Assembly: GCA_963841435.1 (NCBI GenBank) | Contig: CAWJCS010000005.1 | Location: 64,001 to 128,000, forward strand | DNA: 64,000 nt | Source: an uncultured delta proteobacterium | Lineage (GTDB): Bacteria > Myxococcota_A > Polyangia > Polyangiales > Polyangiaceae | Reading direction: 5' to 3' | Part shown: one piece after another, positions 1-64,000 of the stretch | Position numbering within the stretch: position 1 is the first letter of the stretch | Layout: every line of letters starts with the position of its first letter | The notes under the pieces: generated by a model | The model's input: the letters and a program-made list of their open reading frames with translations, nothing else | What the model was told of the DNA's origin: nothing | Databases searched by the model: none | Translations under genes and position numbers: made by a program

Positions 1-1
1 T

Positions 2-1195
2 CGCAAGAACCTGCTCGAGTACGACGACGTGATGAACGCGCAGCGCAAGACCGTGTACGCGCTGCGCCAGCAGCTCCTACTCGGCCGCTATGCGCCGACG
101 GCCACGGACGAGAACGGCAAGGCCATCGAGGAGGAGCGCGTCATCGAGGTCGATGCCGAGATCGAGAAGAAGCTCGCGGGCCCCGTGCGCGGCCTGGTCG
201 GCATGTTCTGCGAGCCGCCGCTCGGCACCGTGAAAGAGAACGGCTCGGCACGCTATCCGTCGGCGGAAGACCTCGAAAAATCCAGCAAACTCGTGGAGCT
301 AGAGACGCTTCAGCACGAGGTGTACCAGCTCTGGGGCGTGCGCCTCGACATCGAGGAGCGCCGTACGAGAACACCGGGCTCGGTCGTTGAAGAGCTGCAC
401 GCCGCGGTGCCACGAAGCCTTTCGGAGCAGCGCGAACGGGTGCTCGATCTGCTCGATCGCGTCGTGGGCGCGATGGTCGAAGAGAGCTGCCCGGAGAACA
501 AGCCGGCCGAGGATTGGGACTGGAAGGGCCTCCACCGGGGGTTTCTCGAGCACTTCGGCGGCGACCTCGACGCTGCGGTCAACGACCTCGGCGAGGCCGA
601 CTCGGTGGCGGTCAAGGCATTCGAGCGGGCACAGGCGCTCTACTTCGAGCACGAGGAGGCGCACGGCGTCGAGTTCGCGCTGCGCCTCTTCCGGCACATT
701 TACGTCGAGAGCATCGACGAGGCCTGGGTCGATCACCTCTCGAACATGGAGCACCTGCGCGACGGCATCGGTCTGCGCGGCTACGGTCAGCGCGACCCGA
801 AGAACGAATACAAGAAGGAAGGCTACGACCTCTTCTTGAACATGATGGCGAAGGTCTCGAGCAACGTGCTCGCGAAGTTCTTCGCCGCGCCCGTGCAGAG
901 GAAAGAGGATCTCGCGGCCATGGAGCTCGAGGCCGAGCGCCGCTACCAGGAAGAGCTCGCGCAGGTGGTCGCGCAGCACCCGAGCGCCGAGCCCGAGGAC
1001 CCGAGAGATGTCCTTTCCCAGGCCGCACCGGGCGGCGAGCAGCCCCGCCGACCCGCCCAGGCCGCGCCGCGCATCGGCCGCAACGATCCGTGCCCGTGCG
1101 GCTCCGGCAAGAAGTTCAAGAAGTGCCACGGCGCCGTCCTCGAAGAGGAAGGTGCTGCCGACGCCGACGACGACGAGCCCCAGGCGCGCGTCTGA
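2..1195 (+). CDS. secA: Preprotein translocase SecA, C-terminal part (5' truncated by window)
   Basis: [45 protein letters not shown] and C-terminal SEC-C motif [19 protein letters not shown]. Confidence 0.97.
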
Positions 1196-1331
1196 CGAAA
1201 GTCCGCGCTTCGCGCGGGTCTCCGAGAAGCCGGCGAATAAACCGCGGCTCGCCGCCGTCGACGAGCGCCATGGGGACGTAGCGCTTCGACTCTCAATCCC
1301 CTCGCCCCGCGTGGTACGCCTTCGTGCCCGG

Positions 1332-2333
1332 ATGATCGAAGCGCGGCATTTGACGAAGGATTACGGCACCGTCGTGGCCGTGCGCGACGTGTCGTTCGAG
1401 GTCGGCAAGGGTGAGATCGTCGGCTTTCTGGGGCCGAACGGCGCGGGAAAAACCACGACGCTACGCATCCTGGCCGGATTCTTGGGAGCCACGGAGGGCA
1501 GCGCGTCGATCGGTGGTTTCGACATAGCGACGGACTCGCTCCGCGCGCGCGCCCAGCTCGGCTACATGCCGGAGGCGGCGCCGCTCTACCCCGAGCTTCG
1601 CGTGCGCGAGTATCTCGCGTTTCGCGCCGAGCTCAAGCGCGTGCCGCGACGGGAGCGGCGCCGCGCCGTCGACCGCTCGCTCGAGCAGGCGGCGGTCGCC
1701 GACGTCGCGGAGACGCCCATCGGGCACCTGTCGAAGGGGTATCGGCAGCGGGTCGCGCTCGCCGACGCGCTCGTGTCGTCGCCGCCGCTGCTCATCCTGG
1801 ACGAGCCGACCGCGGGGCTCGACCCCAATCAAATCGTCGAGGTAAGAAAGCTGATTCGCGAGCTCGGCGAGAGCCACACCATCCTCTTGTCGACGCACAT
1901 CCTCCCGGAGGTCGAGGCCGTGTGCGACCGCGCGCTCGTCATCGCGCGCGGGCGGCTCGTCGCCGAGGGCACGCTCGCCGAGCTCAAGGAGCGGCGGCGC
2001 GGCCGCGAGCTCATCGTCGTCGCGCGCGGCGAAGGGGCGAAGCTCGAGGCGGCGCTCCACGACATCGCCGGCGTCGCCCGTGCCTCGTTCGAGCCCGTTT
2101 TCGACGATGCCGCGCTCGTCACCATCAGCGTGGAGCTCGACGAGACGAGCGAGCCGGGGAGCGCGGCGGAGCGCGTCGTTTCGGCGCTCGTCGCGGCTGG
2201 AGCCGGCGTGCAGAGCGTGACGGCGCGCCGCGCCTCGCTCGAGGAGGTGTTCCACGAGCTCACGGCGAATGATGCGCCGCCGCCGCCCGCCGACGGATCG
2301 GAGAAAGCGGACGGATCGGAGCCAGCCCCGTGA
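1332..2333 (+). CDS. ABC-2 type transporter ATP-binding protein (GldA-like)
   Basis: Walker A GPNGAGKTT, signature LSKGYRQRV, Walker B LILDEPT, H-loop STH; ATG at 1332 (MIEARHLTK). Confidence 0.93.
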   Translation: MIEARHLTKDYGTVVAVRDVSFEVGKGEIVGFLGPNGAGKTTTLRILAGFLGATEGSASIGGFDIATDSLRARAQLGYMPEAAPLYPELRVREYLAFRAELKRVPRRERRRAVDRSLEQAAVADVAETPIGHLSKGYRQRVALADALVSSPPLLILDEPTAGLDPNQIVEVRKLIRELGESHTILLSTHILPEVEAVCDRALVIARGRLVAEGTLAELKERRRGRELIVVARGEGAKLEAALHDIAGVARASFEPVFDDAALVTISVELDETSEPGSAAERVVSALVAAGAGVQSVTARRASLEEVFHELTANDAPPPPADGSEKADGSEPAP

Positions 2334-3079
2334 GCGGATTTCTGGGCGTCTACCGGCGCGAGATGCTGAGCCTCTGGGTGACGCCGCTCGCCTGGGTGCT
2401 GCTCGTGGTGTTCTTGCTGCTCCAGGGCGGGATTTTCTACGCCATCGTCGTCCACTTCTCGAGCCTCGCCGACCTCGCCGTCGAGACGGGGCCGATCCAG
2501 GCGTACTTCGGGCAGGAGTCGGTGTTCTTGCTGATGACGCTCCTGCTCGTGTGCCCGGCGCTCACGATGCGCGCCTTCGCCGAGGAGCGGCGCAGCGGCA
2601 CCATCGAGACGCTGCTCACGGCGCCCGTCACGCCCGCGGGGGTGGTGCTCGGGAAATACGCGGCCGTGCTCACCACCTACGCGGCGCTGTGGGCTCCGAC
2701 GTTTCTCTACGTGCTCGTGCTCCGCAAGACGGGCTCGGTAGACTACGGCAGCGTGCTCTCGAGCTACATCGGGCTCTTCGGCATCGGCGCGAGCTACCTG
2801 GCGCTCGGCACGCTGATGAGCGCGATGTCGAAGAGTCAGCTCGTCGCGCTGCTCCTCTCGATCTTCGCGCAATTCGGCCTGTTCGTGCTCGGCGTCGGCG
2901 AGTACGTGTTCGGCCCGGGGCTGCTCCACGAGGTCTCTGCGCACGTGTCCATGGCGTCGCAGATGGAGGAGATGTCGCGCGGCATCGTCGATCTACGGCG
3001 CCTCGCGTTCGACGGCTCCGTCACCGTCACGAGCCTGTTCCTCACGACGCGCGTCGTCGACTCGTGGAGGTGGGGGTGA
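2330..3079 (+). CDS. ABC-2 permease (GldF-like)
   Basis: About 6 hydrophobic segments, motif TMRAFAEERRSGTIETLLTAP; GTGA overlap with the ATPase. Confidence 0.9.
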   Translation: MSGFLGVYRREMLSLWVTPLAWVLLVVFLLLQGGIFYAIVVHFSSLADLAVETGPIQAYFGQESVFLLMTLLLVCPALTMRAFAEERRSGTIETLLTAPVTPAGVVLGKYAAVLTTYAALWAPTFLYVLVLRKTGSVDYGSVLSSYIGLFGIGASYLALGTLMSAMSKSQLVALLLSIFAQFGLFVLGVGEYVFGPGLLHEVSAHVSMASQMEEMSRGIVDLRRLAFDGSVTVTSLFLTTRVVDSWRWG

Positions 3080-4608
3080 CCCACCCGAGCATGCCTCGCG
3101 GCAGGAAAGCGCTGTCGGCGCTGGGCGTCACCGCCGCCGTCGTGATCGCCGTGAACGTCAACGTGCTCGTGTCGCGGTTCTACACGCGCTGGGACCTCAC
3201 GAGCGAAGGCCTCTACACGCTCTCGACCGCGACCAAGAGCATCCTGGGCGGCCTCGGGGAAACGCTCAGCGTCACGGTGCTGCTCGCGCGCACCGATCCC
3301 TTGCTGCCTCCCGTGCGCCAGATGCTCGTCGCCTACGGCGCGGAGACACACCGCCTGGACGTGCGCACGGTGGACCCTGAGCAGAGCCCCGCGGAGTTTC
3401 TCGCCGTGCAGCAGAAGTACGGCATCGTGGCGGGCAAGGCCGAGGACGGCCGCGTCGTCACCGACGCCGTCGTGATCATCGCGCGTGGCGACCGCGTGTG
3501 GTTCCTGACGGCCGACGAGCTCGGCACGCTCGACGACGAGGGTCGCGGCCGCCCGCGGCTCGAGCAGGCGCTCACCGAGGGCATCGCCAACGTGCTCGCG
3601 GGCGACAAGGCGAAGGTGTGCTTCGCCACGGGCCACGGCGAAACGTCGATCGACGACGTCGGGCCGGACGGCCTCGCGGAGCTCAGGCGGAGGCTCGAGA
3701 AGAACAACTACGACCCCGTGCCGCTCGATCTCACGCGTTCGGACGCCGAACGCGAGCTTGCGAGCTGCCGTTTGCTCGTCATCGTGTCGCCAGCGGTGCC
3801 GTACGGTGCGGACGCCGCCGCGCGCGCCCAGCGCTACCTCACGGCAGGCGGGAGCGGCCTTTTGATGCTGGGCCCGCTCTTCGGCGACGATCGGCGCGTC
3901 ACGGCTTCCGGCCTCGAGGGGGTCACCGAGCCCTTCGGCATCGGGCTCGCGCGAACGATCGTGCTCGAGGCCGATCCGAGTCTCAGGCTCCCGCGGGGCG
4001 CAGGTGAGGTCTTCTTCGCGACGCCCATCGAGCACGCGACGACGCGCGGTCTCGTGCTGCCGGGCGGCAAGGTGGAGATCCGCGTCGTCATGAGCGAGAC
4101 GAGGAGCCTCGACTTGTCCCCGTCGGGTGCCGCAAAGCCCATCCTGAAGTCGAGCAGCGAGGCGTACGCGCTCGAGGACGTCCAGAGCGTGCTTAAGGGC
4201 CACGGCGTTCCCCCGGACGCGCGCGGCGCCGAGCGCGTGCTCGGGGCCGCCGCCGAGCTCGAAAAGCCACCCGCTCGAAAAGAAGCCCCCCACGGGCCGC
4301 GGCTCGTCGTTTTCGGCAGCGCGGGACCGAGCTTCGGGCGCAGCTTTCGCGACCCGGCACTCGTCGGCGACCGGCTGCTCGTCGAGAACGCTCTGGCCTG
4401 GGCCGCCGCGCGACCGGCAATCGTGAGCGTCCCCGAGAAGCCCGCACGCGAGGTAGGGCTGGCGCTCACGGAGGAATCGCTCGGCGAGGTCCTGCGTTAC
4501 GTGCTCGTGTTCATGCCGGCGACCGCGGGGCTCTTCGGCGTCATGATTTTCATGCGCCGCCGCGCACGGGAAAAGAGCTCCCGTGCGACCGCACGAGGAT
4601 CGGCGTGA
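3076..4608 (+). CDS. GldG-like ABC auxiliary protein
   Basis: N-terminal TM, RWDLTSEGLYTLS, FATGHGE motif, C-terminal TM; GTGA overlap with the permease. Confidence 0.85.
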   Translation: MTHPSMPRGRKALSALGVTAAVVIAVNVNVLVSRFYTRWDLTSEGLYTLSTATKSILGGLGETLSVTVLLARTDPLLPPVRQMLVAYGAETHRLDVRTVDPEQSPAEFLAVQQKYGIVAGKAEDGRVVTDAVVIIARGDRVWFLTADELGTLDDEGRGRPRLEQALTEGIANVLAGDKAKVCFATGHGETSIDDVGPDGLAELRRRLEKNNYDPVPLDLTRSDAERELASCRLLVIVSPAVPYGADAAARAQRYLTAGGSGLLMLGPLFGDDRRVTASGLEGVTEPFGIGLARTIVLEADPSLRLPRGAGEVFFATPIEHATTRGLVLPGGKVEIRVVMSETRSLDLSPSGAAKPILKSSSEAYALEDVQSVLKGHGVPPDARGAERVLGAAAELEKPPARKEAPHGPRLVVFGSAGPSFGRSFRDPALVGDRLLVENALAWAAARPAIVSVPEKPAREVGLALTEESLGEVLRYVLVFMPATAGLFGVMIFMRRRAREKSSRATARGSA

Positions 4609-6758
4609 AGCTTGGCCGCACCGAGATCGCGAGCCTTTCACTGGGCGCGCTCGCGCTCGCGAGTGTCGTGGCGGTCGTCGCGACGCGAAACGAGCCGACG
4701 ACTCAGGAACTCAAGGAGCGCGACAAGAACCTGTTGCCGGTCTTTCGCAAGGAGACGGTGACCGAGCTCTCGATCCGACACGGTGACACGAAGCTCGTCT
4801 TCTTGCGCTCGAACGAAGGCGGCGAGACCGGCTTCCGCGCTGACGCCGTCGGCGCCGTCGATGCCGCCGCCGTGGAGCGGATCCTCGACACGCTCGCCTT
4901 CGCAACGCCTTTGCGTCGGCTCGACAACGCCGATGCGGGGTCGCTCGGAGTCGACGCACCGCGCGCCACGCTCGAGCTCGCCTCGCCCGACGCGAGCTAC
5001 CGGCTCGCGCTCGGAAAGCCCGCCCCCGCGCCGACCGGTGCCGCCTACGTCGCCGTTTCCGGCTCAGCCACGGAGCCTTTCGTCGCCGTGGTGCCCGACG
5101 ACGTCGTGGCGGTGTTTCTCACCACGGCCGGCGACGTGCGCGACCCCACGCTCGTCCGGCTCGGTGAAAGAGACATCGCCGAGCTGACGCTCGAGCGCCC
5201 CGACAGCAGCCTCAGGCTCGTCCGCGGCAAGAACGACACCTTCCGCATCGACGGCGGCGAACGGGCGAGCCGCGACGCGCTCGAGCCGCTCTGGCACGCC
5301 CTCTCCGAGCTTCGGGCCACACGCTTTGTCGAGCTCGGCGAAGCGGAGCGGGCGCGCGGCACGGAGGCGCGCACCGTGGTCCACCTCGTGCCGCGCGAGG
5401 CCGCGACCCCCAGGCTCACGGTCGAGGTCGGCGGCACGTGCCCCAGCGCGAAGGACGACACCGTGGTCATCGTGCGCGAAAAGGCCGTGCGCGCCGCGTG
5501 CGTTGCCACACGCGGGCTCGCCCCGTTTTCGCTGGACCGGGCGGCGGTCGTCGACGACATGCCCTTTTCGGCGAAGATTGACGAGGTCGAAACCCTGACG
5601 CTCGCGCGCGGCGACCGAAAGCTCGTGCTCACGCGTCGCGGTACGAGCTTCCTGTTGCGCGAGCCCGCCTCCGCCGAGGTGGATCTCGACGCAGGCAACC
5701 AGCGGCTGTCGGCCGTCGCGAAGGCACGCGGCGAGGTCGTCACCAAGCCCGACCTCGGCCGTCTCGGCCTCGCGACCCCGGGCGACCGCGCGACCCTCAC
5801 CGTGGTCGGCAAGGACGACCGCGCGCACGACGAGGTCGTCACGATCGGGCGGACCGAAGCGGACGGCAGCTTGCCCGTGCGCCGCGCCGACGACGGCGTC
5901 GTACTGAGGCTCACGCGCGAGGCGGCGCGCGCCTTCGCCGTGGACTCGACGCTGCTCCGCAGCCGGCGCCTACTCGACTTCTCGCTTTCGGCGCTCGTCG
6001 AGCTCGAGCTGTCCCAGCCGGAGCATCAGCTTCTGCGCCGCGCGCCGAACGGCTTCGAGCTCGTCGCGCCGCCCGGCTTCGGCGCCGACGGCGAGCTTGC
6101 GACCAACGCCGTGCTCGGGCTCGGCTCGCTCACGGCGCTCGGCTTCGTCGCCGATGCCGACGACGGCAGCTTCGGGCTCGCGACCCCGAGGCTCACGGCG
6201 CACGTGCGCTTCGATCCGGGCGACGCCGGCAGCGGGGAGCGCACGCTCGTGGTCGGAGCGACCGCGCCGGGCGGCTACTACGCGAGCTTTTCCGGACAAC
6301 CCGGCGTGTTCCTCGTCGAGCGCGCCGTCGTGGAGCGTCTCGAGACACTGCTCGTCGATCGCTCGGCGCTCATGGCGGACGAAAACTCGCTCGCTCGCGT
6401 CGTGCTCACTCACGCTGGCAAGCGACTCGTCTTCGAGCGCCGCGGCGACGAGCTCTTGCCGGCTCCCGGCACGAATCTCGAGCCCAGCGTGGCGACCGAG
6501 GCGCTCGAAGCCCTGGGCGCGCTGCGCGCCGAGGCCGCACTGCACACGGGCAAAGCATTGCCGAGCGAGGGCTTCGTGGAGCCGGCGTTGGACGCGCGCG
6601 TCGAGCCCGTCGCCGCGGGCGGCAAAGTGCGCCACTTTCGCGTCGGCGCCCCCGAGGTGTTCCGGGGCCTCTCCGTGCGCTACGCGCGCGCCGACGACAT
6701 CGACGCGACCTTCGTGGTGCTCGAGTCGAAGCTCCGTCCGCTGCTCGACCTGTTCTGA
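4605..6758 (+). CDS. DUF4340-repeat protein
   Basis: N-terminal anchor and repeated xGLxxP units (LGVDAP, LGLATP, FGLATP, EGFVEP); usual position after GldG-like genes. Confidence 0.75.
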   Translation: MKLGRTEIASLSLGALALASVVAVVATRNEPTTQELKERDKNLLPVFRKETVTELSIRHGDTKLVFLRSNEGGETGFRADAVGAVDAAAVERILDTLAFATPLRRLDNADAGSLGVDAPRATLELASPDASYRLALGKPAPAPTGAAYVAVSGSATEPFVAVVPDDVVAVFLTTAGDVRDPTLVRLGERDIAELTLERPDSSLRLVRGKNDTFRIDGGERASRDALEPLWHALSELRATRFVELGEAERARGTEARTVVHLVPREAATPRLTVEVGGTCPSAKDDTVVIVREKAVRAACVATRGLAPFSLDRAAVVDDMPFSAKIDEVETLTLARGDRKLVLTRRGTSFLLREPASAEVDLDAGNQRLSAVAKARGEVVTKPDLGRLGLATPGDRATLTVVGKDDRAHDEVVTIGRTEADGSLPVRRADDGVVLRLTREAARAFAVDSTLLRSRRLLDFSLSALVELELSQPEHQLLRRAPNGFELVAPPGFGADGELATNAVLGLGSLTALGFVADADDGSFGLATPRLTAHVRFDPGDAGSGERTLVVGATAPGGYYASFSGQPGVFLVERAVVERLETLLVDRSALMADENSLARVVLTHAGKRLVFERRGDELLPAPGTNLEPSVATEALEALGALRAEAALHTGKALPSEGFVEPALDARVEPVAAGGKVRHFRVGAPEVFRGLSVRYARADDIDATFVVLESKLRPLLDLF

Positions 6759-6785
6759 GCTGGCGCGGGCGCCCCGTGGCGCGGT

Positions 6786-9692
6786 TCAGAAGCCGATTTC
6801 GGCGGACGCGAGGAACGTGCGCCCGTCCTGGCGAATCACGCGCTGGGTAAACTCGGCGCTGACGGGCAGCGAGTAGCGCCAGTCGAAGGCGTTGTACACG
6901 CCGAGCGCGTAGCTCAGACCGAGACGCCGCTCCGTGCCCGTGAGCACGATGTCCCAGAGCACGAAGGGCGACGTCTCGCCCTGCGGGTCGTCGCCGACCA
7001 CCTCGTAGCGATCGTGACGCGCGCCCTCGACGGTCAGGCGCGTCGCGACGCGCAGCTTCTGCGACAGGATCGGAGCGACCGCCTTGAGGGAACCGAGGTG
7101 CATCGGCGCGTTGGCCACCTGCCGGAACGCGGGGTTCTTCCGGAGGGTGAAAACGTCGCCGGCCGAGCTCGTCGCCAGGAAGCGCGCTGGCGAAAAGGCG
7201 TAGCTTGCGCTCAGCATGAAGCCCTTGCGCCACTCACGCCGGAGCGAAAGCTCACTGCCGAGCGCTGCGAGGGGTGCCGCCGAGTTGACGTAGCGAAGCG
7301 GGTCGGTCTCGTCCCCGGCACCCTGTGTGACGATCAACCGTTCGACGATGTTCCCGTAGACGGTGAGGCTGCCCGAGATGGTCGGGCTGAAACGATGCGT
7401 GTGCTCGATCTCCCCGGAATAGACGACCTCGGGGACGAGGTCGGGACTCTGGATCTGCGTGAAGCCGCCGTCGTTGTAATAGAGCTCGTAGACGCTCGGG
7501 GCACGAAACGCCTTGCCTCCGAGGATCTTGAGGTTGCCGCCCTCGTAGGGCCTCAGGATCAGCGCGCCGCGCGGACTGACCGACGTGCCGAACGTCGAAT
7601 AAGCGTCGAGGCGAGCCCCGGCCGACGCGCGCACGGCCTCGGAAAAGTCGATGTCAGCGTTGACGTAGCCGGCCGCGACCTGGAACGGGTGCGACTCGTC
7701 GAGGTAAACGCCGCTCTCGTCCTCCGCGCGCTGGACGACGTCGACGTGGAGCTGGGCCTCGCCGCCCCCCGTCAGTCTTAGCTCGGGGATGGGGCGCACG
7801 ATCACGCGCTGCTCGAGGCCGAACCACGCCCCGCGAAATCGGTCGAGCTCGACGCCACCGTCCGCGGCGTCGCGCGCGTAGGCACCGCGGAAACGGTAGA
7901 GGTCGGTGCTCAGGCGCGTGAAGCTCTGAACCTTGTCCGTGAGCTTCGGCTCGGCCCGAAGCTCCAGAAAGCCGCGCGTGTCGGTCTGCCGGGTTCTCGC
8001 GTCGCCGACGAGCGTCTCGTAGGCGCCGCTCGGCAAATGCTTGCTGTGCGAGTGGAGCGACCAATCTGCGCTGAGGAAGCGATAGAAGGCGCCGCCGCGC
8101 ACCGTGCCCGCCTGGAACCCGTCGGCGCCCGCGGCCCGTGCGGCGAGCTCGGGAAAGTCGAAATCCTCCCCGCGGCTGCGGGCCGCCGCGACGCTCGTCC
8201 AGGCGCCCGCGTCGGGACCGAGGCGCACGTCACCACGCGCGCGGGCGCGAGCCACGCCGTTCTGGTTCGTGCCGATGCCGACGGATGCGCCCTCGGGCCG
8301 GTGCCGATCGCTGACGACGTTGAGCACGCCCGAAAAGGCGTTGGTGCCGTAGAGCACGGACCCCGGGCCGCGCACGACCTCGATGCGCTCGACGTCCCCG
8401 AGATCGGTGAGCGCGTCGTAACCGACGTACGAAGAGCCAATCCAGTCGTCGTTGACGGGGTGTCCGTCGTAGAGCACGACGATGCGATTGCCGTAGCTGC
8501 CGAGGCGACCGAGACCCCGGAGCCCCACGGTGACGTAGGAGCGATCATCCCACACGTAGACGCCAGGCGTGCCGCGCACGGCCTCGGCGAGCGTCGGATA
8601 GGCGAACGACGTGAGCTCGGCGGTCGGAATCACGGACACCGAGCTCGGCGCGTCCTCGACGGATTCACCGACGCGCGAGGCTGCCACGACCTCCTCCGCT
8701 TGCGTCAGCACGGCGTCGACGTGAACCTCGGCAGAGGGCGCGACGTCAATCTCGCGCTCGATGGGACGGTAGCCGGACAGCGCGAGCTCGACGCGGTGGT
8801 GCCCCACCGGCACCGTGAGGATCGCGGGCGTGAACCCGCTCGGTTTGCCGTCGACGAGAATGAGCGCTCGGGGCTCGTCGGTGCGTAAAACGACCGTGCC
8901 CGTGAGCGGCTCGAGCCGTAGCGAAACGCTCGCGCGGCGGCTCGGCAGCACCGTGACCTTGGCTTCGGCGGGTCGAAAGCCGGGCGCCGTCGCCACCGTC
9001 GTGTACGGCCCCGGCGGCAGCTCCAGCGTGCACGGAAGCACGCAACGCACGGCGGCGCGGGCGTCACCGAGGCGTAGGCTCGCACCGGCGGGGCCAGTCG
9101 CGGCGAGCGTGCCGAGGATCGGCTTGAGCTCGAGCTTCACGTGGCGTTCTGCGCCGACGCCGACGCCCTCCACGAGGACGGTGGCCGGCTCGTACCCCGG
9201 AAGCTCCGCGAGAATACGGTAGGTGCCGGCCCCGAGCCCGAAGGTGCGCGGCGAGTCGCCGCGCGGCCCGAGGTCCTTCCGATCGATGTACAGCGTGGCC
9301 CCAGGCGGCGTGGTCTCCACGCGCACGACGGCGACCCGCTGGGCAAGAGCCGCTAGCGCCGTTTCGATCGTCGAACGAGCGCCGGGGTCGGTTTCGTCCT
9401 CGAGCGCCTGTGTGTAGTAGCGATACGCTTCCGGGTAGCGCTTCAGCGCGTCGTAGACGCGCGCGATATTGTAGAGCACGTTGCGGTTCGGAACGAGGCG
9501 ATTCGACGCGAGGAACCGCTCGAGCGCCGAACGGAAGTCACCGCGCTGGTACGCCTCTGCGCCGAGCGTGAAGAGCAGATCCGCTTCGTCGGCGACGTCG
9601 TCGGCCGCGCTCGGCTTCGCGATCGAGGAGAGCGCCAACACGAGCGCGAGCGCCACGCCGCGAGCCTTCCGCCGACAGGTGCCATTAGCCAC
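6786..9692 (-). CDS. TPR + PEGA-domain TonB-dependent receptor
   Basis: Signal peptide, TPR (VLYNIARVY), PEGA repeats (TTPPGATLYID, TDEPRALILVDG), plug motif RIEVVRGPGSVLYGTNAFSG, barrel motif FRAPS, terminal Phe; GTG at 9692 after AGGA. Confidence 0.9.
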   Translation of the reverse strand: MANGTCRRKARGVALALVLALSSIAKPSAADDVADEADLLFTLGAEAYQRGDFRSALERFLASNRLVPNRNVLYNIARVYDALKRYPEAYRYYTQALEDETDPGARSTIETALAALAQRVAVVRVETTPPGATLYIDRKDLGPRGDSPRTFGLGAGTYRILAELPGYEPATVLVEGVGVGAERHVKLELKPILGTLAATGPAGASLRLGDARAAVRCVLPCTLELPPGPYTTVATAPGFRPAEAKVTVLPSRRASVSLRLEPLTGTVVLRTDEPRALILVDGKPSGFTPAILTVPVGHHRVELALSGYRPIEREIDVAPSAEVHVDAVLTQAEEVVAASRVGESVEDAPSSVSVIPTAELTSFAYPTLAEAVRGTPGVYVWDDRSYVTVGLRGLGRLGSYGNRIVVLYDGHPVNDDWIGSSYVGYDALTDLGDVERIEVVRGPGSVLYGTNAFSGVLNVVSDRHRPEGASVGIGTNQNGVARARARGDVRLGPDAGAWTSVAAARSRGEDFDFPELAARAAGADGFQAGTVRGGAFYRFLSADWSLHSHSKHLPSGAYETLVGDARTRQTDTRGFLELRAEPKLTDKVQSFTRLSTDLYRFRGAYARDAADGGVELDRFRGAWFGLEQRVIVRPIPELRLTGGGEAQLHVDVVQRAEDESGVYLDESHPFQVAAGYVNADIDFSEAVRASAGARLDAYSTFGTSVSPRGALILRPYEGGNLKILGGKAFRAPSVYELYYNDGGFTQIQSPDLVPEVVYSGEIEHTHRFSPTISGSLTVYGNIVERLIVTQGAGDETDPLRYVNSAAPLAALGSELSLRREWRKGFMLSASYAFSPARFLATSSAGDVFTLRKNPAFRQVANAPMHLGSLKAVAPILSQKLRVATRLTVEGARHDRYEVVGDDPQGETSPFVLWDIVLTGTERRLGLSYALGVYNAFDWRYSLPVSAEFTQRVIRQDGRTFLASAEIGF

Positions 9693-9745
9693 GAGGACGA
9701 CTTTCCTCAACGTCCCGTTGCCTTCCACGACCGCCCAATTCGAGT

Positions 9746-11242
9746 CTAGCGTTGTAGTCGAATATCGAGGCTCGGGGGCGCCTCGGTTCGCGGGGGGCTC
9801 CTGCGCGCCGCGGGCACGCTCTTCGCGGGGGCTTTTCGGGCACTCGTGACGCTCGCGGGCGGCTCGGACACCCCGTGCGCCGATGCCCCGGGCTCGGCAG
9901 CCGCGGCGCTCTCCGCGGGTGCCGCCGCGGCGCTCTCCGCGGCGCTGTCCGCGGGCGAGGCGGCCGAAGGGGCTTCCGGAGGCGCCGGCGTCGCGGGCTC
10001 GGCAGCGACGGGCAGCGACGGGCTCGCGGTGGCGCGCGACGGCGCTTCCGCCGCACTCTCCGGGCCGCGCATCCTCAAGAGCGCGAGCACGGCGAACACC
10101 AGGGCCAGCGTGCCGACGGCGGTCAAGAGGACGATCGGCCACACGCCGTGGCGCTGCACGCTCGGAGGCGTGGCGGTCGTCGGGCTCCCCGTGAGGCCCG
10201 TCGGTAGGACGAGCGTCGGCGCGGCGGGCGGCATGAGCAGCGGATCGTCGCCCATCGCCGAGACGACCGAATCGGAACCCGGTCGCGCAGGCGCGGGCGC
10301 GGGCGCGGTGTCGCGCTGGCCGAGCTCGGCCTCGGGCACGGCAACGAGCGGGAGCGGCGCTTCGTCCGTGATGGGGGCGATGCGCTGGGTCATCCCACAG
10401 AGCGCCGCGAGCGACTCACCGAGCTCGCTGGCGGTCGCGAAGCGCTCGGCGGGAATCCGCGAAAGCGCCCGCGCCATCCAGTCGTCGAAGCCCGGCGGCA
10501 CGTCGGGTGCGAGCTCCGACGGCACGGGAATCGGCCCCGTGCAAAGATTGACGAGCACGTCGCCCACCGCTTCCCCCCGGAAGGGCAGGCGCCCGACGAT
10601 GCAGCGAAAAGCAATCACGGCTACCGACCAGAGATCGGTGCGATGATCGACCGAGCGCAGGCCTCGCGCTTGCTCCGGGCTCATGTACGACGGCGTGCCG
10701 AGCACATGGCCGGTGCGCGTAGAACTTTCCCCGTCGGTGTCGTCCGCAATCTTCGCGATACCGAAGTCCACCACCTTGGCGATGTCGGCCCCATCCTCTT
10801 CGTCCCGCATCAAGAACACATTTTCGGGTTTGAGATCGCGATGCACGATCCCGACCGAGTGCGCCTTGGCGAGCGCCCGACAGATCTGCAGGACGACGCG
10901 CGCGGTGTCTGCGGCCGGGAGCCTCCCCACGCGCTCCAAGCGCTTGTCGAGCGGCTCGCCCGAGAGGTACTGCATCACGATGAAGGGGCGACCGTCGGGT
11001 CCGACGCCGTAGTCGTAGACCTCGACCACGTGCTTGCTTTGCAGCTTCGCGGCTGCCCTCGCCTCGTTCTCGAAGCGCTTGCGCGAATCGGCGCTCTGGA
11101 TGTGCTCGGCATCGATCAGCTTCACGGCGACACGGGTGCCGAGCGTCTGATGAACACCTTCCCAGACAGACCCCATGCCGCCGCGACCGAGCAGGCGCGT
11201 GAGCCGGTATTTGCCCGCGATCACCGCGGTTCGGCTACTCAC
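9746..11242 (-). CDS. Membrane Ser/Thr protein kinase
   Basis: [32 protein letters not shown] helix followed by an Ala/Pro-rich tail; start approximate. Confidence 0.95.
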   Translation of the reverse strand: MSSRTAVIAGKYRLTRLLGRGGMGSVWEGVHQTLGTRVAVKLIDAEHIQSADSRKRFENEARAAAKLQSKHVVEVYDYGVGPDGRPFIVMQYLSGEPLDKRLERVGRLPAADTARVVLQICRALAKAHSVGIVHRDLKPENVFLMRDEEDGADIAKVVDFGIAKIADDTDGESSTRTGHVLGTPSYMSPEQARGLRSVDHRTDLWSVAVIAFRCIVGRLPFRGEAVGDVLVNLCTGPIPVPSELAPDVPPGFDDWMARALSRIPAERFATASELGESLAALCGMTQRIAPITDEAPLPLVAVPEAELGQRDTAPAPAPARPGSDSVVSAMGDDPLLMPPAAPTLVLPTGLTGSPTTATPPSVQRHGVWPIVLLTAVGTLALVFAVLALLRMRGPESAAEAPSRATASPSLPVAAEPATPAPPEAPSAASPADSAAESAAAAPAESAAAAEPGASAHGVSEPPASVTSARKAPAKSVPAARRSPPRTEAPPSLDIRLQR

Positions 11243-11393
11243 TGCTCGCCCTCGTTCTGGGTCGGCCAAGGCGCATTCAGGGTACCGTTTCGAGCGGGCC
11301 GCTGCCACGACTTCGCCGCGGCGCCCCTTGTTTGGGGGGGTCCGTAGGTGCCAGTAGTAGTAGGTGGGCTCCCGAGGGTAGGATTATTGGGGC

Positions 11394-12131
11394 ATGACTC
11401 GCCACTTTCGCTTGGGTCTCCTACTTTCGCTCGGCACGGGCTGCTCGGGCTGCTCGTTCCTGTTCATGGATGCCGCCCCCGAGCACCGTGACCAGCTCGT
11501 CTATTTCGACTGCACGTTGACCGCCGGACCGATCGTCGCCGACGGCACCGTGGGGGCCCTGACGGGCCTGGTAGCGGCCGCAGAGATTTCGACCACGAAC
11601 AACACGCAAGCGAACACGAACGCCGCGGCCTTCGACCTCGCGCTCACCGGCCTGTTCGCGAGCTCGATGGTCTATGGAATCGTACGCACCAGCCAGTGCC
11701 GGGAGGCGAAGGCCGAGCTCCGACACCGGCTCATCGAGCTTGCCACGCGCGACGCCAAGGCCCGCGCCGACGAGGCGCGCCGGCAGAGGGCCGAAGCACG
11801 CGCCGCCCTGGCCGGAAGCAGCGCCACCGCCTCCGGGCCGCCCGAGGAGCTGCCCCGGGCCGCCCCCGCAGAAAGCGGCGCGCTTCCCGAAAGCACGCTG
11901 CCGCCGATTCCACCGCCGAGCCCGGCGCCCACACCGCCCGAACGAAGCGCGCCCCCCGCGACGCCGCCCGCCGGCCCGCCCCCCGCAAAGCCGGCGCCGC
12001 CCACGGCCGCGCCACCCGCGGCTCCGACACCGAAGGCGCCCGCCAAACCGCCGAGCGCCGCACCTCGCGCGCCCGCGCCGGCGAGCTCGAGCGCGCCGAC
12101 GCCGGGGCCCGTCGGCACGGCATCGTTCTGA
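11394..12131 (+). CDS. Hypothetical lipoprotein/membrane protein with Pro-rich C-terminus
   Basis: Lipobox-like GTGC/SGC, two hydrophobic segments, Cys pair, Pro/Ala tail. Confidence 0.6.
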   Translation: MTRHFRLGLLLSLGTGCSGCSFLFMDAAPEHRDQLVYFDCTLTAGPIVADGTVGALTGLVAAAEISTTNNTQANTNAAAFDLALTGLFASSMVYGIVRTSQCREAKAELRHRLIELATRDAKARADEARRQRAEARAALAGSSATASGPPEELPRAAPAESGALPESTLPPIPPPSPAPTPPERSAPPATPPAGPPPAKPAPPTAAPPAAPTPKAPAKPPSAAPRAPAPASSSAPTPGPVGTASF

Positions 12132-12201
12132 AACCGGCGCGCCCCGCTCGTGGCAAGGCGGCCCGACCCTGCTGAGGGGGGCAACCGCTGAGCGATGCCG
12201 C

Positions 12202-13542
12202 TCAGCGCGGCGGAAAAGCCGTGTGGTAGAGCGGCACGCCCGCGGGCGCCGGGAACAGTGCGACCCTGAGCTCGCTGTCGAGCTCGGTACTGGTCACGAC
12301 CATGGCGGGTGTCACGGGGCTACCGGGGTCACTGCTCTCGGTGAGCTGGTCTGGAGCGAAGCGGCCGATCGCCGTGCTGCTGTAGGAGATCCAAAGTCCG
12401 CCGCCTTCGTCGAACGCGCCTCGATCGAGCAGCGTGAGCACGCCGACGACGAAGCTCACCTCGGACACGACGCTCTCGTCGCCGCTCCCATCGAGATCTG
12501 CCGCGCTGACCTCGAAGATCACGTTGCCACCGAAATCGAAGCCCCAGAGGTTGCCGCTCGCATCGAAGGCGAGACCGGTCGCGCCGAGATCGGCGCTGTC
12601 GCCGGCGTTGCGCGCCGTCAGGGTCAGATCGGGCGCCGTGGCGTCGGACAAGTGATCCGCGTCGAAGCGCAGGATCTTGCCGCCCGCTGCCGCCCAGAGA
12701 TTGCCGGCGGCGTCGAACGCGAGGTCCTCCGGGTCGTCGTCCGACGCGAGCGCGGCGGAGGATGCCGCGTCGCCCGAGCGAGCGAGCGCGCTCGAAGGCA
12801 GCCTAAGGAGCCGGCCGCCGCAGCCCGCGAGCCACAGGTTACCGGAGCCGTCGAACGCCATCGCCTTGAGCGCGGGGATGCAATCGATCTCGGGCACGTT
12901 GATCTCGCGATCGAAGCTCTTCGTTCCCGAGCTCCCGAGGTCGTCGGCGGGCAGCCGCACGAGCATGGTCTCGGCGAGCGTTGCGCCCATGCTCCAGAGG
13001 TTCCCGTCGCGATCGAAGGCGACGTCCTTGCCGACGGGCGCGTCGCCCACGACACTCGGGTCTATACTGTCCGTCGCCTCGAGCTGGGACGAGGCGAAGC
13101 CGCGCAGATTGCTGGTCCAGAGCTTGTTGCTGCTGGGGATCGCCGCGTAATCGACGGTGACCTCGTGCGTCATGCCGTCCCCGAGGCAGAACGAGCCGGA
13201 GCGGACGACCGGATCGAACACGGTTTTCACGATGGGGTCGTCGTCGACCACGCGCCGCGCCACGACCGTGACGTCGCCGCTGTCGAGGTCGAGCTCCGTG
13301 CTTTCGGTAACCGCGACGGGCGATGCCCCCGCCGGCGTGACGACAACGTCGGCGTCGACGCCCGACGGGAGGTTCACCGTGATGGAGACGGTGCCCTTGC
13401 CGTCCGTGGGGCACGCCGAAGAGCCGCCGCCGCCGCCTTCCCCGGCAGCGCCGGGACCCGATGAGTCGTCGTCGCCTCCGCCGCACGCGGCGAGGACCGT
13501 GAAGATCGTGAGCGCGAGACCGATGCCGAAAGTTTTGTTCAT
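12202..13542 (-). CDS. Lipoprotein with beta-propeller (NHL/Vgb-like) repeats
   Basis: Lipobox LAAC, Gly-rich linker, five AFDxxG(N/G)LW repeats. Confidence 0.8.
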   Translation of the reverse strand: MNKTFGIGLALTIFTVLAACGGGDDDSSGPGAAGEGGGGGSSACPTDGKGTVSITVNLPSGVDADVVVTPAGASPVAVTESTELDLDSGDVTVVARRVVDDDPIVKTVFDPVVRSGSFCLGDGMTHEVTVDYAAIPSSNKLWTSNLRGFASSQLEATDSIDPSVVGDAPVGKDVAFDRDGNLWSMGATLAETMLVRLPADDLGSSGTKSFDREINVPEIDCIPALKAMAFDGSGNLWLAGCGGRLLRLPSSALARSGDAASSAALASDDDPEDLAFDAAGNLWAAAGGKILRFDADHLSDATAPDLTLTARNAGDSADLGATGLAFDASGNLWGFDFGGNVIFEVSAADLDGSGDESVVSEVSFVVGVLTLLDRGAFDEGGGLWISYSSTAIGRFAPDQLTESSDPGSPVTPAMVVTSTELDSELRVALFPAPAGVPLYHTAFPPR

Positions 13543-13608
13543 GAGTGCGTCGGACGATAGTACGGCGGCGTGCGCGCGTCGTCGGCTTTGGCACCTGGCA
13601 AGACGGTG

Positions 13609-14709
13609 TCAGTGCTTCGTCGTGGGCGGCCCGCTGCGCTCCCACGTGAGAGCAGGTAGGCGGGTGTAGGGCGGCTGGTACACCTCGTTGATGAAGTGCA
13701 CCACTTGAATGCCGGCCGACGGCTCATTGCCGGGAGCGAGCAAGAGGTCGTCGAAGAGGCTCTGGAAGTTGAACGAGAAACCAATCGACACGAGCTCGCG
13801 CACGCGCTCCGGCGGATCCGGTATCGGCTTGTAGCCCCGCGTCGCGTAGCCGAACGACACGTCGACGTAGCGCAACCAGCGCAGCGCCTTCTCGCGGTTG
13901 ACCACCTCGAGCGACGCCGGGTGGTAACACAAGAGGTAGGTCTGCCCGGAGTAGTCCTCGGGGGTGTTGAGCGGGCCGTCGGTCGAGAGCGCATGGAAGA
14001 AATCCCGCGACGGGAAGTACATGATCTTCACGCTCACCGCCCGATCGAGCGAGGGCAGGAGCATCAGCGCAAGCGCCGTGCCCTGGCCGCTCAGGTTCGC
14101 GATGACGTCGCCGGCAGAAAAGCCGTAGTTGAAGTGGTAGCCGTCCTTCACCTCGATGGCGCTGAAAAAGGCGGTCGTGAGCAGCGTCGAGCTGATGATC
14201 GAGCCGGTGCGCGAGAAGCCGCCCCACTCGAGGATGCCGGCGAAGCCGCGGTTCATCAGATAGTTCGTGTAGTAGTGACCGAGCTTGTCGGCGCCGCCCG
14301 CGTAGGTGTCGATCCCGAAGGCGCCCTCGTCGAGGAAGACGAAGCCCTTGCTCGCGTTCTTGCGCGACCACCAAGCCGCCGACACCCACGTCCAAGCGGT
14401 GCCGTAGATCGCGCCGACAATCGCCACCGAACCAGCTTTCTTCCACGGGAAGCCCGGGTCGGGGGGCGGAGGCTCACCGAACGGAACGATGGGCCGGCGC
14501 GCCTGCTCGTCGTTTTTCCGTACGGGCTTCGCCGCCACGGCAGCTGTCGCGCTCGATACCGCGGGTCCCGTCGATGCACCCGCGGGCGTGGCGGCGCCTT
14601 CGGTCTGCCCGGGAGCGCCAGCGGGCCCCGTGGCGCCTTCGCTCTGTGCAGCCGCCGGGACGGTGACGGTCAGGCCCCACGCGAGCGCTCCTCTTACCAA
14701 TTTGCGCAT
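13609..14709 (-). CDS. DUF2279/YfiM-like protein
   Basis: GADKLGH, EVKDG, GFSAGDVIAN and EDYSGQTY motifs; signal peptide. Confidence 0.75.
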   Translation of the reverse strand: MRKLVRGALAWGLTVTVPAAAQSEGATGPAGAPGQTEGAATPAGASTGPAVSSATAAVAAKPVRKNDEQARRPIVPFGEPPPPDPGFPWKKAGSVAIVGAIYGTAWTWVSAAWWSRKNASKGFVFLDEGAFGIDTYAGGADKLGHYYTNYLMNRGFAGILEWGGFSRTGSIISSTLLTTAFFSAIEVKDGYHFNYGFSAGDVIANLSGQGTALALMLLPSLDRAVSVKIMYFPSRDFFHALSTDGPLNTPEDYSGQTYLLCYHPASLEVVNREKALRWLRYVDVSFGYATRGYKPIPDPPERVRELVSIGFSFNFQSLFDDLLLAPGNEPSAGIQVVHFINEVYQPPYTRLPALTWERSGPPTTKH

Positions 14710-14873
14710 GCAGGGCCGCCTCGGCAAGCGTCACGCCCCCGGGTAAACGTCCGCTTCTCGGACTCTTCCACGTGAAGCAAGCACGGGCTTTCCTTACCAC
14801 AGCCGGGACCCACGCCCGTACGCGGCCAAAAGGCCGCCTCCACCGGCCGACTGTGCGGCCGCCCGCGTGCCGT

Positions 14874-16280
14874 TCAGAGGATGCCGGCGAGCGGCCCGGA
14901 GTTCGGGTTGCGGTCGCCGACGCCGTCCGTCTCGAGACCCATGGCCTGACAGATCGAGACGAGGAGCTTCGCGTGAGGCTCGTTGTTGAAGCTGAGGAAG
15001 CGACCGGGAACGATGAGGCCGCGCGCGCCGCCGGCGAGCACGAGATTCACGGGGCTCATGCGATGGTTGGTCTGGCCCATCTCGCGACCCCAAACGACGA
15101 GCGTGTTGTCGAGCAGCGTACCGTTGCCCTCCTGCACGCCGTCGAGCGCGGCGAGCAACGCGGCGAATTGCGTCGCGTACCAGGTGTCGATGGCGGCAAG
15201 CTCGGTGCGGTTGTCGCCGTCGAGGTGCGAAACGGTGTGATGACCCTGCGACGAGCCCGCCCAGCTGTGAACGATGGTGCTAAAGCCCCGGCTGAGCTGC
15301 ACGCTCGCGACGCGCGTGAGGTCGCAGGCGAAGGCGTGCGTCACGATGTCCATCATCGCCGAGGTCTCGGCGGGGAAGGTGGCGCTGTTCTCGCGCGAGT
15401 TCGACGCGGCCGCCGCCGGTGCCGTCGTGGGCACGGTGCAGCCGACGGTGGTGGGCGTCGAGCCGATGCGCTGCTCGAGCGCGCGCAGCCCCGCGAGATG
15501 CGCGTCGATCTTCACGTACTCCTCGGAGCCGACGCGGCCGCGCAGGCGCTCCACCTGCGTCATGAGCACGTCGAGCTGAGCCCGCCGCCGCGCGGCCGCG
15601 GCGTCGGTCATCTGCGGCGTCTGGTCGATGGGCGTGCCGAACAGGCGGTTGAAGGCCGCCTGCGGGTTGGTCTCCGGGTGAAGCGGCTGGTTTTCGCCCT
15701 TGTAAATCATCCTGTGCTTGCTGTCGGGCTGCAGGCACTGCACGCCGAGCTCGAGCGTGCGATAGGGCGTCTCCTGGGCCGGGTCGTCAACCGTGCGGGC
15801 GTAGGGTGCCTCGGGTCCGGTGGCGAGCGCGATCATCTGATCGATCGACGGGCCGCTGCCCCAACCCGTGCGGTTGCCGTTGCCGCCGTCGAAGTTGGCG
15901 TCGGCGGTCGGGCCGTTGAGCGTGGCGCCGCTCCACAGGCCGGACATGCCGAACGCGTGCTCCTGACCAGCGCCCCCCGCGCTCATCTTCAGCCCCCAGG
16001 GCACGATGATCTTCGCTTGGTGCGGCGCGAGCGGCGTGTGCAGCGAGCCCAGCGTGAAGGACGTTTCGCTGCCGGTCGGCTTCCAGTCAACGGCTGCGCC
16101 GCCATCATCGATCGAGGCAGTCCCGTCGGGGCTGTAGAAGAGGAGCAGGCGCTTCGGAAACACGAGCTCCTGACCGCTCGCGTTGAGCAGGGGCAAAAAT
16201 GGCGAGAGCGCGGCGCTCGCCCCGAGCGTCTTCAAGAGGTTGCGACGCGAGAGGCCGGGACCAGTTCTTCTGAATGTCAT
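14874..16280 (-). CDS. DUF1552 (HxxSH) family Tat-exported protein, copy 1
   Basis: Tat motif SRRNLLK, SIDQ, AFACDLTRVA, HHTVSH, EGNGTLLDNT. Confidence 0.9.
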   Translation of the reverse strand: MTFRRTGPGLSRRNLLKTLGASAALSPFLPLLNASGQELVFPKRLLLFYSPDGTASIDDGGAAVDWKPTGSETSFTLGSLHTPLAPHQAKIIVPWGLKMSAGGAGQEHAFGMSGLWSGATLNGPTADANFDGGNGNRTGWGSGPSIDQMIALATGPEAPYARTVDDPAQETPYRTLELGVQCLQPDSKHRMIYKGENQPLHPETNPQAAFNRLFGTPIDQTPQMTDAAAARRRAQLDVLMTQVERLRGRVGSEEYVKIDAHLAGLRALEQRIGSTPTTVGCTVPTTAPAAAASNSRENSATFPAETSAMMDIVTHAFACDLTRVASVQLSRGFSTIVHSWAGSSQGHHTVSHLDGDNRTELAAIDTWYATQFAALLAALDGVQEGNGTLLDNTLVVWGREMGQTNHRMSPVNLVLAGGARGLIVPGRFLSFNNEPHAKLLVSICQAMGLETDGVGDRNPNSGPLAGIL

Positions 16281-18100
16281 GGTGCCACCGCCGTGAGACG
16301 AACGTTGCGGAATGCGTCACTTTTCACGATCGCCGCGAGGAGCGAGCGAACGTTGTTGCCCGACGCCGCGAAGGTTTCGTGGATCGCCTGCATGCTGCAG
16401 GCGTCGTCGGCCGACTCCATGCGACCGAGCGCGAAGCGGAACCACTGATTGGCCATGCAGTCGGCGACCGTGCGGCTCGCGGCGAGCTTCTGGCCGAGCT
16501 CGATGGCACCCACGAACCCACCGTCGAGCTCCGGGGCCCCGTCGAGGATCTCGCCGGACGCATCGACGACCATGCCATTTTCCGTGGCCCGGTAGGCGCC
16601 GATGGCGTCGTAGTTCTCGAAGGCGAGCCCGATCGGGTCGATGAGCACGTGGCAGCCGCCACAGACCGGGTCCGCCTCGTGCTGCTCGAAACGCTCGCGC
16701 GTCGTCGTCGCGGGCGTGGGGGCGGGCGGCGTCGTGTTGACGTTCAAGGGCGGCGGATCGAGCGGCTGGCAGAGCATGTTCTCGCGCACCATGATGCCGC
16801 GGTGGACGGGCGAGGTTTGATCGCGATGCGCATGCGCCGTGAGCACGGACGCCTGCGTGAGGATGCCGGAGCGCTCGCCGGGGTTCAGGGCCACCTGCGT
16901 GCCCGGCACGAAGCCCGCCGGCTGGGTAACGCCATAGAGCGCGAAGAGCGGCCCCTCGGGGAACGAGAACGGTGCCGTGAAGAGCGTGCTCATGAGGCCG
17001 TCGCCGCGGCGCACGACGTAGTCGGTGAACGTCGCCGTCTCCTTGGCCATGGCGTCGGCGAGGGTCGGGTTGAAGCTCGGGAACAGCGCCGCGTCCTTGT
17101 CGAGGCCGACGAGCTCCCCGATCCCGAGCCACTGCAGGTGAAACTCGGGGATGGCGTCGCCGGCCTTCGCGTCCGTGAGCATGCGGTCGACCTCGGACGT
17201 GAGCACGGCATCGTTGACGAGCGTGCCGTCGGCGGCCCGGTCGAAGAGCTCCGCATCCGGCATGGTGTCCCAAAGGAAGTACGAGAGCCGCGAGGCGAGC
17301 TCGTACGGCGAGACGGCGCCGGGCGCTGTGCTCGGGGCCATCGATGACCCGCGATCGACGTGATAGAGAAAGAACGGCGACTCGAGCATCGTCGCGACGA
17401 CCAGCTCGAATGCCGTTTCGGGGGTGCCGCGCGCGAGCTCACCCGTGTAGAGCGCGAGGTACTCATCGTGCTCGGCTTGCTCCAGGGGGCGGCGATGCGC
17501 CCGCTCGCCGAAATGGTCGATGAAGGAAGCGGCGCACGTCGTCCCGGTATCCGCGGCGAGATCACAGCCGGCGATCTCGTTCATGCGGGGCATAGCCTGC
17601 TGGGCGAGCGCTGCGGCCACTTCGTCGTGCTGTTGCACCAGCAGATCGGTGATGGGCGCGATGGCGTTGGAGTAGAAGGGACCGATGCGTTCGTCGGGTG
17701 AGATGGCGTCGGCCGGGGTGCCGGTAATCCCGAGGAGGTCACGCACGGTGTGGTTGAATTGGGAGCGCGACATGCGCCGAAGCCGCGTCCGCCCCACGGA
17801 GAGCCCGCCGCCAGGCTGGCACAGCGTGTCGACGCTACCGCCGGAGCCTGCCGTCACGCCGGTGCCGCCCGTCGAGGAGCCGCCCGTCGAAATGCTGCCG
17901 CCGGTGCTCCCGCCCGTGCCACCCGCTGCCATGGCGCCGCCCGTGCCCTGCTGGGAGCCGCCGCTGCCGCCGCCTGGGGCCGTCGCCCCGCTGCCTCCGG
18001 AAGCGGCCGGGACCGCGCTCGAGCCCGGACTTTCGATCGAGCCCTGGCAGCCGAGAGCCCATGCGACGGTCGGGATCAGGAGCGCGTGGAGCTTGGTCAC
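16277..18100 (-). CDS. DUF1587/1595/1592/1588/1585 heme-c lipoprotein, copy 1
   Basis: Lipobox ALGC, Gly-rich linker, LRRMSRSQFNHTVRDLLG, SPFFLY, ELASRLSYFLW, SPVHRG, CGGCH, FENYDAIG; GTG start after AAGGGG. Confidence 0.9.
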   Translation of the reverse strand: MTKLHALLIPTVAWALGCQGSIESPGSSAVPAASGGSGATAPGGGSGGSQQGTGGAMAAGGTGGSTGGSISTGGSSTGGTGVTAGSGGSVDTLCQPGGGLSVGRTRLRRMSRSQFNHTVRDLLGITGTPADAISPDERIGPFYSNAIAPITDLLVQQHDEVAAALAQQAMPRMNEIAGCDLAADTGTTCAASFIDHFGERAHRRPLEQAEHDEYLALYTGELARGTPETAFELVVATMLESPFFLYHVDRGSSMAPSTAPGAVSPYELASRLSYFLWDTMPDAELFDRAADGTLVNDAVLTSEVDRMLTDAKAGDAIPEFHLQWLGIGELVGLDKDAALFPSFNPTLADAMAKETATFTDYVVRRGDGLMSTLFTAPFSFPEGPLFALYGVTQPAGFVPGTQVALNPGERSGILTQASVLTAHAHRDQTSPVHRGIMVRENMLCQPLDPPPLNVNTTPPAPTPATTTRERFEQHEADPVCGGCHVLIDPIGLAFENYDAIGAYRATENGMVVDASGEILDGAPELDGGFVGAIELGQKLAASRTVADCMANQWFRFALGRMESADDACSMQAIHETFAASGNNVRSLLAAIVKSDAFRNVRLTAVAP

Positions 18101-18125
18101 GCCCCTTGATGGGGCCCGCGATGCG

Positions 18126-19352
18126 ATGAGGGTCGGAACATTCGGGCTTCGAAATGGTGATTCTGTCCGTGCGGAACAATTCCGACGAGGGAGCCTCGCG
18201 CGGCTCGTCGGCGCGGCGGTCGGCACGCTGCTCGTCGCGGGGCACGTTGCGGCGCAGCCCCGCGCGGCGCAGCCCGCAAACGCGGGGCCGAGTAGCGCCG
18301 CGACCGGCGACGCGAGCACGAGCGGCGCCACGCCGGAGATGCGCACGCTCCTCGTCGTGCGGCTCGAGGGCGCGCTCGGCGAAGCTCGCGAGGCGGCGCT
18401 CGAAAGCCTGCTGCGCTCCGAGCTTTCGTCCGCCGGCGTCGAGGTGTCGCTCGCGCGCTCGGACGAGCCGAGGCTCGCCTGGACCGCGCGCGCGCGACGC
18501 GATCGGCGCGTGCTCGTGCTCGGAATCCTCGATGCCCGCGACGAGGGCGCCTGGCGGCTCTACGTCATCGACGCCGCTCGCGGCCGGGCCATCGTGCGTC
18601 GGCTGCCGGGCGGGCTCGCAGCCGACGCAGCGGCGCTCGAGGGCGTGTCGGCGATCCTGAGCTCGGCCGTAGCCGCGGTGCGCGAGGGGCTCGAGGTCGC
18701 CTCGGCGCCCGTCGAGGAGGTGGTCGGCGGCTTGCCCGCCGAGAAGCGCGCCGCGTCCCCGCCTCCTCCGGCGCGCGCGCCGCTCGATGACGAGCGCGTG
18801 GAGACGGAGCCGTCTTCGACAGGCGCGCTCTTTCGTCCGTTCGCTGCGGCGCTCGCGCGCGGGTCGACGCTCGCGTCGCGCGTCGTGCCGGGCGGTGCGG
18901 TGCGCCTCGGGCTCTCGCACGGTCGCCTGCGTCTTTCGCTCGACGCGTCGTACGACACGCGCGCCACCGTGACGACTCCGCTCGGCGAGTTCGACCTCGA
19001 GCGCTGGCTTCTCGGCTTGAAGGCGGGCTACGTCCTTCTGCTCGGCGAGCTCTCGCTCGAGCCGCGCCTCGGCACGGGTGCCGAGCTCCTGAGCCGCCGC
19101 GGCACGATGCCGGAGGCCGGCGTCAGCGCGAGCGGCGATCGCTCCTACGCGCGCTTCACGGCGTTCGCCGGCGTGTGGCTCGGCGTGCCGCTCGGCGCCG
19201 CCGTCGCCCTGGAGCTCGGCGCCGAAGCCGCCTTCGCCCCGCGCAAGGTCCGGTTCGTCACCGAAAGCGGGGCGGAGCTCGACTCGCTGTCGCGCTTCAC
19301 CGGCGTGGCGGCGGCGGGCCTGGTGTTCGGCGCGAGCGGGTACCGGCGCTAG
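18126..19352 (+). CDS. Hypothetical exported protein with possible small C-terminal beta-barrel; ECF module partner
   Basis: Signal-like N-terminus, Pro-rich linker, amphipathic strand-like C-terminal half; directly upstream of the sigma/FecR pair; start uncertain. Confidence 0.65.
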   Translation: MRVGTFGLRNGDSVRAEQFRRGSLARLVGAAVGTLLVAGHVAAQPRAAQPANAGPSSAATGDASTSGATPEMRTLLVVRLEGALGEAREAALESLLRSELSSAGVEVSLARSDEPRLAWTARARRDRRVLVLGILDARDEGAWRLYVIDAARGRAIVRRLPGGLAADAAALEGVSAILSSAVAAVREGLEVASAPVEEVVGGLPAEKRAASPPPPARAPLDDERVETEPSSTGALFRPFAAALARGSTLASRVVPGGAVRLGLSHGRLRLSLDASYDTRATVTTPLGEFDLERWLLGLKAGYVLLLGELSLEPRLGTGAELLSRRGTMPEAGVSASGDRSYARFTAFAGVWLGVPLGAAVALELGAEAAFAPRKVRFVTESGAELDSLSRFTGVAAAGLVFGASGYRR

Positions 19353-19462
19353 GAGCGCCCCCTTCGGAAAGCGGGTGCGGCACCCGGAAACCCGAGGAAT
19401 GCAGCAGGGCTTGCGCTTTGTGCCGACCCGGGAAAGGCCCTGGGGCCCATAATCAGAGAAGC

Positions 19463-20044
19463 GTGGACGTGCCGTTCCAGAGCCCCCCCGACGGTGACCG
19501 GGACCTCGACCTCATGGCGAGCGTTGCACGGCGGGAGCCCGCCGCGGAGCGAGCGATGGTCGAGCGGCTCTCGGGCCGGGTGCGCCGCCTTGCGCGCCTG
19601 CTCGCCGGCACGACGGTGGATGCCGACGACGCCGCGCAGATGTCGCTGCTCGAGATCCTGCGCTCCGCATCCGGTTTTCGTGTCGCGATGAGTCTCGAGC
19701 GTTGGGCGGACCGCATCACGGTCCGCACGACGCGCCGGCTCGTCCGCCGGGAGGTCGAGCACCGGGGGCTTCTGGCGCGCTGGGTGCCACCGGGGGCCCT
19801 GCCCTGGGGCCGCCGCGAGGCTCCGAGCCCGGAGCGGCTCGGTCTCGAGGCGTTTCTCGAGCGCCTCTCCCCCGAGCGGCGCGAGGCGCTCGTGATGCGC
19901 CACACGCTCGAGTACAGCGTGGAGGAGATCGCCGAGCTCACAGGGGCGCCAATCGGCACCGTGAAGGACCGCCTGGTGTCGGCGCGCAAGGAGCTCCGGC
20001 GCGCCCTCGAGCGCGAGGCCGCGCGCGGCGGGAGGCGGTCATGA
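19463..20044 (+). CDS. ECF RNA polymerase sigma factor
   Basis: Region 2 DADDAAQMSLLEI and WADRIT; region 4 YSVEEIAELTGAPIGTVKDRL. Confidence 0.9.
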   Translation: MDVPFQSPPDGDRDLDLMASVARREPAAERAMVERLSGRVRRLARLLAGTTVDADDAAQMSLLEILRSASGFRVAMSLERWADRITVRTTRRLVRREVEHRGLLARWVPPGALPWGRREAPSPERLGLEAFLERLSPERREALVMRHTLEYSVEEIAELTGAPIGTVKDRLVSARKELRRALEREAARGGRRS

Positions 20045-21594
20045 CGGACCGGCGCAGCTGGGAGGCGTTGCAGAATCGCTGGGCGGCGGGCGAGACCCTG
20101 TCGGCGGAAGAGGAGCGCGAGCGCCTGTCTTACGCCGACTTCGACGCGCTCGCGCGCCGAGAGCTCGAGCTCTTGGCCGAGCTCTCGGGAGAGCTGAGCG
20201 CCCCCGAAGGCGAGCCGCAAAACCTCGCGCTCGCGCTCGCCGGAGCGCGGGGCGTGCGGCTGCGCGTGCTCGGTCCCGAAGGCGATTCGAAGCCCGCACA
20301 AGGGCGCAGGCGGGGCCGGCGCGCGGCGCTCGTCGGCGCGGGAGTCGCCGTCGCGGCGGCGGCAGCGACCGTCGTGTGGGTCTCTCGGCCACGACCCAGC
20401 GAGCCGGTCGCCGTCTCGGTGCCGCCGCGAGCGCCCGTTGTCGCGCCGGCACCGCGGAGCCTCGCCCGCTCCGAGCTCGTCTTCGCGAGCGGCAGCGTGA
20501 CGCTCGACGGAAAGCCGATGACGCTCGGCAGCGGGACGCTGCACGCGGGCGCCGAGCTTCGTACGGCCGAGGGCCGCGCCTGCCTCACCATCGATCCGAG
20601 CATCGACGTGTGCCTCGACGCGCAGAGCGCCGTCAGGCTCGAGTCGCTCGACCAGACGGCGCTCACGGTGCGCGTCACGGCGGGGACCGCGGTCGCCGCG
20701 CTCGCCCCGCGCAAGAGGGGACGTTTCGCGCTCGTCGGAGGCGACGTCGTGGCGACCGCTCACGGCACGGTGTTCGCGATTTCCCGGGAACCTTCGGGCA
20801 GCGCCACGCGGGTGACCGTCATGGAGGGGGAGGTCGCCGTGCAGCGCGGGCGCGGGCAGGTCTCGCTCGTCGAAGCGCATTCGGGCGTCGAGCTCGCGGG
20901 CGATCGCAGCGGCCCCCCGACGATCGTGGGTCGCGGCGAGGAGGCTCGCCTCTACGCGCTGCTCTCGCCCCGCGAGCTCTGGCAGGGTGGCAACGTGGGC
21001 GTGCTCGAAGTGGTCCAGGCGAGCCCCGGCGACCGCGTGCTCGTCGATCAGCTCGGGCCGTTCGAGATGCCGCTCGGCGTGTACGTCGGCAGCGGGCGAC
21101 ATCGGATCACGCTGCGCAGCGCCGAGAGCCCCGAGCGCGGGCTCGACGTCGACGTCGAGGCGGGCGGCACCCGGCACCTGACGCGCGCCGAGCTCGACGG
21201 CGGCGCGAGCACGACGCCGGCCTCGGCCTCGGCGCTGCTCGACCAAGCGCGCAAGCAGCTCGCCGCCGGCAACCGCCGCGCGGCCCTCGCGGCGTATCGC
21301 GAGCTCGGGCGCGCCTTCCCGAAGAGCTCGGAAGCAATCACGGTGCTCGTCACGCTCGGCAAGCTCGAGCTCGAGCTCGGCGCGCCCGAACGCGCCCTCG
21401 GCGCCTTCGACGCCTACATCGCCCACGGAGGTCCACTGCTTCCCGAGGCCTTTTCGGGCCGCGTCCGCGCGCTCCGGGCGCTCGGTCGCCGCACCGAGGA
21501 GCGGCGTGCCATCGAGCAATACCTCGGGCGCTACCCGACAGGGTTCGAAGCGCCTACGCTCCGGCAACGCCTCGCCGCGCTCTCTTCCGGATGA
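20041..21594 (+). CDS. FecR-like anti-sigma with PEGA-like and C-terminal TPR domains
   Basis: ATGA coupling to the sigma, single TM, FecR-type ATAHGTVFAI, TPR-like C-terminus ending YLGRYPTG. Confidence 0.82.
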   Translation: MTDRRSWEALQNRWAAGETLSAEEERERLSYADFDALARRELELLAELSGELSAPEGEPQNLALALAGARGVRLRVLGPEGDSKPAQGRRRGRRAALVGAGVAVAAAAATVVWVSRPRPSEPVAVSVPPRAPVVAPAPRSLARSELVFASGSVTLDGKPMTLGSGTLHAGAELRTAEGRACLTIDPSIDVCLDAQSAVRLESLDQTALTVRVTAGTAVAALAPRKRGRFALVGGDVVATAHGTVFAISREPSGSATRVTVMEGEVAVQRGRGQVSLVEAHSGVELAGDRSGPPTIVGRGEEARLYALLSPRELWQGGNVGVLEVVQASPGDRVLVDQLGPFEMPLGVYVGSGRHRITLRSAESPERGLDVDVEAGGTRHLTRAELDGGASTTPASASALLDQARKQLAAGNRRAALAAYRELGRAFPKSSEAITVLVTLGKLELELGAPERALGAFDAYIAHGGPLLPEAFSGRVRALRALGRRTEERRAIEQYLGRYPTGFEAPTLRQRLAALSSG

Positions 21595-23198
21595 CACCGC
21601 CGCGCCAAGCGCTGCTGGCCGCGCTCCTCGGTGCGAGCCTCGCTGCGTGCGGACCGCTAAAAGACGAGGTCTTCGCCTCCCGCGTCCTCGATCATACCGG
21701 GGAGCCGCTCGAGCTCGTGGAGGGCGCCGGCACCGTCGAGATCCCGCTCCTGCTCGCGACGGCGCCGGCCGAGACCGTGTCCGCGCGCTACCATTTCGCG
21801 GAGCTCGAGGCGCAGTCGACCTGCCAGTCGCCCGATTTCTCGTCCCCCGACGGTCGCGTCGTGTGGCCCGCGGGTCAACGGCGGGCCACGGTGAGCCTCC
21901 TCGTGCGCGACGACAATCTGCCGGAGCTCGACGAAGCGCTGAGCCTCGTGCTCGACGATTTCTCGGGCGCTGGCCTGCACGGCAGCGACACCGTACGGCT
22001 CGTGATCCTCGACGACGACCGGACGGGCATCATAGACGCGCGTGCGGAAAGCGGCCTCTTGCCCGGCGTCGCGAGCGATCAGGCCGGGGCGCTCGGCGAC
22101 GCGCTCGCTCGCGCCGCCGCGCTCGGACGCGGCGTCGTGTGGGTCGCGCCCGGCGACTACGAGGTCTCGGGCGTGACGCTGCCCGTCGGCGTGACACTTT
22201 CGGGGCGCGGCGCGACGCTGCACCGTCCGGCGTCGTCGCCGGGCACGACGGTCGGCATCGGCGCAAGCTACCGGGACGACATCGACTCGCCCGCGACGCT
22301 GATCGAAGGCCTGACGCTCGACGGCCGGCGCGACGAGCAGGGGCCCTTCGAGAACGACCAGCTCACCGACGCCCACCTCGTTTCGCTCCGCGGCGACCCC
22401 GAGCGCGCGGGGCAACTTCGCGTGACGCTCGAATCGCTCGGGCTCGAATCGAGCACGGCGAGCGGTGTCTTTCTGGGCCCGGGCGTCAACGCCACGCTCT
22501 GCCGCCTGCACGGCGCGGATCTCTGGCGCAACGTCGTGACGCTGCGCGGCGGGCACACGCGCGTCGATGCCCGCGAGCTAGACGCGAGCGCGAGTCTCGG
22601 TACCACGGGCCTGTGGTTCGACGGCCAGCCCGCGGGCTTCGGCGGCACGCACCGCATCAACGTCACGGTGCGCGACACGCAGCTCGCGAGCGGCGACCTC
22701 GAAATCGAAGCCTACGACGGCTCGACGATCGAGCTCGACCGCTTCAGCATGGCGCGCGGCCCGCTGAGGCTCCAGGCCCCGGACGCGACCGTGACCATCA
22801 CCGACTCGGTGCTGCAAGCGGGCCTACCGAGCGCCGTGCACAACTTCTTCGGCTTACCGCACGACGTGACGCTCACGCGCACGACGCTCGTCGCCACCGA
22901 AACCGACGACGGCGGCCTCGAAACGGTCGACGCCGACCGAACGCTCGCCGTCTCCACGGTTCGCTGGGAGCTCATGTCGAACATGGAGCTGCCGCCGCTT
23001 CTCCCGGCCGCGTCGCCGCCGCATCGAATCGTGTTCGATCAATGCACGTTCCTGCGTGGCCCCGACGTCGAAACGACGGACACCGTGTACGGCGTCGCGA
23101 CGGAGGGCAGAGGCGGATCGGTCGTCGTGCGCGCCCCCGTGCTCGATGCAAACGTCGAGGCACTGTCGCCGAGCTGTGACGGCTGCACGCTCGAGTGA
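21591..23198 (+). CDS. Lipoprotein with Calx-beta and beta-helix (pectin-lyase-fold-like) domains
   Basis: Lipobox LAAC; Calx-beta signatures DDNLPELDE and VILDDD; VWVAPGDY...VTLSGRG and IEGLTLDG. Confidence 0.7.
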   Translation: MTPPRQALLAALLGASLAACGPLKDEVFASRVLDHTGEPLELVEGAGTVEIPLLLATAPAETVSARYHFAELEAQSTCQSPDFSSPDGRVVWPAGQRRATVSLLVRDDNLPELDEALSLVLDDFSGAGLHGSDTVRLVILDDDRTGIIDARAESGLLPGVASDQAGALGDALARAAALGRGVVWVAPGDYEVSGVTLPVGVTLSGRGATLHRPASSPGTTVGIGASYRDDIDSPATLIEGLTLDGRRDEQGPFENDQLTDAHLVSLRGDPERAGQLRVTLESLGLESSTASGVFLGPGVNATLCRLHGADLWRNVVTLRGGHTRVDARELDASASLGTTGLWFDGQPAGFGGTHRINVTVRDTQLASGDLEIEAYDGSTIELDRFSMARGPLRLQAPDATVTITDSVLQAGLPSAVHNFFGLPHDVTLTRTTLVATETDDGGLETVDADRTLAVSTVRWELMSNMELPPLLPAASPPHRIVFDQCTFLRGPDVETTDTVYGVATEGRGGSVVVRAPVLDANVEALSPSCDGCTLE

Positions 23199-23310
23199 GC
23201 CTTCGAACGCGGCCGCCTGCCGGCCGGTCCCGCTCCGTGAGCCGTGATTTTCGGGGGTTACACGAGATACTGTTCACGCGTTCAGCGCTCTGATATCGAG
23301 GGGCAGAGCC

Positions 23311-23640
23311 ATGGAAGACCACGCATTGCCACTCGTTCCGTTTTTCGCGGCCCGCGCCACCGACGGGTCGCGGATCACTCGCTACGCCGTGGGCCTCGAA
23401 AAGGTCCCCGCCGACTTTTTCGCCGACCCGGACGGCGTCTGGACCTTCGAGGGGCTCGCGCAGTCAGCGGGTTTTGCCCTCGACGCCGGCGTCGCCATCG
23501 GCGCGCTGCGCCACGCGTTCAACGGCCACCCGGCGGGCGCCGCCGTCGTCACGCTGAACCGTGCCGCGCGCCCCTACGTCGCGATCGTCGAGTGCCCGGT
23601 CGCCGTCGCACTCGAGCCGCGCGCCGCGTCCGCAGCGTGA
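23311..23640 (+). CDS. Hypothetical protein
   Basis: ATG after GAGGGG, GC3-biased codons, fills the gap between neighbouring genes. Confidence 0.65.
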   Translation: MEDHALPLVPFFAARATDGSRITRYAVGLEKVPADFFADPDGVWTFEGLAQSAGFALDAGVAIGALRHAFNGHPAGAAVVTLNRAARPYVAIVECPVAVALEPRAASAA

Positions 23641-23730
23641 AGCGCGCGTTCGACTCTCCCGCCGATCGCGATCGAGGCTTTCGAGGTCGCCCGGCCCGAG
23701 AACCGCCGCGGCCCGCGCCGTCATGGCCGC

Positions 23731-25458
23731 TCACGCCGCGTCGGCTTCGAGCTGGTTGAAGAGCGGTGCGAGCTCGGGGCGGCGGCGCAGCGGCGCGCAG
23801 AAGCGCGTTGCGATCTCGAGGAGCTTCGTTTCGAGCTCGTCGGCGCGTTTGCCGAGCTCGCCGATCGACTTCTCGCGTGCAGCGGTCTCCTTTTCGAGGG
23901 TTTCCTCGTGATTGGCGAGCGCGGCACGGAGCGCCTCGATCTGATATTCGATGTCGGTCACTTCGCTTCTTCGCGCGGCGACGCGCGCATCGGCCTGGCG
24001 CAAGTCCTCGCGCTGAATCACCCAGCCGTCGACGATGTCCGCCGCGGCTCGGTACGCCTGCGCAAGCTCCGGGTACGGCTCCTGGAATGCCGAGCGGCCC
24101 TCCCAGCGCATGATCTCCGCGTGCGCGCGCAGGAGAAGCGCCCGTGGTCCCTCGAGCGCCTGGCGCACGTTCGCCGCGGCCGCGGTCGCCGTCTTGAGCT
24201 CGTCACGGGCCTTGCTAAGGTCGATGCCGAGCGCGTCAACGGCATGACCGAAGCGCTGGCGTGAGTCGCGGCCGCGCGCCTCGATCGACTCGAGCGCACG
24301 CTGTTCGTCGACGGCGCGCCCGCGGATCTCGCTGATCTTTTGCACGAGCCCCTTCACTTCCGCGAGCGCGCTCACGAGATCCTCCGGGCGCTGAGCGCCG
24401 AACGCGGCATCGAGCATTTGGTCGAAGACGGCCGTGCGCTTGACCCAGCGGTCGATGGCAACGGGCGGCAAGGTCTTCGCGGGGCCGCGCGAGCTTTCGC
24501 CTACCTCGTCGATCTCGGCCGGGACGCGAACGCCGAGCGCGCCGGCGATGCGCAAGAGGTCGTTGTGGACGCGATGCGCGTCGACGGGCCGATCTTTGGG
24601 GTCCTTCGCCAAGAGATCGCTCACGAGGCGATCGAGCTCGGCGGGCACACTCGGGTCCCGCTGCCGCAGCGGAATGGGCTTCTCCTTGAGATGCTTGACG
24701 AAGAAAGTCGCGACGTCGTCCGCGTCGAACGGCAGCTGCCCGCAGAGCATCTCGTAGAGCATGACGCCGAGCGCGTAGAGGTCCGCGGACGGCCCGGCGT
24801 CGATCGACGTGATGCGCTCTGGGGCCATGTACTGGGGCGTACCGAACACCTCGCCGGCGCCCGTGAGCCGTACGTCCTGCATCGACCGGGCGATGCCGAA
24901 ATCGAGGAGCTTCACGAAGTCGCTACCGTCCTCGGCCTCGGCGAGGAACACGTTCTCGGGCTTCAAGTCGCGGTGGATCACCTCGAGGTCGTGGGCGCGA
25001 GCGAGCGCGCGCGCGATCTGAATCGTGATGGGGAGCGTGCGCTCGAGCGGGACCTTGCCGCGCACGACCGCGTCGGCGAGCGTTTCGCCGTCGAGCAGCT
25101 CCATGACGAGAAATAGGCTGCCGTCGGGCAGCTCGCCCTGATCGAAGATCTCGATGATGTTGGGGTGGCCGAGCTTCTGTGCTGCCTTGGCCTCGCGACG
25201 GAAGCGCTCGCGGATCACCACGTTCTTGGCGAGCGCCGCGTTCATGATCTTGACGGCGCACGGCCGGTCGACGAGCCGGTGCCTGGCGGCGTACACGGTC
25301 GCCATCCCGCCTTCGCCGATGGCGGCCTCTAGCTGGTATCTTCCCGCCACGGTGAGCCCGATCCGCGGGTCCTGCACCGCTTCGAGCGGCGAGCCACACA
25401 GAAAGCAGGCCGCCGTGTCGTCGGGGAAGCTCAGCTTGCAGCGCTGGCAAGCCTTCAT
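23731..25458 (-). CDS. Cytoplasmic Ser/Thr kinase with N-terminal Zn ribbon and C-terminal coiled coil
   Basis: CQRC...[32 protein letters not shown]; no TM; heptad-rich tail. Confidence 0.95.
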
Positions 25459-25656
25459 GGCAAGGGATGCATCATCGCGCGAGGACCGCGCAACTGCCAC
25501 GGCGACGGCACACGCGCGATATTGTTCTTTGATTTCGAGCGGTTGAAGAACTCAACTTTCCTTCACAATCTCGCGCGCACGCCCTTCACGTTGGGTTTGC
25601 AGGTTCTCTTCGACGGGCTCGCAGGGTGCGAGACCCGAAAACGAGGAGACAATCTC

Positions 25657-26124
25657 ATGTTCGGTTTCTTTTTCGGTACGGCGTGCTTGCTCGGCCTGGT
25701 GGCCGTGGTCGCACGTGGAAGGCGGCATCGGTACCACCGTTTCGGGTACGGCCGCCATGGCGGTTTCGGTCCGCGCGGCGCCGTGAACGCCGTGCTGTCC
25801 AGGCTCGACACGGGGCCCGGCCAGGAGAAGGTGATTCAACAAGCCGTCGACGACTTCGTCGCGCACGCGCGCGAGTCGGGGCGCGAGGTTCGCGGCACGC
25901 GGCGCGACATCGCCGAAGCGGTGCGCGGTGACCGCGTCGACGAGGCACGCCTGAACGAGGTGTTCGACCGCCACGACGCCGCGCTCTCGGGCCTGCGCGC
26001 CGCCGGCGTCGAAACGATGCGCAAGATCCACGAAGCTCTCGACGAACGGCAGCGCAAGATCCTCGCCGATCTCGTCGAGTCCGGACCGCACTACGGCTTT
26101 TACGGGCGTGGCTACGCCTGCTGA
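25657..26124 (+). CDS. Spy/CpxP / heavy-metal-resistance-like helical protein
   Basis: GAGGAG RBS, N-terminal hydrophobic anchor, IHEALDERQR (LTXXQ-like motif), upstream of an OmpR/HK pair. Confidence 0.7.
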   Translation: MFGFFFGTACLLGLVAVVARGRRHRYHRFGYGRHGGFGPRGAVNAVLSRLDTGPGQEKVIQQAVDDFVAHARESGREVRGTRRDIAEAVRGDRVDEARLNEVFDRHDAALSGLRAAGVETMRKIHEALDERQRKILADLVESGPHYGFYGRGYAC

Positions 26125-26139
26125 CCACGGAGGTATCCC

Positions 26140-26400
26140 ATGTGGAGAGGCATTCTGATCGTGTTCCTGGCGGCGGGCGCCGTTTTGGGCTTCGCGGCCG
26201 GGTTCGGCCGGCTTTGCGGGTATCACGGCTACGGCTGGCACCACGGCTTCGGCCCGGGCGGCCATATGGCCTTCGAAGATCGCGCTGCGGAGGCGTGCGT
26301 GCGCGCTGCCGAGCGCGTGATGCACGAGCAAAGGGGCGAGCCGCCGCGACCGTCACCCGCGGCGATCGAGCCGAAAGCGCCGGCGGCGCCCGCGCCGTGA
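26140..26400 (+). CDS. Small membrane-anchored His/Cys-containing protein
   Basis: GGAGG RBS, TM helix, CGYHGYGWHHG, AEACV. Confidence 0.7.
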   Translation: MWRGILIVFLAAGAVLGFAAGFGRLCGYHGYGWHHGFGPGGHMAFEDRAAEACVRAAERVMHEQRGEPPRPSPAAIEPKAPAAPAP

Positions 26401-26433
26401 GCGGCCCGTGACGATGGTAGGCTCGGGTACACG

Positions 26434-27117
26434 ATGACGACACGCGTGCTCGTGGTCGACGATGACGCTCGGCTCTACGAGCTCATCGAAAGCTACCTGA
26501 CGCAGAACGGAGTGAGCCCGGCGCACGCGCCGGATGGGCGCCGGGCTCTCGATCTGCTCTCGCGAGACGCGTTCGACGCCGTGCTGCTCGACGTGATGAT
26601 GCCCGGGCTCGACGGCCTCGAGGTGCTGTCGAGACTGCGCGCGCGCTGGCCGGGCCTACCCGTCATCATGCTGACGGCGAAGGGGGACGAAACCGACCGC
26701 GTCGTCGGGCTCGAGCTCGGCGCCGACGACTACCTCGCCAAGCCCTTCAGCCCGCGCGAGCTCCTGGCGCGGCTCAAGGCCGTGCTGAGACGCGCTCACC
26801 CCGACCTCGAGCGCCAGCGGCTTGCCGCAGGCGGCGTGGTGCTCGAGGTGGAGACGCGGCAGGTGCATGTCGACGGCAAGCCGGTCGAGCTCACGGGGCT
26901 CGAGTTCGACCTTCTGCTCGCGCTTTTGCGGCGCGCGGGACAGGTGGTGCCGCGCCAGAGCTTGCTTTCCCAAGCGGGTCGCGGCGACATCAACGTCAGC
27001 GACCGCACGGTCGACGTGCACATCTCGCACCTCAGGAAGAAGCTCGGCGACGATCCGCCGCGCCTCATTCGCACGGTGCGCGGTGTCGGCTACGTGCTGT
27101 CGAAGGACGGCTCGTGA
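26434..27117 (+). CDS. OmpR-family response regulator (CpxR-like)
   Basis: VVDDD, LLDVMMP, GADDYLAKPF, winged helix DVHISHLRKKL...TVRGVGY. Confidence 0.95.
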   Translation: MTTRVLVVDDDARLYELIESYLTQNGVSPAHAPDGRRALDLLSRDAFDAVLLDVMMPGLDGLEVLSRLRARWPGLPVIMLTAKGDETDRVVGLELGADDYLAKPFSPRELLARLKAVLRRAHPDLERQRLAAGGVVLEVETRQVHVDGKPVELTGLEFDLLLALLRRAGQVVPRQSLLSQAGRGDINVSDRTVDVHISHLRKKLGDDPPRLIRTVRGVGYVLSKDGS

Positions 27118-28442
27118 GGGGCCACCGTAGGTTCGGTCCGGGACGACCCTTTCGTCACGGACCGCACGGTGGGCCGCACTGCGAGGTGCCGCGCCGCATG
27201 CGGCTCCAGCGCCGGCTCTTCTGGTGGTTCGGCGTGACCATTCTCTTTACGGCCATCGTGGTCGGCGGCGTCGTGAGCGCGTTCGGGCCGGGTGCGGCGC
27301 ACTATCGGGAGGATTTTGCGCGCTTCGAAGCACTCGGCCGCACGGAGCTCGCGCGTGTCTGGCACGATCCCCGAGCACGCGGCGAGCTCACACGCGGGCT
27401 CGCCCACGCCTTCCGCGCCGACGTGACGGTCACGGACGCCTCGGGCAAGCTGCTCGAGCAGGTGGGCGAGCCGTGCAACGAGGGCTACACGCTCGAGGTT
27501 CGCGACGCCCGGGGTTTTCTCGGAACGGTCCACGGTTGTGTCGGTCCACAGCGCCGCGCGCCGTTCGGCTTCGTCGTCGGCGTCGCCACGGCCGCGCTGC
27601 TCCTGTGGGCCGCGTCTGCGGCCATCGCGCGTCGGCTCACGCGTCCGCTCGCCGAGCTCGAGCGGGTCACGCGAGCCATCGGCGCCGGCGATCTCGGCGC
27701 TCGCGTTCGTCTCGGGCGTCATCAGCCCGGCGAGGTCGGCGCGCTTGCCGACTCGGTCAACGAGATGGCCGCGCGCATCGAGCACCAGCTCAAAGAGGAA
27801 CGGGAGCTACTTGCCGCCGTGTCGCACGAGATCCGAAGCCCCCTCGCGCGGCTGCGCGTGCTCGTCGAGCTTGCCGCCGGCGAGGGCACGAGCGGGACGC
27901 GGCTCGCGGAGATCGAGCGCGAGATCCTCGGCATCGACGCGCTCATCGGCAAGCTCCTCGCGTCGTCGCGCCTCGAGTTCGGCGCGCTCGCCCGTCAGAC
28001 CCTGCCCGCCGCCAACGTCGCGCGACGCGCGCTCGAGGCGGCGAGCCTGTCCGAGGGATTGCTCACGGACGAGAGCGCCGGGGCGCGCGTGGACGTGGAT
28101 CCGACGCTCGTCGGCCGGGCGCTCGGCAATCTGCTCGAGAACGCGGAGCGGCACGCCAGCGGCGTGGAGCGCCTCCTCGTCGCCCTCGACGGCGAGGCGC
28201 CCCGCGTGCGTTTCGAGGTGCTCGACCGCGGACCGGGCTTCGCCGCCGAGGCGCTGACGCGGGCCTTCGAGCCATTTTATTCTGGATCGGGTGGCGGCGC
28301 GCGGGGCGGCTCGTCCCTGGGACTCGGGTTGTCGCTCGTTTCGCGCATCGCGCGCGCCCATGGCGGCCGGGCCTTCGCCGAGAACCGCGAGGGCGGCGGC
28401 GCCAGAACCGTCCTCGAGCTACCGGTTCGAGAGACCTCGTGA
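27114..28442 (+). CDS. HAMP-domain sensor histidine kinase (CpxA-like)
   Basis: Two TMs, HAMP, H-box SHEIRSPL, N-box NLLENA, DRGPG, FEPF, GLGLS. Confidence 0.95.
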   Translation: MRGHRRFGPGRPFRHGPHGGPHCEVPRRMRLQRRLFWWFGVTILFTAIVVGGVVSAFGPGAAHYREDFARFEALGRTELARVWHDPRARGELTRGLAHAFRADVTVTDASGKLLEQVGEPCNEGYTLEVRDARGFLGTVHGCVGPQRRAPFGFVVGVATAALLLWAASAAIARRLTRPLAELERVTRAIGAGDLGARVRLGRHQPGEVGALADSVNEMAARIEHQLKEERELLAAVSHEIRSPLARLRVLVELAAGEGTSGTRLAEIEREILGIDALIGKLLASSRLEFGALARQTLPAANVARRALEAASLSEGLLTDESAGARVDVDPTLVGRALGNLLENAERHASGVERLLVALDGEAPRVRFEVLDRGPGFAAEALTRAFEPFYSGSGGGARGGSSLGLGLSLVSRIARAHGGRAFAENREGGGARTVLELPVRETS

Positions 28443-28463
28443 TAGAGCCCACACGCATCGCTC

Positions 28464-29351
28464 ATGGCGACGTCGCGACGTCAGCGCGGTCTCAAGGTCG
28501 ACGTCCCGGCGGCGAGCAGCACGCCCCTGCGCCTCGGCCGGATCGGCATCATCGCCGCCGTGGGCTTTGCGATCGGCCTCGTCTGGCCCCGACTCGCAGG
28601 AGTGCGCCTCGTGCCGGAGCTGCCGGGGGCCCCGGCCTCGAGCCAGGACCTGTCGGGTGCTCCCGAGGAGGCGCCGCCTGCGGCCTCGGAGGAAAAGCTC
28701 CCCCAGGCCTCGGAAACGCCGCCCCTGCCCGACGCGCCCGAGACACAGCCACCCGTGGTCGGCGACGCTCAGGTCACGAGCTGTCGCGACGGCGGCGGCG
28801 GACGCATCCAGACCTGTGACGCCGTCGACTTCGACCGCGTCGCGCGCCCCCGCCTCGGCTCGCTCACCGACTGCGAGCCGGCCAAGGCGATCGCGGGCGT
28901 GGTCTCGGTCGGCTTCGACCTGGACTTCGGCACCGAGCGCGTGACGCGTGTGACGAGCGGCAAGGCCACCACACTCGAGCACGACGCGCTCGCGCTCCTG
29001 CTCCAGTGCTACGAGAAGAGCTTCTCGAACGTCTCCCTGGTCGGCATCCCCCACCAGCATCAACGCTACACGGTGTTCTACCGCGTGGAGCTCAAGGGCA
29101 CGGCCTCGGCGAGCCCGGAAGGCTCGGCGGACGGCGCGCCGCTCAGCATCACCCCTGCGAGTGGTACGGCTACCGTGACCTGGGACACGGCGCTCGTCCA
29201 CGCCACGCCCGAGCGCGAAAGCAAGGTGAGCGCGCGGCTGCGCTCCGGAACGCGGGTCGCCGTGACGGGCCGGAGCGGCGATTGGTATCGGGTGAAGTAC
29301 GACTCCCGCGGGCGCGAAGGCTGGGTGTTCCGCACGGCGATCGGCCTCTGA
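28464..29351 (+). CDS. Membrane-anchored protein with C-terminal bacterial SH3 domain
   Basis: TM near N-terminus; C-terminal LRSGTRVAVTGRSGDWYRV...EGWV. Confidence 0.8.
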   Translation: MATSRRQRGLKVDVPAASSTPLRLGRIGIIAAVGFAIGLVWPRLAGVRLVPELPGAPASSQDLSGAPEEAPPAASEEKLPQASETPPLPDAPETQPPVVGDAQVTSCRDGGGGRIQTCDAVDFDRVARPRLGSLTDCEPAKAIAGVVSVGFDLDFGTERVTRVTSGKATTLEHDALALLLQCYEKSFSNVSLVGIPHQHQRYTVFYRVELKGTASASPEGSADGAPLSITPASGTATVTWDTALVHATPERESKVSARLRSGTRVAVTGRSGDWYRVKYDSRGREGWVFRTAIGL

Positions 29352-29377
29352 AGGCCCCGGCCCATCCCCGTGCTAGA

Positions 29378-29731
29378 ATGAAGTGGTTGAAAGGCGACGA
29401 GCACGACGGTTCGGACGTTGCGCTGATCCACGGCAGGACGCCGGACGGCGCGGGGCTCCGCATCGTGCGCCGCCGGGAGGATCGGGTCGAGGTCGGCGCG
29501 CTGCATCCGCTGAAGCACGGCACGCCGATCGTGGGCGAGGTGGTGAGCCTCACTCCCCGACCCGACTTTCCCCTGCTCTGCGACGTCAAGGTCGAGCTGC
29601 CGGCTCCCGTACCGCAGAAAGCCGCTCCGGCACGGGTGCAGAAGGGCCCGGCGCAGGTCGCGACGGACCGCTACCGCGAGAACTGGGACCGCATCTTCGA
29701 GCCCAAGAAGAGTCCGCCGCTCCTCAACTGA
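29378..29731 (+). CDS. Hypothetical protein
   Basis: ATG 29378, coding-like composition, ends YRENWDRIF. Confidence 0.65.
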   Translation: MKWLKGDEHDGSDVALIHGRTPDGAGLRIVRRREDRVEVGALHPLKHGTPIVGEVVSLTPRPDFPLLCDVKVELPAPVPQKAAPARVQKGPAQVATDRYRENWDRIFEPKKSPPLLN

Positions 29732-29746
29732 GAGCGGGCCGGCGTT

Positions 29747-30955
29747 TCAGTCGGCCTGGTACACGCGCACGTAGTCAACCTCGTAGCGCACGGGGAACGT
29801 CGTGCCGCTCAAGTCGCCGCCGTTGTTGCCGCCGAGTGCGAGGTTCACGAGCAGGTACTCGGGTTGGCGAAACGGGCTGTCGCCGCCCGGATTGAGCATG
29901 TCGGCGAGATTGGACGTGTTCATCAGCTGATCGTCGAGGAAAAGGTCGATTTTGGTGTCGTCCCACACCATGGCCCACACGTGGAATTTCGACGACCAGT
30001 CGGGATCACCGAACGACGTGATGGCCTTCGTGACCGAATCCCACTTGGCCGTGTAGCGAGTGCTCGTGCCGCACGCGACATTGGCGAGCACCTTGCCCTG
30101 GTAAAATTCCATGATGTCGACCTCGCCGTTCGAGGGCCACTCGCCGCTGACGCCGAGGCTCCAGAACGCGGGCCACATGCCCGCCGACGTGGGAATGCGG
30201 CCGCGCATCTCGAAGCGACCGAACTGGAAGCTGTGCTTGCCGCGGGTGTGCAGGCTGCTCGACGTGTACTCGGCGTACTGCCGGTTCGTCTTCCAGTCGC
30301 TCGAGCCCGCCTGGTAGCTCGGGTTCGGCAAGCGCTCCTTTCGGCCCTCGATGACGAGCAGCCCGCCCTCGACGGTCGCGTTGTCAGCCTGGTAAAACTG
30401 ATCTTCTTCGTTTCTGACGAAGCCGGTTTCGAAGCTCCAGTTGGCTGGATTCGGCGGCCCGTCGACGTCGAACTCGTCGCTCCACACGAGGTGGTAGCCG
30501 GGCGGCGACGGGATGCCGCCGCCTCCGGCCGTGGCCCCCGCGGCGCCACCCATGCCGGCGCCTGCGCTGGCGGAGCCCGCGGCGCCGCCCAAACCACCCG
30601 CTGCCGAGCCGCCAGCACCGAGCCCCGCCTGACCACCGCCGCCCGCGCCGCCCGGCGCGTCGCCACCCGCACCGGAAACACCACCGCTACCGTCGCCGCC
30701 GGAACCTGCGTCGCCAGCGGTGCCAGCCGTCGCCCCGCCCACGCCGCCCTGCCCGCCGCCGGCCGCAGCGGCGGCGCCGCCGGCAGTACCGCCGGTGCTC
30801 GCGCCGCTCGTGCCGCCCGCCACCGCGGTGCCGCCCGTTTCGCCCGTGCCTCCGGCACCGCCCGTCTCGATGGTTGAAGCTCCATCCGACCCGCACCCCA
30901 CGGCGAGAAGCAGCGCGAGAAACGCGTAGCCGTGGGTCAGATCGACGCAGCGCAT
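29747..30955 (-). CDS. GH16 beta-glucanase lipoprotein
   Basis: Lipobox AVGC, Gly-rich linker, LVWSDEF, WPAFW, catalytic GEVDIME, VDYVRVYQ. Confidence 0.93.
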   Translation of the reverse strand: MRCVDLTHGYAFLALLLAVGCGSDGASTIETGGAGGTGETGGTAVAGGTSGASTGGTAGGAAAAAGGGQGGVGGATAGTAGDAGSGGDGSGGVSGAGGDAPGGAGGGGQAGLGAGGSAAGGLGGAAGSASAGAGMGGAAGATAGGGGIPSPPGYHLVWSDEFDVDGPPNPANWSFETGFVRNEEDQFYQADNATVEGGLLVIEGRKERLPNPSYQAGSSDWKTNRQYAEYTSSSLHTRGKHSFQFGRFEMRGRIPTSAGMWPAFWSLGVSGEWPSNGEVDIMEFYQGKVLANVACGTSTRYTAKWDSVTKAITSFGDPDWSSKFHVWAMVWDDTKIDLFLDDQLMNTSNLADMLNPGGDSPFRQPEYLLVNLALGGNNGGDLSGTTFPVRYEVDYVRVYQAD

Positions 30956-31057
30956 GTCCGGAATGTAACCGAAGACGCGAAGCGCGCCCAACGAGACCTC
31001 CTGACACAAAGGAGGAATCTGGCTAAGACGCGGTTTCAGCCAAAGCAGCAACCCGCG

Positions 31058-32716
31058 GTGTGGAAAGAGATTCGAGCGTTCGTCACCCGGCAGCGCGAAG
31101 CCTTCGTGGCGGCGTCGCCGTGGGAGCGCGCGCGGCTCGTGCTGATGGCGCTGGCCATGCTGTTCGGCATCTTCCTTCGTGCACGCGGCCAGCTCTGGTC
31201 CGTCGAACCGTTGTGGCTCGACGAGGCGAGCGGCGCGCACGATCTGCTCGGGTTGCCGCTACGCGAAATGCCGCTCCGGCCGCTCGGCTTTCTCGCTCTC
31301 ACCAAGAATCTCGCGCATTTCTTCGGGCCTAGCGAGCCCGTGCTCCGGGCGCTGCCCTGGGCCGCGGGCGTCGCCTCGGTTTGCCTCTCCCCATTGCTCG
31401 CGGCGCGCCTCTACTCCGCGCGCGGCGCGCGCCTCCTGTTCGTCGTGATCATCGCGCTGCACCCCGCGGCCATCGATCTCTCGAAGGAGTTCAAGCCCTA
31501 CTCGATCAGCCTGTTTTTGCACCTCGTGCTGGCACTCCTTGCGCTGCGCTACGCCGACGAGCGGCGCACGGGGGATCTCGCTTGGGCGCTCGCTTTCGCG
31601 ATCTTCGGCACGTTCTACGCGCAGGACATCGCCTTCGCCTACCCCGGCTTCTTCTTGCTCCTGCTCGGCGCGACGCGCGGCTCTCGTCCCCACCGTTCGG
31701 CCGTGCTCGCAGGGGGCGCGCTCACGGTCGCAGTGCTCGTCGGCGAGTACTTCTTTCTCTGGAGAACGCTCTCGGAGCCCGCAGAAAGCGCATTCTGGGG
31801 CGACAAGTACGGCGTGTTCCATCGCGCCGGCAGCGGAAGCTACCTCGGCTGGTGGTACCCGCGGCAGCTCGACCTGTTCGCCTTCGCCGGCTACCGGCGG
31901 GCCGTGTGGCGCGCGCCCTGGCCGGACCGCAGCACGCTCCGGGCGCTCGCCGAGGTCGATCGAACGATCTGGGTGGCGCTCGTCTTCGCCGGGCTCGTGA
32001 CGCTCGCTCTCGGACGCCGCAGACGCGAAGCGCTCGTGCTCGTGCTGCCGCTCGTTGCGCTCTTCGTCGTCAACGCCCTCGGTCACTGGCCGTTCGGCGT
32101 CTTTCGTACGAACCTTTTCGCGCTGCTCCCGAGCGCTGGGCTTGCGGCCATGGCCCTCGACCGGCCGCTCTGGCAGAGGGAACGCCTCATGGCGTTGCCC
32201 TCCCTGTTGCTCGTGCTCGTGCCGCTCTTCGCGTTCGATCGACGACTGAACGACCACAAGCGCGTGATGTGCCATAGCTCGGGCGGTCCCGAGCTCCTCG
32301 CGGGCTTGTTGCACGCGAAGAACGTCGTGACGGCGCAGCGCGTGCCCCTCCTCATCGATATCAGTGGTTGCCGGCTTTACGACTACTATCGGAACACTCA
32401 TCCGGGCAGCAAAGGCAGCCTCGGGCCGGCCCTCGAGGCAAACTTCGTGACGCGGTGCTTCAAGCCGCCGGTCTTGATTCCGGAGCTCTTGCGCACGGCA
32501 AAGGAGAGGCCGGGCCCGCTGTTCGTGCTCGATACGTCGTCGCGCGTGAAGAAGACCATCCGGGCGGCCTCGCCCTTTTATGATCTCACGGAGCGCCACC
32601 AGCTGCGCGGGCAAGTGGCGCTGGGGTTCCGGCAGCGCCGCATGCCGGAGCGTCCGCCGGCACGCAAGCGGAGCCCTTCGCAGGCGCCGTCCGAAACGCG
32701 ACGGGGCATGCCTTAG
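31058..32716 (+). CDS. Polytopic GT-C type glycosyltransferase (PMT/ArnT-like)
   Basis: LWLDE first-loop motif, SEPVLRALP, EFKPYS, many TMs; start uncertain. Confidence 0.75.
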   Translation: MWKEIRAFVTRQREAFVAASPWERARLVLMALAMLFGIFLRARGQLWSVEPLWLDEASGAHDLLGLPLREMPLRPLGFLALTKNLAHFFGPSEPVLRALPWAAGVASVCLSPLLAARLYSARGARLLFVVIIALHPAAIDLSKEFKPYSISLFLHLVLALLALRYADERRTGDLAWALAFAIFGTFYAQDIAFAYPGFFLLLLGATRGSRPHRSAVLAGGALTVAVLVGEYFFLWRTLSEPAESAFWGDKYGVFHRAGSGSYLGWWYPRQLDLFAFAGYRRAVWRAPWPDRSTLRALAEVDRTIWVALVFAGLVTLALGRRRREALVLVLPLVALFVVNALGHWPFGVFRTNLFALLPSAGLAAMALDRPLWQRERLMALPSLLLVLVPLFAFDRRLNDHKRVMCHSSGGPELLAGLLHAKNVVTAQRVPLLIDISGCRLYDYYRNTHPGSKGSLGPALEANFVTRCFKPPVLIPELLRTAKERPGPLFVLDTSSRVKKTIRAASPFYDLTERHQLRGQVALGFRQRRMPERPPARKRSPSQAPSETRRGMP

Positions 32717-32761
32717 CCTCGAGCTTGGCGACCGACCCCGCCGAGCGCGGGCGCGGGTGCC

Positions 32762-35700
32762 TCAGGCAACGTCCGCGGCATCGTTGCGGATCTCGAGCCG
32801 CTTCATCATCTTCTGCAGCCCGAAGCGCGACACACCGAGCAGCTCCGCCGCGCGCGTCTGGTTGCCGCTCGTGCGACGCAACGCCGCCCGCACGAGCTCG
32901 ATCTCGAGCGCGTCGACGCGGTGACGCATGTTGAGACCATCCGCGCGCGCCACCTCGCCCGCCGTGCGCGCGCGCACCTCGGCGCTCAGGTGATCGACGA
33001 GGATCACGTCGTCCGAGAGCACGAGCGCCCGCCGCACCTCGTTCTCGAGCTGCCGGATGTTGCCGGGCCAGGTGAAGGCCGACAGGGCATCGAGCGCTGC
33101 GCGCGAAACGCGCACGCGACGGCCCATGCTGTGCTGCTTCACGAACTGCGCCACGAGCAGCGCCACGTCGCCCGTGCGCTCGCGGAGGGGTGGCACGCGC
33201 ACGGAAATCACGTTGAGCCGGTAGAAGAGGTCCTCGCGGAAACGACCCTCGCGCACGAGCTGCTCGAGGTCGCGATGCGTCGCGCCGATGATCCGAACGT
33301 CGACGCGCCGCGCGGATTCCGAGCCGACCGGACGGATCTCGCCGTCCTGCAACGCGCGCAGGAGCTTTGCCTGCATGCCGAGGCTCATCTCGGCGATTTC
33401 GTCGAGGAATAGCGTGCCACGGTGCGCCACCTCGAACAGGCCCGCGCGCGGCCGCACCGCGCCCGTGAACGCGCCGCGCACGTGACCGAACAGCGTGGAC
33501 TCGAGCAGCGTCTCGGGCACGGCTCCGCAGTTTTCCGAAACGAACGCGAAGCCGCCGCGCGGACCGTTCGCGTGGATGGCACGTGCCACGAGCTCCTTGC
33601 CGCTCCCTGACTCCCCGCTGACGAGCACGGGCACCTCCGACAAGGTGATCCGATCCACCACGTGGAGCAGCGAGCGCACGGGCTCGCTGTCCCCGACGAT
33701 GGAATCGTAGGCGAAGCGCGTGTTTCGGCCCTCGGTGGCCCGCGCGAGCTCCCGCTCCGCGACGTCTAGCTCGGCCTCGCGCCGCGCGAGCTCGCGTGAC
33801 AACCGTGCCTCGGCGCGCTCGGCACGCCGCGCCGCGCGCCTGAGTAGGAGCTCGGCCCGCGCATCGGCGATGGCCACGGCCGCGAGCGTCGCGACGAGCC
33901 GCACCCAGCCGAGCTCCGACGGCCCGAAGGCTCCCCGCCGTACGCGATCGTCGAGATAGACGACACCGAGTGCCTCGCCGTGCGCGATGAGCGGCACCGC
34001 GAGCACGCTGCGCAGCTTGAGCGCGTGCACGCTCTTGTGCACTTCGGGCAGATCACCCGCCGCGTCGACGGCCACGACCGGCTCGCCAAGCTCGAGAGCG
34101 CGCTCGGCGAGCGTGCAGCTCAAGGCGAGCTGCTCGCTCGTGAGATCGGCGCGCGAGAGGTTGCGTGCGACCCGAGGGCGGAGCTTTTCGCCCGGCGCAC
34201 GAAGCAGCAAGAGCCCCCGCTCGACGCCCGTCCACAGCACGAGCGCGTCGACCACCTGCCTCAGCAACGTTTTCAGGTGATCGCGACGTCCGAGCGCGCG
34301 CACGAGCGCCTCGACATCGGCCATCTGCGCGGCCGACAGCAGGCTCTCGCGACTCACCGCGGCCGTGGCGCGCACCCAGGGCAGGCTGTCGAGCGCCTCG
34401 GCAAGAGCGGGCGGCGAGCGACGCCGCATCTCGCGCGCCGCGTCCGCGGCGGCGAGCGTGAGCCGGCGCGCCATGTCGCCGTCGCCGACACGAGCCGCGA
34501 GGCGCGCCCCCGCCGCGAGCGCCGGACCACGTGCGACCACGGGCCCCGAGGCGAGCGCTGCGAGCTCGACGAGCACCTGCTCGGGACGGCGCGGCTCGGT
34601 GCGCCCGGCCTCGAGCCGCGCTCGCGCGCCCCACCACTCGAGCCGAGCGTCGATGGCCGTCGAGGGCAAGCGCGACAGCGCGTCGAAATGCGTCACGTCG
34701 AGGTCGGGCTCGCCGTGCGCGAGCAGGCGCGCAGCGCAGCGCAGGGCGTCGTCGTCGCCGGGCGGCAGCTGGCCCAGCGCGAAACGCGCGTGCTCGAGCG
34801 CCTCGAGATGCGGCGGCTCGTACAGGTCCGCGAGCACGAGATGGGCGAAGCCGACGCAGCGCCGATCCCCGGCTGCGCGCGCGCGCTGAGCCGCCTCGAG
34901 CGCCGCCTCGCGCGCCTCGTCGAGCGAGCCTGCCTCCGCGTGGCTCGAGGCGAGCGACAGCGTGGCGCGCGAGGCCTCCACGCGTCGCCCGAGCGCTTCG
35001 AACAGCAGCACGGAACGGCGCGCGGCGGCGATCGCCGTGCCGAGCTCGCCGAGCACGCTCGCGGCAGCGGCGACACCCGTCAGGTAAGTGGCTTCCTCGA
35101 GCACGGCGTGCGCGCGACCGGCGTGCTCCGCCGCCGAGCGGAACGCCGCCAGCGCGGCCTCTCCGTCACCGGCGGCGTGCGCCACGTTGCCGCGCACGGC
35201 GTCGATGCGGCCGCGCTCCTCGTCGCCGACGGCGACGGCCCGCGCGCGCTCGGTGAATTTCGAGCGAAAGCTCGCGTTCCCCGAGGGCGAGTGCCGCGAG
35301 CGCGCGCGTCTCGAGCACGGGGGCCGAATCGGGCTCGTCGGTGAGCAGCGCGGCGGCCTCGCGTGCGTCGCCGCGATCGAGCAGGAGTCGCGCCAACGTC
35401 GCCACGGCGCGGGCGCGCGCGGCCGCCGCGGGCCGCCCCGCGAGCACGGCCTCGACCGCTCGCTCGGCGGCCGCGTGATCACCGGCGCGCCGGTGGATCT
35501 CGGCGCGCTCGGCGAGCACCTCATCCCCCGAAAGCCGTTCGAGCACGCTGAGCGCGCGGCCCATCTGGCCGCGGCGCCGGAGCACCCGCGCGAGCGCGAG
35601 TCCGAGCGCGAGCGACGCCCCGGGCGCCTCGAGCCGGAGCTCGACCTCGTCGAGCAGCTCGGCGTCGGCCATGCCCTGCTCGAGGGCGAGCGCGAGCTCC

Positions 35701-36936
35701 ACCGGGTCGACCCCGGCGCGCGAGCGGGGCGCGCTCGACGCGGGCGCCATCAAATCCGCGACGACGAGCGATTCGGGCTCGCGACGCTCGACGGAGGCGA
35801 GCAGCCGGTCGGCGAGCGCGCCATCGTCCGACGAGCGCAGGCTCGGCCACGTGGCGGCGACGGGCCCGACGAGCGTTGCGAGCCAGCGTGCCTGCCCCAT
35901 GGGCGAGAGGTCACGCAGCCGCGCGCGACCGGTGGGCGGCGTGTCCGAGCGCAGGCCCGCGATCGCGCGCGCGAGCACGAGCGCCTCCCCGAGCCAGCGC
36001 CCAGGCTCCCCCTCGACGGCGACCTCGACCTCCTCGGCGCGGGCCGCCTGCAAGATCTCGTCGCGACGCACGGCAAGGTAGGCGCGCCGCACCGACGCGC
36101 GGCGACGCACGAGCGCGTCGGGCTCCGACTCGACGGCACCGAGCAAGACCCGAGCGCGGCGCTCGACCCAGGCCGCGGAGGGGCGCGCGCCGGGCGACTT
36201 TCGAAGCAGCGCCCGCGCGAGGCGCCCGAGCTCGTCCGGAAGCGCTTCGAGCTGCTCGGGCGTGGGGCGCTCCGCCCGCGCGACGTCCGCCGATGCCGTC
36301 TCCGCGAGCAGGAGGCCGAACGCCCAAAGATTCTCTGAGGCGCGCGTCCCCCGCGCTCTCGGCGACCTCAGGGGCGAGATAGCGCAGCGTGCCGCCCCGC
36401 GGCACGACCTCCGTCACCTCGGTGGACAGCCCGAGATCGACGAGCCGGGCGCGCCGCGGCTCACCCCCTTCGCGCGCCACGACGACGTTGGCGGCTTTGA
36501 CGTCACCGTGCGCCGACCCGGCGGCATGCAAGGCCGCGAGCGCCGCGCCGATGTCGCGGGCGATGACGAGCCCGAGCTTCGATCGCTCCTCGGCACCGAG
36601 CGCAGACGGAGCGAGCACGGTGCCCTCTGCAACACCGAGAACGAGCACGGGCGTCCCCGGTGCGATGCGCACCCCGCCCGGCAGCTCGACGGCCTCGCGC
36701 ACGACCGCGGCGTCGAGCAGCGGCGTGAGCTCCGGTGAGCTGGTCCACGCGAGGCGCGCCGCCTCGTCCGCGAAGCGCAGGCGCTGCGAGGGACCCTGCC
36801 CGATCTTGAGAGCGACCCGGCTGCCACCGTCCGCCGCGAGCCACACCGAGCTCGTGGCGCCCCCGCCGAGCCGCTGCAGCAGCGCCAACCGCCGGCGCGC
36901 GACTGTCAACTTTGTTGCCGGCTGGGATTCCCCCAT
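32762..36936 (-). CDS. Ser/Thr kinase-TPR-GAF-sigma54 enhancer-binding protein fusion (two +1 frameshifts, probably sequencing errors)
   Basis: Kinase GGGATS, VALK, HGDVKAAN, DLG, YLAPE, then DLWAFG restored by removing one base at ~36331; second shift at ~35259; GAF (LRSVLAVPL), GESGSGKE, GAFTGA, LFLDEI, FREDLFYRL, Fis HTH; corrected length 1390 aa. Confidence 0.88.
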
Positions 36937-37078
36937 ATCCCCCAAATTGTGCTGTTCTTTCAGCATCGAGTCAACCCAGATGTCAGTGGGTGGTGCCCGC
37001 TGGAACGGCTCAGCCCCAGCCGAACAAGTCAGTCTGCTCGGCCCAGCCCCCGGGCTCGGAGACGCCAGAGCGTCGGCG

Positions 37079-38173
37079 TCAGGGGCAAACGGCGCCGGCT
37101 TGGATCCAGCGCGCGATGCGCCGCACCTCATCGGCGTGGATGAAGTCCGGTGCGCCGGCGGGCGGCATGGGCTCGCCGAGCACGACGCGCTCCCTGAGGC
37201 GCGAGAGCTCGGCCTCGGACGGCAGAAGGCAGTCCTCGCCTGGTGTCCCCTCGGGGTTATTCACCGAGTAGCTGCTCTCGCACGCGTCGGAAGCGGAGCC
37301 CGGGGCGCGATACGCGCCGTGACCCGCGAGCAGTTTGTAGACGAGGTAGCTGTTATCGGGCCGACGCGGATCGATGATCGGCATGCTGGCGCCAAAGCGA
37401 GCCGGGTCTTGTAGCGCGACGCCCGTCGTGGGGCCGACCTCGGTCTCGTGGGCGACGTGGCCGATCGCGGTGCGCGAGAGCGCGTCCTCGTCACCGAGCG
37501 CGAGGCGGAGCGGAGAGCTCGGTCCGCCGTCGTGGCAGCTTGCGCAGCCGAGGTCGCCGCGAGGGCAGCCGAGGCCTTCGCAGCGGAAGATCCCCACGAT
37601 CGCTGCGCAATCCGGCGGAGGCTCGGGGCTAGGGAGCGCGCCGCGCTCGCTGCCCGTACGAAAGCTGATGGAGCGAAGCCCGCCCTCGGCGAGGGGCGCT
37701 CCGTCGATGGCGCGAAAGCCCCAATCGACGACGGCCGTCTCCGGGCTCGGCAGCGTGGGTGCGCCCGCGACGGGGAAGAGGACGCTGTAGAGCGTGTTTG
37801 ACCGCAGGGTCGCGCCGCTCGGCAGCGTGAACCGGACGACGCGCTCGAGCGGATCGTAGGTCGGTGTCATCTCCGGCAGGCGCGGATCGACGACGATCGG
37901 GTTCTTCGCGAGCCCCGTAAAGTACACGATCGATTGCCGGATCGCCGTCCGCGGCAAGAGAAAGCGGTCGAAACGAAGCTCGAGCGGCGTGTCGATGGGC
38001 ACCCCGCACACGCTTTCGCCGGGTGCGCAGTCGATGCCCGCTCCATCGGCGGGCTCGGTCGCAAGCAGGTGCAGCGACGGACCCCTCGACGGCTCGAGCT
38101 CGGGGCTTCCGAGGTCGCAACCACCCAGGCTCACGGCGACGATGCCCGCCGCCACGGTCGGCCAGCGGGTCAG
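37079..38173 (-). CDS. Lipoprotein with Ig-like domain and monoheme cytochrome c domain
   Basis: Lipobox LGGC, TEPADGA...PLELRFD Ig-like pattern, CASCH, distal MPP...IARWIQAGA; start uncertain (CTG 38173 or GTG 38155). Confidence 0.75.
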   Translation of the reverse strand: MTRWPTVAAGIVAVSLGGCDLGSPELEPSRGPSLHLLATEPADGAGIDCAPGESVCGVPIDTPLELRFDRFLLPRTAIRQSIVYFTGLAKNPIVVDPRLPEMTPTYDPLERVVRFTLPSGATLRSNTLYSVLFPVAGAPTLPSPETAVVDWGFRAIDGAPLAEGGLRSISFRTGSERGALPSPEPPPDCAAIVGIFRCEGLGCPRGDLGCASCHDGGPSSPLRLALGDEDALSRTAIGHVAHETEVGPTTGVALQDPARFGASMPIIDPRRPDNSYLVYKLLAGHGAYRAPGSASDACESSYSVNNPEGTPGEDCLLPSEAELSRLRERVVLGEPMPPAGAPDFIHADEVRRIARWIQAGAVCP

Positions 38174-38424
38174 CTGTCCGAGTAGGTGATGAGCTGGTCG
38201 CGGATGATCTGCTCGCTCACGCCCGTCTTGATGTACTCGCGCAGGCAGTCCGCCAGCGTGATGAGCACGTCGTCCACGCCGTTTTCCTCGATGATCTTCG
38301 AGAGAAGCTGGCGAGCCTCGCGGCTGTCGTCTTCCCTCAAGAATTCGCGCACTTGCTCGACGGAAATGTCGCCCTGGAAGTCGAAGTACAAGTTCTGAAA
38401 CAGGTATCGAACCAGTTCCTTCAC
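38170..38424 (-). CDS. Small acidic hypothetical protein (84 aa)
   Basis: Strong AAGGAGG RBS before GTG 38424; strongly biased codons. Confidence 0.8.
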   Translation of the reverse strand: MKELVRYLFQNLYFDFQGDISVEQVREFLREDDSREARQLLSKIIEENGVDDVLITLADCLREYIKTGVSEQIIRDQLITYSDS

Positions 38425-38526
38425 GCTGGGCCTCCTTCGCCGAGAGCCCGGAGTCATACCCACGCGGGGGATCCCGGCGCAAGCGCTTTCCCCAGTCGGG
38501 CCAGGATTTTCCATGGCTTCGCTCGC

Positions 38527-40005
38527 TCATCGGCAAATCCCGAGGGTTGGGTCGGACGGATCGTGGCAAACGAGGCACGGCCGGGCATTCTGCCGAAGCG
38601 CACGACCACAACGGCTCGCGAAGCCCGGAGGGTGCGGGCTACGGACACCCGCGCCCCCGACGGCCGCCGTGGCGTGGCACACGGCGCAATCGCGCTCGAC
38701 GTGGCAGCTCACGCACGCGTCGAGGTTCCGCTGGGCCTCCCACGCGTGATGGCCCGGCCCGCGCACGCTGTTGCTCCAGATCGACTTGGGCGGGTGGAAG
38801 CGGCCTCGACCGGCGATGTTGCCGAGCGGGCCGGACAGGGTGACGCCCGAGCGCTGGTGGCAACCGAGGCAGAAGGACTGCTCCTGGTGGCAGGAGCGAC
38901 ACGAGGGGCTGTTCGAGCGCGCTGCCACCGGGTGCTGGCTCAAAAAGTCGTTGGGATGCACGCGGCGGGGCCGCACGCGTCCGTCGTGGCAGTCGGTGCA
39001 GAAGTGCTCGGCGTGACAGCTTCCGCAGAAGCGGCTGTCGTTGGCCGCGGAGCGCTGGTGTCGCTCGACGAAGTCCGGGCCATGCTCGGCGTCGTTGAGC
39101 CAGGCAGGCGGCATGAGCTTGCCGGTCGCGAACGTGGTGCGTAGGCGCGACCCACGCTCGGTCAAGTGACAGGTGGGACAGGCGCGCGAGGGCGAGCCAG
39201 CCTTCGGGTGCTCGGCCCGGTGGCAAGAGAGGCAAGCGCGCATGCGGGGCAGCTGATCGACGGTCGCGAGCTCGAGCGAGCCGACGGCACCGTGGCAGGC
39301 CGAACAGTCCATGCCGCGCCCGACGTGTACGGCGTGATCGAAGCGCAGGTTGGGCGGCGGCACGACGATGCGCGCGACGCGCTGGCCGTCCTCGTCGCGA
39401 TACCCGACGTGGCAATAGCCGCACCGACCCGGCGCTGTTTTCCCCGCCGTGACGGGCACGGCGCGGTGGTTCGAGCCGTGACAAGCGTCGCAGCGCGAAC
39501 CCTTGGGGATCAGCGAATCGGCGCTGCGGCGGCTCGTTTTGGCTCCGTCGTGGCACGTCGTGCAGGTCGCACCGAGTGCGACATGACGCCGGTGGTCGAA
39601 GCGCACACCGAGCGCCTGCGGCGGGAAGATCACGGGGCTCGGGCCACCGTCCGAGGGTGTGGCACCGGGGGGACGAAGTTTCTCCGGTACTTTCGCGCCG
39701 CCGGGCAGCGAGTCGAGGCCGTGCACGAGCACCGCGTCCGAGGGAGCGTCGTCGAAGCTCGCGCGCGCGGCGTCGACGTCATTGGCGTCGCCGCCGCCGG
39801 CCGGCTCCTCCCCACCCGCGTCGTCGGCTCCGCCGTCGTCGAAGCTCGCGACGTCCGCACCGCCGTCGAGACTCGGCGCGGCGCGTGCGCCGGGTGACCC
39901 GCCTGGCTCGGCGCGTGCCGGCGAGAGCAGCGCGGCGACGAGCGCGAGCGCGCAGGCGACGGCAAGACCGAGCGCCGAGCTTTCGGTGCGCTCCTTGGTC
40001 GTCAT
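38527..40005 (-). CDS. Exported multiheme cytochrome c (13 CxxCH)
   Basis: Signal peptide ending ARA; 13 CxxCH motifs counted; two FDHxxH c3/c7-like units. Confidence 0.95.
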   Translation of the reverse strand: MTTKERTESSALGLAVACALALVAALLSPARAEPGGSPGARAAPSLDGGADVASFDDGGADDAGGEEPAGGGDANDVDAARASFDDAPSDAVLVHGLDSLPGGAKVPEKLRPPGATPSDGGPSPVIFPPQALGVRFDHRRHVALGATCTTCHDGAKTSRRSADSLIPKGSRCDACHGSNHRAVPVTAGKTAPGRCGYCHVGYRDEDGQRVARIVVPPPNLRFDHAVHVGRGMDCSACHGAVGSLELATVDQLPRMRACLSCHRAEHPKAGSPSRACPTCHLTERGSRLRTTFATGKLMPPAWLNDAEHGPDFVERHQRSAANDSRFCGSCHAEHFCTDCHDGRVRPRRVHPNDFLSQHPVAARSNSPSCRSCHQEQSFCLGCHQRSGVTLSGPLGNIAGRGRFHPPKSIWSNSVRGPGHHAWEAQRNLDACVSCHVERDCAVCHATAAVGGAGVRSPHPPGFASRCGRALRQNARPCLVCHDPSDPTLGICR

Positions 40006-41528
40006 CGGAGCACCGAAAAGTCGAGCGTGGCGAGCGCGCGGAAGCGCTGTCCGACGAGCCGGTTCATCGCGTGCTCCCACTCGAAGCCGAGGCGCCCCAC
40101 GTTGAAGAGGTCGAGCCCCGGCGAGAGCCCTGCACCGATGACGTAGGAGAAGCTCGTCGCGTGCCGGTCGGCTCGCAGCGCGTCTTGCCAGTCGTAGAGC
40201 GAGACGACGACGAGCGTGTCGTAGTACCCCGCGTCGAACGTGCGCGTCGTCGAGAGGTCCACCCCGTAGCGGTGTCCGCGCTCGCCGTGCTCGAGCATCC
40301 CGCGCGCCGCCGCCGTCCCGAAGCCGTAACGGTAGCGTCCGGAAAGCGCGGCGAACGGATCGGCCTCGCGCGTGCGACGCGTTTCGGTCGAGCCGCCCGG
40401 CGACGCCTCCGGGTCACCGAGCGTCTCGAAAAGTCGCACGCCGCCATCGGCCGAGACGTCGAGCCGCCGCGACAGCCCGAGATCGACCCGCGCGCTCGCC
40501 GTGGCGAGCGGTGAGTGCGAAAACCAGTTGAAGATCGAGTCGCCGTCGTAGGTCGGTACGACGCGCTCGGCGTCCAGCCCGAACGTGATGCGATCGGTCG
40601 CGTAATAATCCATCCCCACGGCGACGTCGCTCGTGAGCCCGGCGACGAGATCGTAGACCAAGCTCGCCGTGACCGCTCCGAGCTCCGGGCTCTCGAGGCG
40701 CGCCGAGGCGCCGGCCTTCTCGCTCGAAACGCGGCCGCCCGTCGTCGTGCGAATGGCGAGAAGCTCGTCGGCGAACGGCGAGACGGCAACGGTGTCACGG
40801 TTCTGGACGCGCCGGTAACCAGCGCGGAGGTGCAAGAAATCGAGGTCGATGCTCTCGATGGCGAAACCGAACGCGGGCGCGACGCGCGACTGTTCGAGGT
40901 AGCTCGTCCACTGATCGGCACGTAGATCGTCGCGTGAGCCGCGTGCGACGCCGTCAGCCTGATAGCGCGGCGTCGTCAGCATCGGGAGCCCCGAGCGCTC
41001 CTCGAGCCCACCGTACGCCTCGAGCCTCACGTATGCGGGCGTCGTCACCGACACGAGACCGCCGTCGAACGCCCAGAACCCCAGCGAGTCGGCAAGGAGC
41101 TGCCGTCCGACGCGAAATCCGACGACGCCACCGAGGTAGCCTTCGCCCTCGAGGTACGCATACATGAGGTCGAGCGGCGCCTGCTCGAGACCCGGGACGT
41201 AGCGGTCGGAGCTCGGGTCGCGCTCGGCGGGCTCCACGCCGAGATCGGCGTCGAGCCTGAGGCGTGAGCGGAAGGAGAGGCGCGGGCCGCCCGGCTTGCC
41301 CTCGCCCCCGAGATCGTAGAGCGCGAGGCCGAGCGTGTCGGTGTAGCGACGGCGCCGGATCACCGGCTCGCCGTAGGGGCTCTGGAAAGCGTAGTACTGC
41401 GCGTCGACGGACGCCGACACCTCGGACTCGTAGGCGAGCGCGCGCGGCTCGAGGACGACGGCGGCGACGAAGAGACCCGAGGCGAGCGCGTGCTTCGACG
41501 AGAAGCTCGACGCGCGCCCGTAGCCCAT
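40002..41528 (-). CDS. Putative outer-membrane beta-barrel protein
   Basis: Signal peptide (ALA-Y), many amphipathic aromatic strands, ends ALATLDFSVLR; ATGA-coupled to the multiheme cytochrome. Confidence 0.7.
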   Translation of the reverse strand: MGYGRASSFSSKHALASGLFVAAVVLEPRALAYESEVSASVDAQYYAFQSPYGEPVIRRRRYTDTLGLALYDLGGEGKPGGPRLSFRSRLRLDADLGVEPAERDPSSDRYVPGLEQAPLDLMYAYLEGEGYLGGVVGFRVGRQLLADSLGFWAFDGGLVSVTTPAYVRLEAYGGLEERSGLPMLTTPRYQADGVARGSRDDLRADQWTSYLEQSRVAPAFGFAIESIDLDFLHLRAGYRRVQNRDTVAVSPFADELLAIRTTTGGRVSSEKAGASARLESPELGAVTASLVYDLVAGLTSDVAVGMDYYATDRITFGLDAERVVPTYDGDSIFNWFSHSPLATASARVDLGLSRRLDVSADGGVRLFETLGDPEASPGGSTETRRTREADPFAALSGRYRYGFGTAAARGMLEHGERGHRYGVDLSTTRTFDAGYYDTLVVVSLYDWQDALRADRHATSFSYVIGAGLSPGLDLFNVGRLGFEWEHAMNRLVGQRFRALATLDFSVLR

Positions 41529-41562
41529 CGGCGCTCAGCATCGCCGCCGGTGCCGGGCCCCG

Positions 41563-42363
41563 TCAACGTCCGGGACGCTCGCCGGCAACGCCTGGACCCG
41601 GCCCAGGCGCGCCGCCCTCCTGTTCTCGGGGAAGCACGCGACACACGACGAGCGTCGCCGCCACGGCGCCGACGGGGAGGAGCACCACGCCGCAGCACGG
41701 CACCCAGAAAAGGATCGCGAAGGCGAGCCCGAACCCGAGCACGCCGAGAAACTGCTCGCGCAGGAGCGAAAGGCGCGCGCGGACACCGAAACCGCGGAGC
41801 GACAGCGGATAGTCGAAGAGGCCCCAGGCGAGCATCAGCGACGAGAGCAACACCTGGAGGGGCACCGTCACGACGCTCGCCGCGGGTACGAGGAGCGCCA
41901 CGAGCGCGAGGAGCGCGAGGAGCGGCAGACCCACGAGCGTCGCCACGAGCATGGCGCGAAGCCCCGACGTGAGCTCGGCGAAAAAACCGATGGGGGCGCG
42001 TGGCGGCGCGCCCACGGCACGCTCGGTGTGCTCGACGAGCTTCTCGAGCGCCTGCGAGCTCAAGGGAGGCGTCACGAAGAGCGCGAGGAACCAGCCGACG
42101 ACCGCCACGCCCGACACGACGACGACGCTCGCCACGATGCCGAGCGCGCGCGTGAAGAGGCCCCCCGGTGCGGGCAAGTGGGCGGAGAGCTCGGGCCCGA
42201 GCACGAAGAGCGCAAGCGCGACGAACCCGCTCTCGAGCACGAGCAAGACGACGGCGGGCACGAGCGCGGGACCCCAGAGCGAGGGTGCGCCGAGGATCAT
42301 CCCGAACGCGTCGAAAACGGCGCGGGCTCCCTCGAAGAACGAAATCCGCGGCCGGTCGCGCAC
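41563..42363 (-). CDS. EI24/CysZ-like membrane protein
   Basis: TPPLSSQALEKLVEHTE, FDYPL, WVPCCGVVLLPVGAVAAT, several TMs. Confidence 0.8.
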   Translation of the reverse strand: MRDRPRISFFEGARAVFDAFGMILGAPSLWGPALVPAVVLLVLESGFVALALFVLGPELSAHLPAPGGLFTRALGIVASVVVVSGVAVVGWFLALFVTPPLSSQALEKLVEHTERAVGAPPRAPIGFFAELTSGLRAMLVATLVGLPLLALLALVALLVPAASVVTVPLQVLLSSLMLAWGLFDYPLSLRGFGVRARLSLLREQFLGVLGFGLAFAILFWVPCCGVVLLPVGAVAATLVVCRVLPREQEGGAPGPGPGVAGERPGR

Positions 42364-42376
42364 GCCGGGCAGAAGC

Positions 42377-43780
42377 TTACCAGCCGAGCTTGCCCTTGAG
42401 CTCGGCCGTGACCACCGTCGCCATTTTCTCGTGGCGCGCGAGGCTGGGGTGCCAGTCGCAGCCGAAGCCGTCCGAGCCGTCCTGCGTCGGAATGTCGAAG
42501 GTCGAGATCTTCGGATCGGCGAGCGTCGTCACGACCTCCAGCATGTAGCCCTTGAGCTTCGCGAGATCGGGGTCCGTGAGCATGGGGCCGTTGGTGAGGA
42601 GAATGTAGGCGTCCGGGTACTTTTCCCGGAGGTGCTGGAGCAGCGCCGTGTAACCGGCCTCGAACATGGACGCGCTCGGATCGACGTCGGTGCTGAAATC
42701 GTTCGTTCCGAGATTGATCACGACGGCGTCCGGCACGAATCGCGAAAAATCCCAGACGCTGTCGCTCCTCGAGGGCAACACGCGATCGTAGTAGATGGGC
42801 AAGGGATCGTTGCAGCTGCTCGCGTCGTCACCGTAGTTGCAAACAGCACCCTTGCCCGACCAGGCAACCGTGCTGAGCTCGGCACCGAGGTTTCGCGCCG
42901 TGATGGCGGCGTAGGTGAGGTAGTGGTTCTCGGTGGCGGCCGAGAACGAGCAGTTCATGTCCGGGCCCTCGTCGCCGTAGCCGCAGGTGATCGAATCACC
43001 GATAAACTCGAGGCGGCGCGTGGGCACGCTCGGCGCGAGCAGGGTGCCACCGCCGAAGTCGAACCCCATGAACACCGACTCGCCCTGGCTCGCTTCGGTG
43101 CGGCGGTAGAGCTCCACGGTGTGCGTGCCCGCGTCGAGGCCCGTCGCCAGCGCGTTCATGCCACTCGTCGCGACGAGCTTTGGCTGCACCGCGCCGTCGA
43201 TGACCACGGTGTACTCCTGGCCGCCACCGAGCGCCGCGCCGACGGACGTGCCGTCGAACCGAGCGACCGCGCCCGTGCCGGACCACGCGAAGCGGACGTT
43301 CGCCGGGTCGCTGTCGTCGACGCGGCCGACGAAGTGCACGGCCGGGTCACCCGTGGGGGCGCCTCCGCCGCCCGAGGAGCCGCCCGTCGCCGAGCCGCCC
43401 GTCGCCGAGCCGCCCGTCGCCGCGCCGCCTGCCGAGCCGCCCGTCGCCGAGCCGCCCGCGCCGCCCGCCGTGCCGCCCATGCCCGCGCTGCCGCCGGAGG
43501 CTCCCGAGCCCGCCGTGCCTCCCGAAGCCCCGGAGCCGGACGAGCCGCCCGTCGCCGAGCCGCCCGTCGCCGAGCCGCCCATGCCCCCGGTTCCCGCGCC
43601 TTCACCGCTCGAGCCGCCCGCGGCGGAGGTGCCGCCCGAGCCCGTCCCTCCGGTGACCCCCTGCCCGGCTCCGGCATTTTGCGCGGCGTCGCCGCCCGAG
43701 CGCTTCTCGGAGCACGAAAGCAGCGAGGCCCCGGCCACGACCAAAGCAAGCAGAGAACCGCGCGCGCTGAAGGGTTGCAC
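42377..43780 (-). CDS. SGNH acetyl esterase (CE2-like) lipoprotein
   Basis: Lipobox LLSC, Gly-rich linker, FVGR, RRTE, FIGDSITCGYG, NLGTND, DWHP. Confidence 0.9.
   Translation of the reverse strand: MQPFSARGSLLALVVAGASLLSCSEKRSGGDAAQNAGAGQGVTGGTGSGGTSAAGGSSGEGAGTGGMGGSATGGSATGGSSGSGASGGTAGSGASGGSAGMGGTAGGAGGSATGGSAGGAATGGSATGGSATGGSSGGGGAPTGDPAVHFVGRVDDSDPANVRFAWSGTGAVARFDGTSVGAALGGGQEYTVVIDGAVQPKLVATSGMNALATGLDAGTHTVELYRRTEASQGESVFMGFDFGGGTLLAPSVPTRRLEFIGDSITCGYGDEGPDMNCSFSAATENHYLTYAAITARNLGAELSTVAWSGKGAVCNYGDDASSCNDPLPIYYDRVLPSRSDSVWDFSRFVPDAVVINLGTNDFSTDVDPSASMFEAGYTALLQHLREKYPDAYILLTNGPMLTDPDLAKLKGYMLEVVTTLADPKISTFDIPTQDGSDGFGCDWHPSLARHEKMATVVTAELKGKLGW
43377..43580. repeat. Coding 15-bp repeat GAGCCGCCCGTCGCC (GGSAT linker)
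   Basis: Six exact copies at 43377, 43392, 43407, 43434, 43542 and 43557. Confidence 0.9.
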
Positions 43781-43876
43781 GAGCAGACAGCGTAGCCCAC
43801 GACGCCATCGTCGCCAGTTCTCATCCGTCGCGGCCGAGCGCACATTTTGCGAACGTCCCGAGCCCCACGTGGGGGC

Positions 43877-44743
43877 TCAGTGCTCGTCGGCGCTCTCGAT
43901 CGCGCGAAGCTCCGCTTCGGTGAGCGGCAAGAGATCGTACGCCGCGAGATCGGCGCGCGCGTGCTCGGCGCTCGACGTGCCCGTGAGCGGCAGCATGCCA
44001 ATTTCGAGCGCGAAGCGGAACAAGACCTGGGCCCCCGTCGCACCGAGACGCTGCGCGCACGCCCGCACGCTTGGGTGCGCGAGCACGCGGGCATTCGCCG
44101 TGAGCAGCGAGAAACCCTGATAACGGATGCCGCTCTTGCGGCAAAAGTCGCGCACGTCGCGATCCCAGCCCGAATTGGCGTAGCAGCGGTTCTGGACGAA
44201 GCTCGGGCGTAAGACCTCGGTGCGAACGAGCTCTTCGAGCTGATCGAGGCCGAAGTTGCTCACGCCGACGAGCCGCACACCGCCGGCTGACTTGAGCTCG
44301 CCCATCGCGTGCCACGCCTCGTGATCGCGCGATGCGAGCCCGCGCCGCAACATCGGTCCATGGAGGACGAGCGAGTCGAGATAGTCGGTACCGAGGTGCT
44401 CGAGCGAGCTCTGAAACGACTGGTGCACCTGCGTGCGAGCGTCGGCAGCGGCATCGTACGGCAGGCGATGATCCTGCCCACCCTGATGCGTGAACTTGCT
44501 CTGCAAGAAGAGCTGGCTCCGCGCGACACCGCGCGCGATCGCTCCTCGCACGGCCGCACCGACGCCGGCCTCGAAGTAGTGACGCCGCTGATTGGCGGTA
44601 TCGATGGCACGAAAGCCGAGCTCGAGCGCCTGCGTCGTGAGCCGCTCGGTGTCGTCCTCCTTCCACGCCGTGCCGTAAAAGAACGTGGGAACCGGCACGC
44701 CCTCGACGATGACCTCGCGCTCGACTCGCTTCGTCTTCGCCAT
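43877..44743 (-). CDS. Aldo/keto reductase
   Basis: YGTAW, GFRAIDTA, LFLQSKF, DYLDSLVLHGP, GVSNF, QNR. Confidence 0.92.
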   Translation of the reverse strand: MAKTKRVEREVIVEGVPVPTFFYGTAWKEDDTERLTTQALELGFRAIDTANQRRHYFEAGVGAAVRGAIARGVARSQLFLQSKFTHQGGQDHRLPYDAAADARTQVHQSFQSSLEHLGTDYLDSLVLHGPMLRRGLASRDHEAWHAMGELKSAGGVRLVGVSNFGLDQLEELVRTEVLRPSFVQNRCYANSGWDRDVRDFCRKSGIRYQGFSLLTANARVLAHPSVRACAQRLGATGAQVLFRFALEIGMLPLTGTSSAEHARADLAAYDLLPLTEAELRAIESADEH

Positions 44744-44841
44744 GTCGCTCGAGGCGACGATAGGCCCGACGGAGGCTTCGGGCTACTCGGCCCAGGGCAA
44801 CCGCCCAACGGAGGCGAGGCCATGCGCGAGCGGCGCCCGCT

Positions 44842-46065
44842 CTAACCGTCGGCTTCGACGAGCGCCTTCTGCACGCGGCGGCGGTACGTGCCGGGGGGCA
44901 CGCCCATCTCACGCTGGAACGCGACACTCAAGAGCGCGGCGTTCGTGAAGCCGCTGCGCTTGGCGATTTCCCGCAGGCTCGCCTGACTCGACTCGAGAAG
45001 GCGCCGCGCCACCTCCACGTGGGCGCGGCGGACCTCTTCCTGGACGGTGCGGTCGAGCAAGGCGCGAAACCGCCGCTCGAGCCGCTGGCGCCCACCACCC
45101 ACCGCGCGCGCCACCATGGGAACCGTGAGGCGACGCTCGGAGTTCGCGCGAATCCAGCGCACGGCCTCGGCGACGAGTGGGTCCTCGATCGCGAAAAGCT
45201 CGGACGAGCGCCGGGGCACGACCGTGACCGGTGAAACGACGATGCGCTCGCCCGCGATCGACTTGCCGGCAAGGGCAAGGCCAACGAGCGACGCCGCGGC
45301 AGCCCCCGCCTCGCGGAACGGGATCATGACGCTCGAGAGCTGGGGCGACATCAGCTCGCATTCGAGAACGTCGTTGTCCGCGCCGACGAGCGCGATGTCC
45401 TCGGGAATGCGCACGCCGGCGGCGCGCGCGTAGCGCATCACGGCATTCGCCCAGGCGTCGGCACAGGTGAAGACGCCGCAGGGCTTGGGCAGCGCGCGCA
45501 ACCACGCGATGATATCCTCGGGGTCCTCGAGCCGACTCGGCCTTCCCCGCTCGTTGCTCCCCCAGCCCGGCGTCGCCCGAGCTCCCCCGGCGCACGCCCG
45601 CGCGATGAAGCTCCGCTCGCGCTCCACGGCGAACGGCGACTCGTCGAAGCGAAATGTGGTGACCTCTTTGAGCCCGGTCGCGAGCAGATGCTCGGCGGCG
45701 AGGACGGCGACACGCGCGTCGTCGATGCAAGCGGACGCGATGCCGTCCTGGCTGCGATCCACTGGCACCGACACGAGCGCGGCGGGAGCGAGCTCGACCA
45801 ATGACTCGGCGGAAATCTCGGGCCCGACCACCGCGGCGTCCGGAGCCCATTCGCGCGCGAGCCAGCCGAGATCAACGGGGGGATGGTAGTGTAGGAGCGT
45901 CCAGCCGCGCTCGTGTGCGACCGCCATGAAGCCGCGCAAGATGCCGCGCGACCAGGCCGCGTCGGTGCGGAGCAGCACGAGCACGCGTGGACCGGAGGCG
46001 GACGCAAGATGCCGCGCGGAGTCGTTGACTGGAACGCCGGGCTTGGTGGGAGGGATCACCGACAT
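44842..46065 (-). CDS. XylR-like regulator (LacI-type ligand domain + AraC HTH)
   Basis: LPKPCGVF, IPEDIALVGADND, LSSV, RRSS, C-terminal AraC IAKRSGF...FQREMGVPPGTYR. Confidence 0.9.
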   Translation of the reverse strand: MSVIPPTKPGVPVNDSARHLASASGPRVLVLLRTDAAWSRGILRGFMAVAHERGWTLLHYHPPVDLGWLAREWAPDAAVVGPEISAESLVELAPAALVSVPVDRSQDGIASACIDDARVAVLAAEHLLATGLKEVTTFRFDESPFAVERERSFIARACAGGARATPGWGSNERGRPSRLEDPEDIIAWLRALPKPCGVFTCADAWANAVMRYARAAGVRIPEDIALVGADNDVLECELMSPQLSSVMIPFREAGAAAASLVGLALAGKSIAGERIVVSPVTVVPRRSSELFAIEDPLVAEAVRWIRANSERRLTVPMVARAVGGGRQRLERRFRALLDRTVQEEVRRAHVEVARRLLESSQASLREIAKRSGFTNAALLSVAFQREMGVPPGTYRRRVQKALVEADG

Positions 46066-46348
46066 CTGCGCTGCTCAACGCGGCGAGGGACACTGCGCTC
46101 TCGCGGGCGCGAGAGCCGCGAAGGCAGCCGACGCGGGGCGACCCGCCACCCGACGACCGCACCAGCTCGTGGCGTGGGCAGCGCAGCGAGCGGGCTCCAT
46201 CATCGGCTTTCTCTAGGATTCCCGGCACGTTGCTCTTTGATCCCGCACGTGCGCCCGGGCGCGCTCGGCGGCGGCGCGTCCCGCGCGTCCGAGCTCCCGC
46301 GCCTGCTTCGCTCATGGCCTCCAGGCGTTCCGCTGGAGCTTCAGGCGT

Positions 46349-47635
46349 TCAGTAAGACGAGAAGAGCTCGAACAGGTACTTGGCCGCGAAGTGGGGCCAG
46401 CCGTGGTTCGTGTTGGTGTACTCGGGGTCGGTGTGCTGGCACCAGACGACGGGGAAGCCCGCGTCACAGCCCTGGTACTCGATGCAGTTCGACATCGCGT
46501 CGGTGTAGCCGGAGACGGGCGTGCTCATGCTGCTGCAGTGGTTCAAGGCCACGTAGAAGTCTCGCGTGAGCGGACCGTTCTCGGGGCCGACCACCATGTC
46601 GTTCTTGCCGTGGATGACGACGGCGGTGACCTGGCCCGTGCACTTTCGCTTCGTGGCGTCCAACGGATAGTTGCCCACCGGTTTCGTGGCGCACGGCGCG
46701 GCACCGCGAAGCTTGTCGGCGTGCTCGCAACCGAGGATGCTCGAAAAGTCTCCGCCGGAGCTCTCGCCCGCGACGAACACGCGCGCCTTGTCGACGCAGA
46801 AGCTAGCGGTGATGGTGTCGTAGAGGGGTTGGAAGAACGAAACGTCCCCGGAGCCCCAGCCCGCGCTCGAGTTGGCGGGATGCGGGTAGACGCGGATCCA
46901 CGCATCCTTCGCGCCGATCTGCTCGAACCCGGCATTTTGCTCGGCCCAGCTGATGGGATTGCCGGTCGGATTGAACATGACGAGAACCGGATATGACTTG
47001 GTCGCGTCGTAGCTCGTCGGCAGCTTCACGTAGTACTGATGGCCGGAAACCATGAGGGGGCTTCCCGAGCTGCCAAGCTGAGGATTGGCCTTTCCGCACC
47101 CCGTGCTCGGGTCCGCCGGTGGCTTGCCCGACGTTCCTCCGCCGCCACTCATGCCGCCGCTGCCGGCGCCACTCGCACCGCCAGCTCCGGCGCCACCCGC
47201 GCCCGCTCCCCCGACGCCACCCGTGCCTCCACCTCCCGAACCGCCGACACCGCCCGCGCCCGCACCGCCCGCACCGGCCCCGCCGCTCGAGCCAGCTTGA
47301 CCGCCTCCCGCCGTGCTACCCGCTTGACCGGCGGTCCCCCCCGCTGCCGACGCGCCCGAGCTCCCGCCGACCGCCGCGGAGCCCGCGGTTCCCGAGCCAC
47401 CGCCTACGCCGGCCCCCGCGAACGTTCCGGACGCACCCGCGCTGCCGGCGGCGAGACCGCTACCGCCGGTTCCGCCGCCTACGCCCGCCGACGAGCCCCC
47501 GACTCCGGGCGGGTCCGTCTCGAGCCCGCCCGAGCTGCAGCTCGCAAGGAGCCAAGCGCTACAAAGTGCAAGGGCAGCGGCCGCTGTTCGCTCGCGACCT
47601 AGCTTCGTCCCGCGTGAGACTCCAAGGCTTCGCAT
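46349..47635 (-). CDS. Alpha/beta-hydrolase esterase lipoprotein (feruloyl/CE1- or PHB-depolymerase-like)
   Basis: Lipobox LASC, Gly-rich linker, STGCGK, CVDKARVFVAGESSGG, IHGKND, HGWP. Confidence 0.85.
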   Translation of the reverse strand: MRSLGVSRGTKLGRERTAAAALALCSAWLLASCSSGGLETDPPGVGGSSAGVGGGTGGSGLAAGSAGASGTFAGAGVGGGSGTAGSAAVGGSSGASAAGGTAGQAGSTAGGGQAGSSGGAGAGGAGAGGVGGSGGGGTGGVGGAGAGGAGAGGASGAGSGGMSGGGGTSGKPPADPSTGCGKANPQLGSSGSPLMVSGHQYYVKLPTSYDATKSYPVLVMFNPTGNPISWAEQNAGFEQIGAKDAWIRVYPHPANSSAGWGSGDVSFFQPLYDTITASFCVDKARVFVAGESSGGDFSSILGCEHADKLRGAAPCATKPVGNYPLDATKRKCTGQVTAVVIHGKNDMVVGPENGPLTRDFYVALNHCSSMSTPVSGYTDAMSNCIEYQGCDAGFPVVWCQHTDPEYTNTNHGWPHFAAKYLFELFSSY

Positions 47636-47950
47636 GTTCGCGGCGGATCAATTCCCGCGAGCCAAGACTTCGATCGGCATCCGGAGCTTCGAGGCTGAAT
47701 GATCCCGAGGCCGGCGAACGCCAAGAGAATCCTACAGCGCGGCCAAAATGGAGCTTCGAAATCCGCGCGCCAAGAGTCCCGATTTGGGTCGGCCTGCAAT
47801 GTCAGGACATGACCAGGTCGCTCGGTGAATTGGCGCTCCGGACAGAAAGATTCGGAAATCCTCGAAACACCCCGAGGCGACGATGTAGGTGAGTGAGGTA
47901 CGCGCCCATTCTGCCTGTTGCTTTGGCCCGACGCGTGTCATGAAAAAGTA

Positions 47951-48538
47951 ATGTCGATGCCCGCGCCGCGCTCGCTTGGGAACAAGGCGGCGGAGCGCAT
48001 CAGCGAGGCCGGTCCGCGCACCAGGCCGCTCGACATCGAAGATCTGTTTCGACTCCACTCACCCGCCATCGCGTCCGTCGGCCTCGCCATGCTCCAGAGT
48101 GCCGAGGAGGCGGACGATCTGGTCCAGGACGTCTTCGTGCGTGCCTGGCTCGCCATCGATCGACTGGAAGATCGCGAACAGGCGAGACCCTGGCTGATGA
48201 CGATCGCCATCCGGCTCGCGCGGACGCGGCTCAGGCGGCGCAAGCTCACGCGACTGCTTTTTCGCAGCGACGAACCCGACTTCGAGCACATTGCGGCACC
48301 GGGCTCCCTTCCCGAGCATCGAGACCTCGTCAAACGCCTCTACCTGATCCTCGATACGATCCCCGTCGACCTTCGCATCGCCTGGGTGCTGCGCCACGTT
48401 CAGGAAGAGACGGTCCAGAGCGTCGCCGCGCTGTGTGGGTGGTCGCTGTCCACCGCGAAGCGTCGCCTTCAAGCCGCGGAGACGCGCGTGTCCGTCAAGC
48501 TGAGCTTGGCGACCCAGGAACGGAGGCCACTCCCGTGA
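47951..48538 (+). CDS. ECF sigma factor (close paralog of 61010-61612)
   Basis: EADDLVQDVFVRAW, WLMTIA, LCGWSLSTAKRRL. Confidence 0.92.
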   Translation: MSMPAPRSLGNKAAERISEAGPRTRPLDIEDLFRLHSPAIASVGLAMLQSAEEADDLVQDVFVRAWLAIDRLEDREQARPWLMTIAIRLARTRLRRRKLTRLLFRSDEPDFEHIAAPGSLPEHRDLVKRLYLILDTIPVDLRIAWVLRHVQEETVQSVAALCGWSLSTAKRRLQAAETRVSVKLSLATQERRPLP

Positions 48539-49705
48539 CCGAGCTCCCTGTCGAGAAGCACGTCCAGGCAGCGCAACGCGAAATCCGCGTACGGGCCTGG
48601 GACGATGCGCGCGTGAGCTCGGCGTGGCAAGAGCTCGCGGGACGGCGCGCGGACGCGGTCCGGACCCGGCAGCGTGCGACCCAGCTCGGCGCCTCGCTCG
48701 CGCTCGCGGCGGCCATCGCGTTCGCGTTCTTCGGATGGCGCGCGATCCGCCCCCACGCCGCACCCCCCGGCACCGAAACGGCCTCGAACGCGCCCGGCGA
48801 ACGCCGCATCGAGCTCGGTGATGCGACCGACGTGGCATTCGACCCCGGCGCCAACGTCGACGTGCGAGAGCGCACCGGCACGCGAATCGTCGTGGCGGTG
48901 GGCTCCGGGGCGGCGCGTTTTCGCGTGCGGCACGATCCCCGTCGCGTGTTCCGCGTCGAAGCGAGCGGCGTCGAGATTGAAGATTCTCGGCACGACGTTC
49001 GAGGTCGAAAACCTCGGGTCGTCCGTCCGTGTCGCGGTGAGGGAGGGCTCGGTGTCCGTGAGCTTCCGCGAGTCCGAGGGCAGCGTGCGGACCACGAAGG
49101 TGCTCGAAGCCGGCGAGCGTGGCGTCTACCCAGCCAAGGTCGTCCCTGCTCCCGCCGCCGCGGTCGAGCAACCGGCTTCAGTCGAAAGCCCGGAGCCGGC
49201 CCGAACGGCCAACGCAACGCGTCCCGGCGTCGAGGCCGCACCGACGGCGGACTGGCGTGAGCTCAAGCGCGCGGGAAAGCACGCACGAGCCTACGAGCTC
49301 CTGCAGCCCCGTGGTTTCCGCGACGTGCGCGACGAACCGGGAGATTTGTTGCTCGCGTCCGACGTCGCGCGTCTTTCGCATCACCCGGCAGAGGCAGCCA
49401 TGCTGCTGCGCAAGCTCGTGGCGGGGCACTCGCGGGATCCGCGCGCGCCGTCGGCCGCCTTCACGCTCGGCTGGGTGCTCTTCAAGGACCTCGGCCGTCC
49501 GCGCGAAGCCGCCGCTGCTTTCTCGCGCGCCGAAGCACTCGCACCCAGCGGCAATCTGGCTGAGGACGCGCTCGCTCGCGCCATCGAGGCCTTTTACCGG
49601 GCCGGAGACAAGTCGCGCGCCCGGGCGGAGCTCGAGCGTTACGAGCGGACCCACCCGCACGGAAGACACCAGGCATCGCTCGAGCGGCTCGTGGGCACTC
49701 CCTGA
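48535..49705 (+). CDS. FecR-TPR anti-sigma (one +1 frameshift at ~48984)
   Basis: GTGA coupling, TM, FRVRHDP; removing one T restores EDLGTTFEV (paralog DDLGTVFDV) and a 389-aa product, the same length as the paralog. Confidence 0.87.
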
Positions 49706-49812
49706 GAGCACCGCCCCCAGGGGGGCGCTCTGGACGCGGACTTTTCGCGACAAATGCCGTAAACCTACCGAGGGTGCCGGAAGGCCGAGTCGAGGTGCCC
49801 ACCACGAAGATC

Positions 49813-50592
49813 ATGCGCGCGTGTTCCACCTCGAGCCGCACCGCCTGCCATCTGGCCATGTGCACACTTTCGATGGCGCTCGGCGCGTGCGGAGAGACGA
49901 CGATCTCCATCGAAGACCCCGAGCGAGGCCCGGACCTCGACCTCGGGCTACTCGCGTATCTCCGCTTGGACGAGGCCACGGCAGGAGACCAGGCGTTCGA
50001 TTCATCTGGTCACGGCCACGACGGCAGCCCATCTGCGGACCCCCCGGTCCCATCCTCCTCGGTTCCGCCGGTTGGCTTCACGGATCCGCGAAGCCTCAGC
50101 TTCGACGGTCTCGCGCAGCTCGTCGATCTCGGCGGCCCCGCGACCCTCGACGTTGCGGGCAATGTCACTCTCTCGGCGTGGATCCGGCCACGCGCGCTGA
50201 ACGGCTACCGAAATGTCATCGCGCACGGCTTCCGCTGGTCCCCCAATGGCGACCTTTCGCTACGCATCTACGCGGGGGACTACGAGTTTACGGCTTGGGA
50301 CAGCGTGGACCACATGGCGAGCGCGGCGGTTCCCGAAGGCGACGTCAACACGTGGCACCACATCGCCGGCGTCTACGACGGTGAGAGCTACCGGCTCTAC
50401 CGCGACGGCGAGCTTCTCGCCGAGCACGCGGACACCTTCACGCCGATGCAATTCGATGCGCCCTGGGCAATCGGCGGGCGCTCCGCGACCGACCCCTCCG
50501 AAGGCCGCTACTTCGACGGCTTCATCGACGACGTTCGAATCTACGCGCGCGCGTTGTCGGCGGACGAGGTCCGCGCGCTGTTCCGCCGCTGA
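49813..50592 (+). CDS. LamG/concanavalin-like lipoprotein
   Basis: Lipobox LGAC, AYLRLDE, TLSAWI, WHHIAGVYDG, FDGFIDDVRIYARALS. Confidence 0.88.
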   Translation: MRACSTSSRTACHLAMCTLSMALGACGETTISIEDPERGPDLDLGLLAYLRLDEATAGDQAFDSSGHGHDGSPSADPPVPSSSVPPVGFTDPRSLSFDGLAQLVDLGGPATLDVAGNVTLSAWIRPRALNGYRNVIAHGFRWSPNGDLSLRIYAGDYEFTAWDSVDHMASAAVPEGDVNTWHHIAGVYDGESYRLYRDGELLAEHADTFTPMQFDAPWAIGGRSATDPSEGRYFDGFIDDVRIYARALSADEVRALFRR

Positions 50593-50607
50593 ACGCCGAT
50601 GACGGGA

Positions 50608-50663
50608 GCGACGCGGCCGTCGCAAGCACGCCGGTCCGGTTCGGCGCCGACGGCTCCGTCGGC
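50608..50663. terminator. Two GC hairpins between convergent genes
   Basis: GCGACG-cggc-CGTCGC and GCCGACG-gctc-CGTCGGC; no U-tract. Confidence 0.3.
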
Positions 50664-52106
50664 CTACGCGAGCATCGCGCTGATCTGGCCGCCCGAAAGA
50701 CCGCTCCCACCGAAGCTCTCGTAGGGCCCGCCGTTGTCGGTGCAGCCGACGGCGGTGAGGAGCGTGTTGTGCAGCTTGTTGTTCCCGACGCTCCCCGCGT
50801 TGACGAATTGGCCCTGCTTCAGGTACCCGCCCGCGCTGCCCGCGATGATGATCGGCAAGTTGTTGAAGCTGTGCGAGGGGCCGACCGCCACGTGGCTCGT
50901 CCACAGCGCGAACGCGTTGTCGAGCAGGGGACCGTTCGGCGTCGAGTACTGCTCCCACTTGTCGAGCAAGTACTTGAACGATTCGATGCGCAGCCGGTCG
51001 ATCGCCGCGTGTTGATCGACGGCGCCCGGGATGGCCGCGCCGGACGTACCGTCGCTCTGGATGCGATGGCTGATCCAGTGGAAGCGTTCGAGCAGCTGCC
51101 CGTCGATCGTGTAGCGCGTCGCGTCGGTACCGTCACCGACCTGCAGCGTTGCGACGCGTGTTGCGTTGCAGGAAAACGCAAAGGCGACGAGCTCCATCTG
51201 CAATTTTGCCACGTCCTCGGCCGCGCCGTTCTGACGGAAAGCCTGACCCGTGTTCATCGCCTGGATGGCCTGGACGTCGAGGCCGTCGGCGGAGCATTCG
51301 AGCCCCATCTGCATCATGGTGTTTTCCACGTCGCGAATGGACTGGAAGTGCTGATCGAGCCTATCGCGATCGGCTTGGCTGAGCTCGGGTCGATTGCGCA
51401 GCGAGTTCAGCTCTTCGCGGATCAAGTCGTTGACGCTGTTGCGACGGAGCGCCAGCCGATCGGCCGTGCCGGTGCCACTGCTACCGCCGCTGCCACCCGT
51501 CGTTCCCGATCCAACGAGCCCCACGAGGCGCTGGTAGACGTTGTAGGGATTTCCTTCGGCAGCGCGAACTTGCCCAGGGGCGCTGAAGGAAAGCTTTTCG
51601 TTGATGAAGCCACCCTTCAGCCCCGAATAAAGCGTCAGGGGATCCACGCCCGCGGGGTTGAGCTGCTCTGCGATCACCGTATCGACGGAAACGCTGGACG
51701 CCGTCAACTTGTTGTCCGTCCCATTCGGCTTGGACGCCGTGAGACACTGCACGAGCCCTTGGGCGTGCCCGCAGCCGCCGAGCCCGTACGGGTAGTTCAC
51801 GCCACGGACGATGAGCAGCCTCGCGGCGTGATCGGCGAGGATCCCCGTGCAGCGATCCGCGGCAAATGCCTGCATCGACTCGGTGGTGAGGGGCCCATCG
51901 GCGGTCGGCCAGAACTTTTCCGGATCGCCCCCCGACTTTTGCACGACGCCGCAAGACGTGCAGATGAAGAACGCGAAGCGAGGCGTCTCCGCTTGGGCGA
52001 AGGCCGAGCGTTCCGGCATCCCCTCGAGAAACGGGAGGCCCACGCCGAGCGTTCCCGCGGCCCGCAGGAACGCGCGCCGGTTGACGTGCGGGCGCTTGGG
52101 GCTCAC
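50664..52106 (-). CDS. DUF1552 family Tat-exported protein, copy 2
   Basis: NRRAFLR, LPFLE, DQHFQSIRDVE, AFSCNATRVA, HWISH, LLDN. Confidence 0.9.
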   Translation of the reverse strand: MSPKRPHVNRRAFLRAAGTLGVGLPFLEGMPERSAFAQAETPRFAFFICTSCGVVQKSGGDPEKFWPTADGPLTTESMQAFAADRCTGILADHAARLLIVRGVNYPYGLGGCGHAQGLVQCLTASKPNGTDNKLTASSVSVDTVIAEQLNPAGVDPLTLYSGLKGGFINEKLSFSAPGQVRAAEGNPYNVYQRLVGLVGSGTTGGSGGSSGTGTADRLALRRNSVNDLIREELNSLRNRPELSQADRDRLDQHFQSIRDVENTMMQMGLECSADGLDVQAIQAMNTGQAFRQNGAAEDVAKLQMELVAFAFSCNATRVATLQVGDGTDATRYTIDGQLLERFHWISHRIQSDGTSGAAIPGAVDQHAAIDRLRIESFKYLLDKWEQYSTPNGPLLDNAFALWTSHVAVGPSHSFNNLPIIIAGSAGGYLKQGQFVNAGSVGNNKLHNTLLTAVGCTDNGGPYESFGGSGLSGGQISAMLA

Positions 52107-53869
52107 TTGGCACCTCCCGTCCGGGTGAGAAAGCTCGGCTCTCCGATGACCGCGAGCACGATGTCCTTGATTGAAGCGTGGTCGTTCATGCTCATTCCTT
52201 CGATGCCGTCAACGAGAGCGCGATCACCGCCTGCGATGTCACGCGCCAGCGTGTATTCGGCCAGATGCATGGCGTAACAGCCGTGAACGCTCGGAGCTTC
52301 CGCGAGCAGAGCGGTCAGTCCGGGGGCCCCATCGAACGCGTGCAAGCCGTCCGACAATTCGAGCTCGCTCGAGGTGTCAACCGGCTTGCCGTTGTCGGTC
52401 GTGCGGATCTGGCCGATCGCGTCGAAGTTCTCGAAGGCGAAGCCCACCGGGTTGATGATCGCCCCATGGCAACCCTCGCCGCAGGTTCCCGGGCCCGTGA
52501 ACGCGTTGACGCGCTCGCGATTGGTCTGCCCTGGCGTGATGGTGGGTAAGGGTGGGATCGTGCCGGGCGGCGGCTGGAGCTCGGCGCACATCAAGCGGTT
52601 GATGATGTCAACGCCGCGGTGAATCGGATCCGGATCGTTGAGCGTCGCGTTCAACGAGAGGAAGCCGAGGCGCGTGAGGTAGCCGGGCCGCTCGGGACCG
52701 AGCTGGGTCTCGGTGAGAGCGGACCCGCTTGCCGTGACACCATACAAGGGTGCCGTCGCGGCGTTGACGAACGCGAGCGGCGAAGTCAGGAGCTCCCGCA
52801 CGCCCTGGCCAGCGGCGAAGATGCGATCGAAGAACATCTGATCGGCTAGTTGGAAGTCCGCATTGAGCGCCTGGGTGTAGTTGGGGAAGGCGGTGCGGTT
52901 CTTCTCGATCTGGGCGTAGCGATCGAGGCCCAAAAGCTCGGCGTGATAGCGGCCCAAGGTCGCCTGCCCGGCTGGCTCGGCGAGCATCGCCGTGGCTCGC
53001 GCGAGCACGCCGGCGGTCGTGTCGAGCTCCCCGGCGGCGGCCGCGTCGAGGAGCGCGTCGTCCGGAATGGTGTCGCGCAAAAGGAAGGAGAGCTTCGACG
53101 CCATCTCGTAGCCACCGAGCGGCGCGCCGTCGGTACCGAGCTCCATGCGGTAGAGGAAGTTCGGTGATTGCAGCATGCCCTCGACAATCATGTGCACCCC
53201 GTCCGCGAAGGCGTTGCCGCTCGCGACGAGCGTCACACCGGAATCGAAGACGGTCTGGTACCGCTGCTCTTCGGCGGCCGTCAGCGGGCGGCGGAAGGCC
53301 CTACGTCCGAACGTGCGAATGAACGTCGCCGAATCGGAGACGCCACCCGTGACCCGTGCGAGCGCCTGCGCATCGCCGGCAATCTGGTCAGCCAGCGTCT
53401 CGGCGGCACGCTGATAGTCGAGGCGCAGATCGGAGCTCACGAACAGCGCACGCTCGTTGTTCGAGAACGTGCCGTTCGGAGGATCCGGCGCGAAGCCTTG
53501 GGACAGCCCGGGAGTCGCGGAAAGGCCGAGCAGGTCGCGAACGCTCGCCTCCCATTGCGAAGCCGTCAGGCGAACGAAGCGAAAATAGTCGGGCGTGCCG
53601 GCGAGATCGATCCCCGAGCTCGTCGTACCCCCGGTCCCACCGAGCCCCGTGCCAGCGGAGCCCGCCGCAGCACCCGAGCTGCCCCCCGTGGCACCGGTTC
53701 CACCCGCCACCTGCGTCGTCCCGGCGCTGCCGCCCGTTCCCACGCCGCTCGAGGCGCCGCTGCCGGGCCCGCCCGCCTGTCCCCCGTCGATCGTCGCCGT
53801 GCAACCGAGGGCAAGCGCCAAAGGCAACAGCAGCAATCCGACGCGACGACCCGAGGTTGGTTTCGACAT
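52103..53869 (-). CDS. DUF1592-family lipoprotein, copy 2 (CX3CH)
   Basis: Lipobox ALGC, FGRRAFRRPL, QSPNFLYR, EMASKLSF, DPIHRG, CGEGCH, FENFDAIG. Confidence 0.9.
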   Translation of the reverse strand: MSKPTSGRRVGLLLLPLALALGCTATIDGGQAGGPGSGASSGVGTGGSAGTTQVAGGTGATGGSSGAAAGSAGTGLGGTGGTTSSGIDLAGTPDYFRFVRLTASQWEASVRDLLGLSATPGLSQGFAPDPPNGTFSNNERALFVSSDLRLDYQRAAETLADQIAGDAQALARVTGGVSDSATFIRTFGRRAFRRPLTAAEEQRYQTVFDSGVTLVASGNAFADGVHMIVEGMLQSPNFLYRMELGTDGAPLGGYEMASKLSFLLRDTIPDDALLDAAAAGELDTTAGVLARATAMLAEPAGQATLGRYHAELLGLDRYAQIEKNRTAFPNYTQALNADFQLADQMFFDRIFAAGQGVRELLTSPLAFVNAATAPLYGVTASGSALTETQLGPERPGYLTRLGFLSLNATLNDPDPIHRGVDIINRLMCAELQPPPGTIPPLPTITPGQTNRERVNAFTGPGTCGEGCHGAIINPVGFAFENFDAIGQIRTTDNGKPVDTSSELELSDGLHAFDGAPGLTALLAEAPSVHGCYAMHLAEYTLARDIAGGDRALVDGIEGMSMNDHASIKDIVLAVIGEPSFLTRTGGAK

Positions 53870-54173
53870 AGTCACCTGATTGGCTCCCGGCATCGATGTC
53901 CGCTCGAGCGGAACGTTTGGTTCTCGAGAGAGGAGGAGTCCGATGCTCCAACTATAAAGGGAGGCTTCGTCGCCCAAGCGCGCTCACAAATAAACCTTCG
54001 GTATCATTGAAAAAATGAGTACGGATTCGCTTCTCGTTGAATCCCGAACTGAGTCGTCCGTGGCCGTCCGATCACCGACCTTCGACTACGTCGGACGACA
54101 TCCACCCACCCGCTTCGGATCGTTCGGGCGAGCGTTTCGGCGGCCGAGCGGACCGTCGAGGCGCTCCCGAACG

Positions 54174-54737
54174 TCACTGGCTCGCGCCGTCGTTCATGCA
54201 CTGGGCGAGCGCGGGGTCGCGGCTCGCGAGATTCTTGAAGCGCGTTCGTGCTCTCGACAGGCGGCGCCGCACCGTGATGACGGAGCAGCCGGCCGCGGCT
54301 GCCATGGTGCCGAGCGTCGCGGGGCTGAACCAGTACGTCGCGAGGAGGGCGCGATCGGGAGGCGGCAACCGATTCATGACGCGAATGGCGCGCGACGCGA
54401 GGTCTCGCTCGTCGGTCTCGATCTGGAACGACGGCCGTAGCTGCTCCGGCACGGTCTCGAGCGAGGCGTGCCGACGATGGCGTCGGTGCCGCATCGTGCT
54501 CCTCAGGGTGTTCATCGTCACTTGGGCCACCCAGGCGTCGAGGCAAGCCGGATCGCGCAGCGTTTCGACGCCACGAATGACCGACATCAGCACTTCCTGC
54601 ACCAGATCCTCGTGCTCGTCGTCCTGACCGAGGACGGCCTTGACGTGGCGCGCGATCTTCTTGGCGTAGCGAGCATGCAGGTGCTCGGCCGTCAGCACGG
54701 CTTCGATCTGGGGGGGGTTGACGAGGGCGGCGGACAT
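54174..54737 (-). CDS. Orphan ECF sigma factor
   Basis: HEDLVQEVLM, WVAQVTMN, GCSVITVRRRLSRAR; no adjacent anti-sigma. Confidence 0.85.
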   Translation of the reverse strand: MSAALVNPPQIEAVLTAEHLHARYAKKIARHVKAVLGQDDEHEDLVQEVLMSVIRGVETLRDPACLDAWVAQVTMNTLRSTMRHRRHRRHASLETVPEQLRPSFQIETDERDLASRAIRVMNRLPPPDRALLATYWFSPATLGTMAAAAGCSVITVRRRLSRARTRFKNLASRDPALAQCMNDGASQ

Positions 54738-55088
54738 CTCGTGACTAGCTCCCTGCAGCGCTGTTCCCGCAGCACGCAATTAGCAGGCCGTTCATCCGCG
54801 ATCCTTCGCGGTCTTGCGAGCGCTCGACATCAGATTTCACGACGTGCATGACTCCGCGTGTGGAAACGTCGCTCTTAACCTATTCCCGGCTAGCGACGCA
54901 CTGATCTGCAATGTCTCGCGAACGCCTCGACGCGTTCCGAGCGGCACGTCGATCGAAATCCGCATTTCGTGTTGACTCGATCCGCTCACGGACCGCCGCG
55001 ACACGACGAGACGCTTCTCCCTGAGGGCGACGCGTTTGGCGTCGGTGCCGGCGGAACGATGCGGACGCGACTGAAGCTGCACCAATGA

Positions 55089-55119
55089 TACCCACGCGCG
55101 AGGGCCCAAGAACGGTCCA
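55089..55119 (-). promoter_or_regulatory. Candidate ECF promoter TGGACCG-N15-GCGT
   Basis: Same bipartite spacing as three other sites; about 350 bp upstream of the orphan sigma. Confidence 0.45.
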
Positions 55120-55261
55120 CGAAAATGTCCCTGGTGCGGAGCACGCCGGATCTGGATCGCGAATATTCGTCTTTGCGTCAGGGACGCACACACGTCAGCC
55201 GCCGCCCCGCTCCGGCCACGTCGGCTGGTGGGCGTCGATTTTTGGCTCGAAAGGGCTCGGC

Positions 55262-56645
55262 TCAGGCCTGGATGCCGGGCAACGCCGCCGTGACGCGTCC
55301 GCCGTCGAGACCGAGCTCGGTCTGCGTCGAGCCCATGATCTGCGCGGCCGTGAGGAGCGCTCGGCTCAGGTTCTCACCCGGAAAGTTGAAGTGCTCGTCG
55401 CCGCGTAGCCGGCCAGCTGCCTTCCCCGCGAGGAGCACCGGCCACTCCTCCTTCGTGTGCGTCTTACCCCAGGCGGTGTCGGAGGTGACGTAAACGAGCG
55501 TGTCGTCGAGCAGGGTCGAGCTACCGTGCGGAGTGTTCTTGAGGTTCACCAAGAATTCGTTCAGGCACTTCATCGCGTAGAGAACGCCGGTGTCGACGCG
55601 AGGCTGATTGGATTGATCTCCGGCGTCACCGTGACAGATGGTGTCGTGGAAATCGTCGTTCATGTTCGATGCGAGGTGCCGGTAGTACACGTGCGCCGCG
55701 GGTAGCGAGAACATGAACGTGGCGACGCGCGTCTTCTCGCAGGCGAGGGCGAGCGTCGTGAGCTCGGCCATGGCGGAGTTCACGGCAGGGGGAGCCTCGC
55801 TCTTCGAATCGGGGCCGACGCCGGGAGCCATCGCGCTGCCGCACGCCGCTGGCAGCGTGCCGCCCGTCGTGGGCATCGTGTCGAGGCGCAGCTCGATGGC
55901 TCGGATCGCCTCGAGGTGCTGCTCCACGCGCGCCTTGTCGGCGGCTCCGAGGCGCTGCTCGAGACTCGCGCCGTCCTCGAGAATGGCATCGAGCACGCTC
56001 TTTCGGACTCTCGCAAGCTTGGCGGCGGGATCGTCCGTACCCGTCGTGGGAGGGGGCGTGCTGCCACCCGTGAACAAGCGATTGAACACGGCCTTTGGAT
56101 CGAACTCGGGGTTCAGACGCGCGTTCGGCCCACGGTGCGACACGGTGTGCAGCGAGTCCGGATTGCCGTTCGGCGTGGCAGGCGTCACGCCCACCTCGAG
56201 CGAGCGGTAGGGCGCCCCCGTGGAAATGAGAATCCGCGACGACCTGATCGATGGACGCAGCTCGGACGGCGTTGCCGTTGAGCGGCGCGCCGGTCGTGGC
56301 CGCCGCCGACCCCGTCGGATGCTCGTTCCCGGAAACCACGAGCTTGCCCTGGAGTCCCGAGAGCACGGTGAGGTACGACTTGACCTCCACGAGCGGCTGG
56401 AGCTGTGGGCTGAGCTGCCACGCCGATCCGGAGCCCGTGCTGGTCGGCTTCCAGAGACCGGGGAGCGAGCCGTTCCCGAAGAACCAGGTCACGAACAGCG
56501 GCGTGAGGGCCGTGTTCGTCTGCGCGAGCGCCGTGCCGTTCTCGTTCAACATGGCATCCAAGAGCGGGAGCGGAATGGTGACGGCGGCACCCGTCGCAAG
56601 CATGCCCCGAAGAACGGTGCGTCGGTCCAAAGCTTTGATCGTCAT
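55262..56645 (-). CDS. DUF1552 family Tat-exported protein, copy 3 (one +1 frameshift at ~56231)
   Basis: DRRTVLR, SIDQVVAD; removing one base restores LISTGAPYRSLEVGV; ALACEKTRVA, HDTICH, TLLDDT; 460 aa corrected. Confidence 0.88.
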
Positions 56646-56662
56646 CGAAATTGCCGTTCGGA

Positions 56663-58546
56663 CTAGGGTTGCGGTGCGACGGAGGAGAACGCGTCGCTCG
56701 TCACTATGTCGAGCACGAGGTCGCGCAGCTGGAAGCCAGACGCCTGGAACGATGCGGCGAGGTCGTTCACGACGCTGCCGTCGACGTCGCGTTCCTCGTA
56801 GCCGAGCGCGTAGGAGTAGTACTTCCGGACCATGCACTGAGCGACCTCGAGGCTCGAGGCGACCGCGAAGCCCAGCTCACGAGCGTCGGCCACCGGCTGC
56901 CCCTCGAAGTCGCCGCTCGGGTCGATGGGCAAGCCGTGGTCGGTCGTGCGATAGCGGCCAATCGCATCGAAGGACTCGAGCGGCAGCCCCAGAGGGTCCA
57001 TCATCGAATGACAGCCCGCGCACGTGGGGTTTGAGCGGTGCATCTCGAGCTGCTGGCGCTTCGTCATGGGCTGGTCAACGGGCGGGTCCTCGAGCACGGG
57101 GACGTTGCCGGGGGGCGGCTCGACGGGCGTGCACAGGAGCGCCTCACGGATGAACTTGCCGCGCAACGTGGGGGACCCAGCCTTCTGGTTCGCAAACGCG
57201 GAGGCGAAGCCTGCCTTGCTGAGCAGGCCCAGGCGCGGGCCGTCCGCCGGCAACGAGCGCACGGCGAAGGTGCTCGCGGTGAGACCCGTCGTGTCGATGC
57301 CGTAAAGCTGCGCAAGGTCGAGGTTGACGACGACCTTCGGGGTCGAAAAAACGTCCATCGCGCTCGTGCGGTCGTCGAACGCGAGGACCTCCCACACGTC
57401 TCGCATGTCGCGGACCATCGCGGCCTGCAGCGCAGGGCCGTATTCCGCGAAGAGCGACGCGTCCTTGGCCTGCGTCGCGATGCGATCGAGCCGCAGGTAC
57501 TCCTCGGCGAAGGCGCCGACGGACTCGCGCCCCGCCGGCGCCTCGAGCAGCCGCGCGGCGGCGTTTCGAATGCCATCGGGCGTCGCAAGAGCACCGCTCG
57601 CGGCCTCGTCGAGCAGCGTTTCGTCGGCCAGGCTGTTCCACACGAGGAACGCCAGCCTCGACGCCGTCTCGTAGCCCGTGAAGCGCAGCGCCCCGCCCGT
57701 GCTCGGGGCTCCGAGCTCCGCGCGATAGAGGAAGTTCGGCGACGTGAAAAGCTCCACCGTCGCCCAGCGTACCCCCTCGATGGCACTCCCGAGCTCGGAC
57801 GTGGCGTTCTCGGCGACCGCCATGAGTCGGTCGACCTCGGCCGTTTCGAGTGGGCGCCGCCACGCGCGACGCCCCATGGACTGGACGAATCCACGGACGC
57901 ACGCGTCGTTCGTGCCGGTGCCCGGCGTGCAGCCGATGAACGCGGCTTGCCTGGCCGCGTCCGCCAACACGGTGTCCACGGCGCTCTCGATGGCGGTGTG
58001 GTACTGCTCGACGCCCCGCTCGGACGTGACGACGGTCGAGGCGCCGATGACGGCAAAATTCCCGTTGTAGCTGTCGGTGTCGAGCTCGCTCGTGTCGACA
58101 TCGACACCGAACACGTCGCGCACGGCGTTGCGGAACTGATTTCGCGTCAGCCGGCGCAGCAATCCCGGCGCGGCCTGGAAGGGCGGAGGGTTTTGATAGA
58201 CGGGCGGCGCGCCAGCCGTCGCGCCCGTGCCGGCAGAGCCCGTCGCTCCACTTCCACCACCGCTCGCTGCGCCGGACCCCGCCGAGCCCGCGGGCCCGGT
58301 ACCGCCTTGACCGGGTGCGCCCCCGGCTGCGCCCGCTCCGCTCGCGGACGCTCCCGCGGCGCTGCCGGCACCGCTGCCGGCAGGAGTGGTCCCATCCCCG
58401 CCCGACGACGCACCATCGACGGTGCCCGTGCACCCGATCCCCAAGAGGCACGCCGCCATGCCGGCCAGGCCGCGTGAGGGCCGCCCGCGGGAATCGAGCG
58501 TGATCCGACCCGCAACGCCGGGTCGGTCGGAGCTGTCCGTCACCAT
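56663..58546 (-). CDS. DUF1592-family heme-c lipoprotein, copy 3
   Basis: Lipobox GIGC, LRRLTRNQF, SPNFLYR, ETASRLAFLVW, SPTLRG, CAGCH, ESFDAIG. Confidence 0.9.
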   Translation of the reverse strand: MVTDSSDRPGVAGRITLDSRGRPSRGLAGMAACLLGIGCTGTVDGASSGGDGTTPAGSGAGSAAGASASGAGAAGGAPGQGGTGPAGSAGSGAASGGGSGATGSAGTGATAGAPPVYQNPPPFQAAPGLLRRLTRNQFRNAVRDVFGVDVDTSELDTDSYNGNFAVIGASTVVTSERGVEQYHTAIESAVDTVLADAARQAAFIGCTPGTGTNDACVRGFVQSMGRRAWRRPLETAEVDRLMAVAENATSELGSAIEGVRWATVELFTSPNFLYRAELGAPSTGGALRFTGYETASRLAFLVWNSLADETLLDEAASGALATPDGIRNAAARLLEAPAGRESVGAFAEEYLRLDRIATQAKDASLFAEYGPALQAAMVRDMRDVWEVLAFDDRTSAMDVFSTPKVVVNLDLAQLYGIDTTGLTASTFAVRSLPADGPRLGLLSKAGFASAFANQKAGSPTLRGKFIREALLCTPVEPPPGNVPVLEDPPVDQPMTKRQQLEMHRSNPTCAGCHSMMDPLGLPLESFDAIGRYRTTDHGLPIDPSGDFEGQPVADARELGFAVASSLEVAQCMVRKYYSYALGYEERDVDGSVVNDLAASFQASGFQLRDLVLDIVTSDAFSSVAPQP

Positions 58547-58551
58547 GCACG

Positions 58552-58585
58552 TTCACACTCCGGCGGGGGTCAAAACGGTCCAAAA
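58552..58585 (-). promoter_or_regulatory. Candidate ECF promoter TTTTGGACCG-N15-GAGTGTGAA
   Basis: Immediately upstream of the DUF1592 start; both boxes nearly identical to 59670-59703. Confidence 0.65.
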
Positions 58586-58653
58586 ATGCGCCACGAGGCC
58601 CCAGAGGGGCCCGTGGGGCGGCCCCCCGACGGAGAAAGCGCCCCGGGACGAGC

Positions 58654-59661
58654 TCAGAATCGCGCCGCTACGCCTAGGGCGCTCGAAAGCATCATCCCGC
58701 GCGCGCCCGAAATCGCCCGCCCGTTGTCGCGAATCTGGATCGAGTGGAGGGCACCGCCCACGGCGGCGCGGAACGTGGCGGAAAATGGGCCTGACAGGGC
58801 GACGAAGGCCGTCGTCGTCCCCGCGACGCTCACGACGCCTGCATCGCCGCCCCCATAGCTTGCGCCAGCGCCCGAGACCGCGGTGTAGCGCAGCCAGTCC
58901 CCTCCGAGCCTCGCGCCAAACGATACCCCCGCGCGGCGCCAGCCCGGCGTGGCGTCGAGAGCAAGGCCCACGCCGGAGGCCAGCCCGTATCCCGATAGCT
59001 TCCCGCTCGCGAGCGCGGTGGAGCGGGTCTTTCTGCCTCCGAGCTCGAGCTCCGCGATCAGAAAGCGGCCAAGGTGAACGCGGCCACTTAGATCGGCACC
59101 AAAAAGCAGCTCCCCGCCCGTCCAGCCCGAGGCGATCGCATGGGCGCCGACCTCGACGCGCCACGAAGGAGGCGCCGGCTCGACGCGCGCGGGCTCTTCG
59201 AGCGGAGTCGGCTCCGGGGGCGGGGCAACGCTCGGAGCGCTTGGCTCGGACGCCTGCTCGAGGTCGACGCGACGAATGAGCTCCGCAATGGCGAGCGCGA
59301 GCTCGCGCGCCTTGGCATCACGATCCTTGCCCCCGGAAGCGCTGAGATCGATGCCGCGCACGGTGACGCGACCGCGCGCCCGGTCCGTGAGGCGAACCTC
59401 TTGACCCTCGGCGGCACACGCCACGGCAACGTCCAGCCTTTCGAGCGCCGTGCGCCCGTGCCAGGTGCCAAGCTCGATCTCGACCAGGCGTCGGACCTCT
59501 TCGGTGTCGACCTGGACGCACGGGTCGATGGTGATCGGCGGCGGCAACGCCGCCTCGGCTCCCGTGGCGAGGAGCAAGACCGAGAGCGCGATCACGACGC
59601 CCCGGCCCTCCGCCGGCCGGACACGGCGCAGGCGAGGACGTGACCACTTTGCGGACACCAA
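58654..59661 (-). CDS. Hypothetical exported protein with possible small beta-barrel; ECF module partner
   Basis: Signal peptide ending AEA, Cys pair, helical ARELALAIAEL segment, Pro linker, amphipathic strands, terminal Phe (GVAARF). Confidence 0.7.
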   Translation of the reverse strand: MVSAKWSRPRLRRVRPAEGRGVVIALSVLLLATGAEAALPPPITIDPCVQVDTEEVRRLVEIELGTWHGRTALERLDVAVACAAEGQEVRLTDRARGRVTVRGIDLSASGGKDRDAKARELALAIAELIRRVDLEQASEPSAPSVAPPPEPTPLEEPARVEPAPPSWRVEVGAHAIASGWTGGELLFGADLSGRVHLGRFLIAELELGGRKTRSTALASGKLSGYGLASGVGLALDATPGWRRAGVSFGARLGGDWLRYTAVSGAGASYGGGDAGVVSVAGTTTAFVALSGPFSATFRAAVGGALHSIQIRDNGRAISGARGMMLSSALGVAARF

Positions 59662-59669
59662 TCCCTGAT

Positions 59670-59703
59670 TTCATACTCGCGAGCTAGAAGAGTCGGTTCA
59701 AAA
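59670..59703 (-). promoter_or_regulatory. Candidate ECF promoter TTTTGAACCG-N15-GAGTATGAA
   Basis: Matches 58552-58585 in both boxes with an unrelated spacer of identical length. Confidence 0.65.
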
Positions 59704-59843
59704 TAACGACGGCGGGCGCCAGCGCCCGGAGCGTCTCGGAGGTCCGTGGCGCTTTCGACGGGCGTGGCAAAGCGCCGGCCCGGCCGCCGGGCTCGGGCGT
59801 CCGCTGACACGCCCTCGCTAGGTCTTTGCCTGGGAGCGGAAGG

Positions 59844-61013
59844 TCACGGACGCCCGACCAGGCGCTCGAGCATCGCAAGGTGCCTGCCTTGCGGGTAGCT
59901 TCTGCGGTAGCGCTCGACCTCGACGCTCGCGCGCGAAAGCTCGCCCGCGCGATACCAGGCCTCCACCGTGCGTGCCACGGCGTCCTCGGCAAGGTTTCCT
60001 CGTGGTGCGAGCGCCTCCGCCTTCGCGAAAGCGAGCGCAGACTCGCGCGGCCTCCCGAGCTCGTTCATGAGCACCCAGCCGAGCGTGAACGCGGCCGACG
60101 GAGCCCGGGGGTCACTCGCGTGGCCGACGAGCATCTTGCGCAGTAGCTTGGCTGCCTCGTCCGGATGACCCGACAAGCGCGCGACGTCGGACGCGAGAAG
60201 CAAGTCGCCCGGCTCGTCGCGAACGTCGCTGAACGCCGCGGGAACCAACAGCTCGAAGGCACGCCGATGCTTCCCGGCGCGCGCGAGCTCGCGCCAATCA
60301 GAGGAAGACGCCTGCTCGGCGGCGACCCGCGTCGCTTCCTTGCTCGACGCGACGCGCGACGCCTCCCCTGCCTTGGGGAGCGCTTGGTCGGAGACGACCG
60401 CGGAGGAGGCGACGGCCGCATAGGTCCCGCTCTCGCCACCGCGAAGCGTCGCGGTCTCGAGCGCCCCTCCCTCACCAGGAAATGAAACCGCGACGGAGCC
60501 TTCGGTCACGGCGACGCGCACGACGTCGCCCTGCTTTTCAACGTCGAAGACGGTACCGAGATCGTCGACCTCGACTTCGGCCGCTCGCACGCGAAAAAGG
60601 CGGTGTGGATCGTGTCGAACTCGAAAGTGCGCGCTGCCCGCAGCGACCCCGACGACGACGAGCGAGTCGGTCTGCTCGCGAACCTCGACGCTCGAGCCGC
60701 GGGTGAAGCGCATCTCCGTGCCGTCGCCGAGTGAGACGCGCTCCAAGCCGGCTGCGACCGCCCGGGGCTCGTTCGCCGTCGGCAGAGCAGCGGGCTTCAG
60801 CGCGCGGAAGGCAACGATCATCAGCCCGAACGCGGCGGCGAAGGCCAGCGCGGCTCGGCCGACCGTCATCCCGCGCCGCAGCGAGGGTCGAGCGCCGGGC
60901 CTCTTGCGCAAGAGCTCGAGCCACGCGTCTTCGACGCGACGGGCGTCCCATGCGCGCATTTGCAACTGGCGCTTGAGCGCCTCGATGTGCTCGTTCATGG
61001 TGAGCTCGCTCAT
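59844..61013 (-). CDS. FecR-TPR anti-sigma factor
   Basis: TM, LGDGT, FRVRHDP, DDLGTVFDV, VTEGSV; TPR tail DPRAPSAAFTLG...YPQGRH. Confidence 0.88.
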   Translation of the reverse strand: MSELTMNEHIEALKRQLQMRAWDARRVEDAWLELLRKRPGARPSLRRGMTVGRAALAFAAAFGLMIVAFRALKPAALPTANEPRAVAAGLERVSLGDGTEMRFTRGSSVEVREQTDSLVVVGVAAGSAHFRVRHDPHRLFRVRAAEVEVDDLGTVFDVEKQGDVVRVAVTEGSVAVSFPGEGGALETATLRGGESGTYAAVASSAVVSDQALPKAGEASRVASSKEATRVAAEQASSSDWRELARAGKHRRAFELLVPAAFSDVRDEPGDLLLASDVARLSGHPDEAAKLLRKMLVGHASDPRAPSAAFTLGWVLMNELGRPRESALAFAKAEALAPRGNLAEDAVARTVEAWYRAGELSRASVEVERYRRSYPQGRHLAMLERLVGRP

Positions 61014-61612
61014 GACTTATTCTCCACCTCGCGCGTGATGGCCGAGAGCCCGCGGGCAACGCGCCCGTCCGCCGCTTGGATGCGCCGTTTCGCGGTCGAG
61101 AGCGACCACCCGCAGAGCTTGGCCACGCTCTGCACCGTCTCCTCCTGAACGTGGCGAAGCACCCAGGCGATGCGCAGCTCGACGGGAATCTTGTCGAGAA
61201 TCCCGTAGAGCTTGTTCACCATCTCTCGATGCTCGGGGAGAACACTCGGCGCTGCGATCCGGTCGAACTCCGGCTCGTCCATCCGAAACAGGAGCCGCGT
61301 GAGTCTCCTGCGACGCAGGCGCGTACGCGCCAGCCGAATCGCAATCGTCATCAGCCACGGCCGTGCCCCCTCTCGATCTTCCAGTCGTTCGAGAGCGCGC
61401 CAGGCCCGGACGAAAACGTCTTGAACCAGATCGTCGGCTTCCTCGACGCTCTGAAGCATCGCCACTCCGAGGGATGCGATGGCCGGCGCGTGCCGGCGAA
61501 ACAGCTCCTCGATGCCGAGCGGATAGCCTGGCGCGGGGGGGGTCCTGGCGGGCTCCCCCGCGTCGACCAGGTGCGGGCGCCGCATGGCCACAGGCATGAC
61601 GAGCAGATACAT
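61010..61612 (-). CDS. ECF sigma factor
   Basis: EADDLVQDVFVRAW, WLMTIA, LCGWSLSTAKRRI; ATGA-coupled to the FecR gene. Confidence 0.92.
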   Translation of the reverse strand: MYLLVMPVAMRRPHLVDAGEPARTPPAPGYPLGIEELFRRHAPAIASLGVAMLQSVEEADDLVQDVFVRAWRALERLEDREGARPWLMTIAIRLARTRLRRRRLTRLLFRMDEPEFDRIAAPSVLPEHREMVNKLYGILDKIPVELRIAWVLRHVQEETVQSVAKLCGWSLSTAKRRIQAADGRVARGLSAITREVENKS

Positions 61613-61643
61613 ACAAAACGCTTCAGCCGGAAAAAGTGGCTCA
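61613..61643 (-). promoter_or_regulatory. Candidate autoregulatory ECF promoter TGAGCCA-N15-GCGT
   Basis: Directly upstream of the sigma ATG, same spacing as the other sites. Confidence 0.5.
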
Positions 61644-62113
61644 GAAAAGAAAAGGGCCAGGTTTCCGTCTCACGTTGGGCTTGATCGCAAGACCGCTCGA
61701 CGCCGCCACTCGGAGAGCACGCCGCAGCGAAACAGAAGCGACCAGCGATTCGACTTCAGACGTTCCCGACTTCGCGTTTGCGTCGCATGCGTAAGGGTGT
61801 CCACTCGGCGAAGCAACATCCGAGTCTCTGGCTTCGTGTTTGCGTCGAGTGACGAGCGCTGTTGCTCAACGCGCCAAACAGTTGACAACGCGCGCGTTCC
61901 CCGTCGCGCGAGCTTCGATCGTTCGAAGAAGATCGTTCAAGCGGCATGTAGCAGCATGTAAGCAAGCGCGGCTCGTACCCAGCGACGACGAATCTGTCGT
62001 GAGCGATTTCCACGTGCGAGCAATTGTTGAAGCTTGCTGCGAAAGCGCTTCAGCAACAGAAAAACAAACGAGCGCACGCCTCGTCGGCTTGCATCAGTAC
62101 TCGGTGTGATATC

Positions 62114-63901
62114 ATGATGAACATCAGCATGAGCACATACCTAGGAGTGAGGCGGTTGCTTCCGCCCCTCGTGGTGCTCGCGGCGACGGTCGGGTGCACT
62201 GCGACGATCTCGGGCAACGGCGCCGGAGACGGCGATGGCAACACCGGCAGCGGCGCGGGCCCGAGTGGATCGGGCGGATCCAGCGCCGGTTCGTCCGGCA
62301 CGGGCGGCAGCGTGGCGACCGGTGGGAGCGGGGGCACGGGCGGCGCCACTGGCGGCAGCACGGCCAGCGGAGGCACCGGCGGCGGCGTTCCGTCGGAGGT
62401 GCCGGAAGTCAGCATGGATGGCGCGCCCATCTACAGTCGGCTGCTGCGCCTGACCAACGATCAATACGGCCACAGCGTCGACGACCTCCTCAAGGTCGCA
62501 GCGCCTACGGGGCTCGCTGACGGCTTCTTGCATTCGGTGTCCGGCACCACGGACTTCGACAACAACGAGCGCGTCGTATTCGTGAACAGCACTGCGTGGA
62601 GTGATTTCCAACTCGCCGCCGAGAGCGCCGCTTCGCTGGTCACGGCAACGGACGCGGACCTGCAGCGCGTCGCCGCGACGACCGACGGCACGACGTTCAT
62701 CAAGACGTTCGGTCGCCGCGCCTTCCGCCGTGACCTAACCGACGCCGAGGTGGCGACCTACAAGGCGCTCTTCGACACGGGCCCGACGTACACCGGCACC
62801 CAGAGCGACTTCACCAAGGGCGCCGGGCTCGTGATCACGGCGATGCTTCAGTCGCCGAACTTCCTCTACCGCATGGAGATGGGCGACCCGGGCACGCCGC
62901 TCACTGGCTACGAGATGGCGGCCAAGCTCTCGCTCTGGATTCGCGACACGACGCCCACCGACCAGATGCTCGACACCGCCAAGAGCGGAGGCTTCGACAC
63001 GCCCGACGCGGCGGCGAGCCAAGCCGCCCAGATGCTCGACGAGCCGGCGGCCATGGCCACCATGCGGAAGTTCCACGGCGAACTCTACAAGATCGAGGTC
63101 CTGGACACGATCACGAAGACGGGCGTCCAGGGCTACAGCGACGCGCTCATCCCCGAGTTCAAGGAAGCCTCCTACCAGTACTTCGATCGCATCTTCTCGC
63201 AGAACCTCGGGATCGCCGACATGCTCACGTCGACCGTGGGCTTTGCCGGCCCACTGATGGCAGCGGTGTACGGCGTCACCTTGACGGGCAGCGGGATCCA
63301 GCAGGTCAACCTGCCGGATCGCGCAGGCTTCTACTCGCAGGCGCCGTTCCTCACGCTCTGGGCCATCAACAACGCGCCGGATTCGATTCACCGAGGCGTG
63401 CGCATCAACCTCGACACGCTGTGCCGCGATCCCGGCCTCCCCAACGCCGTGCTTCCGTCCGTCCCGGCGCTCGAGCCCGGTCAAACCAACCGCCAACGCT
63501 ACGACGCCCTCACCAAGGAGTGCGGCGCCTCCTGCCACGGACAGATCATCAACCCCGTCGGGTTCGCGTTCGAAAACTTCGACGGGCTCGGTCGCTACCG
63601 CGACACGGACAACGGGCAGCCCGTTGACTCGACCGGAACCTACACGTTCGTCGAGGGCACGCTCGACTACTCGGGCTCCACGGAGCTCATGCAGCTCATC
63701 GCGAGCGGCGTTCAGGCACACCAATGCTACGCAAAGAAAGTCGCAAGCTACGCCATGGAGCGTGACATCGTCGCAACCGAGCGGCCGCTCATCGAGTCGC
63801 TCGGACAAACGAGCCTAACTACGGGCGCGTCGCTCAAGGAGCTGATGGTGGCTCTCGTCAAGAACGATGCGTTCCGTACGCACGTCGGAGGTGCCCCGTG
63901 A
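62114..63901 (+). CDS. DUF1592-family lipoprotein, copy 4 (CX3CH)
   Basis: Lipobox TVGC, LLRLTNDQY, FGRRAFRR, QSPNFLYR, SIHRG, CGASCH, FENFDGLG; start 62114-62129. Confidence 0.9.
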   Translation: MMNISMSTYLGVRRLLPPLVVLAATVGCTATISGNGAGDGDGNTGSGAGPSGSGGSSAGSSGTGGSVATGGSGGTGGATGGSTASGGTGGGVPSEVPEVSMDGAPIYSRLLRLTNDQYGHSVDDLLKVAAPTGLADGFLHSVSGTTDFDNNERVVFVNSTAWSDFQLAAESAASLVTATDADLQRVAATTDGTTFIKTFGRRAFRRDLTDAEVATYKALFDTGPTYTGTQSDFTKGAGLVITAMLQSPNFLYRMEMGDPGTPLTGYEMAAKLSLWIRDTTPTDQMLDTAKSGGFDTPDAAASQAAQMLDEPAAMATMRKFHGELYKIEVLDTITKTGVQGYSDALIPEFKEASYQYFDRIFSQNLGIADMLTSTVGFAGPLMAAVYGVTLTGSGIQQVNLPDRAGFYSQAPFLTLWAINNAPDSIHRGVRINLDTLCRDPGLPNAVLPSVPALEPGQTNRQRYDALTKECGASCHGQIINPVGFAFENFDGLGRYRDTDNGQPVDSTGTYTFVEGTLDYSGSTELMQLIASGVQAHQCYAKKVASYAMERDIVATERPLIESLGQTSLTTGASLKELMVALVKNDAFRTHVGGAP

Positions 63902-64000
63902 CCGACCGCATCAAAGCCAGGCGCCACGTCGTCAACCGCCGCGCGTTCCTTTACGGCGCGGGCGGGGTCGCGCTGGGTCTTCCGTTCCTCGAAGGCCTGC
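63898..64000 (+). CDS. DUF1552 family protein, copy 4 (5' fragment)
   Basis: GTGA overlap; NRRAFLYGAGGVALGLPFLEG matches the N-terminus of copy 2. Confidence 0.85.
   Translation, partial: MTDRIKARRHVVNRRAFLYGAGGVALGLPFLEGL

Follow-up and report, generated by a model that had tools for sequence, protein, structure and literature searches.

A putative two-protein porin-cytochrome conduit with a thirteen-heme cytochrome in a Polyangiaceae genome, and its small and single-heme lipoprotein neighbours

Do four adjacent genes of a myxobacterium encode a conduit through which electrons cross the outer membrane and, if so, which of the four products belong to it? To our knowledge, porin-cytochrome complexes are a known Gram-negative route for electron exchange with minerals, and the only one for which we know of a solved structure is Mtr. 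The genes lie within a 64-kb stretch of Polyangiaceae DNA, the whole of which is referred to here as the window. The original prediction, made from the letters of this DNA, had read the four as one extracellular electron transfer module with the layout of MtrCAB and the Geobacter Pcc conduits. The features of the cluster are as follows:

40002..41528, minus strand: predicted outer-membrane beta-barrel; 508 aa, with signal peptide; would sheathe the cytochrome
38527..40005, minus strand: 13-heme c-type cytochrome, 492 aa; Sec signal peptide, acidic linker, then heme domains
39136..39606, minus strand: N-terminal six-heme part of the cytochrome, c7/ActA-like, approximately residues 134–290; predicted to lie outside the barrel
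38530..39105, minus strand: C-terminal seven-heme core of the cytochrome, residues 301–492; predicted to lie in the barrel lumen
38170..38424, minus strand: 84-aa acidic protein; GTG start, no signal peptide
37079..38173 (start approximate), minus strand: lipoprotein with an LGGC lipobox and one CASCH motif
37649..38077, minus strand: putative Ig-like (Big_5-type) domain of the lipoprotein, from fold matches and the Pfam matches of orthologues
37082..37621, minus strand: putative single-heme, FoxE-like domain of the lipoprotein, CASCH at 37532–37546, from profile and structure matches

All four open reading frames are found where originally given, on the minus strand, and the anatomy described for them can be read directly in the sequence. 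The exported, barrel-like protein is coupled to the 13-CxxCH cytochrome by an ATGA junction (CGATGACG), in which the ATG of the cytochrome overlaps the TGA of the barrel gene, and the acidic protein and the CASCH lipoprotein are both present as described. The same contiguous four-gene order occurs in 7/9 close loci where the contig permits, and in 5/7 more distant loci of the order. Upstream of the pair, the window carries genes for an EI24/CysZ-family protein and an esterase, with no pil genes there; in three of the nine close loci (L005, L007, L008) pilM-N-O-P-Q, read from the same strand, immediately precedes the barrel-cytochrome pair. No second CxxCH-rich open reading frame adjoins the pair in the window. 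A scan of the window for sigma-54 promoters (TGGCAC-N5-TTGC) gave two matches, neither of them close to the cluster, and 79 of 100 shuffled sequences equalled that number. Among sequencing runs listed as containing sequence words of the locus there was none of RNA; two soil DNA runs, both from one study, contain 5–6% of the words. In the literature searched, nothing specific on this cluster in Polyangiaceae or Myxococcota was found, and the available text of PMC11495043 and of PMC12133095 does not describe it.

That the 508-aa protein is an outer-membrane beta-barrel of approximately 24 strands is supported by structure prediction. Its N-terminus is a signal-like segment with an AxA site ahead of YESEV. 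The AF2 model has approximately 24 strands with a pLDDT of 66.2 and a pTM of 0.65, and 117 residues fall below a pLDDT of 50. At E≤0.001, Foldseek returned 25 matches to this model in the PDB, and every listed one is an outer-membrane barrel; a VIA search returned outer-membrane or organelle beta-barrels only, with Z of 12–16. These results agree with the barrel originally proposed for 40002–41528. MtrB (6r2q_B) is matched by VIA with a Z of 12.2 and an rmsd of 7.8 at rank 36, which is no better than unrelated barrels, and it is absent among the Foldseek matches listed, a result that is still compatible with a relation. The barrel has no match in Pfam or NCBIfam at E≤1, and its Atlas neighbours are unnamed Myxococcota clusters, with generic barrel families at 0.91–0.92. 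The family comprises 576 unannotated clusters at 50% identity and occurs in at least 84 of the 401 phylum genomes sampled, with more at looser thresholds. An aromatic C-terminal residue is common among outer-membrane proteins; the barrel ends in SVLR and has no terminal aromatic residue.

The cytochrome contains exactly 13 CxxCH motifs, at residues 148, 172, 195, 234, 258, 276, 327, 336, 369, 379, 431, 440 and 477. Their order is as first described: two triheme units, here two Cytochrome_C7 stretches (PF14522; E 4.3e-19, 68.5 bits against a gathering cut-off of 24.8), are followed by three close CxxCH-x3-4-CxxCH pairs and then by one single motif. Twelve of the 13 are invariant in an alignment of 38 homologues, while the third is missing in two sequences, and some homologues have 12 CxxCH. 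When the six-heme part was compared with the PDB by profile, the best matches were to ActA of alternative complex III (6lod at 4.3e-19, together with 8k9e, 6f0k and 6btm; range 4.3e-19 to 2.7e-12), followed by the c7 cytochrome PpcA at approximately 1e-4 to 1e-3. Unlike in ActA or PpcA, the six-heme domain is here fused to a seven-heme module that is predicted to fill a barrel; no other alternative complex III genes occur in the window. The six-heme part is missing from the short, seven-heme homologues of one family (L069, L070, L072), which keep only the C-terminal seven-heme core. The source genome, which is 95% complete, has two CcmE genes.

The barrel and the cytochrome are found together wherever the locus was examined. 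In 42/42 loci across the phylum, the gene immediately downstream of the barrel gene encodes a cytochrome with 7–13 hemes. These comprise nine close loci, seven from other families of the same order, 20 from other classes or families, L047 and five further loci. Since the genomes within a lineage are not independent of each other, this and the other co-occurrence counts given below overstate the support. The cytochrome adjoins the barrel gene in all seven of the other-family loci, where barrel identity is 25–38%. This synteny is what the original prediction had called for. In addition, the two proteins are predicted to form a complex: three runs gave an ipSAE of 0.73, 0.76 and 0.75, and the best of three control pairs scored 0.00. 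Here, ipSAE is the model's own confidence in a complex predicted without hemes, and the mark used is one that 116 of 157 solved complexes attain, as do 2 of 215 mismatched pairs. Approximately 400 contacts are predicted; agreement in contacts between the runs is at least 84%, and the partner has a pLDDT of at least 78.

The predicted contacts touch 22 of the 24 strands of the barrel and the contact residues alternate along the strands, which would place the cytochrome in the barrel lumen. Of the 115 interface residues of the cytochrome, 100 fall within residues 301–492 and only three within 118–255. The C-terminal seven-heme part is thus predicted to sit within the lumen, in keeping with the threading for which a test had originally been proposed. 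Independent support for this threading comes from the natural seven-heme form, which consists of just the part that is predicted to be in the lumen. Considering these results together, it is likely that barrel and cytochrome form a two-protein porin-cytochrome complex that moves electrons across the outer membrane.

Two other readings of the pair have to be weighed. The first is that the two proteins are not threaded at all, the barrel being a substrate channel, for a metal ion or a small redox-active solute for example; the cytochrome would then be a multiheme redox protein of the periplasm that works on whatever comes in, as FoxE is considered to do with Fe(II) there. The barrel is as similar to diffusion porins and TonB-type barrels as it is to MtrB, the cytochrome is similar in its N-terminal half to c7 and ActA proteins that are soluble or face the periplasm, and the heme domain of the neighbouring lipoprotein is FoxE-like, all of which would fit such a pair. 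We regard it as unlikely, in view of the strength of the complex prediction against controls that score zero, the lumen-facing contacts predicted on nearly every strand, the retention of the in-lumen part by the short form and the strict adjacency of the genes, with their stop-start overlap in the window.

In the second reading, the barrel serves as a pore for export or assembly, through which the cytochrome would reach the surface of the cell or an extracellular filament without being held permanently. This would suit the loci in which the pair follows the pil genes, and a translocation intermediate would likewise give a model with the cytochrome in the lumen. Heme-loaded cytochromes, however, fold before export, a 24-strand barrel with this many predicted contacts resembles a stable fit, and the upstream genes in the window are not pil genes, so that such a pore appears very unlikely. 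The two-protein conduit is therefore retained as the preferred reading.

How does this probable conduit relate to known systems? Membership in the MtrAB/PioAB/MtoAB group is not supported. The barrel has no match to MtrB_PioB (PF11854) at E≤1, nor does this family have a match in the source genome (G000). The cytochrome scores 23.6 bits against the DmsE/MtrA family (TIGR03508), for which the cut-off is 192.2, and no MtrA chain appears among its PDB profile matches at E≤1, which is consistent with the earlier remark that it is unlike decaheme MtrA. What is shared is the design: as in MtrAB(C) of Shewanella (6R2Q), PioAB and MtoAB, the barrel gene adjoins a gene for a periplasmic multiheme cytochrome; as in MtrAB, the barrel is predicted to sheathe the cytochrome, one end of which would lie in the periplasm; and as in PioAB and MtoAB, the core is of two genes without an outer decaheme. 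The cytochrome differs from that of MtrAB in having 13 hemes instead of 10, and the barrel in its approximately 24 predicted strands, MtrB having 26. Unlike MtrCAB, the cluster encodes no extracellular decaheme lipoprotein, and its sole lipoprotein has one heme motif.

The Pcc systems of Geobacter (OmaB/OmbB) and Anaeromyxobacter (Adeh_3392) are similar in layout, going by their published description. In the available text of Shi et al. 2014 (PMC4245776), Pcc cytochromes have 5–14 hemes and Pcc barrels 18–22 strands, and sequence similarity is judged by BLAST at E<0.01. Going by that text, a porin-like protein beside a periplasmic cytochrome is common to both, and 13 hemes fall within the range, whereas approximately 24 predicted strands lie above it. 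From within the same phylum, this source describes two-gene pcc clusters in three Anaeromyxobacter strains, in which a porin-like protein is paired with a 12-heme cytochrome; these clusters, too, come without an outer-membrane multiheme lipoprotein. In contrast to Geobacter Pcc, there is no OmcB-like multiheme lipoprotein here; instead, in this order, a single-heme lipoprotein with a FoxE-like domain is found. The system would be a variant of the porin-cytochrome type whose distinctness is only partly shown. The module had been called distinct, and this stands with respect to Mtr, to which no relation was detected, and is weakened by the Anaeromyxobacter clusters already reported (PMC4245776, available text).

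The lipoprotein is, by sequence profile and modeled structure, an Ig-like domain joined to a single FoxE-like heme domain. Its start is either a CTG that overlaps the TGA of the small gene (38173) or a GTG at 38155. The lipobox Cys, at 38117–38119, is invariant in 34 orthologues and the Asp at +2 is kept in at least 90% of them; in E. coli, Asp at this position is associated with inner-membrane retention. The AF2 model has a pLDDT of 83.4. In it, the first domain matches Ig-like domains, including those of CopC and LdtMt2, by VIA (Z 8.2–8.6) and SbsC by Foldseek. Six of nine orthologues match Pfam Big_5 (PF13205) with a best E of 3.1e-4, below or near the cut-off, and the lipoprotein of the window itself has no Big_5 match at E≤1.

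For the heme domain, a profile of the 34 orthologues has FoxE (5mab) as its best match in the PDB (E 1.5e-9, 40.7 bits), in four stretches that cover both heme domains of FoxE. The only structure match is to the same protein (5mab_A; VIA Z 8.0, rmsd 3.4, 104 aligned residues, 21% identity) and is borderline. FoxE of Rhodobacter ferrooxidans SW2 (5MAB/5MVO) is an Fe(II) oxidase whose hemes have His/Met ligation and positive potentials. The lipoprotein differs from it in having one heme domain instead of two, in the lipobox and Ig-like domain with which it is fused, and in its mostly C-x4-CH motif; neither foxY nor foxZ is a neighbour in the window. The available text of PMC7005843 and PMC5359306 counts foxEYZ among iron-oxidation genes. 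Each of the 34 orthologues has one heme motif, and C207, C210, H211, M333 and P334 are invariant. The CxxCH form first noted is correct for the window and for six others, while 27 of the 34 have C-x4-CH. Accordingly, the lipoprotein is not an outer multiheme cytochrome in the manner of MtrC or OmcB.

Within this order, the lipoprotein follows the barrel closely. In the family of the source genome both are present in 21 genomes and both are absent from the same eight (29/29 concordant), and all nine barrel-positive genomes that belong to the other families of this order have the lipoprotein as well. Besides these, the lipoprotein is found in G255 and G275, and both of these genomes carry the cytochrome. 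Among 20 distant loci, a lipoprotein adjoining the pair was not found in most, and a Big_5 protein lies beside the cytochrome in three, so that the partner is not universal.

The 84-aa protein is a class-wide gene product that is also found without the conduit. It contains 18 Asp and Glu residues and 10 Lys and Arg residues, and most of 120 listed homologues, which are 79–100% identical, likewise have 84 residues. The gene has a GC content of 57.5% and a GC3 of 87%, the latter indicating that it is real and belongs to the source genome. The protein has no significant match in Pfam or NCBIfam, and its best PDB match by profile has an E of 0.24; its Atlas neighbours are its own Myxococcota clusters and, besides these, DUF6154 at 0.86, which is a lead only. 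It is present in 76 of the 401 phylum genomes. These include all 23 genomes of a sister family (f9), in none of which the same tool finds the barrel, and four of the eight genomes of its own family that lack both barrel and lipoprotein. As a separate observation, the lipoprotein frame is open through the small gene, and an overlapping gene in that frame was considered and rejected, as stops are not expected there: codons of the lipoprotein frame begin at the third positions of the small gene, where T is rare at this GC3.

These distributions bear on the proposal that all four genes, including the small protein and a surface-exposed lipoprotein cytochrome, encode one MtrCAB/Pcc-like machine. 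The conserved gene order and the overlap of the stop of the small gene with a CTG in the lipoprotein frame speak for it. Against this, the small protein lacks a signal peptide and occurs apart from the conduit, not only in the sister family but also at five loci (L037–L041) with no barrel, cytochrome or lipoprotein nearby; three genomes (G040, G170, G399) carry the small gene and the lipoprotein gene as a pair on a different contig from the barrel-cytochrome pair; and the lipoprotein carries a single heme in place of ten or twelve. The four-gene machine is the least likely of the readings considered here. Its small-protein part is largely refuted, and the 84-aa protein is probably a neighbour and not a component of the two-protein conduit.

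From the anatomy of the genes, the predicted folds, and the conservation and co-occurrence seen across genomes, we infer the following arrangement of that conduit. The barrel would be a sheath of approximately 24 strands in the outer membrane, and the seven-heme core would fill its lumen such that the last heme motif comes close to the outer loops. The c7/ActA-like, six-heme N-terminus would hang into the periplasm as the docking end. The lipoprotein would be a dedicated redox partner in this bacterial order, placed most likely on the periplasmic side, with a heme that is probably His/Met-ligated. The 84-aa protein, translationally coupled to the lipoprotein, would be a conserved neighbour outside the conduit.

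In which direction would electrons flow? The genome carries a gene for a NapC/NirT-type quinol dehydrogenase, with which outward flow would be possible. It also carries four heme-copper oxidase genes, in keeping with a lineage that, as originally remarked, is usually considered aerobic; together with the FoxE-like partner, these would make inward flow possible. A tentative and rather doubtful extension of the two-protein reading is that the pair serves in electron uptake: the cell surface would be the place where extracellular Fe(II), Mn(II) or reduced humics are oxidized, and electrons would then pass inward through the seven-heme core, the c7/ActA-like end and the high-potential, FoxE-like heme of the lipoprotein to a heme-copper oxidase. 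If so, this would provide a lithotrophic energy supplement for aerobic, predatory or polymer-degrading myxobacteria. Its origin would be independent of Mtr/Mto, as no sequence relation is detectable; the family extends across the phylum and counts a minimal seven-heme form among its members.

With such a conduit, a large group of soil and sediment bacteria would join those that exchange electrons with their environment. The natural seven-heme form would be useful for probing the minimum length of a trans-membrane heme wire, and the strict link to a FoxE-like heme lipoprotein hints that the system may oxidize iron rather than reduce it.

The cluster consists of four minus-strand open reading frames (ORFs) in the window, which has a G+C content of about 70% and corresponds to G000:C5:64001–128000, where G000 is a 7.78-Mb genome in 6 contigs that is 95% complete. 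The genes are as follows.

40002–41528, minus strand: ORF of the barrel, 508 aa
38527–40005, minus strand: ORF of the cytochrome, 492 aa, 13 CxxCH motifs
38170–38424, minus strand: ORF of the small acidic protein, 84 aa, GTG start
37079 to about 38173, minus strand: ORF of the lipoprotein, LGGC lipobox, one CASCH

The ATG of the cytochrome gene overlaps the TGA of the upstream barrel gene (CGATGACG). The original prediction had described the genes in this way, with 13 CxxCH motifs, the ATG/TGA overlap, and a lipoprotein with CASCH, and this description is correct. It had interpreted them as a four-gene porin–cytochrome module for extracellular electron transfer. The observation stands, and the central idea, a barrel–cytochrome conduit, holds at the level of predicted structures; membership of the small protein does not.

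Neither Pfam nor NCBIfam matches the barrel at E<=1, and relatives are called 'hypothetical protein' where the source gives a name. The family comprises 451 proteins at E<=1e-3 among 8000 scored candidates and, by profile search, 576 clusters at 50% identity (E<=1e-3); public contigs encoding close relatives are mostly titled as Polyangiaceae or Myxococcota MAGs. The AlphaFold2 model, made with an alignment of 36 homologues, has a signal helix followed by about 24 β-strands (pLDDT 66.2, pTM 0.65; 117 residues below 50). Foldseek gave 25 matches in the PDB at E<=0.001, and those listed are all porins, TonB-dependent receptors, ushers or similar, with TM-scores of at most 0.45. When aligned to 48,161 chains using VIA-align, the model matched many kinds of β-barrel with Z of 12–16; alignments were longest, at about 390 residues, with 22-strand TonB-type barrels, and MtrB (6r2q_B; Z 12.2, rmsd 7.8) is not outstanding among barrels. 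Because of this fold and these matches, the protein is predicted to be a large-diameter, outer-membrane-type barrel without a specific solved relative, in agreement with the barrel-like character first proposed for it.

The barrel and cytochrome genes are conserved together across the phylum. Pairing was scored when the cytochrome lies directly after the barrel on the same strand.

Barrel–cytochrome pairing in the loci inspected
Close public loci (L009 ends inside the cytochrome): 9/9
Other families of the same order, barrel 25–38% identical: 7/7
Other classes and families of the phylum, 12–13 CxxCH: 20/20
L047, a single locus: 1/1
Further loci found through the cytochrome: 5/5

The overall count is 42/42, where the loci are kin and not independent trials, and pairing persists across divergence down to the limit of barrel detection. 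This strict, phylum-wide pairing is new. The barrel was found in 84/401 sampled genomes of the phylum at the search tool's own threshold, which is an undercount, because the pairs of four genomes (G053, G046, G049 and G275) surfaced only through the cytochrome or a purpose-built HMM.

How the two proteins might fit together was addressed with one complex prediction, using barrel residues 30–508 and cytochrome residues 118–492 with an alignment for each. Three runs gave ipSAE values of 0.73, 0.76 and 0.75, whereas the best of three controls scored 0.00; the ipSAE mark is reached by 116/157 solved complexes versus 2/215 mismatched pairs. The runs share at least 84% of contacts and partner pLDDT is at least 78. 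The score supports barrel–cytochrome binding without showing it, and learned likeness to MtrCAB, a comparable complex with a solved structure, may contribute to some extent. In the predicted complex, 22 of the 24 strands contact the cytochrome, and on each of 11 strands the contacts are all of one parity, which is the signature of lumen-facing side chains. Among the 115 contact residues of the cytochrome, 100 lie in residues 301–492 and 3 in residues 118–255. An independent check of the predicted in-barrel part is provided by three loci from one family of the phylum (L069, L070 and L072), where the barrel is paired with a natural short cytochrome that has 7 CxxCH motifs (ORFs of 268–337 aa) and matches only profile positions ~249–446, the part predicted to lie inside the barrel. 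This natural minimal form is new. The tightest predicted contacts are between barrel segment 329–339 and the last heme motif of the cytochrome (residues 473–480). This segment connects strands 15 and 16, and a periplasmic N-terminus would make it an outer loop; we therefore infer that the C-terminal heme would face outward and the N-terminal part would lie toward the periplasm.

Across 38 homologues, 12 of the 13 heme motifs never vary, and the third is missing in two. Pfam Cytochrome_C7 matches the cytochrome above cut-off. By profile, its N-terminal part resembles ActA, the pentaheme subunit of alternative complex III, which is the closest match (6lod, E 4.3e-19; then 8k9e, 6f0k and 6btm), with cytochrome c7 next after ActA. 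Also new is the predicted split between a seven-heme core that would fill the barrel and a periplasmic end resembling c7/ActA.

The lipoprotein was compared across 34 orthologues. All share the lipobox Cys, Met333-Pro334 and an S-x-L-x-Y-K motif, and at least 90% have Asp at +2. Each has a single heme motif, which takes the form C-x4-CH in 27 orthologues and CxxCH in the other 7, among them the window's own. The two forms switch at the same site (window 37532–37546). AlphaFold2 produced a confident two-domain model (pLDDT 83.4, pTM 0.85). In it, residues 30–172 form an Ig-like sandwich, with VIA Z of 8.2–8.6 to Ig-like domains including CopC and LdtMt2 and a Foldseek match to SbsC; Pfam Big_5 matches 6/9 orthologues. 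Residues 182–361 form a helical domain, whose only structural match is FoxE, a photoferrotroph's putative iron oxidase (5mab_A; Z 8.0, rmsd 3.4, 104 aligned, 21% identity). FoxE is also the best PDB sequence for the family profile (E 1.5e-9), and the four matching stretches span the C-x-x-C-H...G-L-x-L and M-P...W-I-x-x-G-A motifs of both FoxE heme domains. The hemes of FoxE are His/Met-ligated and have positive potentials. Its operon, foxEYZ, is listed among those for iron oxidation (PMC7005843; PMC5359306).

Among 29 sampled genomes of the window's family, the lipoprotein occurs in exactly the 21 with the barrel and is absent from the same 8. In seven of these, a search with the cytochrome profile recovers nothing beyond short c7/ActA-like proteins, and in the eighth (G225) it recovers a weak 97-bit match with an internal TGA. 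In other families of the order the lipoprotein is present in 9/9 barrel-positive genomes, and in two lipoprotein-positive genomes where the search tool found no barrel (G275, G255) the cytochrome is nearby. Outside the order the lipoprotein was mostly not found. The cytochrome is followed by a small Big_5 protein at L034 and L036 and by a Big_5 plus cytochrome protein at L023, and a PSCyt1/Cytochrom_C protein lies ahead of the barrel at L031. The exact co-occurrence of the barrel with a FoxE-like heme lipoprotein is new, and the latter is read as a putative lineage-specific redox partner. Its start codon may be unusual: 23/34 orthologues have no ATG, GTG or TTG 12–35 codons before the lipobox Cys, and 19/34 have a CTG overlapping a TGA, the stop of the small gene in loci inspected. 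The lipoprotein may start at this CTG (CTGA; window 38153–38173 and orthologues), and the small gene seems to be translationally coupled to it.

The small protein is 79–100% identical among the 120 homologues listed and 50–65% identical even in distant families; it has no signal peptide and no family or structure match. It is present in 76/401 genomes. Contrary to the original prediction, which made it part of the conduit module, it occurs in 23/23 genomes of a sister family (f9) versus 0/23 for the barrel at the search tool's threshold, and in 4/8 own-family genomes that lack barrel and lipoprotein. In G040, G170 and G399 the small–lipoprotein pair lies away from the barrel–cytochrome pair. 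Because it occurs in conduit-less genomes and apart from the pair, it is a class-wide gene and not a conduit part, and its removal from the model is new. At four loci where no barrel was found (L037, L038, L039 and L046) the gene adjoins DsbA-like and/or TlpA/ResA-like periplasmic thioredoxin genes. A DsbA-like gene comes after the lipoprotein at L023. One own-family genome of 1.8 Mb in a single contig (G131; locus L040, with a locus GC of 48.5%) keeps the 84-aa gene; barrel and lipoprotein were not found there.

With respect to known conduits, the pair is predicted to work like MtrAB, PioAB and MtoAB but falls outside their sequence-defined membership, and no relation to MtrA or MtrB was picked up by sequence tools. 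The pair does fit the Pcc class as loosely defined (Shi et al. 2014, PMC4245776). The same source describes, in three Anaeromyxobacter strains, two-gene clusters of a porin-like protein and a 12-heme periplasmic cytochrome, with Adeh_3392 up under Mn(IV)-reducing conditions (PMC4245776). If these clusters and the pair are the same family, a predicted, uncharacterised Pcc subgroup would be extended across the phylum. Full-text literature searching turned up no account of the cluster from Polyangiaceae. Above cut-off, G000 encodes two CcmE, four COX1-family and one NapC/NirT-family genes, so that heme could be attached, and both aerobic respiration and a quinol-linked route would be available. 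Given the COX1-family and NapC/NirT-family genes, electron flow through the conduit would be compatible with either direction.

The surroundings of the cluster vary. Downstream, a Ser/Thr kinase-GAF-sigma54 activator gene (window 32762–37131, minus strand) is split over three reading frames, with breaks near 36319–36332 and 35260–35286, which are either two frameshifts or assembly errors; at L008 it is a single 1381-aa ORF. The kinase gene comes after the cluster at L001, L004, L005 and L008. At L007 the barrel is immediately preceded on its own strand by genes that Pfam names pilM-pilN-pilO-pilP-pilQ, and the genes in this position at L005 and L008 match in size and order and are read by analogy. 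At L042, in G225, no barrel was found; there pilQ is followed by the small gene and then the kinase, an arrangement suggestive of insertion or loss of the pair and lipoprotein at this site. At L012, L015 and L016 the cytochrome and small gene are separated by an opposite-strand GT4 glycosyltransferase gene. Elsewhere in the window are several PSD/PSCyt3-domain proteins (14877–18346, 50667–53977, 55265–58546 and 62024–63898), three of which adjoin DUF1552 (HXXSHH) proteins, and they are interspersed with ECF sigma and FecR-like genes. At L003, whose public record is titled Gemmatimonadaceae, all four proteins are 41–75% identical to those of the window, and this is possibly a mis-binned contig or a transfer.

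Follow-up and report, generated by a model that had tools for sequence, protein, structure and literature searches.

A conserved ECF sigma/FecR-TPR sensor operon partially linked to DUF1592/DUF1552 pairs in Polyangiaceae-type myxobacteria

Results

Gene content of the locus

The window, by which we mean the whole stretch of 64,000 nucleotides analyzed, derives from a soil myxobacterium. Its final part (47951..64000) holds three pairs of DUF1592 and DUF1552 genes, along with two ECF sigma genes that are each paired with a FecR-TPR gene and one sigma gene that stands alone (Table 1). Pfam annotation and the translations recover every gene that an earlier note had named there. All three sigma factors exceed the TIGR02937 sigma70-ECF cut-off of 42.9 bits (sig1 68.2, sig2 62.3, sig3 66.7), and sig1 and sig3 are about 80% alike by eye. 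The DUF1552 gene cut by the window end is complete in the genome (L004:766-2355; PF07586 E 1.6e-46). The esterase-like lipoprotein beside sig1 matched no Pfam family; it matches NCBIfam NF050058 with E 8.5e-18, below that model's cut-off, and displays, by eye, a lipobox (LLASC) and a GESSG motif. A relative with 30% identity adjoins a DUF pair in L013. At the second site (14874-23198), the gene content is as had been claimed: the minus-strand pair d is divergent from X_d, recognized by an iterated profile of protein X, sigma_d (~19490-20041), FecR-TPR_d (20040-21594) and a lipoprotein (~21590-23198) with a weak Calx-beta match (E 3.8e-4, below cut-off).

Two reading frames in the region are broken. 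In fecR1, a +1 (one-base) frameshift near 48985 places the N-terminal and TPR parts in different frames, both of which align with fecR3, and the source's own gene call covers only the C-terminal 242 aa (P0288). In DUF1552_b, the frame shifts within the G5 run at about 56210, separating Pfam pieces spanning profile positions 2-94 and 112-288. With these frameshifts being either errors or mutations, one anti-sigma and one DUF1552 of the region may be pseudogenes.

Table 1. Features of the window, with position, strand and basis or remark
Feature	Position	Strand	Basis or remark
DUF1552_d and DUF1592_d, fourth pair; DUF1592_d start approximate	14874..18130	-	Pfam; CGGCH, lipobox ALGC
Older paralogous module: X_d, sigma_d, FecR-TPR_d, lipoprotein	18339..23198	+	translations, Pfam, X profile
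Esterase-like lipoprotein; Gly/Ser-rich tether and PHB-depolymerase-family esterase-like domain	46349..47635	-	divergent from sig1
sig1, ECF sigma, recent paralogue of sig3	47951..48538	+	Sigma70_r2 E 1e-16; TIGR02937
fecR1, FecR-type anti-sigma with C-terminal TPR, frameshifted	48535..49705	+	translation, fecR3 alignment
Laminin_G_3 lipoprotein	49813..50592	+	PF13385 E 4.8e-29
DUF1552_a	50664..52106	-	PF07586 E 1e-54
DUF1592_a	52103..53893	-	Pfam; lipobox LALGC
16-base block conserved ahead of DUF1592_a, in the stretch separating sig2 from pair a	53987..54002	-	common to L016, L017
sig2, ECF sigma without adjacent anti-sigma	54174..54779	-	Sigma70_r2; TIGR02937
DUF1552_b, frameshifted	55262..56645	-	two Pfam pieces
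DUF1592_b, lipoprotein with CAGCH	56663..58546	-	Pfam; motifs
Protein X	58654..59595	-	AF2 model; Foldseek; VIA
fecR3, intact FecR-type anti-sigma with C-terminal TPR	59844..61013	-	PF04773 E 1.9e-12; weak TPR, YfiO matches
sig3, ECF sigma	61010..61612	-	Sigma70_r2 E 3.2e-17; TIGR02937
Promoter-like bipartite block immediately ahead of sig3	61615..61647	-	conserved at sigma orthologues
DUF1592_c, lipoprotein with CGASCH (CX3CH)	62024..63901	+	Pfam; motifs; divergent from sig3
DUF1552_c start, Tat motif RRAFL	63898..64000	+	translation; gene runs past window end

A four-gene signaling operon

The signaling unit is a conserved four-gene operon, encoding an ECF sigma, a FecR/TPR anti-sigma, protein X and a Laminin_G_3 lipoprotein, and this four-gene envelope sensor has not been described before. 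We collected 60 metagenome loci with an X alignment: where at least 1.3 kb of sequence precedes X (40 genes), 36 have FecR no more than 300 bp upstream; where at least 2.4 kb does (27 genes), 25 have a sigma gene; and the Laminin_G_3 gene starts -1 to +11 bases after X in 30 of the 35 loci submitted. Within the genome to which the window belongs, 23 of 25 full-length X-family genes have a sigma gene no more than 3 kb away (for genes placed at random, mean 1.58 and maximum 6 in 3000 draws). The fourth gene differs among modules, being LamG, an esterase-like protein (in which, by eye, the nucleophile position is altered), RCC1, a GH5-like protein or a Calx-like lipoprotein; the esterase-like variant occurs as fourth gene beside a DUF pair in the own-genome locus L002.

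In the window the operon is present as two complementary partial copies, sig1-fecR1(frameshifted)-LamG, the lipoprotein of which has the lipobox MALGAC by eye, and sig3-fecR3-X. Orthologues of this lipoprotein follow X in L005, L006, L016 and L017. The module does recur at the second site; its recurrence had, however, been called independent, whereas the sig1/fecR1 and sig3/fecR3 modules are recent duplicates, each missing one member of the four genes that made up the ancestral operon.

Protein X and its predicted contact with the anti-sigma

Protein X matched no Pfam or NCBIfam family. Its AF2 model (pLDDT 89.4) combines a signal peptide, a periplasmic alpha/beta N-domain, a Pro-rich linker and an 8-strand OmpA/OmpW-like outer-membrane barrel. 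Foldseek aligns the barrel with OmpA, NspA, OmpX and OmpW (E 8.5e-8 to 1e-4, the OmpA transmembrane domain at 8.5e-8), and VIA with OmpW (Z 17.2, rmsd 3.2, 166 residues aligned) and the OprF barrel (Z 17.1); structure comparison identified no known fold for the N-domain. The anti-sigma TPR is predicted to clasp this N-domain: FecR3 residues 80-389 modeled with X residues 18-125 gave an ipSAE of 0.87, a measure of model confidence obtained from self-built alignments, against 0.00 for the best of three controls. Of 157 solved complexes, 116 reach the ipSAE mark, as do 2 of 215 mismatched pairs. The model runs share at least 93% of contacts, with partner pLDDT of at least 80, and the predicted interface involves invariant columns on both sides (X: E41, R80, A94, R97, E98, L101, E105; FecR: D276, R279, D301, R303, P305, A307, F309, G339, L341). 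The sigma/FecR-TPR units with their dedicated outer-membrane partner X and Laminin_G_3 lipoprotein look like trans-envelope sensors, which supports the earlier proposal of trans-envelope ECF signaling.

The DUF1592/DUF1552 pairs

In this genome, each of the 38 DUF1592 genes has a DUF1552 no more than 3 kb away. The DUF1592 proteins had been proposed to be lipid-anchored heme-c proteins; they do carry a lipobox and one haem-type motif each, but in the window only DUF1592_b has CXXCH, while a (CGEGCH) and c have CX3CH, a form kept in the orthologues of a in L016 and L017. Across the genome the motif is CXXCH in 32/38, CX3CH in 5/38 and neither in 1/38. The view of DUF1552 as a Tat-exported partner with histidine ligands finds support in twin-arginine signals (RRAFL in DUF1552_a) and invariant His residues, set on a fold that is, judging from the AF2 model of DUF1552_a (pLDDT 78.8), alkaline-phosphatase/sulfatase-like: Foldseek matches sulfatases, AP and LtaS with E 1e-5 to 1e-3 and weak TM-scores (0.27-0.44). 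The pairs may carry out redox or hydrolytic chemistry.

Linkage of sensor operons to the pairs

The 7.8 Mb genome has about 40 DUF1552, 38 DUF1592, 84 sigma and 25-28 X genes. A FecR gene is found no farther than 5 kb from seven of the 38 DUF1592 genes (random mean 0.93; 0 of 5000 placements reached 7), a proximity about 7x chance, and, counted the other way, 6 of the 19 FecR genes have a DUF1592 at that distance or less; the flanks of the metagenome loci (342.5 kb) contain 11 DUF1592 genes against 0.9-1.7 expected, a density 7-12x the genome-wide level, although these enrichment figures overstate independence because loci and paralogues are related. In two congeners, by contrast, only 3 of 50 pairs are linked (25/27 and 22/23 being without a nearby sensor, by eye), an excess over chance that is not significant. 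The X genes show a modest excess near DUF1592 (5/25 versus a mean of 1.42; random draws reached 6), and sigma genes near pairs are scarcely enriched (12/38 within 10 kb versus 7.2 expected, P=0.046). On the X tree of this genome, a DUF pair lies within 8 kb for 6 of 12 X genes in the FecR-type division and for 0 of 13 in the other, and the pair-nearby label changes at least 9 times on well-supported branches.

Six contigs (L005, L006, L013, L014, L016, L017) hold sigma, FecR, X, LamG, sig2 and DUF pairs together in shuffled order, with orthologues 50-82% identical. A sigma gene directly heads a DUF pair in the window (sig2, on the same strand as pair a), L042 and L057, and in L016 and L017 the sig2 orthologue follows FecR and precedes that of DUF1592_a. 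The linkage of sensors to DUF pairs is real but partial.

Promoter-like sequences

The block upstream of sig3 consists of TTcTTGAcCCGT, 12 bases and GAGCGTTT, and is conserved upstream of sigma orthologues. Outside the training sites it has one clear match, upstream of a detached X in L014; none was found upstream of DUF1592 genes in the window or L005-L017. A separate bipartite promoter search revealed no motif shared upstream of the pairs, and the 16-base block ahead of DUF1592_a has no second copy in the genome when up to 2 mismatches are allowed. The claim that these sigmas switch the pairs on is not established by these data, in which few pairs are linked and the sigma promoter-like motif was not detected upstream of the DUF1592 genes searched.

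Discussion

We posit that the locus represents a rearranged version of a gene set conserved among Polyangiaceae-type myxobacteria, with two building blocks, the sensor operon and the DUF pair. Here, the single-pass anti-sigma FecR, with the TPR as its periplasmic end, would hold the ECF sigma, and X would be a stand-in for the TonB-dependent transducer of FecI/FecR/FecA, its conserved periplasmic helix being clasped by the anti-sigma TPR. We infer that X would relay an outer-membrane signal to the anti-sigma, which would then release the sigma, with the concanavalin-like Laminin_G_3 lipoprotein as the likely binder of a ligand, probably a glycan. A polysaccharide signal had been proposed from neighboring genes, but GH16 (29747-31258) and CE2/GDSL (42377-43876) lie 4-17 kb outside the region, and the supposed beta-helix neighbor has no Pfam confirmation within the window; a glycan is made more plausible by the Laminin_G_3 lipoprotein in the module itself than by these more distant CAZyme genes. 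The window operon would have been duplicated, with each copy then losing one part. The DUF1592 protein would be a tethered lipoprotein with one haem-type motif and DUF1552 its Tat-exported, phosphatase/sulfatase-like companion with a histidine cluster, the pairs being the probable output of the sensor via read-through or sig2. That sensor copies adjoin several DUF pairs suggests, without proving, that the sensor switches the pairs on. We rate the chances as even that sensor operon and pairs form one rearranged island conserved in these myxobacteria, with the pairs as probable output.

The co-location might instead be incidental: as accessory genes present in many copies, both would accumulate and duplicate in plastic islands. 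Each sigma module would then govern only its own operon (X and the lipoprotein) or distant genes, and the pairs would be regulated otherwise. The copy numbers, the low fraction of linked pairs in all three genomes, the recent duplication behind the two window modules, the fluid gene order and the lack of a common promoter motif upstream of the pairs all favor this. We nevertheless consider it unlikely, as FecR-DUF1592 proximity and DUF1592 density in the flanks both stand far above chance, the same gene set survives rearrangement in six related contigs, linkage recurs across several X clades, and a same-strand sigma heads a pair at three loci.

Two further readings retain the sensor while changing what it senses or what the pairs do. 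Enterobacteria monitor their envelope by a lipoprotein and barrel, RcsF with OmpA/OmpC, and the module could likewise report envelope state (outer-membrane or exopolysaccharide defects) rather than a nutrient glycan, with the DUF pairs as repair or remodeling enzymes. An 8-strand barrel of the OmpA/OmpW type cannot import a ligand on its own, translation of the lipoprotein gene is coupled to that of X, and the variety of fourth genes, which suits binding proteins rather than enzymes, is also in keeping with this idea; but Laminin_G_3 domains typically act as carbohydrate-binding modules, paralogous modules in L001-L003 are flanked by CAZyme genes (GH27-NPCBM, CE2, GH5, esterase), and 25-28 paralogous modules in this one genome fit many ligands better than one envelope state, making it distinctly improbable. 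Still harder to credit is that the pair belongs to the sensing device, making or processing the signal for X and the anti-sigma. The window order sig3-fecR3-X-DUF1592_b-DUF1552_b on one strand, in which DUF1592_b fills the slot after X, invites this reading, as does the lipobox and Gly/Ser-tether build that DUF1592 shares with other fourth-gene lipoproteins. However, in the close relatives L016 and L017 a LamG gene still separates X from the DUF1592_b orthologue, and the window order is consequently best seen as a deletion; moreover, 30 of 35 modules carry LamG and no pair in that slot, and 31 of the 38 pairs have no FecR within 5 kb.

The sensor finds its closest parallel in FecI/FecR/FecA (Fec of E. 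coli; Fox/Pup/Fpv of Pseudomonas). In both, an ECF sigma gene is followed by one for a single-pass FecR-domain anti-sigma, and the operon encodes an outer-membrane protein whose periplasmic N-domain contacts, here by prediction, the C-terminal part of the anti-sigma. The operon departs from those systems in several ways. A TonB-dependent transducer is missing, as are plug and STN domains, and an 8-strand OmpA-like barrel serves as the outer-membrane partner. The anti-sigma terminates in TPR, the constant fourth gene encodes a Laminin_G_3 lipoprotein, and the context is not one of iron uptake.

Matched by description rather than sequence, the sigmas also resemble ECF267 of the ECF classification 2.0, the description of which, as far as drawn on here, covers Polyangiaceae (Sorangium, Chondromyces) sigmas whose +1 gene encodes a TPR-fused, FecR-like anti-sigma and that lack a FecA-like partner, with protein kinases in the vicinity and promoter motifs reported as not conserved (Casas-Pastor 2021, PMC7826278). 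The window likewise has Polyangiaceae sigmas with FecR/TPR anti-sigmas, no FecA-like partner, and Pkinase genes nearby (9746-11383 and 23731-25551); X and LamG are here conserved +2 and +3 genes, while that part of the ECF267 description names neither an outer-membrane partner nor LamG.

Finally, the pairs share with the long-known DUF1592/DUF1552 pairs the PSD3-PSD5-PSD4-PSCyt3-PSD2 architecture, seen in DUF1592_a, beside PF07586, as well as export, a haem-type motif and obligate adjacency (38/38 here). They differ in that DUF1592 is here a lipoprotein, carries a Gly/Ser tether and has just one motif, conserved as CX3CH in some members and accompanied by a further N-terminal CXXCH in none of the 38, in that the DUF1552 motif is HxxSH[R/L/D/K], and in that a subset adjoins sigma-FecR-X operons. 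For these long-known yet unexplained pairs, the neighboring sensor operon offers a candidate regulatory context, suggested rather than proven.

Gene content of the region and of the second site

Genes in the window, which is 70% G+C, were called by third-position G+C content and then by Pfam. An earlier note had read three DUF1592/DUF1552 pairs, two sigma/anti-sigma pairs and a lone sigma gene between 47951 and 64000, with the combination recurring at a second site, and Pfam matches and translations place all of these genes there, subject to some corrections. On the plus strand lie sig1, fecR1 and a lipoprotein with a Laminin_G_3 domain (hereafter LamG), convergent with DUF1552_a and DUF1592_a on the minus strand; directly upstream of this pair, on the same strand, is sig2. 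Further up the minus strand come sig3, fecR3, a 313-residue family-less protein (hereafter X), DUF1592_b and DUF1552_b, and DUF1592_c plus the start of DUF1552_c are divergent from sig3 (DUF1552_c is cut by the window end and is whole in the genome, at locus L004). At the second site, DUF1552_d and DUF1592_d are divergent from X_d, a relative of X, and from a sigma gene, a FecR-TPR gene (fecR_d) and a lipoprotein gene. All of sig1, sig2 and sig3 exceed the cut-off of TIGR02937, the NCBIfam model of the ECF superfamily. FecR and TPR-type matches occur in fecR1, fecR3 (47.9 bits for PF04773) and fecR_d, and the start and stop codons of sigma and FecR overlap. Loci related to the FecR modules come from Polyangiaceae MAGs, with fecR3 as sole query returning three genome loci.

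Elsewhere in the window, one long ORF that combines TPR, CarboxypepD_reg, PEGA, Plug and TonB-dependent barrel domains overlaps an ORF for a Ser/Thr kinase, and Ser/Thr protein kinase genes adjoin sigma/FecR-TPR modules both here and at L002, a locus in the source genome. The window further encodes a multi-haem cytochrome c7/c3-type protein. Tethered lipoproteins with a PHB-depolymerase-family esterase-like domain, in both cases under the NCBIfam cut-off, occur in the window and at L002; by eye, the window copy keeps GESSG and the L002 copy has Thr at the position of the nucleophile Ser.

Coordinates and gene orders of the features discussed (locations are in the window unless a locus or genome contig is named; G000, source genome)
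Feature	Location	Strand	Content or basis
Flagged region	47951-64000		pairs a, b, c; sig1, sig2, sig3
Second site	14874-23198		pair d, X_d, sigma, FecR-TPR, lipoprotein
Pair d	14874-18130	-	DUF1552_d, DUF1592_d
X	58654-59595	-	N-domain, barrel
DUF1592 genes with CX3CH	52103-53893; 62024-63901
TonB-dependent-barrel ORF	6786-10415	-	one long ORF
Ser/Thr kinase genes	9746-11383	-
	23731-25551	-
	L002:1459-2448
Multi-haem cytochrome	38527-40413	-	c7/c3-type
Esterase-like lipoproteins	46349-47635; L002:8119-9219	-	PHB-depolymerase family
CAZyme-type flanking genes	L001:14920-16647; L003:1466-4125; L002:3212-4525		source genome
X genes of the second tree division	C5:1486006; C5:1297733; C5:1728453		examples near sigma genes
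Second sigma/LVIVD/cytochrome loci	L019:4-5520; L030:1516-7233; L032:1470-5393; L033:4-1596	-
Frame change, fecR1	near 48985		extra T
Frame change, DUF1552_b	near 56210		in G5 run
Further split DUF1552 genes	G000:C2:454530-455454; G000:C2:482269-483137		split in two frames
Related contig L005			pair, sig2 fragment, sigma, FecR, X, LamG
Related contig L006			sigma, FecR, X, LamG, pair, second pair
Related contig L013			pair, sigma, FecR, X
Related contigs L016 and L017		one strand	X, LamG, pair b, sigma, FecR, sig2, pair a; orthologues 67-82% identical
Related contig L014			X, unknown gene, sigma, FecR, sig2, convergent pair

A four-gene sensor operon and the history of its copies

A metagenome scan with the alignment of X returned 60 loci from soil and rhizosphere. 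With profiles built from the sequences of this analysis, 36 of the 40 loci with a sufficient upstream stretch show FecR immediately before X, and 25 of 27 have a sigma gene upstream; a gene of about 250 codons begins -1 to +11 bases after X. This last gene is of the Laminin_G_3 type in 30 of the 35 loci submitted (28/29 among the metagenome ones), with 9 of 38 called ORFs left out as near-duplicates or too short. From these positions around X we therefore define the unit as a four-gene operon of sigma, FecR/TPR, X and LamG lipoprotein. Elsewhere the fourth gene encodes a PHB-depolymerase-like esterase lipoprotein (L002), a Calx-like lipoprotein (module d), a GH27-NPCBM protein placed after X (L001), or an RCC1 or GH5-like protein (loci L008 and L009). 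CAZyme-type genes, namely those for a GH27 alpha-galactosidase with NPCBM, a CE2/GDSL esterase, GH5 and an esterase, also flank paralogous sensor-plus-pair loci in the source genome.

The related contigs (Table) give the ancestral order as sigma-FecR-X-LamG, with the DUF pairs beside it. One of the window copies has LamG and a frameshifted FecR and lacks X, and the other has X and lacks LamG; together they hold one intact copy of every operon part. The frame change of fecR1 is an extra T outside any homopolymer, that of DUF1552_b falls inside a run of five G, and the orthologues of both genes are intact in related contigs. In the genome as a whole, 3 of about 42 DUF1552 genes are split in two frames, one of them with an in-frame TGA as well. 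Such split copies are either indel errors of the assembly or members of an expanded family that is shedding copies. Among public runs holding part of the stretch, one soil-metagenome study (11% of sampled words) covers 49711-53448 piecewise, and neither of the two frame-change positions.

Protein X and its predicted contact with the anti-sigma factor

For X, 77 relatives were found, none of them named and most from metagenomes. Its model (pLDDT 89.4) comprises a signal peptide, an alpha/beta N-domain (residues 20-116), a proline-rich linker and an 8-strand barrel (residues 145-313) likened to those of OmpA, NspA, OmpX, OmpW and OprF. Foldseek matched the barrel to the OmpA transmembrane domain (E 8.5e-8), and VIA on the predicted model matched it to OmpW (Z 17.2, rmsd 3.2, 166 aligned) and the OprF barrel (Z 17.1, rmsd 1.9, 132 aligned). 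By its model X thus shares the fold of the OmpA-like barrels, with no Pfam or NCBIfam match to a curated outer-membrane protein family such as PF13505; the nearest named Atlas cluster is OMP_b-brl, with a score of only 0.88. For the N-domain, the VIA matches listed all concerned the barrel and Atlas gave no usable named match.

An iterated profile found 28 genes of the X family in the source genome, 25 of them full length. A sigma gene lies within 3 kb of 23 of these 25 (chance mean 1.58), and a Pfam FecR match within 3 kb of 9 (chance mean 0.38). The second of the two divisions of the X tree has, in this genome, 12 of 13 members within 0.6-3.1 kb of a sigma gene; Pfam FecR lies within 3 kb in only one of the 13, and a DUF pair is near none.

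A complex was predicted for the periplasmic part of FecR3 (residues 80-389, 47-row alignment) with the X N-domain (residues 18-125, 50-row alignment). The ipSAE reached 0.87, and the best of three controls scored 0.00; of 157 solved complexes 116 attain this mark, as do 2 of 215 mismatched pairs, a calibration that holds only roughly with our own alignments. Across runs at least 93% of the contacts agree, and the pLDDT of the partner is at least 80. The TPR part (247-384) is predicted to contact the conserved helix 93-116 of X together with residues 36-45 and 80-91, an interface that takes in the greater part of the columns invariant in the two alignments. At the level of the model, this supports binding between the TPR part and X.

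The DUF1592/DUF1552 pairs

In Planctomycetota, Verrucomicrobiota and Myxococcota, few gene families without an assigned function are as expanded as the DUF1592/DUF1552 pairs. Across its 7.78 Mb and 6 contigs, the source genome carries 38 DUF1592-type genes, each with a DUF1552 gene within 3 kb, and 4 further solitary DUF1552 genes; DUF1592 is absent from G013, a genome of another family in the same order. In the window, the Pfam domains PSD3-PSD5-PSD4-PSCyt3-PSD2 are all above cut-off in DUF1592 a, b, c and d, and PF07586 was found in DUF1552 a, b (in two pieces), c (as completed in L004) and d.

Among the 38 DUF1592 proteins, the haem-type motif at the PSCyt3 position is CXXCH in 32, CX3CH in 5 and neither in one; the window copies b and d carry the former and a and c the latter, the three other CX3CH copies lying elsewhere in the genome. 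The motif marks a putative site of haem attachment. The CX3CH of DUF1592_a (CGEGCH) is kept in the 76-78%-identical orthologues on L016 and L017, and we therefore take it for a stable variant rather than decay. Relatives from other phyla are reported to carry an additional N-terminal CXXCH; none of the 38 does, which sets them apart from those relatives. At least 28 of the 38 have a lipobox by a crude rule, which missed copies b and c, both with a lipobox by eye, and the DUF1552 proteins have twin-arginine motifs.

A 31-sequence alignment of DUF1552 has as invariant residues H114, S140, D142, D227, H253, R258, E261, C313, R317, H343 and H347; in the HXXSHH motif of PF07586, H343, S346 and H347 are kept, and the last H is replaced by R, L, D or K. 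Foldseek's top 40 or so matches for the DUF1552_a model (pLDDT 78.8) consist solely of sulfatases, AP, LtaS and phosphonate monoester hydrolase, with probability up to 1.00 and E from 1.2e-5 to 4e-3 but with low TM-scores of 0.27-0.44, a tentative likeness of the predicted model to the alkaline phosphatase/sulfatase superfamily. Searched by sequence with the DUF1552 profile and with DUF1592_b, the solved structures gave nothing below E 0.04. Our literature searches found no paper on a function for the pair, and the accessible text of PMC5615132 states that nothing is known about the pairs.

Linkage of the sensors to the pairs, and regulation

In the source genome FecR is within 5 kb of 7 of the 38 pairs (0.93 expected), and 6 of 19 FecR genes are near a pair. 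In two congeners, each covered in full, distances read by eye put FecR within 5 kb of only 2 of 27 and 1 of 23 pairs (about 0.6 and 0.4 expected, as estimated from counts and genome sizes), an excess over chance that is not significant. Also in the source genome, a sigma gene of any kind is within 10 kb of 12 of the 38 pairs (7.2 expected), and X is within 6 kb of DUF1592 in 5 of 25 cases (1.42 expected). The metagenome flanks hold 11 DUF1592 genes in 342.5 kb, at 9 of the 60 loci, against 0.9-1.7 expected from the densities of three genomes of the genus; as these linkage samples contain relatives, the figures overstate independence. A pair lies within 8 kb in 6 of the 12 source-genome members of the FecR-type division of the X tree versus 0 of 13 in the other, and on a quick tree the DUF label is scattered, well-supported branches requiring at least 9 changes of it. 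We read the link between pair and sensor as genuine in certain module lineages, and do not take it as a rule for the pairs in general.

A first search for a bipartite motif upstream of sig1, sig3 and three orthologues gave nothing convincing. A promoter-like block, TTcTTGAcCCGT, 12 bases and GAGCGTTT, is conserved just upstream of sigma genes, and a matrix from six sites found one clear extra site (score 21.4; best of 20 shuffled windows 16.9), upstream of the detached X of L014. The scan gave no site upstream of any DUF1592 gene in the window or in L005-L017. Between sig2 and DUF1592_a lies a different block of 16 bases, which the orthologues of DUF1592_a also have upstream; being unique in the genome, it defines no regulon. 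The interpretation first put on the region, of lipid-anchored haem proteins with Tat-exported partners switched on by trans-envelope ECF signalling, is partly supported overall, with the control of pair expression by the sigma factors as its putative part.

A second sigma gene beside the sensor recurs: sig2 is present in the window, L005, L014, L016 and L017. In a distant metagenome clade the second sigma gene is divergent, and its product shares 23-27% identity with sig2 or with sig3, too little to assign it as an orthologue of one or the other. At L042 and L057 this divergent gene directly heads a DUF pair. At L019, L030, L032 and L033 the second sigma gene heads that for an LVIVD/Big_5 protein and then that for a multidomain cytochrome protein of 1155-1308 residues with PKD, beta-propeller, CCP_MauG (di-haem peroxidase), RoxA-like and cytochrome c domains, followed at L032 by a DUF1592 gene. 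These arrangements would fit a sigma cascade onto exported haem enzymes.

A candidate signalling pathway and its relation to known systems

More solid than any result on the function of the pairs is the make-up of the sensor, with its likely partner in the outer membrane. We tentatively posit a hitherto undescribed, TonB-independent route of cell-surface signalling in Polyangiaceae, which as a whole we hold to be possible yet rather doubtful. Here, X, together with Laminin_G_3 or another glycan-binding-type lipoprotein, would be the outer-membrane sensor; its periplasmic helix would dock in the TPR domain of the FecR-type anti-sigma; and the freed sigma, in some loci via the second sigma, would turn on the DUF1592/DUF1552 pairs, taken as exported enzyme pairs of a haem protein and a phosphatase-fold protein, along with further haem enzymes, to attack a polymer outside the cell. 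If true, this would fill the vacant place of an outer-membrane partner in ECF267-type systems and provide a first regulatory handle for the DUF1592/DUF1552 pair. Were a sigma/anti-sigma switch to control some of the pairs, the inducing conditions would be reachable by genetics in culturable relatives, such as Sorangium and Chondromyces.

Literature searches found no paper on a sigma-FecR-barrel-LamG operon; as far as they show, it is known in print only as a FecR-like anti-sigma with TPR, without an outer-membrane partner. The nearest description is that of ECF267, a group of Sorangium and Chondromyces, which the accessible text of Casas-Pastor et al. 2021 (PMC7826278) presents as having a FecR-like anti-sigma fused to TPR at +1, in Polyangiaceae, without a FecA-like partner, and with protein kinase genes reported nearby too. 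The modules described here match this account, the likeness being one of description rather than of ECF group models. Pfam gave no match to Plug, TonB_dep_Rec or STN between 47.9 and 64 kb, where the gene after FecR is X. The design is the same as that of FecI/FecR/FecA in pairing an ECF sigma with an adjoining FecR-domain anti-sigma; it differs in that a small barrel and a lipoprotein replace the TonB-dependent transducer and TPR replaces the C-terminal domain of the anti-sigma. A FecR pathway that ends at the outer membrane in such a barrel and lipoprotein would add to the range of designs known for trans-envelope signalling.

Follow-up and report, generated by a model that had tools for sequence, protein, structure and literature searches.

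A conserved two-part box in a Polyangiaceae genome points to a probably self-activating ECF sigma factor with a local DUF1592/DUF1552 target

The window, a stretch of 64,000 nucleotides from the genome of an uncultured member of the Polyangiaceae (henceforth G000), contains a series of minus-strand genes that begins with an ECF sigma factor gene, sigma1 (Table 1). The 200-aa product contains regions 2 and 4, as expected of an ECF (group 4) sigma factor, and gave no Pfam match to region 1.2 or region 3; its Sigma70_r4_2 match (8e-05) lies below the curated cut-off. Gene starts were taken from a crude gene caller, and sigma1 probably starts at ATG 61597, since MPVAMRRPHLV then aligns with MSLPLPRPHLV of the orthologues. 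The gene that overlaps the sigma1 stop codon encodes a putative anti-sigma factor with a FecR domain and TPR repeats at its C-terminus; its N-terminal part is short, and reading of the sequence shows a single hydrophobic span. This arrangement corresponds to the co-transcribed membrane anti-sigma by which ECF sigma factors are recognized. It is followed by the gene of an outer-membrane protein that matched no Pfam family. The AlphaFold model of this protein (pLDDT 80.8) predicts strands over residues 169-334 with pLDDT >90, and its best Foldseek matches in the PDB are the OmpA transmembrane domain (1bxw, E 4e-7), Ail, OmpX, and OmpW. Further downstream lie genes for a DUF1592-family lipoprotein, which has a lipobox-type N-terminus and a CAGCH (CxxCH) motif at residue 509, and for a DUF1552 protein. 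The reading frame of the latter is broken between 56232 and 56227, and both frames are 80% identical to a paralogue on C2 (tblastn). Two additional sigma factor genes occur in the window. A paralogue of sigma1, termed sigma2, is followed by an anti-sigma gene with a broken frame (between about 48986 and 49056) and a LamG-domain lipoprotein gene; the same kind of LamG-type gene closes orthologous cassettes in G013, G065, and L102. The second, sigma3, is located downstream of the DUF1552 gene. In the region 54000-62200, Rfam gave no match at E<=0.1.

Table 1. Positions of genes and two-part boxes in the window.
Feature	Position	Strand	Basis and remarks
sigma2, paralogue of sigma1	47951..48538	plus	78% identity over residues 29-195; 69% over full-length alignment
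anti-sigma2, FecR/TPR type	48535..49705	plus	tblastn in two frames; Pfam TPR matches
LamG-domain lipoprotein	49873..50592	plus	Pfam Laminin_G_3 3.1e-29; last gene of sigma2 cluster
ECF sigma3, "orphan"	54174..54779	minus	Pfam, alignment, homologues
site 4	55094..55125	minus	TTTTCG-TGGACCG-N15-GCGT; TGGACCG 55119-13, GCGT 55097-94 (pattern search); weaker candidate promoter towards sigma3
DUF1552 (HXXSHH) protein	55262..56645	minus	Pfam matches in two frames; twin-arginine N-terminus
DUF1592-family lipoprotein	56663..58546	minus	Pfam PSD3, PSD5, PSD4, PSCyt3, PSD2
site 1	58557..58588	minus	CATTTT-TGGACCG-N15-GAGT(GTGAA); TGGACCG 58582-58576, GAGT 58560-57 (pattern search); DUF1592 gene ATG 58546 10 nt on
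outer-membrane (barrel) protein	58654..59661	minus	signal peptide, N-terminal alpha/beta domain, C-terminal small beta-barrel ending in Phe
site 2	59675..59706	minus	TTATTT-TGAACCG-N15-GAGT(ATGAA); TGAACCG 59700-59694, GAGT 59678-75 (pattern search); barrel gene TTG start 13 nt on
anti-sigma factor	59844..61013	minus	Pfam FecR 1.9e-12; weak TPR_19/YfiO matches
ECF sigma1	61010..61612	minus	Pfam Sigma70_r2 3.2e-17, Sigma70_r4_2
site 3	61618..61649	minus	CTTTTC-TGAGCCA-N15-GCGT; TGAGCCA 61643-37, GCGT 61621-18 (pattern search); predicted self-activating sigma1 promoter

A preliminary description of this DNA had proposed four intergenic copies of the bipartite motif TGRRCCR-N15-GMGT, with conserved boxes and spacers constant in length but not in sequence. 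Reading of the sequence and a pattern search located all four where they had been placed, each on the minus strand and between open reading frames with Pfam support; the boxes are conserved, the spacer is fixed at 15 nt, and the spacers of sites 1 and 2 are unrelated in sequence. The overall layout is a conserved T-rich tract followed by TG[A/G][A/G]CC, the 15-nt spacer, and NNGT. Sites 1 and 2 further share TTTT 5' of the -35 box and GAGT[G/A]TGAA at the -10 box, and no longer repeat embedding the sites was found. At site 3, the T of the -10 box is located upstream of both possible sigma1 starts, 5 nt from ATG 61612 and 20 nt from ATG 61597. The pattern occurs exactly four times in the window, as compared to a mean of 0.88 in shuffles, and four or more matches arose in 1 of 100 shuffles of the window; all four fall on one strand within 6.5 kb. 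Variants with one mismatch occur in the window about as often as chance would give (10 against 7.8 expected). The genome-wide enrichment that had been suggested as a check did not materialize: the loose pattern has 63 matches at N15 in G000, compared to 57-103 at spacers of N10-N21. Relative to a reversed-pattern control, TGRRCCR-N15-GMGT shows no overall excess in G065 (14 vs 15) and G013 (8 vs 7), and a weak excess only in G004 (15 vs 8). The identical pair of matches at C2:4242 and C5:909639 overlaps an AAGGAG ribosome-binding site and was dismissed as chance. With no genome-wide enrichment of the loose pattern, the case rests on clustering, site position, and comparative data rather than on the degenerate pattern alone.

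Orthologous loci had been named as a further place to look for the motif, and there the -35 box recurs upstream of sigma homologues genus-wide. We counted boxes in sense orientation in the 150 nt preceding one sigma gene per genome across the genus, the window's sigma included. TGAGCC is present upstream of 21 of 30 homologues compared to 237 of 3522 control upstream regions of G000, and TG[AG][AG]CC upstream of 26/30 compared to 634/3522. The closest orthologue, in G065, is preceded by a perfect TGAACCG-N15-GAGT, and exact 15-nt spacing to NNGT also occurs in G063 (TGAACCA-N15-GGGT), G004 (TGAGCCT-N15-CGGT), and G010 (TGAGCCA-N15-CGGT). Among the eight closest sigmas, five have N15 spacing with plausible geometry; the sigma2 box (TGGCCCG-N15-AAGT, 47924-47949) abuts the ATG, a poor geometry, and the sigmas of G013 and L102 are unmatched, lacking a clean upstream box (TGGGCCG-N15-AGCG and GGAGCTG-N15-CACT, respectively). 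L102 contains a strong box (score 18.4) that is directed away from any recognizable gene. A two-part motif with a fixed spacer that is conserved among homologues is the hallmark of a self-activating promoter, and the region upstream of sigma1 appears to carry one.

For a scan of G000 (15,567,458 positions), we built a matrix from six sites of G065, G004, G010, and G063. Sites 2, 3, and 1 take ranks 3, 7, and 8 in the genome, respectively, in a test that is not fully blind because the training sites had been found with the window-derived pattern. A matrix derived from the window's own sites was circular and was discarded as evidence. Nine positions score >=19 at the true spacing, while shifting the -10 block by 1-3 nt gives 0, 6, 2, 5, 4, and 1. 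Further strong boxes, at ranks 2, 4, and 17, are located at C2:469 kb, far from sigma1. Direct observation covers the boxes, their conservation, their geometry, and how specific they are within this genome.

The preliminary description had concluded that the motif ties the sigma factor at 61010-61612 directly to a DUF1592/DUF1552 operon. In both G065 and G004, a divergent DUF1592/DUF1552 pair (Pfam) adjoins the orthologous sigma cassette and is preceded by a box 9 nt before its GTG (TGAACCG-N15-AAGT and TGAACCG-N15-GGGT, respectively), a geometry like that of site 1 (10 nt). Together with the genus-wide sigma boxes and the matrix ranks, these boxes support the link by comparison, with the qualification that sigma2 may share the boxes and that site 4 is weak. 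Six DUF1592 pairs beside sigma1-type cassettes were examined. The box is present at three (G000 pair 1, G065, and G004) and absent at two (window pair 3 at 62114, and L102), and the G013 pair has a one-mismatch box that fails the matrix (score 3.8). None of 19 upstream regions of DUF1592 orthologues in other genomes (one, L065, from G033) reaches the matrix threshold, so the box is not general to this DUF1592 lineage. Nor is it a generic DUF1592 promoter, as an upstream site scoring >=19 is found at only two of the 37 DUF1592-family members in G000. The idea that box-linked DUF1592 genes are those bearing CxxCH (4/4 vs 0/2) was rejected, since 31 of the 37 family members have this motif.

Site 4 had been assigned to the orphan sigma. 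It reads towards sigma3 but lies 356 nt upstream of the likely sigma3 ATG (54737; the distance to the earliest possible TTG, at 54779, is 315 nt), and its score with the matrix from other genomes, 13.7, is at background level, being reached by 114 genome positions. Of the 16 bases of its extended -35 box, 15 are the same in the sigma promoter of G065. No sigma-gene remnant was found downstream of site 4 (best tblastn E-value 0.02 over 19 residues). No anti-sigma gene adjoins this orphan sigma3, and a second DUF1592/DUF1552 pair follows it (52103-53869 and 50664-52106; Pfam). In an alignment, region 4 of sigma3 is unlike that of sigma1. Close sigma3 homologues were found solely in G013, in varied contexts and with no common upstream box.

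We consider it likely that the four sites are ECF-class promoters read by RNA polymerase with sigma1, and probably with sigma2 as well. Start sites of transcription, their dependence on the sigma, the releasing signal, and the part played by the barrel protein are inferred. The membrane anti-sigma (FecR + TPR) would keep sigma1 inactive until an envelope signal, perhaps sensed jointly with the OmpA-like outer-membrane barrel encoded alongside, triggers its release. Freed sigma1 would then transcribe its own operon from site 3, the barrel gene from site 2, and the DUF1592 CxxCH-lipoprotein/DUF1552 operon from site 1, and may also start a transcript towards sigma3 from site 4. As the -10 boxes are located only 10-20 nt before start codons, the mRNAs should be leaderless or very short-leadered. 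In kind, the circuit looks like an otherwise routine, ordinary self-activating ECF switch.

The promoter class could be right and the sigma factor wrong, with sigma2 or another family paralogue mainly reading the boxes and the proximity of sigma1 being misleading. Sigma1, sigma2, and the orthologues of G013, G065, and L102 have CGWSLSTAKRRI in common in region 4.2 (alignment), and a region 2 segment with the consensus ARPWLMTIAIRLARTRLRRRKL is near-identical among them, with 0-2 substitutions each. Given these shared recognition segments, sigma2 may also read the boxes, which are therefore not assignable to sigma1 alone. The broken anti-sigma2 gene would leave sigma2 free, G000 encodes at least five sigmas of the sigma1 family at E<=1e-20, and the boxes at C2:469 kb are distant from sigma1. 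We nevertheless regard a main role of another sigma as rather unlikely. The G065 and G004 boxes adjoin a single local sigma1-type cassette, sigma1's own upstream box is among the ten best in the genome, and the more distant paralogues (the C2 sigma and sigma3) differ from sigma1 in their recognition helices (alignment).

Another reading, which we judge unlikely, is that the boxes are not promoters but operators of another regulator or parts of intergenic terminator-plus-spacer modules. A predicted hairpin ends immediately 5' of the T-tract at sites 1, 2, and 4, and a terminator scan flags 59721-59707; however, the hairpins are predicted to be no more stable than in shuffled sequence (z -0.50, -1.10, and +0.27), and in the divergent regions of G065 and G004 the box is present without a co-directional upstream gene that would need a terminator. 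An inverted copy of the box, GGCTCA, lies upstream of 10 of the 30 sigma genes, a hint that some paralogues have a palindromic operator, whereas the strict 15-nt spacer of variable sequence, the gene-ward orientation, and the fixed distance to the start codon fit a sigma-type promoter. Chance matches or ordinary housekeeping (sigma-70) promoters, already disfavoured, are very improbable, since the flat genome-wide count of the degenerate pattern is set against the tight intergenic, single-strand cluster and the high ranks of three sites with an independent matrix, no sigma-70-like promoter was found in 54000-62200, and the hexamers TTGGAC/TTGAAC and TGTGAA/TATGAA would leave a 20-nt spacer.

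Among described ECF groups, the sigma1 locus most closely resembles ECF267 (ECF classification 2.0; Casas-Pastor et al. 2021). According to the group description, an anti-sigma of FecR-like type with fused tetratricopeptide repeats is encoded at +1, TonB-dependent receptors, FecA-like or otherwise, are missing, one to three protein kinases occur in the genetic context, and promoter motifs are not conserved (PMC7826278). The likeness lies in the FecR-TPR anti-sigma at +1 and the missing TonB-dependent receptor; none is encoded by the genes annotated from 47951 to 64000. ECF267 is described from Sorangium and Chondromyces (PMC7826278), and the relatives here are Polyangiaceae or Myxococcales MAGs. 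The locus differs in its kinase context, as no kinase domain was detected in 14 window proteins scanned (Pfam), and in its box, which is conserved across the genus. This conservation suggests that the non-conservation of ECF267 motifs, as worded in the group description, reflects a sampling limit. The boxes also resemble the promoters of the actinobacterial group ECF17 (SigL, SigU), given in the same source as self-activated with -35 TGAACC and -10 CGT (PMC7826278). The resemblance is one of motif only: ECF17 anti-sigmas differ, and here the fourth base of the box is A or G and the -10 element G[A/C]GT or NNGT.

In FecI/FecR/FecA cell-surface signalling, the genes of the ECF sigma, of a single-pass regulator with a FecR domain, and of the outer-membrane partner lie together, and the target genes are local. 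The FecA-type partner is a 22-stranded TonB-dependent transducer with an N-terminal signalling domain, and the targets are iron-uptake genes. Sigma1, a FecR-domain regulator, and an outer-membrane protein are likewise encoded together here, with putative target genes nearby. In contrast to FecA, however, the only outer-membrane protein encoded with the sigma is modelled as a small barrel of OmpA/OmpX type that has an N-terminal domain, the anti-sigma has TPR repeats, and the predicted targets are not iron-uptake genes. It is conceivable, and we put it forward tentatively, that a surface signalling device free of a TonB-dependent receptor is built from the sigma, its FecR-TPR anti-sigma, and the OmpA-like barrel, with a regulon beyond the window and largely leaderless messages.

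Pairs of PSCyt/PSD (DUF1592 family) and DUF1552 genes occur in Planctomycetes and Verrucomicrobia. The pair under study is the same two-gene unit, with a PSD/PSCyt CxxCH lipoprotein followed by a Tat-signal DUF1552 protein, and differs in that a subset (2/37 DUF1592-family genes) is under a predicted ECF-type promoter. Among the papers listed by a search for these names, none concerns the regulation of such pairs, as judged from titles and abstracts. If the surface-device reading holds, it would provide a first regulatory handle on these widespread pairs, and a defined sigma/promoter pair for a specific subset would be a direct experimental entry to this abundant type of gene pair. Besides the local CxxCH-lipoprotein/DUF1552 pair, the regulon would then include a second pair of this kind and the operon at C2:469 kb. 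The latter is divergent and of sugar-oxidoreductase type, with TIM-barrel, GFO/IDH/MocA, and ThuA genes.

A search of the minus-strand sequence recovered the bipartite pattern TGRRCCR-N15-GMGT at the four positions given in the preliminary description (sites 1–4, see table). As had also been stated, all four matches are intergenic and share one strand, and their N15 spacers are unrelated in sequence; the flanking open reading frames have Pfam support. They are the sole matches in the window (n = 4), where shuffled versions of the window gave a mean of 0.88 and reached at least four in 1 of 100 shuffles. A T-rich tract directly precedes every site, and no longer repeat containing the sites was found. 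This local excess over chance did not extend to the whole genome (G000), however, in which the loose pattern occurs 63 times at N15 versus 57–103 times at other spacer lengths; one-mismatch variants within the window are likewise at chance level. The four-site observation holds, while the degenerate pattern taken alone is weak evidence.

The 7.78-Mb genome, of which the window is C5:64001-128000, has a G+C content of 68.7%, and gene content in the window was assigned by Pfam. Besides sigma1, its FecR-plus-TPR anti-sigma and the neighboring genes, the window contains a paralogous sigma2 cluster that was absent from the preliminary description. Sigma2 shares 78% identity with sigma1 in the search match and 69% in the full-length alignment, and the adjacent anti-sigma gene is split over two frames (48986-49056, +). 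Should the split be genuine, sigma2 would escape restraint and could hold shared promoters on. The DUF1552 gene of pair 1 also carries a frame shift (56227-56232, −); both frame parts are 80% identical to an intact paralogue (G000:C2:486791-488128), and the break reflects an assembly error or else a pseudogene of very recent origin. For the 335-aa protein, the structure model (pLDDT 80.8 overall, above 90 for the C-terminal barrel at residues 169-334) had the OmpA transmembrane domain (E 4e-7), Ail, OmpX and OmpW as its top PDB matches, and the earlier label "barrel-like" is therefore correct.

Features of the locus and boxes upstream of related sigma genes (G and L numbers denote other genomes of the genus and extracted loci)
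Feature	Position	Strand	Description	Basis or remark
Site 1	58582-58557	−	TGGACCG-N15-GAGT	sequence and pattern search
Site 2	59700-59675	−	TGAACCG-N15-GAGT	sequence and pattern search
Site 3	61643-61618	−	TGAGCCA-N15-GCGT	sequence and pattern search
Site 4	55119-55094	−	TGGACCG-N15-GCGT	sequence and pattern search
Sigma1	61010-61612	−	ECF sigma	Pfam
Anti-sigma	59844-61013	−	FecR plus TPR	Pfam
Barrel gene	58654-59661	−	335-aa protein without Pfam family	Pfam scan
DUF1592 gene, pair 1	56663-58546	−	lipoprotein with CAGCH motif	Pfam
DUF1552 gene, pair 1	55262-56645	−	twin-arginine N-terminus, one frame break	Pfam
Sigma3	54174-54779	−	"orphan" ECF sigma	Pfam
Pair 2	52103-53869 and 50664-52106	−	second DUF1592/DUF1552 pair	Pfam
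Pair 3	from 62114	+	third DUF1592/DUF1552 pair, divergent from sigma1	
Sigma2 cluster	47951-50592	+	sigma2, FecR/TPR anti-sigma, LamG lipoprotein	
G065 sigma upstream			TTTTCG-TGAACCG-N15-GAGT	exact geometry
G063 sigma upstream			TGAACCA-N15-GGGT	exact geometry
G004 sigma upstream			TGAGCCT-N15-CGGT	exact geometry
G010 sigma upstream			TGAGCCA-N15-CGGT	exact geometry
G013 sigma upstream			TGGGCCG-N15-AGCG	geometry not kept
L102 sigma upstream			GGAGCTG-N15-CACT	geometry not kept

Upstream DNA was collected for the top sigma1 homologue per genome in 30 genomes of the genus, the window's own gene being one of the 30, and compared with 3522 control regions of G000 whose gene starts came from a crude codon-usage caller. 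Within 150 nt upstream on the sense strand, TGAGCC occurs in 21/30 homologues versus 237/3522 controls, and TG[AG][AG]CC in 26/30 versus 634/3522, the 30 genomes being relatives rather than independent samples. An unpublished genome (G033) is included in several of the homologue tallies of the analysis, and no key claim depends on it. For most of the 30 sigmas, identity is only about 40%, and apart from the box the upstream DNA does not align; the comparison indicates that the box belongs to the sigma family of sigma1. Ahead of sigma2 lies TGGCCCG-N15-AAGT, but it abuts the ATG. Antisense TGAGCC occurs in 10 of the 30 regions, and upstream of five sigma paralogues (L035, L040, L041, L047, L049) GGCTCA, the −35 box in inverted form, lies about 13-23 nt ahead of TGAGCC and may represent an operator overlapping the promoter.

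Candidate boxes were scored with a position matrix of 17 positions (six T-rich, seven for the box and four for the −10), built from six sites in other genomes (two each from G065 and G004, one each from G010 and G063) and none from the window, and applied to all 15,567,458 positions of G000. The test is not fully blind, as the training sites were found by the window-derived pattern; the T-rich positions lie outside that pattern. Site 2 ranks 3rd in the genome (score 21.3), with site 3 in 7th and site 1 in 8th place (19.4 each). Nine positions score at least 19 at the true spacing, and shifting the −10 block by −3 to +3 nt gives 0, 6, 2, 5, 4 and 1, leaving room for roughly six real sites. Site 4 has a score of 13.7, which 114 positions reach, and by sequence alone it is not separable from background. 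Its support as a putative promoter is its position, its strand and its extended −35, ATTTTCGTG[G/A]ACCGTT, a 15/16 match to the G065 sigma promoter. A score-17.0 match inside the DUF1552 coding sequence (TGAACCT-N15-ACGG-T, 55523-55554, −) is most likely due to chance, because its codons are conserved with the paralogue. Two identical loose-pattern stretches (G000:C2:4242 and C5:909639, −) precede a 123-aa open reading frame; their GAGT belongs to an AAGGAG ribosome-binding site, and they are probably a repeated element, possibly a mobile one.

Outside the window, matrix ranks 2, 4 and 17 fall in one divergent region at C2:469 kb (469254, −; 469453, −; 469544, +; about 5255-5545 of locus L078), pointing at a DUF1592/DUF1552/418-aa operon and a TIM-barrel/GFO-IDH-MocA/ThuA operon. 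No sigma gene was found in the annotated 10-kb stretch C2:464000-474000. A strong box in locus L102 (TGAACCG-N15-GAGTGT, 3304-3329, −, score 18.4) lies 100 nt from the sigma orthologue, on its upstream side, but is oriented away from it and reads into a plus-strand LamG gene at that gene's 3' end; downstream of this box, no remnant of a DUF1592 gene was found.

Boxes also precede DUF1592/DUF1552 pairs in other genomes. In G065, sigma, anti-sigma, barrel and LamG genes are tightly packed into a single operon, and a separate box, TGAACCG-N15-AAGT, precedes the divergent pair, 9 nt ahead of the GTG with which a lipoprotein signal peptide begins; the divergent pair of G004 has TGAACCG-N15-GGGT, also 9 nt ahead of GTG, and site 1 lies 10 nt ahead of ATG 58546. 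In G013, whose pair lies upstream of the sigma gene, CGAACCA-N15-GAGTGTG precedes the ATG of that pair by 19 nt; it has one mismatch and fails the matrix (score 3.8). The gene order there is a circular permutation of that in the window, and the DUF1552 gene and the sigma1 orthologue flank a sigma3-like fragment (L021 4985-5400, −) that covers only the C-terminal half, with 54% identity and a single in-frame TGA. No box was found before pair 2, pair 3 or the L102 DUF1592 gene. The box is not inherited along with the DUF1592 lineage: among DUF1592 orthologues of other genomes, where the gene is not adjacent to the sigma, 0/19 upstream regions (one from G033) reach even 12 on the matrix. Within G000 only 2/37 DUF1592-family genes have an upstream site scoring at least 19, namely that of window pair 1 and the one at C2:467 kb, which belongs to the pair targeted by the C2:469 kb sites. 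The pair at C2:484 kb, a close paralogue of pair 1 (69% and 80% identity), is preceded by TGAACCG-N15-GAGC (score 13.1) and followed by its own, distant sigma/FecR-TPR cassette.

The predicted link, through the box, between sigma and DUF1592/DUF1552 pair recurs in three genomes (G000, G065, G004). The boxes are not assignable to sigma1 over sigma2. ECF sigmas read the −35 box with region 4.2 and the −10 box with region 2. In the alignment, the region 4.2 segment CGWSLSTAKRRI is common to sigma1, sigma2 and the G013, G065 and L102 orthologues, whose region 2 segments are also nearly identical, each with 0-2 substitutions relative to the consensus ARPWLMTIAIRLARTRLRRRKL. Both segments are different in sigma3 and in the C2 sigma. 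From these common segments, sigma1 and sigma2 would be expected to recognize identical boxes, and comparing sequences does not suffice to assign a box to either one singly.

The architecture of the sigma1 locus, compared by published description only, fits ECF267 as set out in Casas-Pastor et al. 2021 (PMC7826278): a group described there from Sorangium and Chondromyces, in which the +1 gene encodes a FecR-like anti-sigma fused to TPR repeats and a TonB-dependent receptor is absent. No protein kinase was seen among the scanned window genes. The window motif resembles that given in the same paper for ECF17 (TGAACC / CGT). The circuit is of an already known kind, of which this locus is a further case, and its value lies in offering an entry point to the uncharacterised, very abundant DUF1592/DUF1552 gene pair, for which the titles and abstract openings of the papers listed showed no work on regulation.

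Scans of the region found no sigma-70-like promoter and no Rfam family, and ECF promoters are the best interpretation of the boxes. Counted from the −10 T, the start codon lies 9-10 nt away in three DUF1592 genes (window, G065, G004), 13 nt away in the barrel gene and 18-20 nt away in sigma genes (G065 18, G004 19, G010 19), with sigma1 taken to start at ATG 61597, as the N-terminal alignment suggests. ECF transcription usually starts 5-8 nt past the −10 box; at 9-10 nt, the DUF1592 transcripts would have little or no leader. In the intergenic RNA preceding sites 1, 2 and 4, predicted G+C-rich hairpins (58586-58656, 59704-59790 and 55126-55190, −) end directly at the T-tract, an arrangement resembling a terminator with a promoter behind it. 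Their fold energies are no better than shuffled (z −0.50, −1.10 and +0.27), and a terminator scan flags only 59721-59707 among them. Distant barrel homologues (L004, L006, L007, L016, L017) have a conserved TGTTAnnnT about 9-11 nt before GTG/ATG, within the short interval separating the barrel gene from the preceding TPR anti-sigma gene; it resembles an extended −10 and is a promoter type other than that of site 2.
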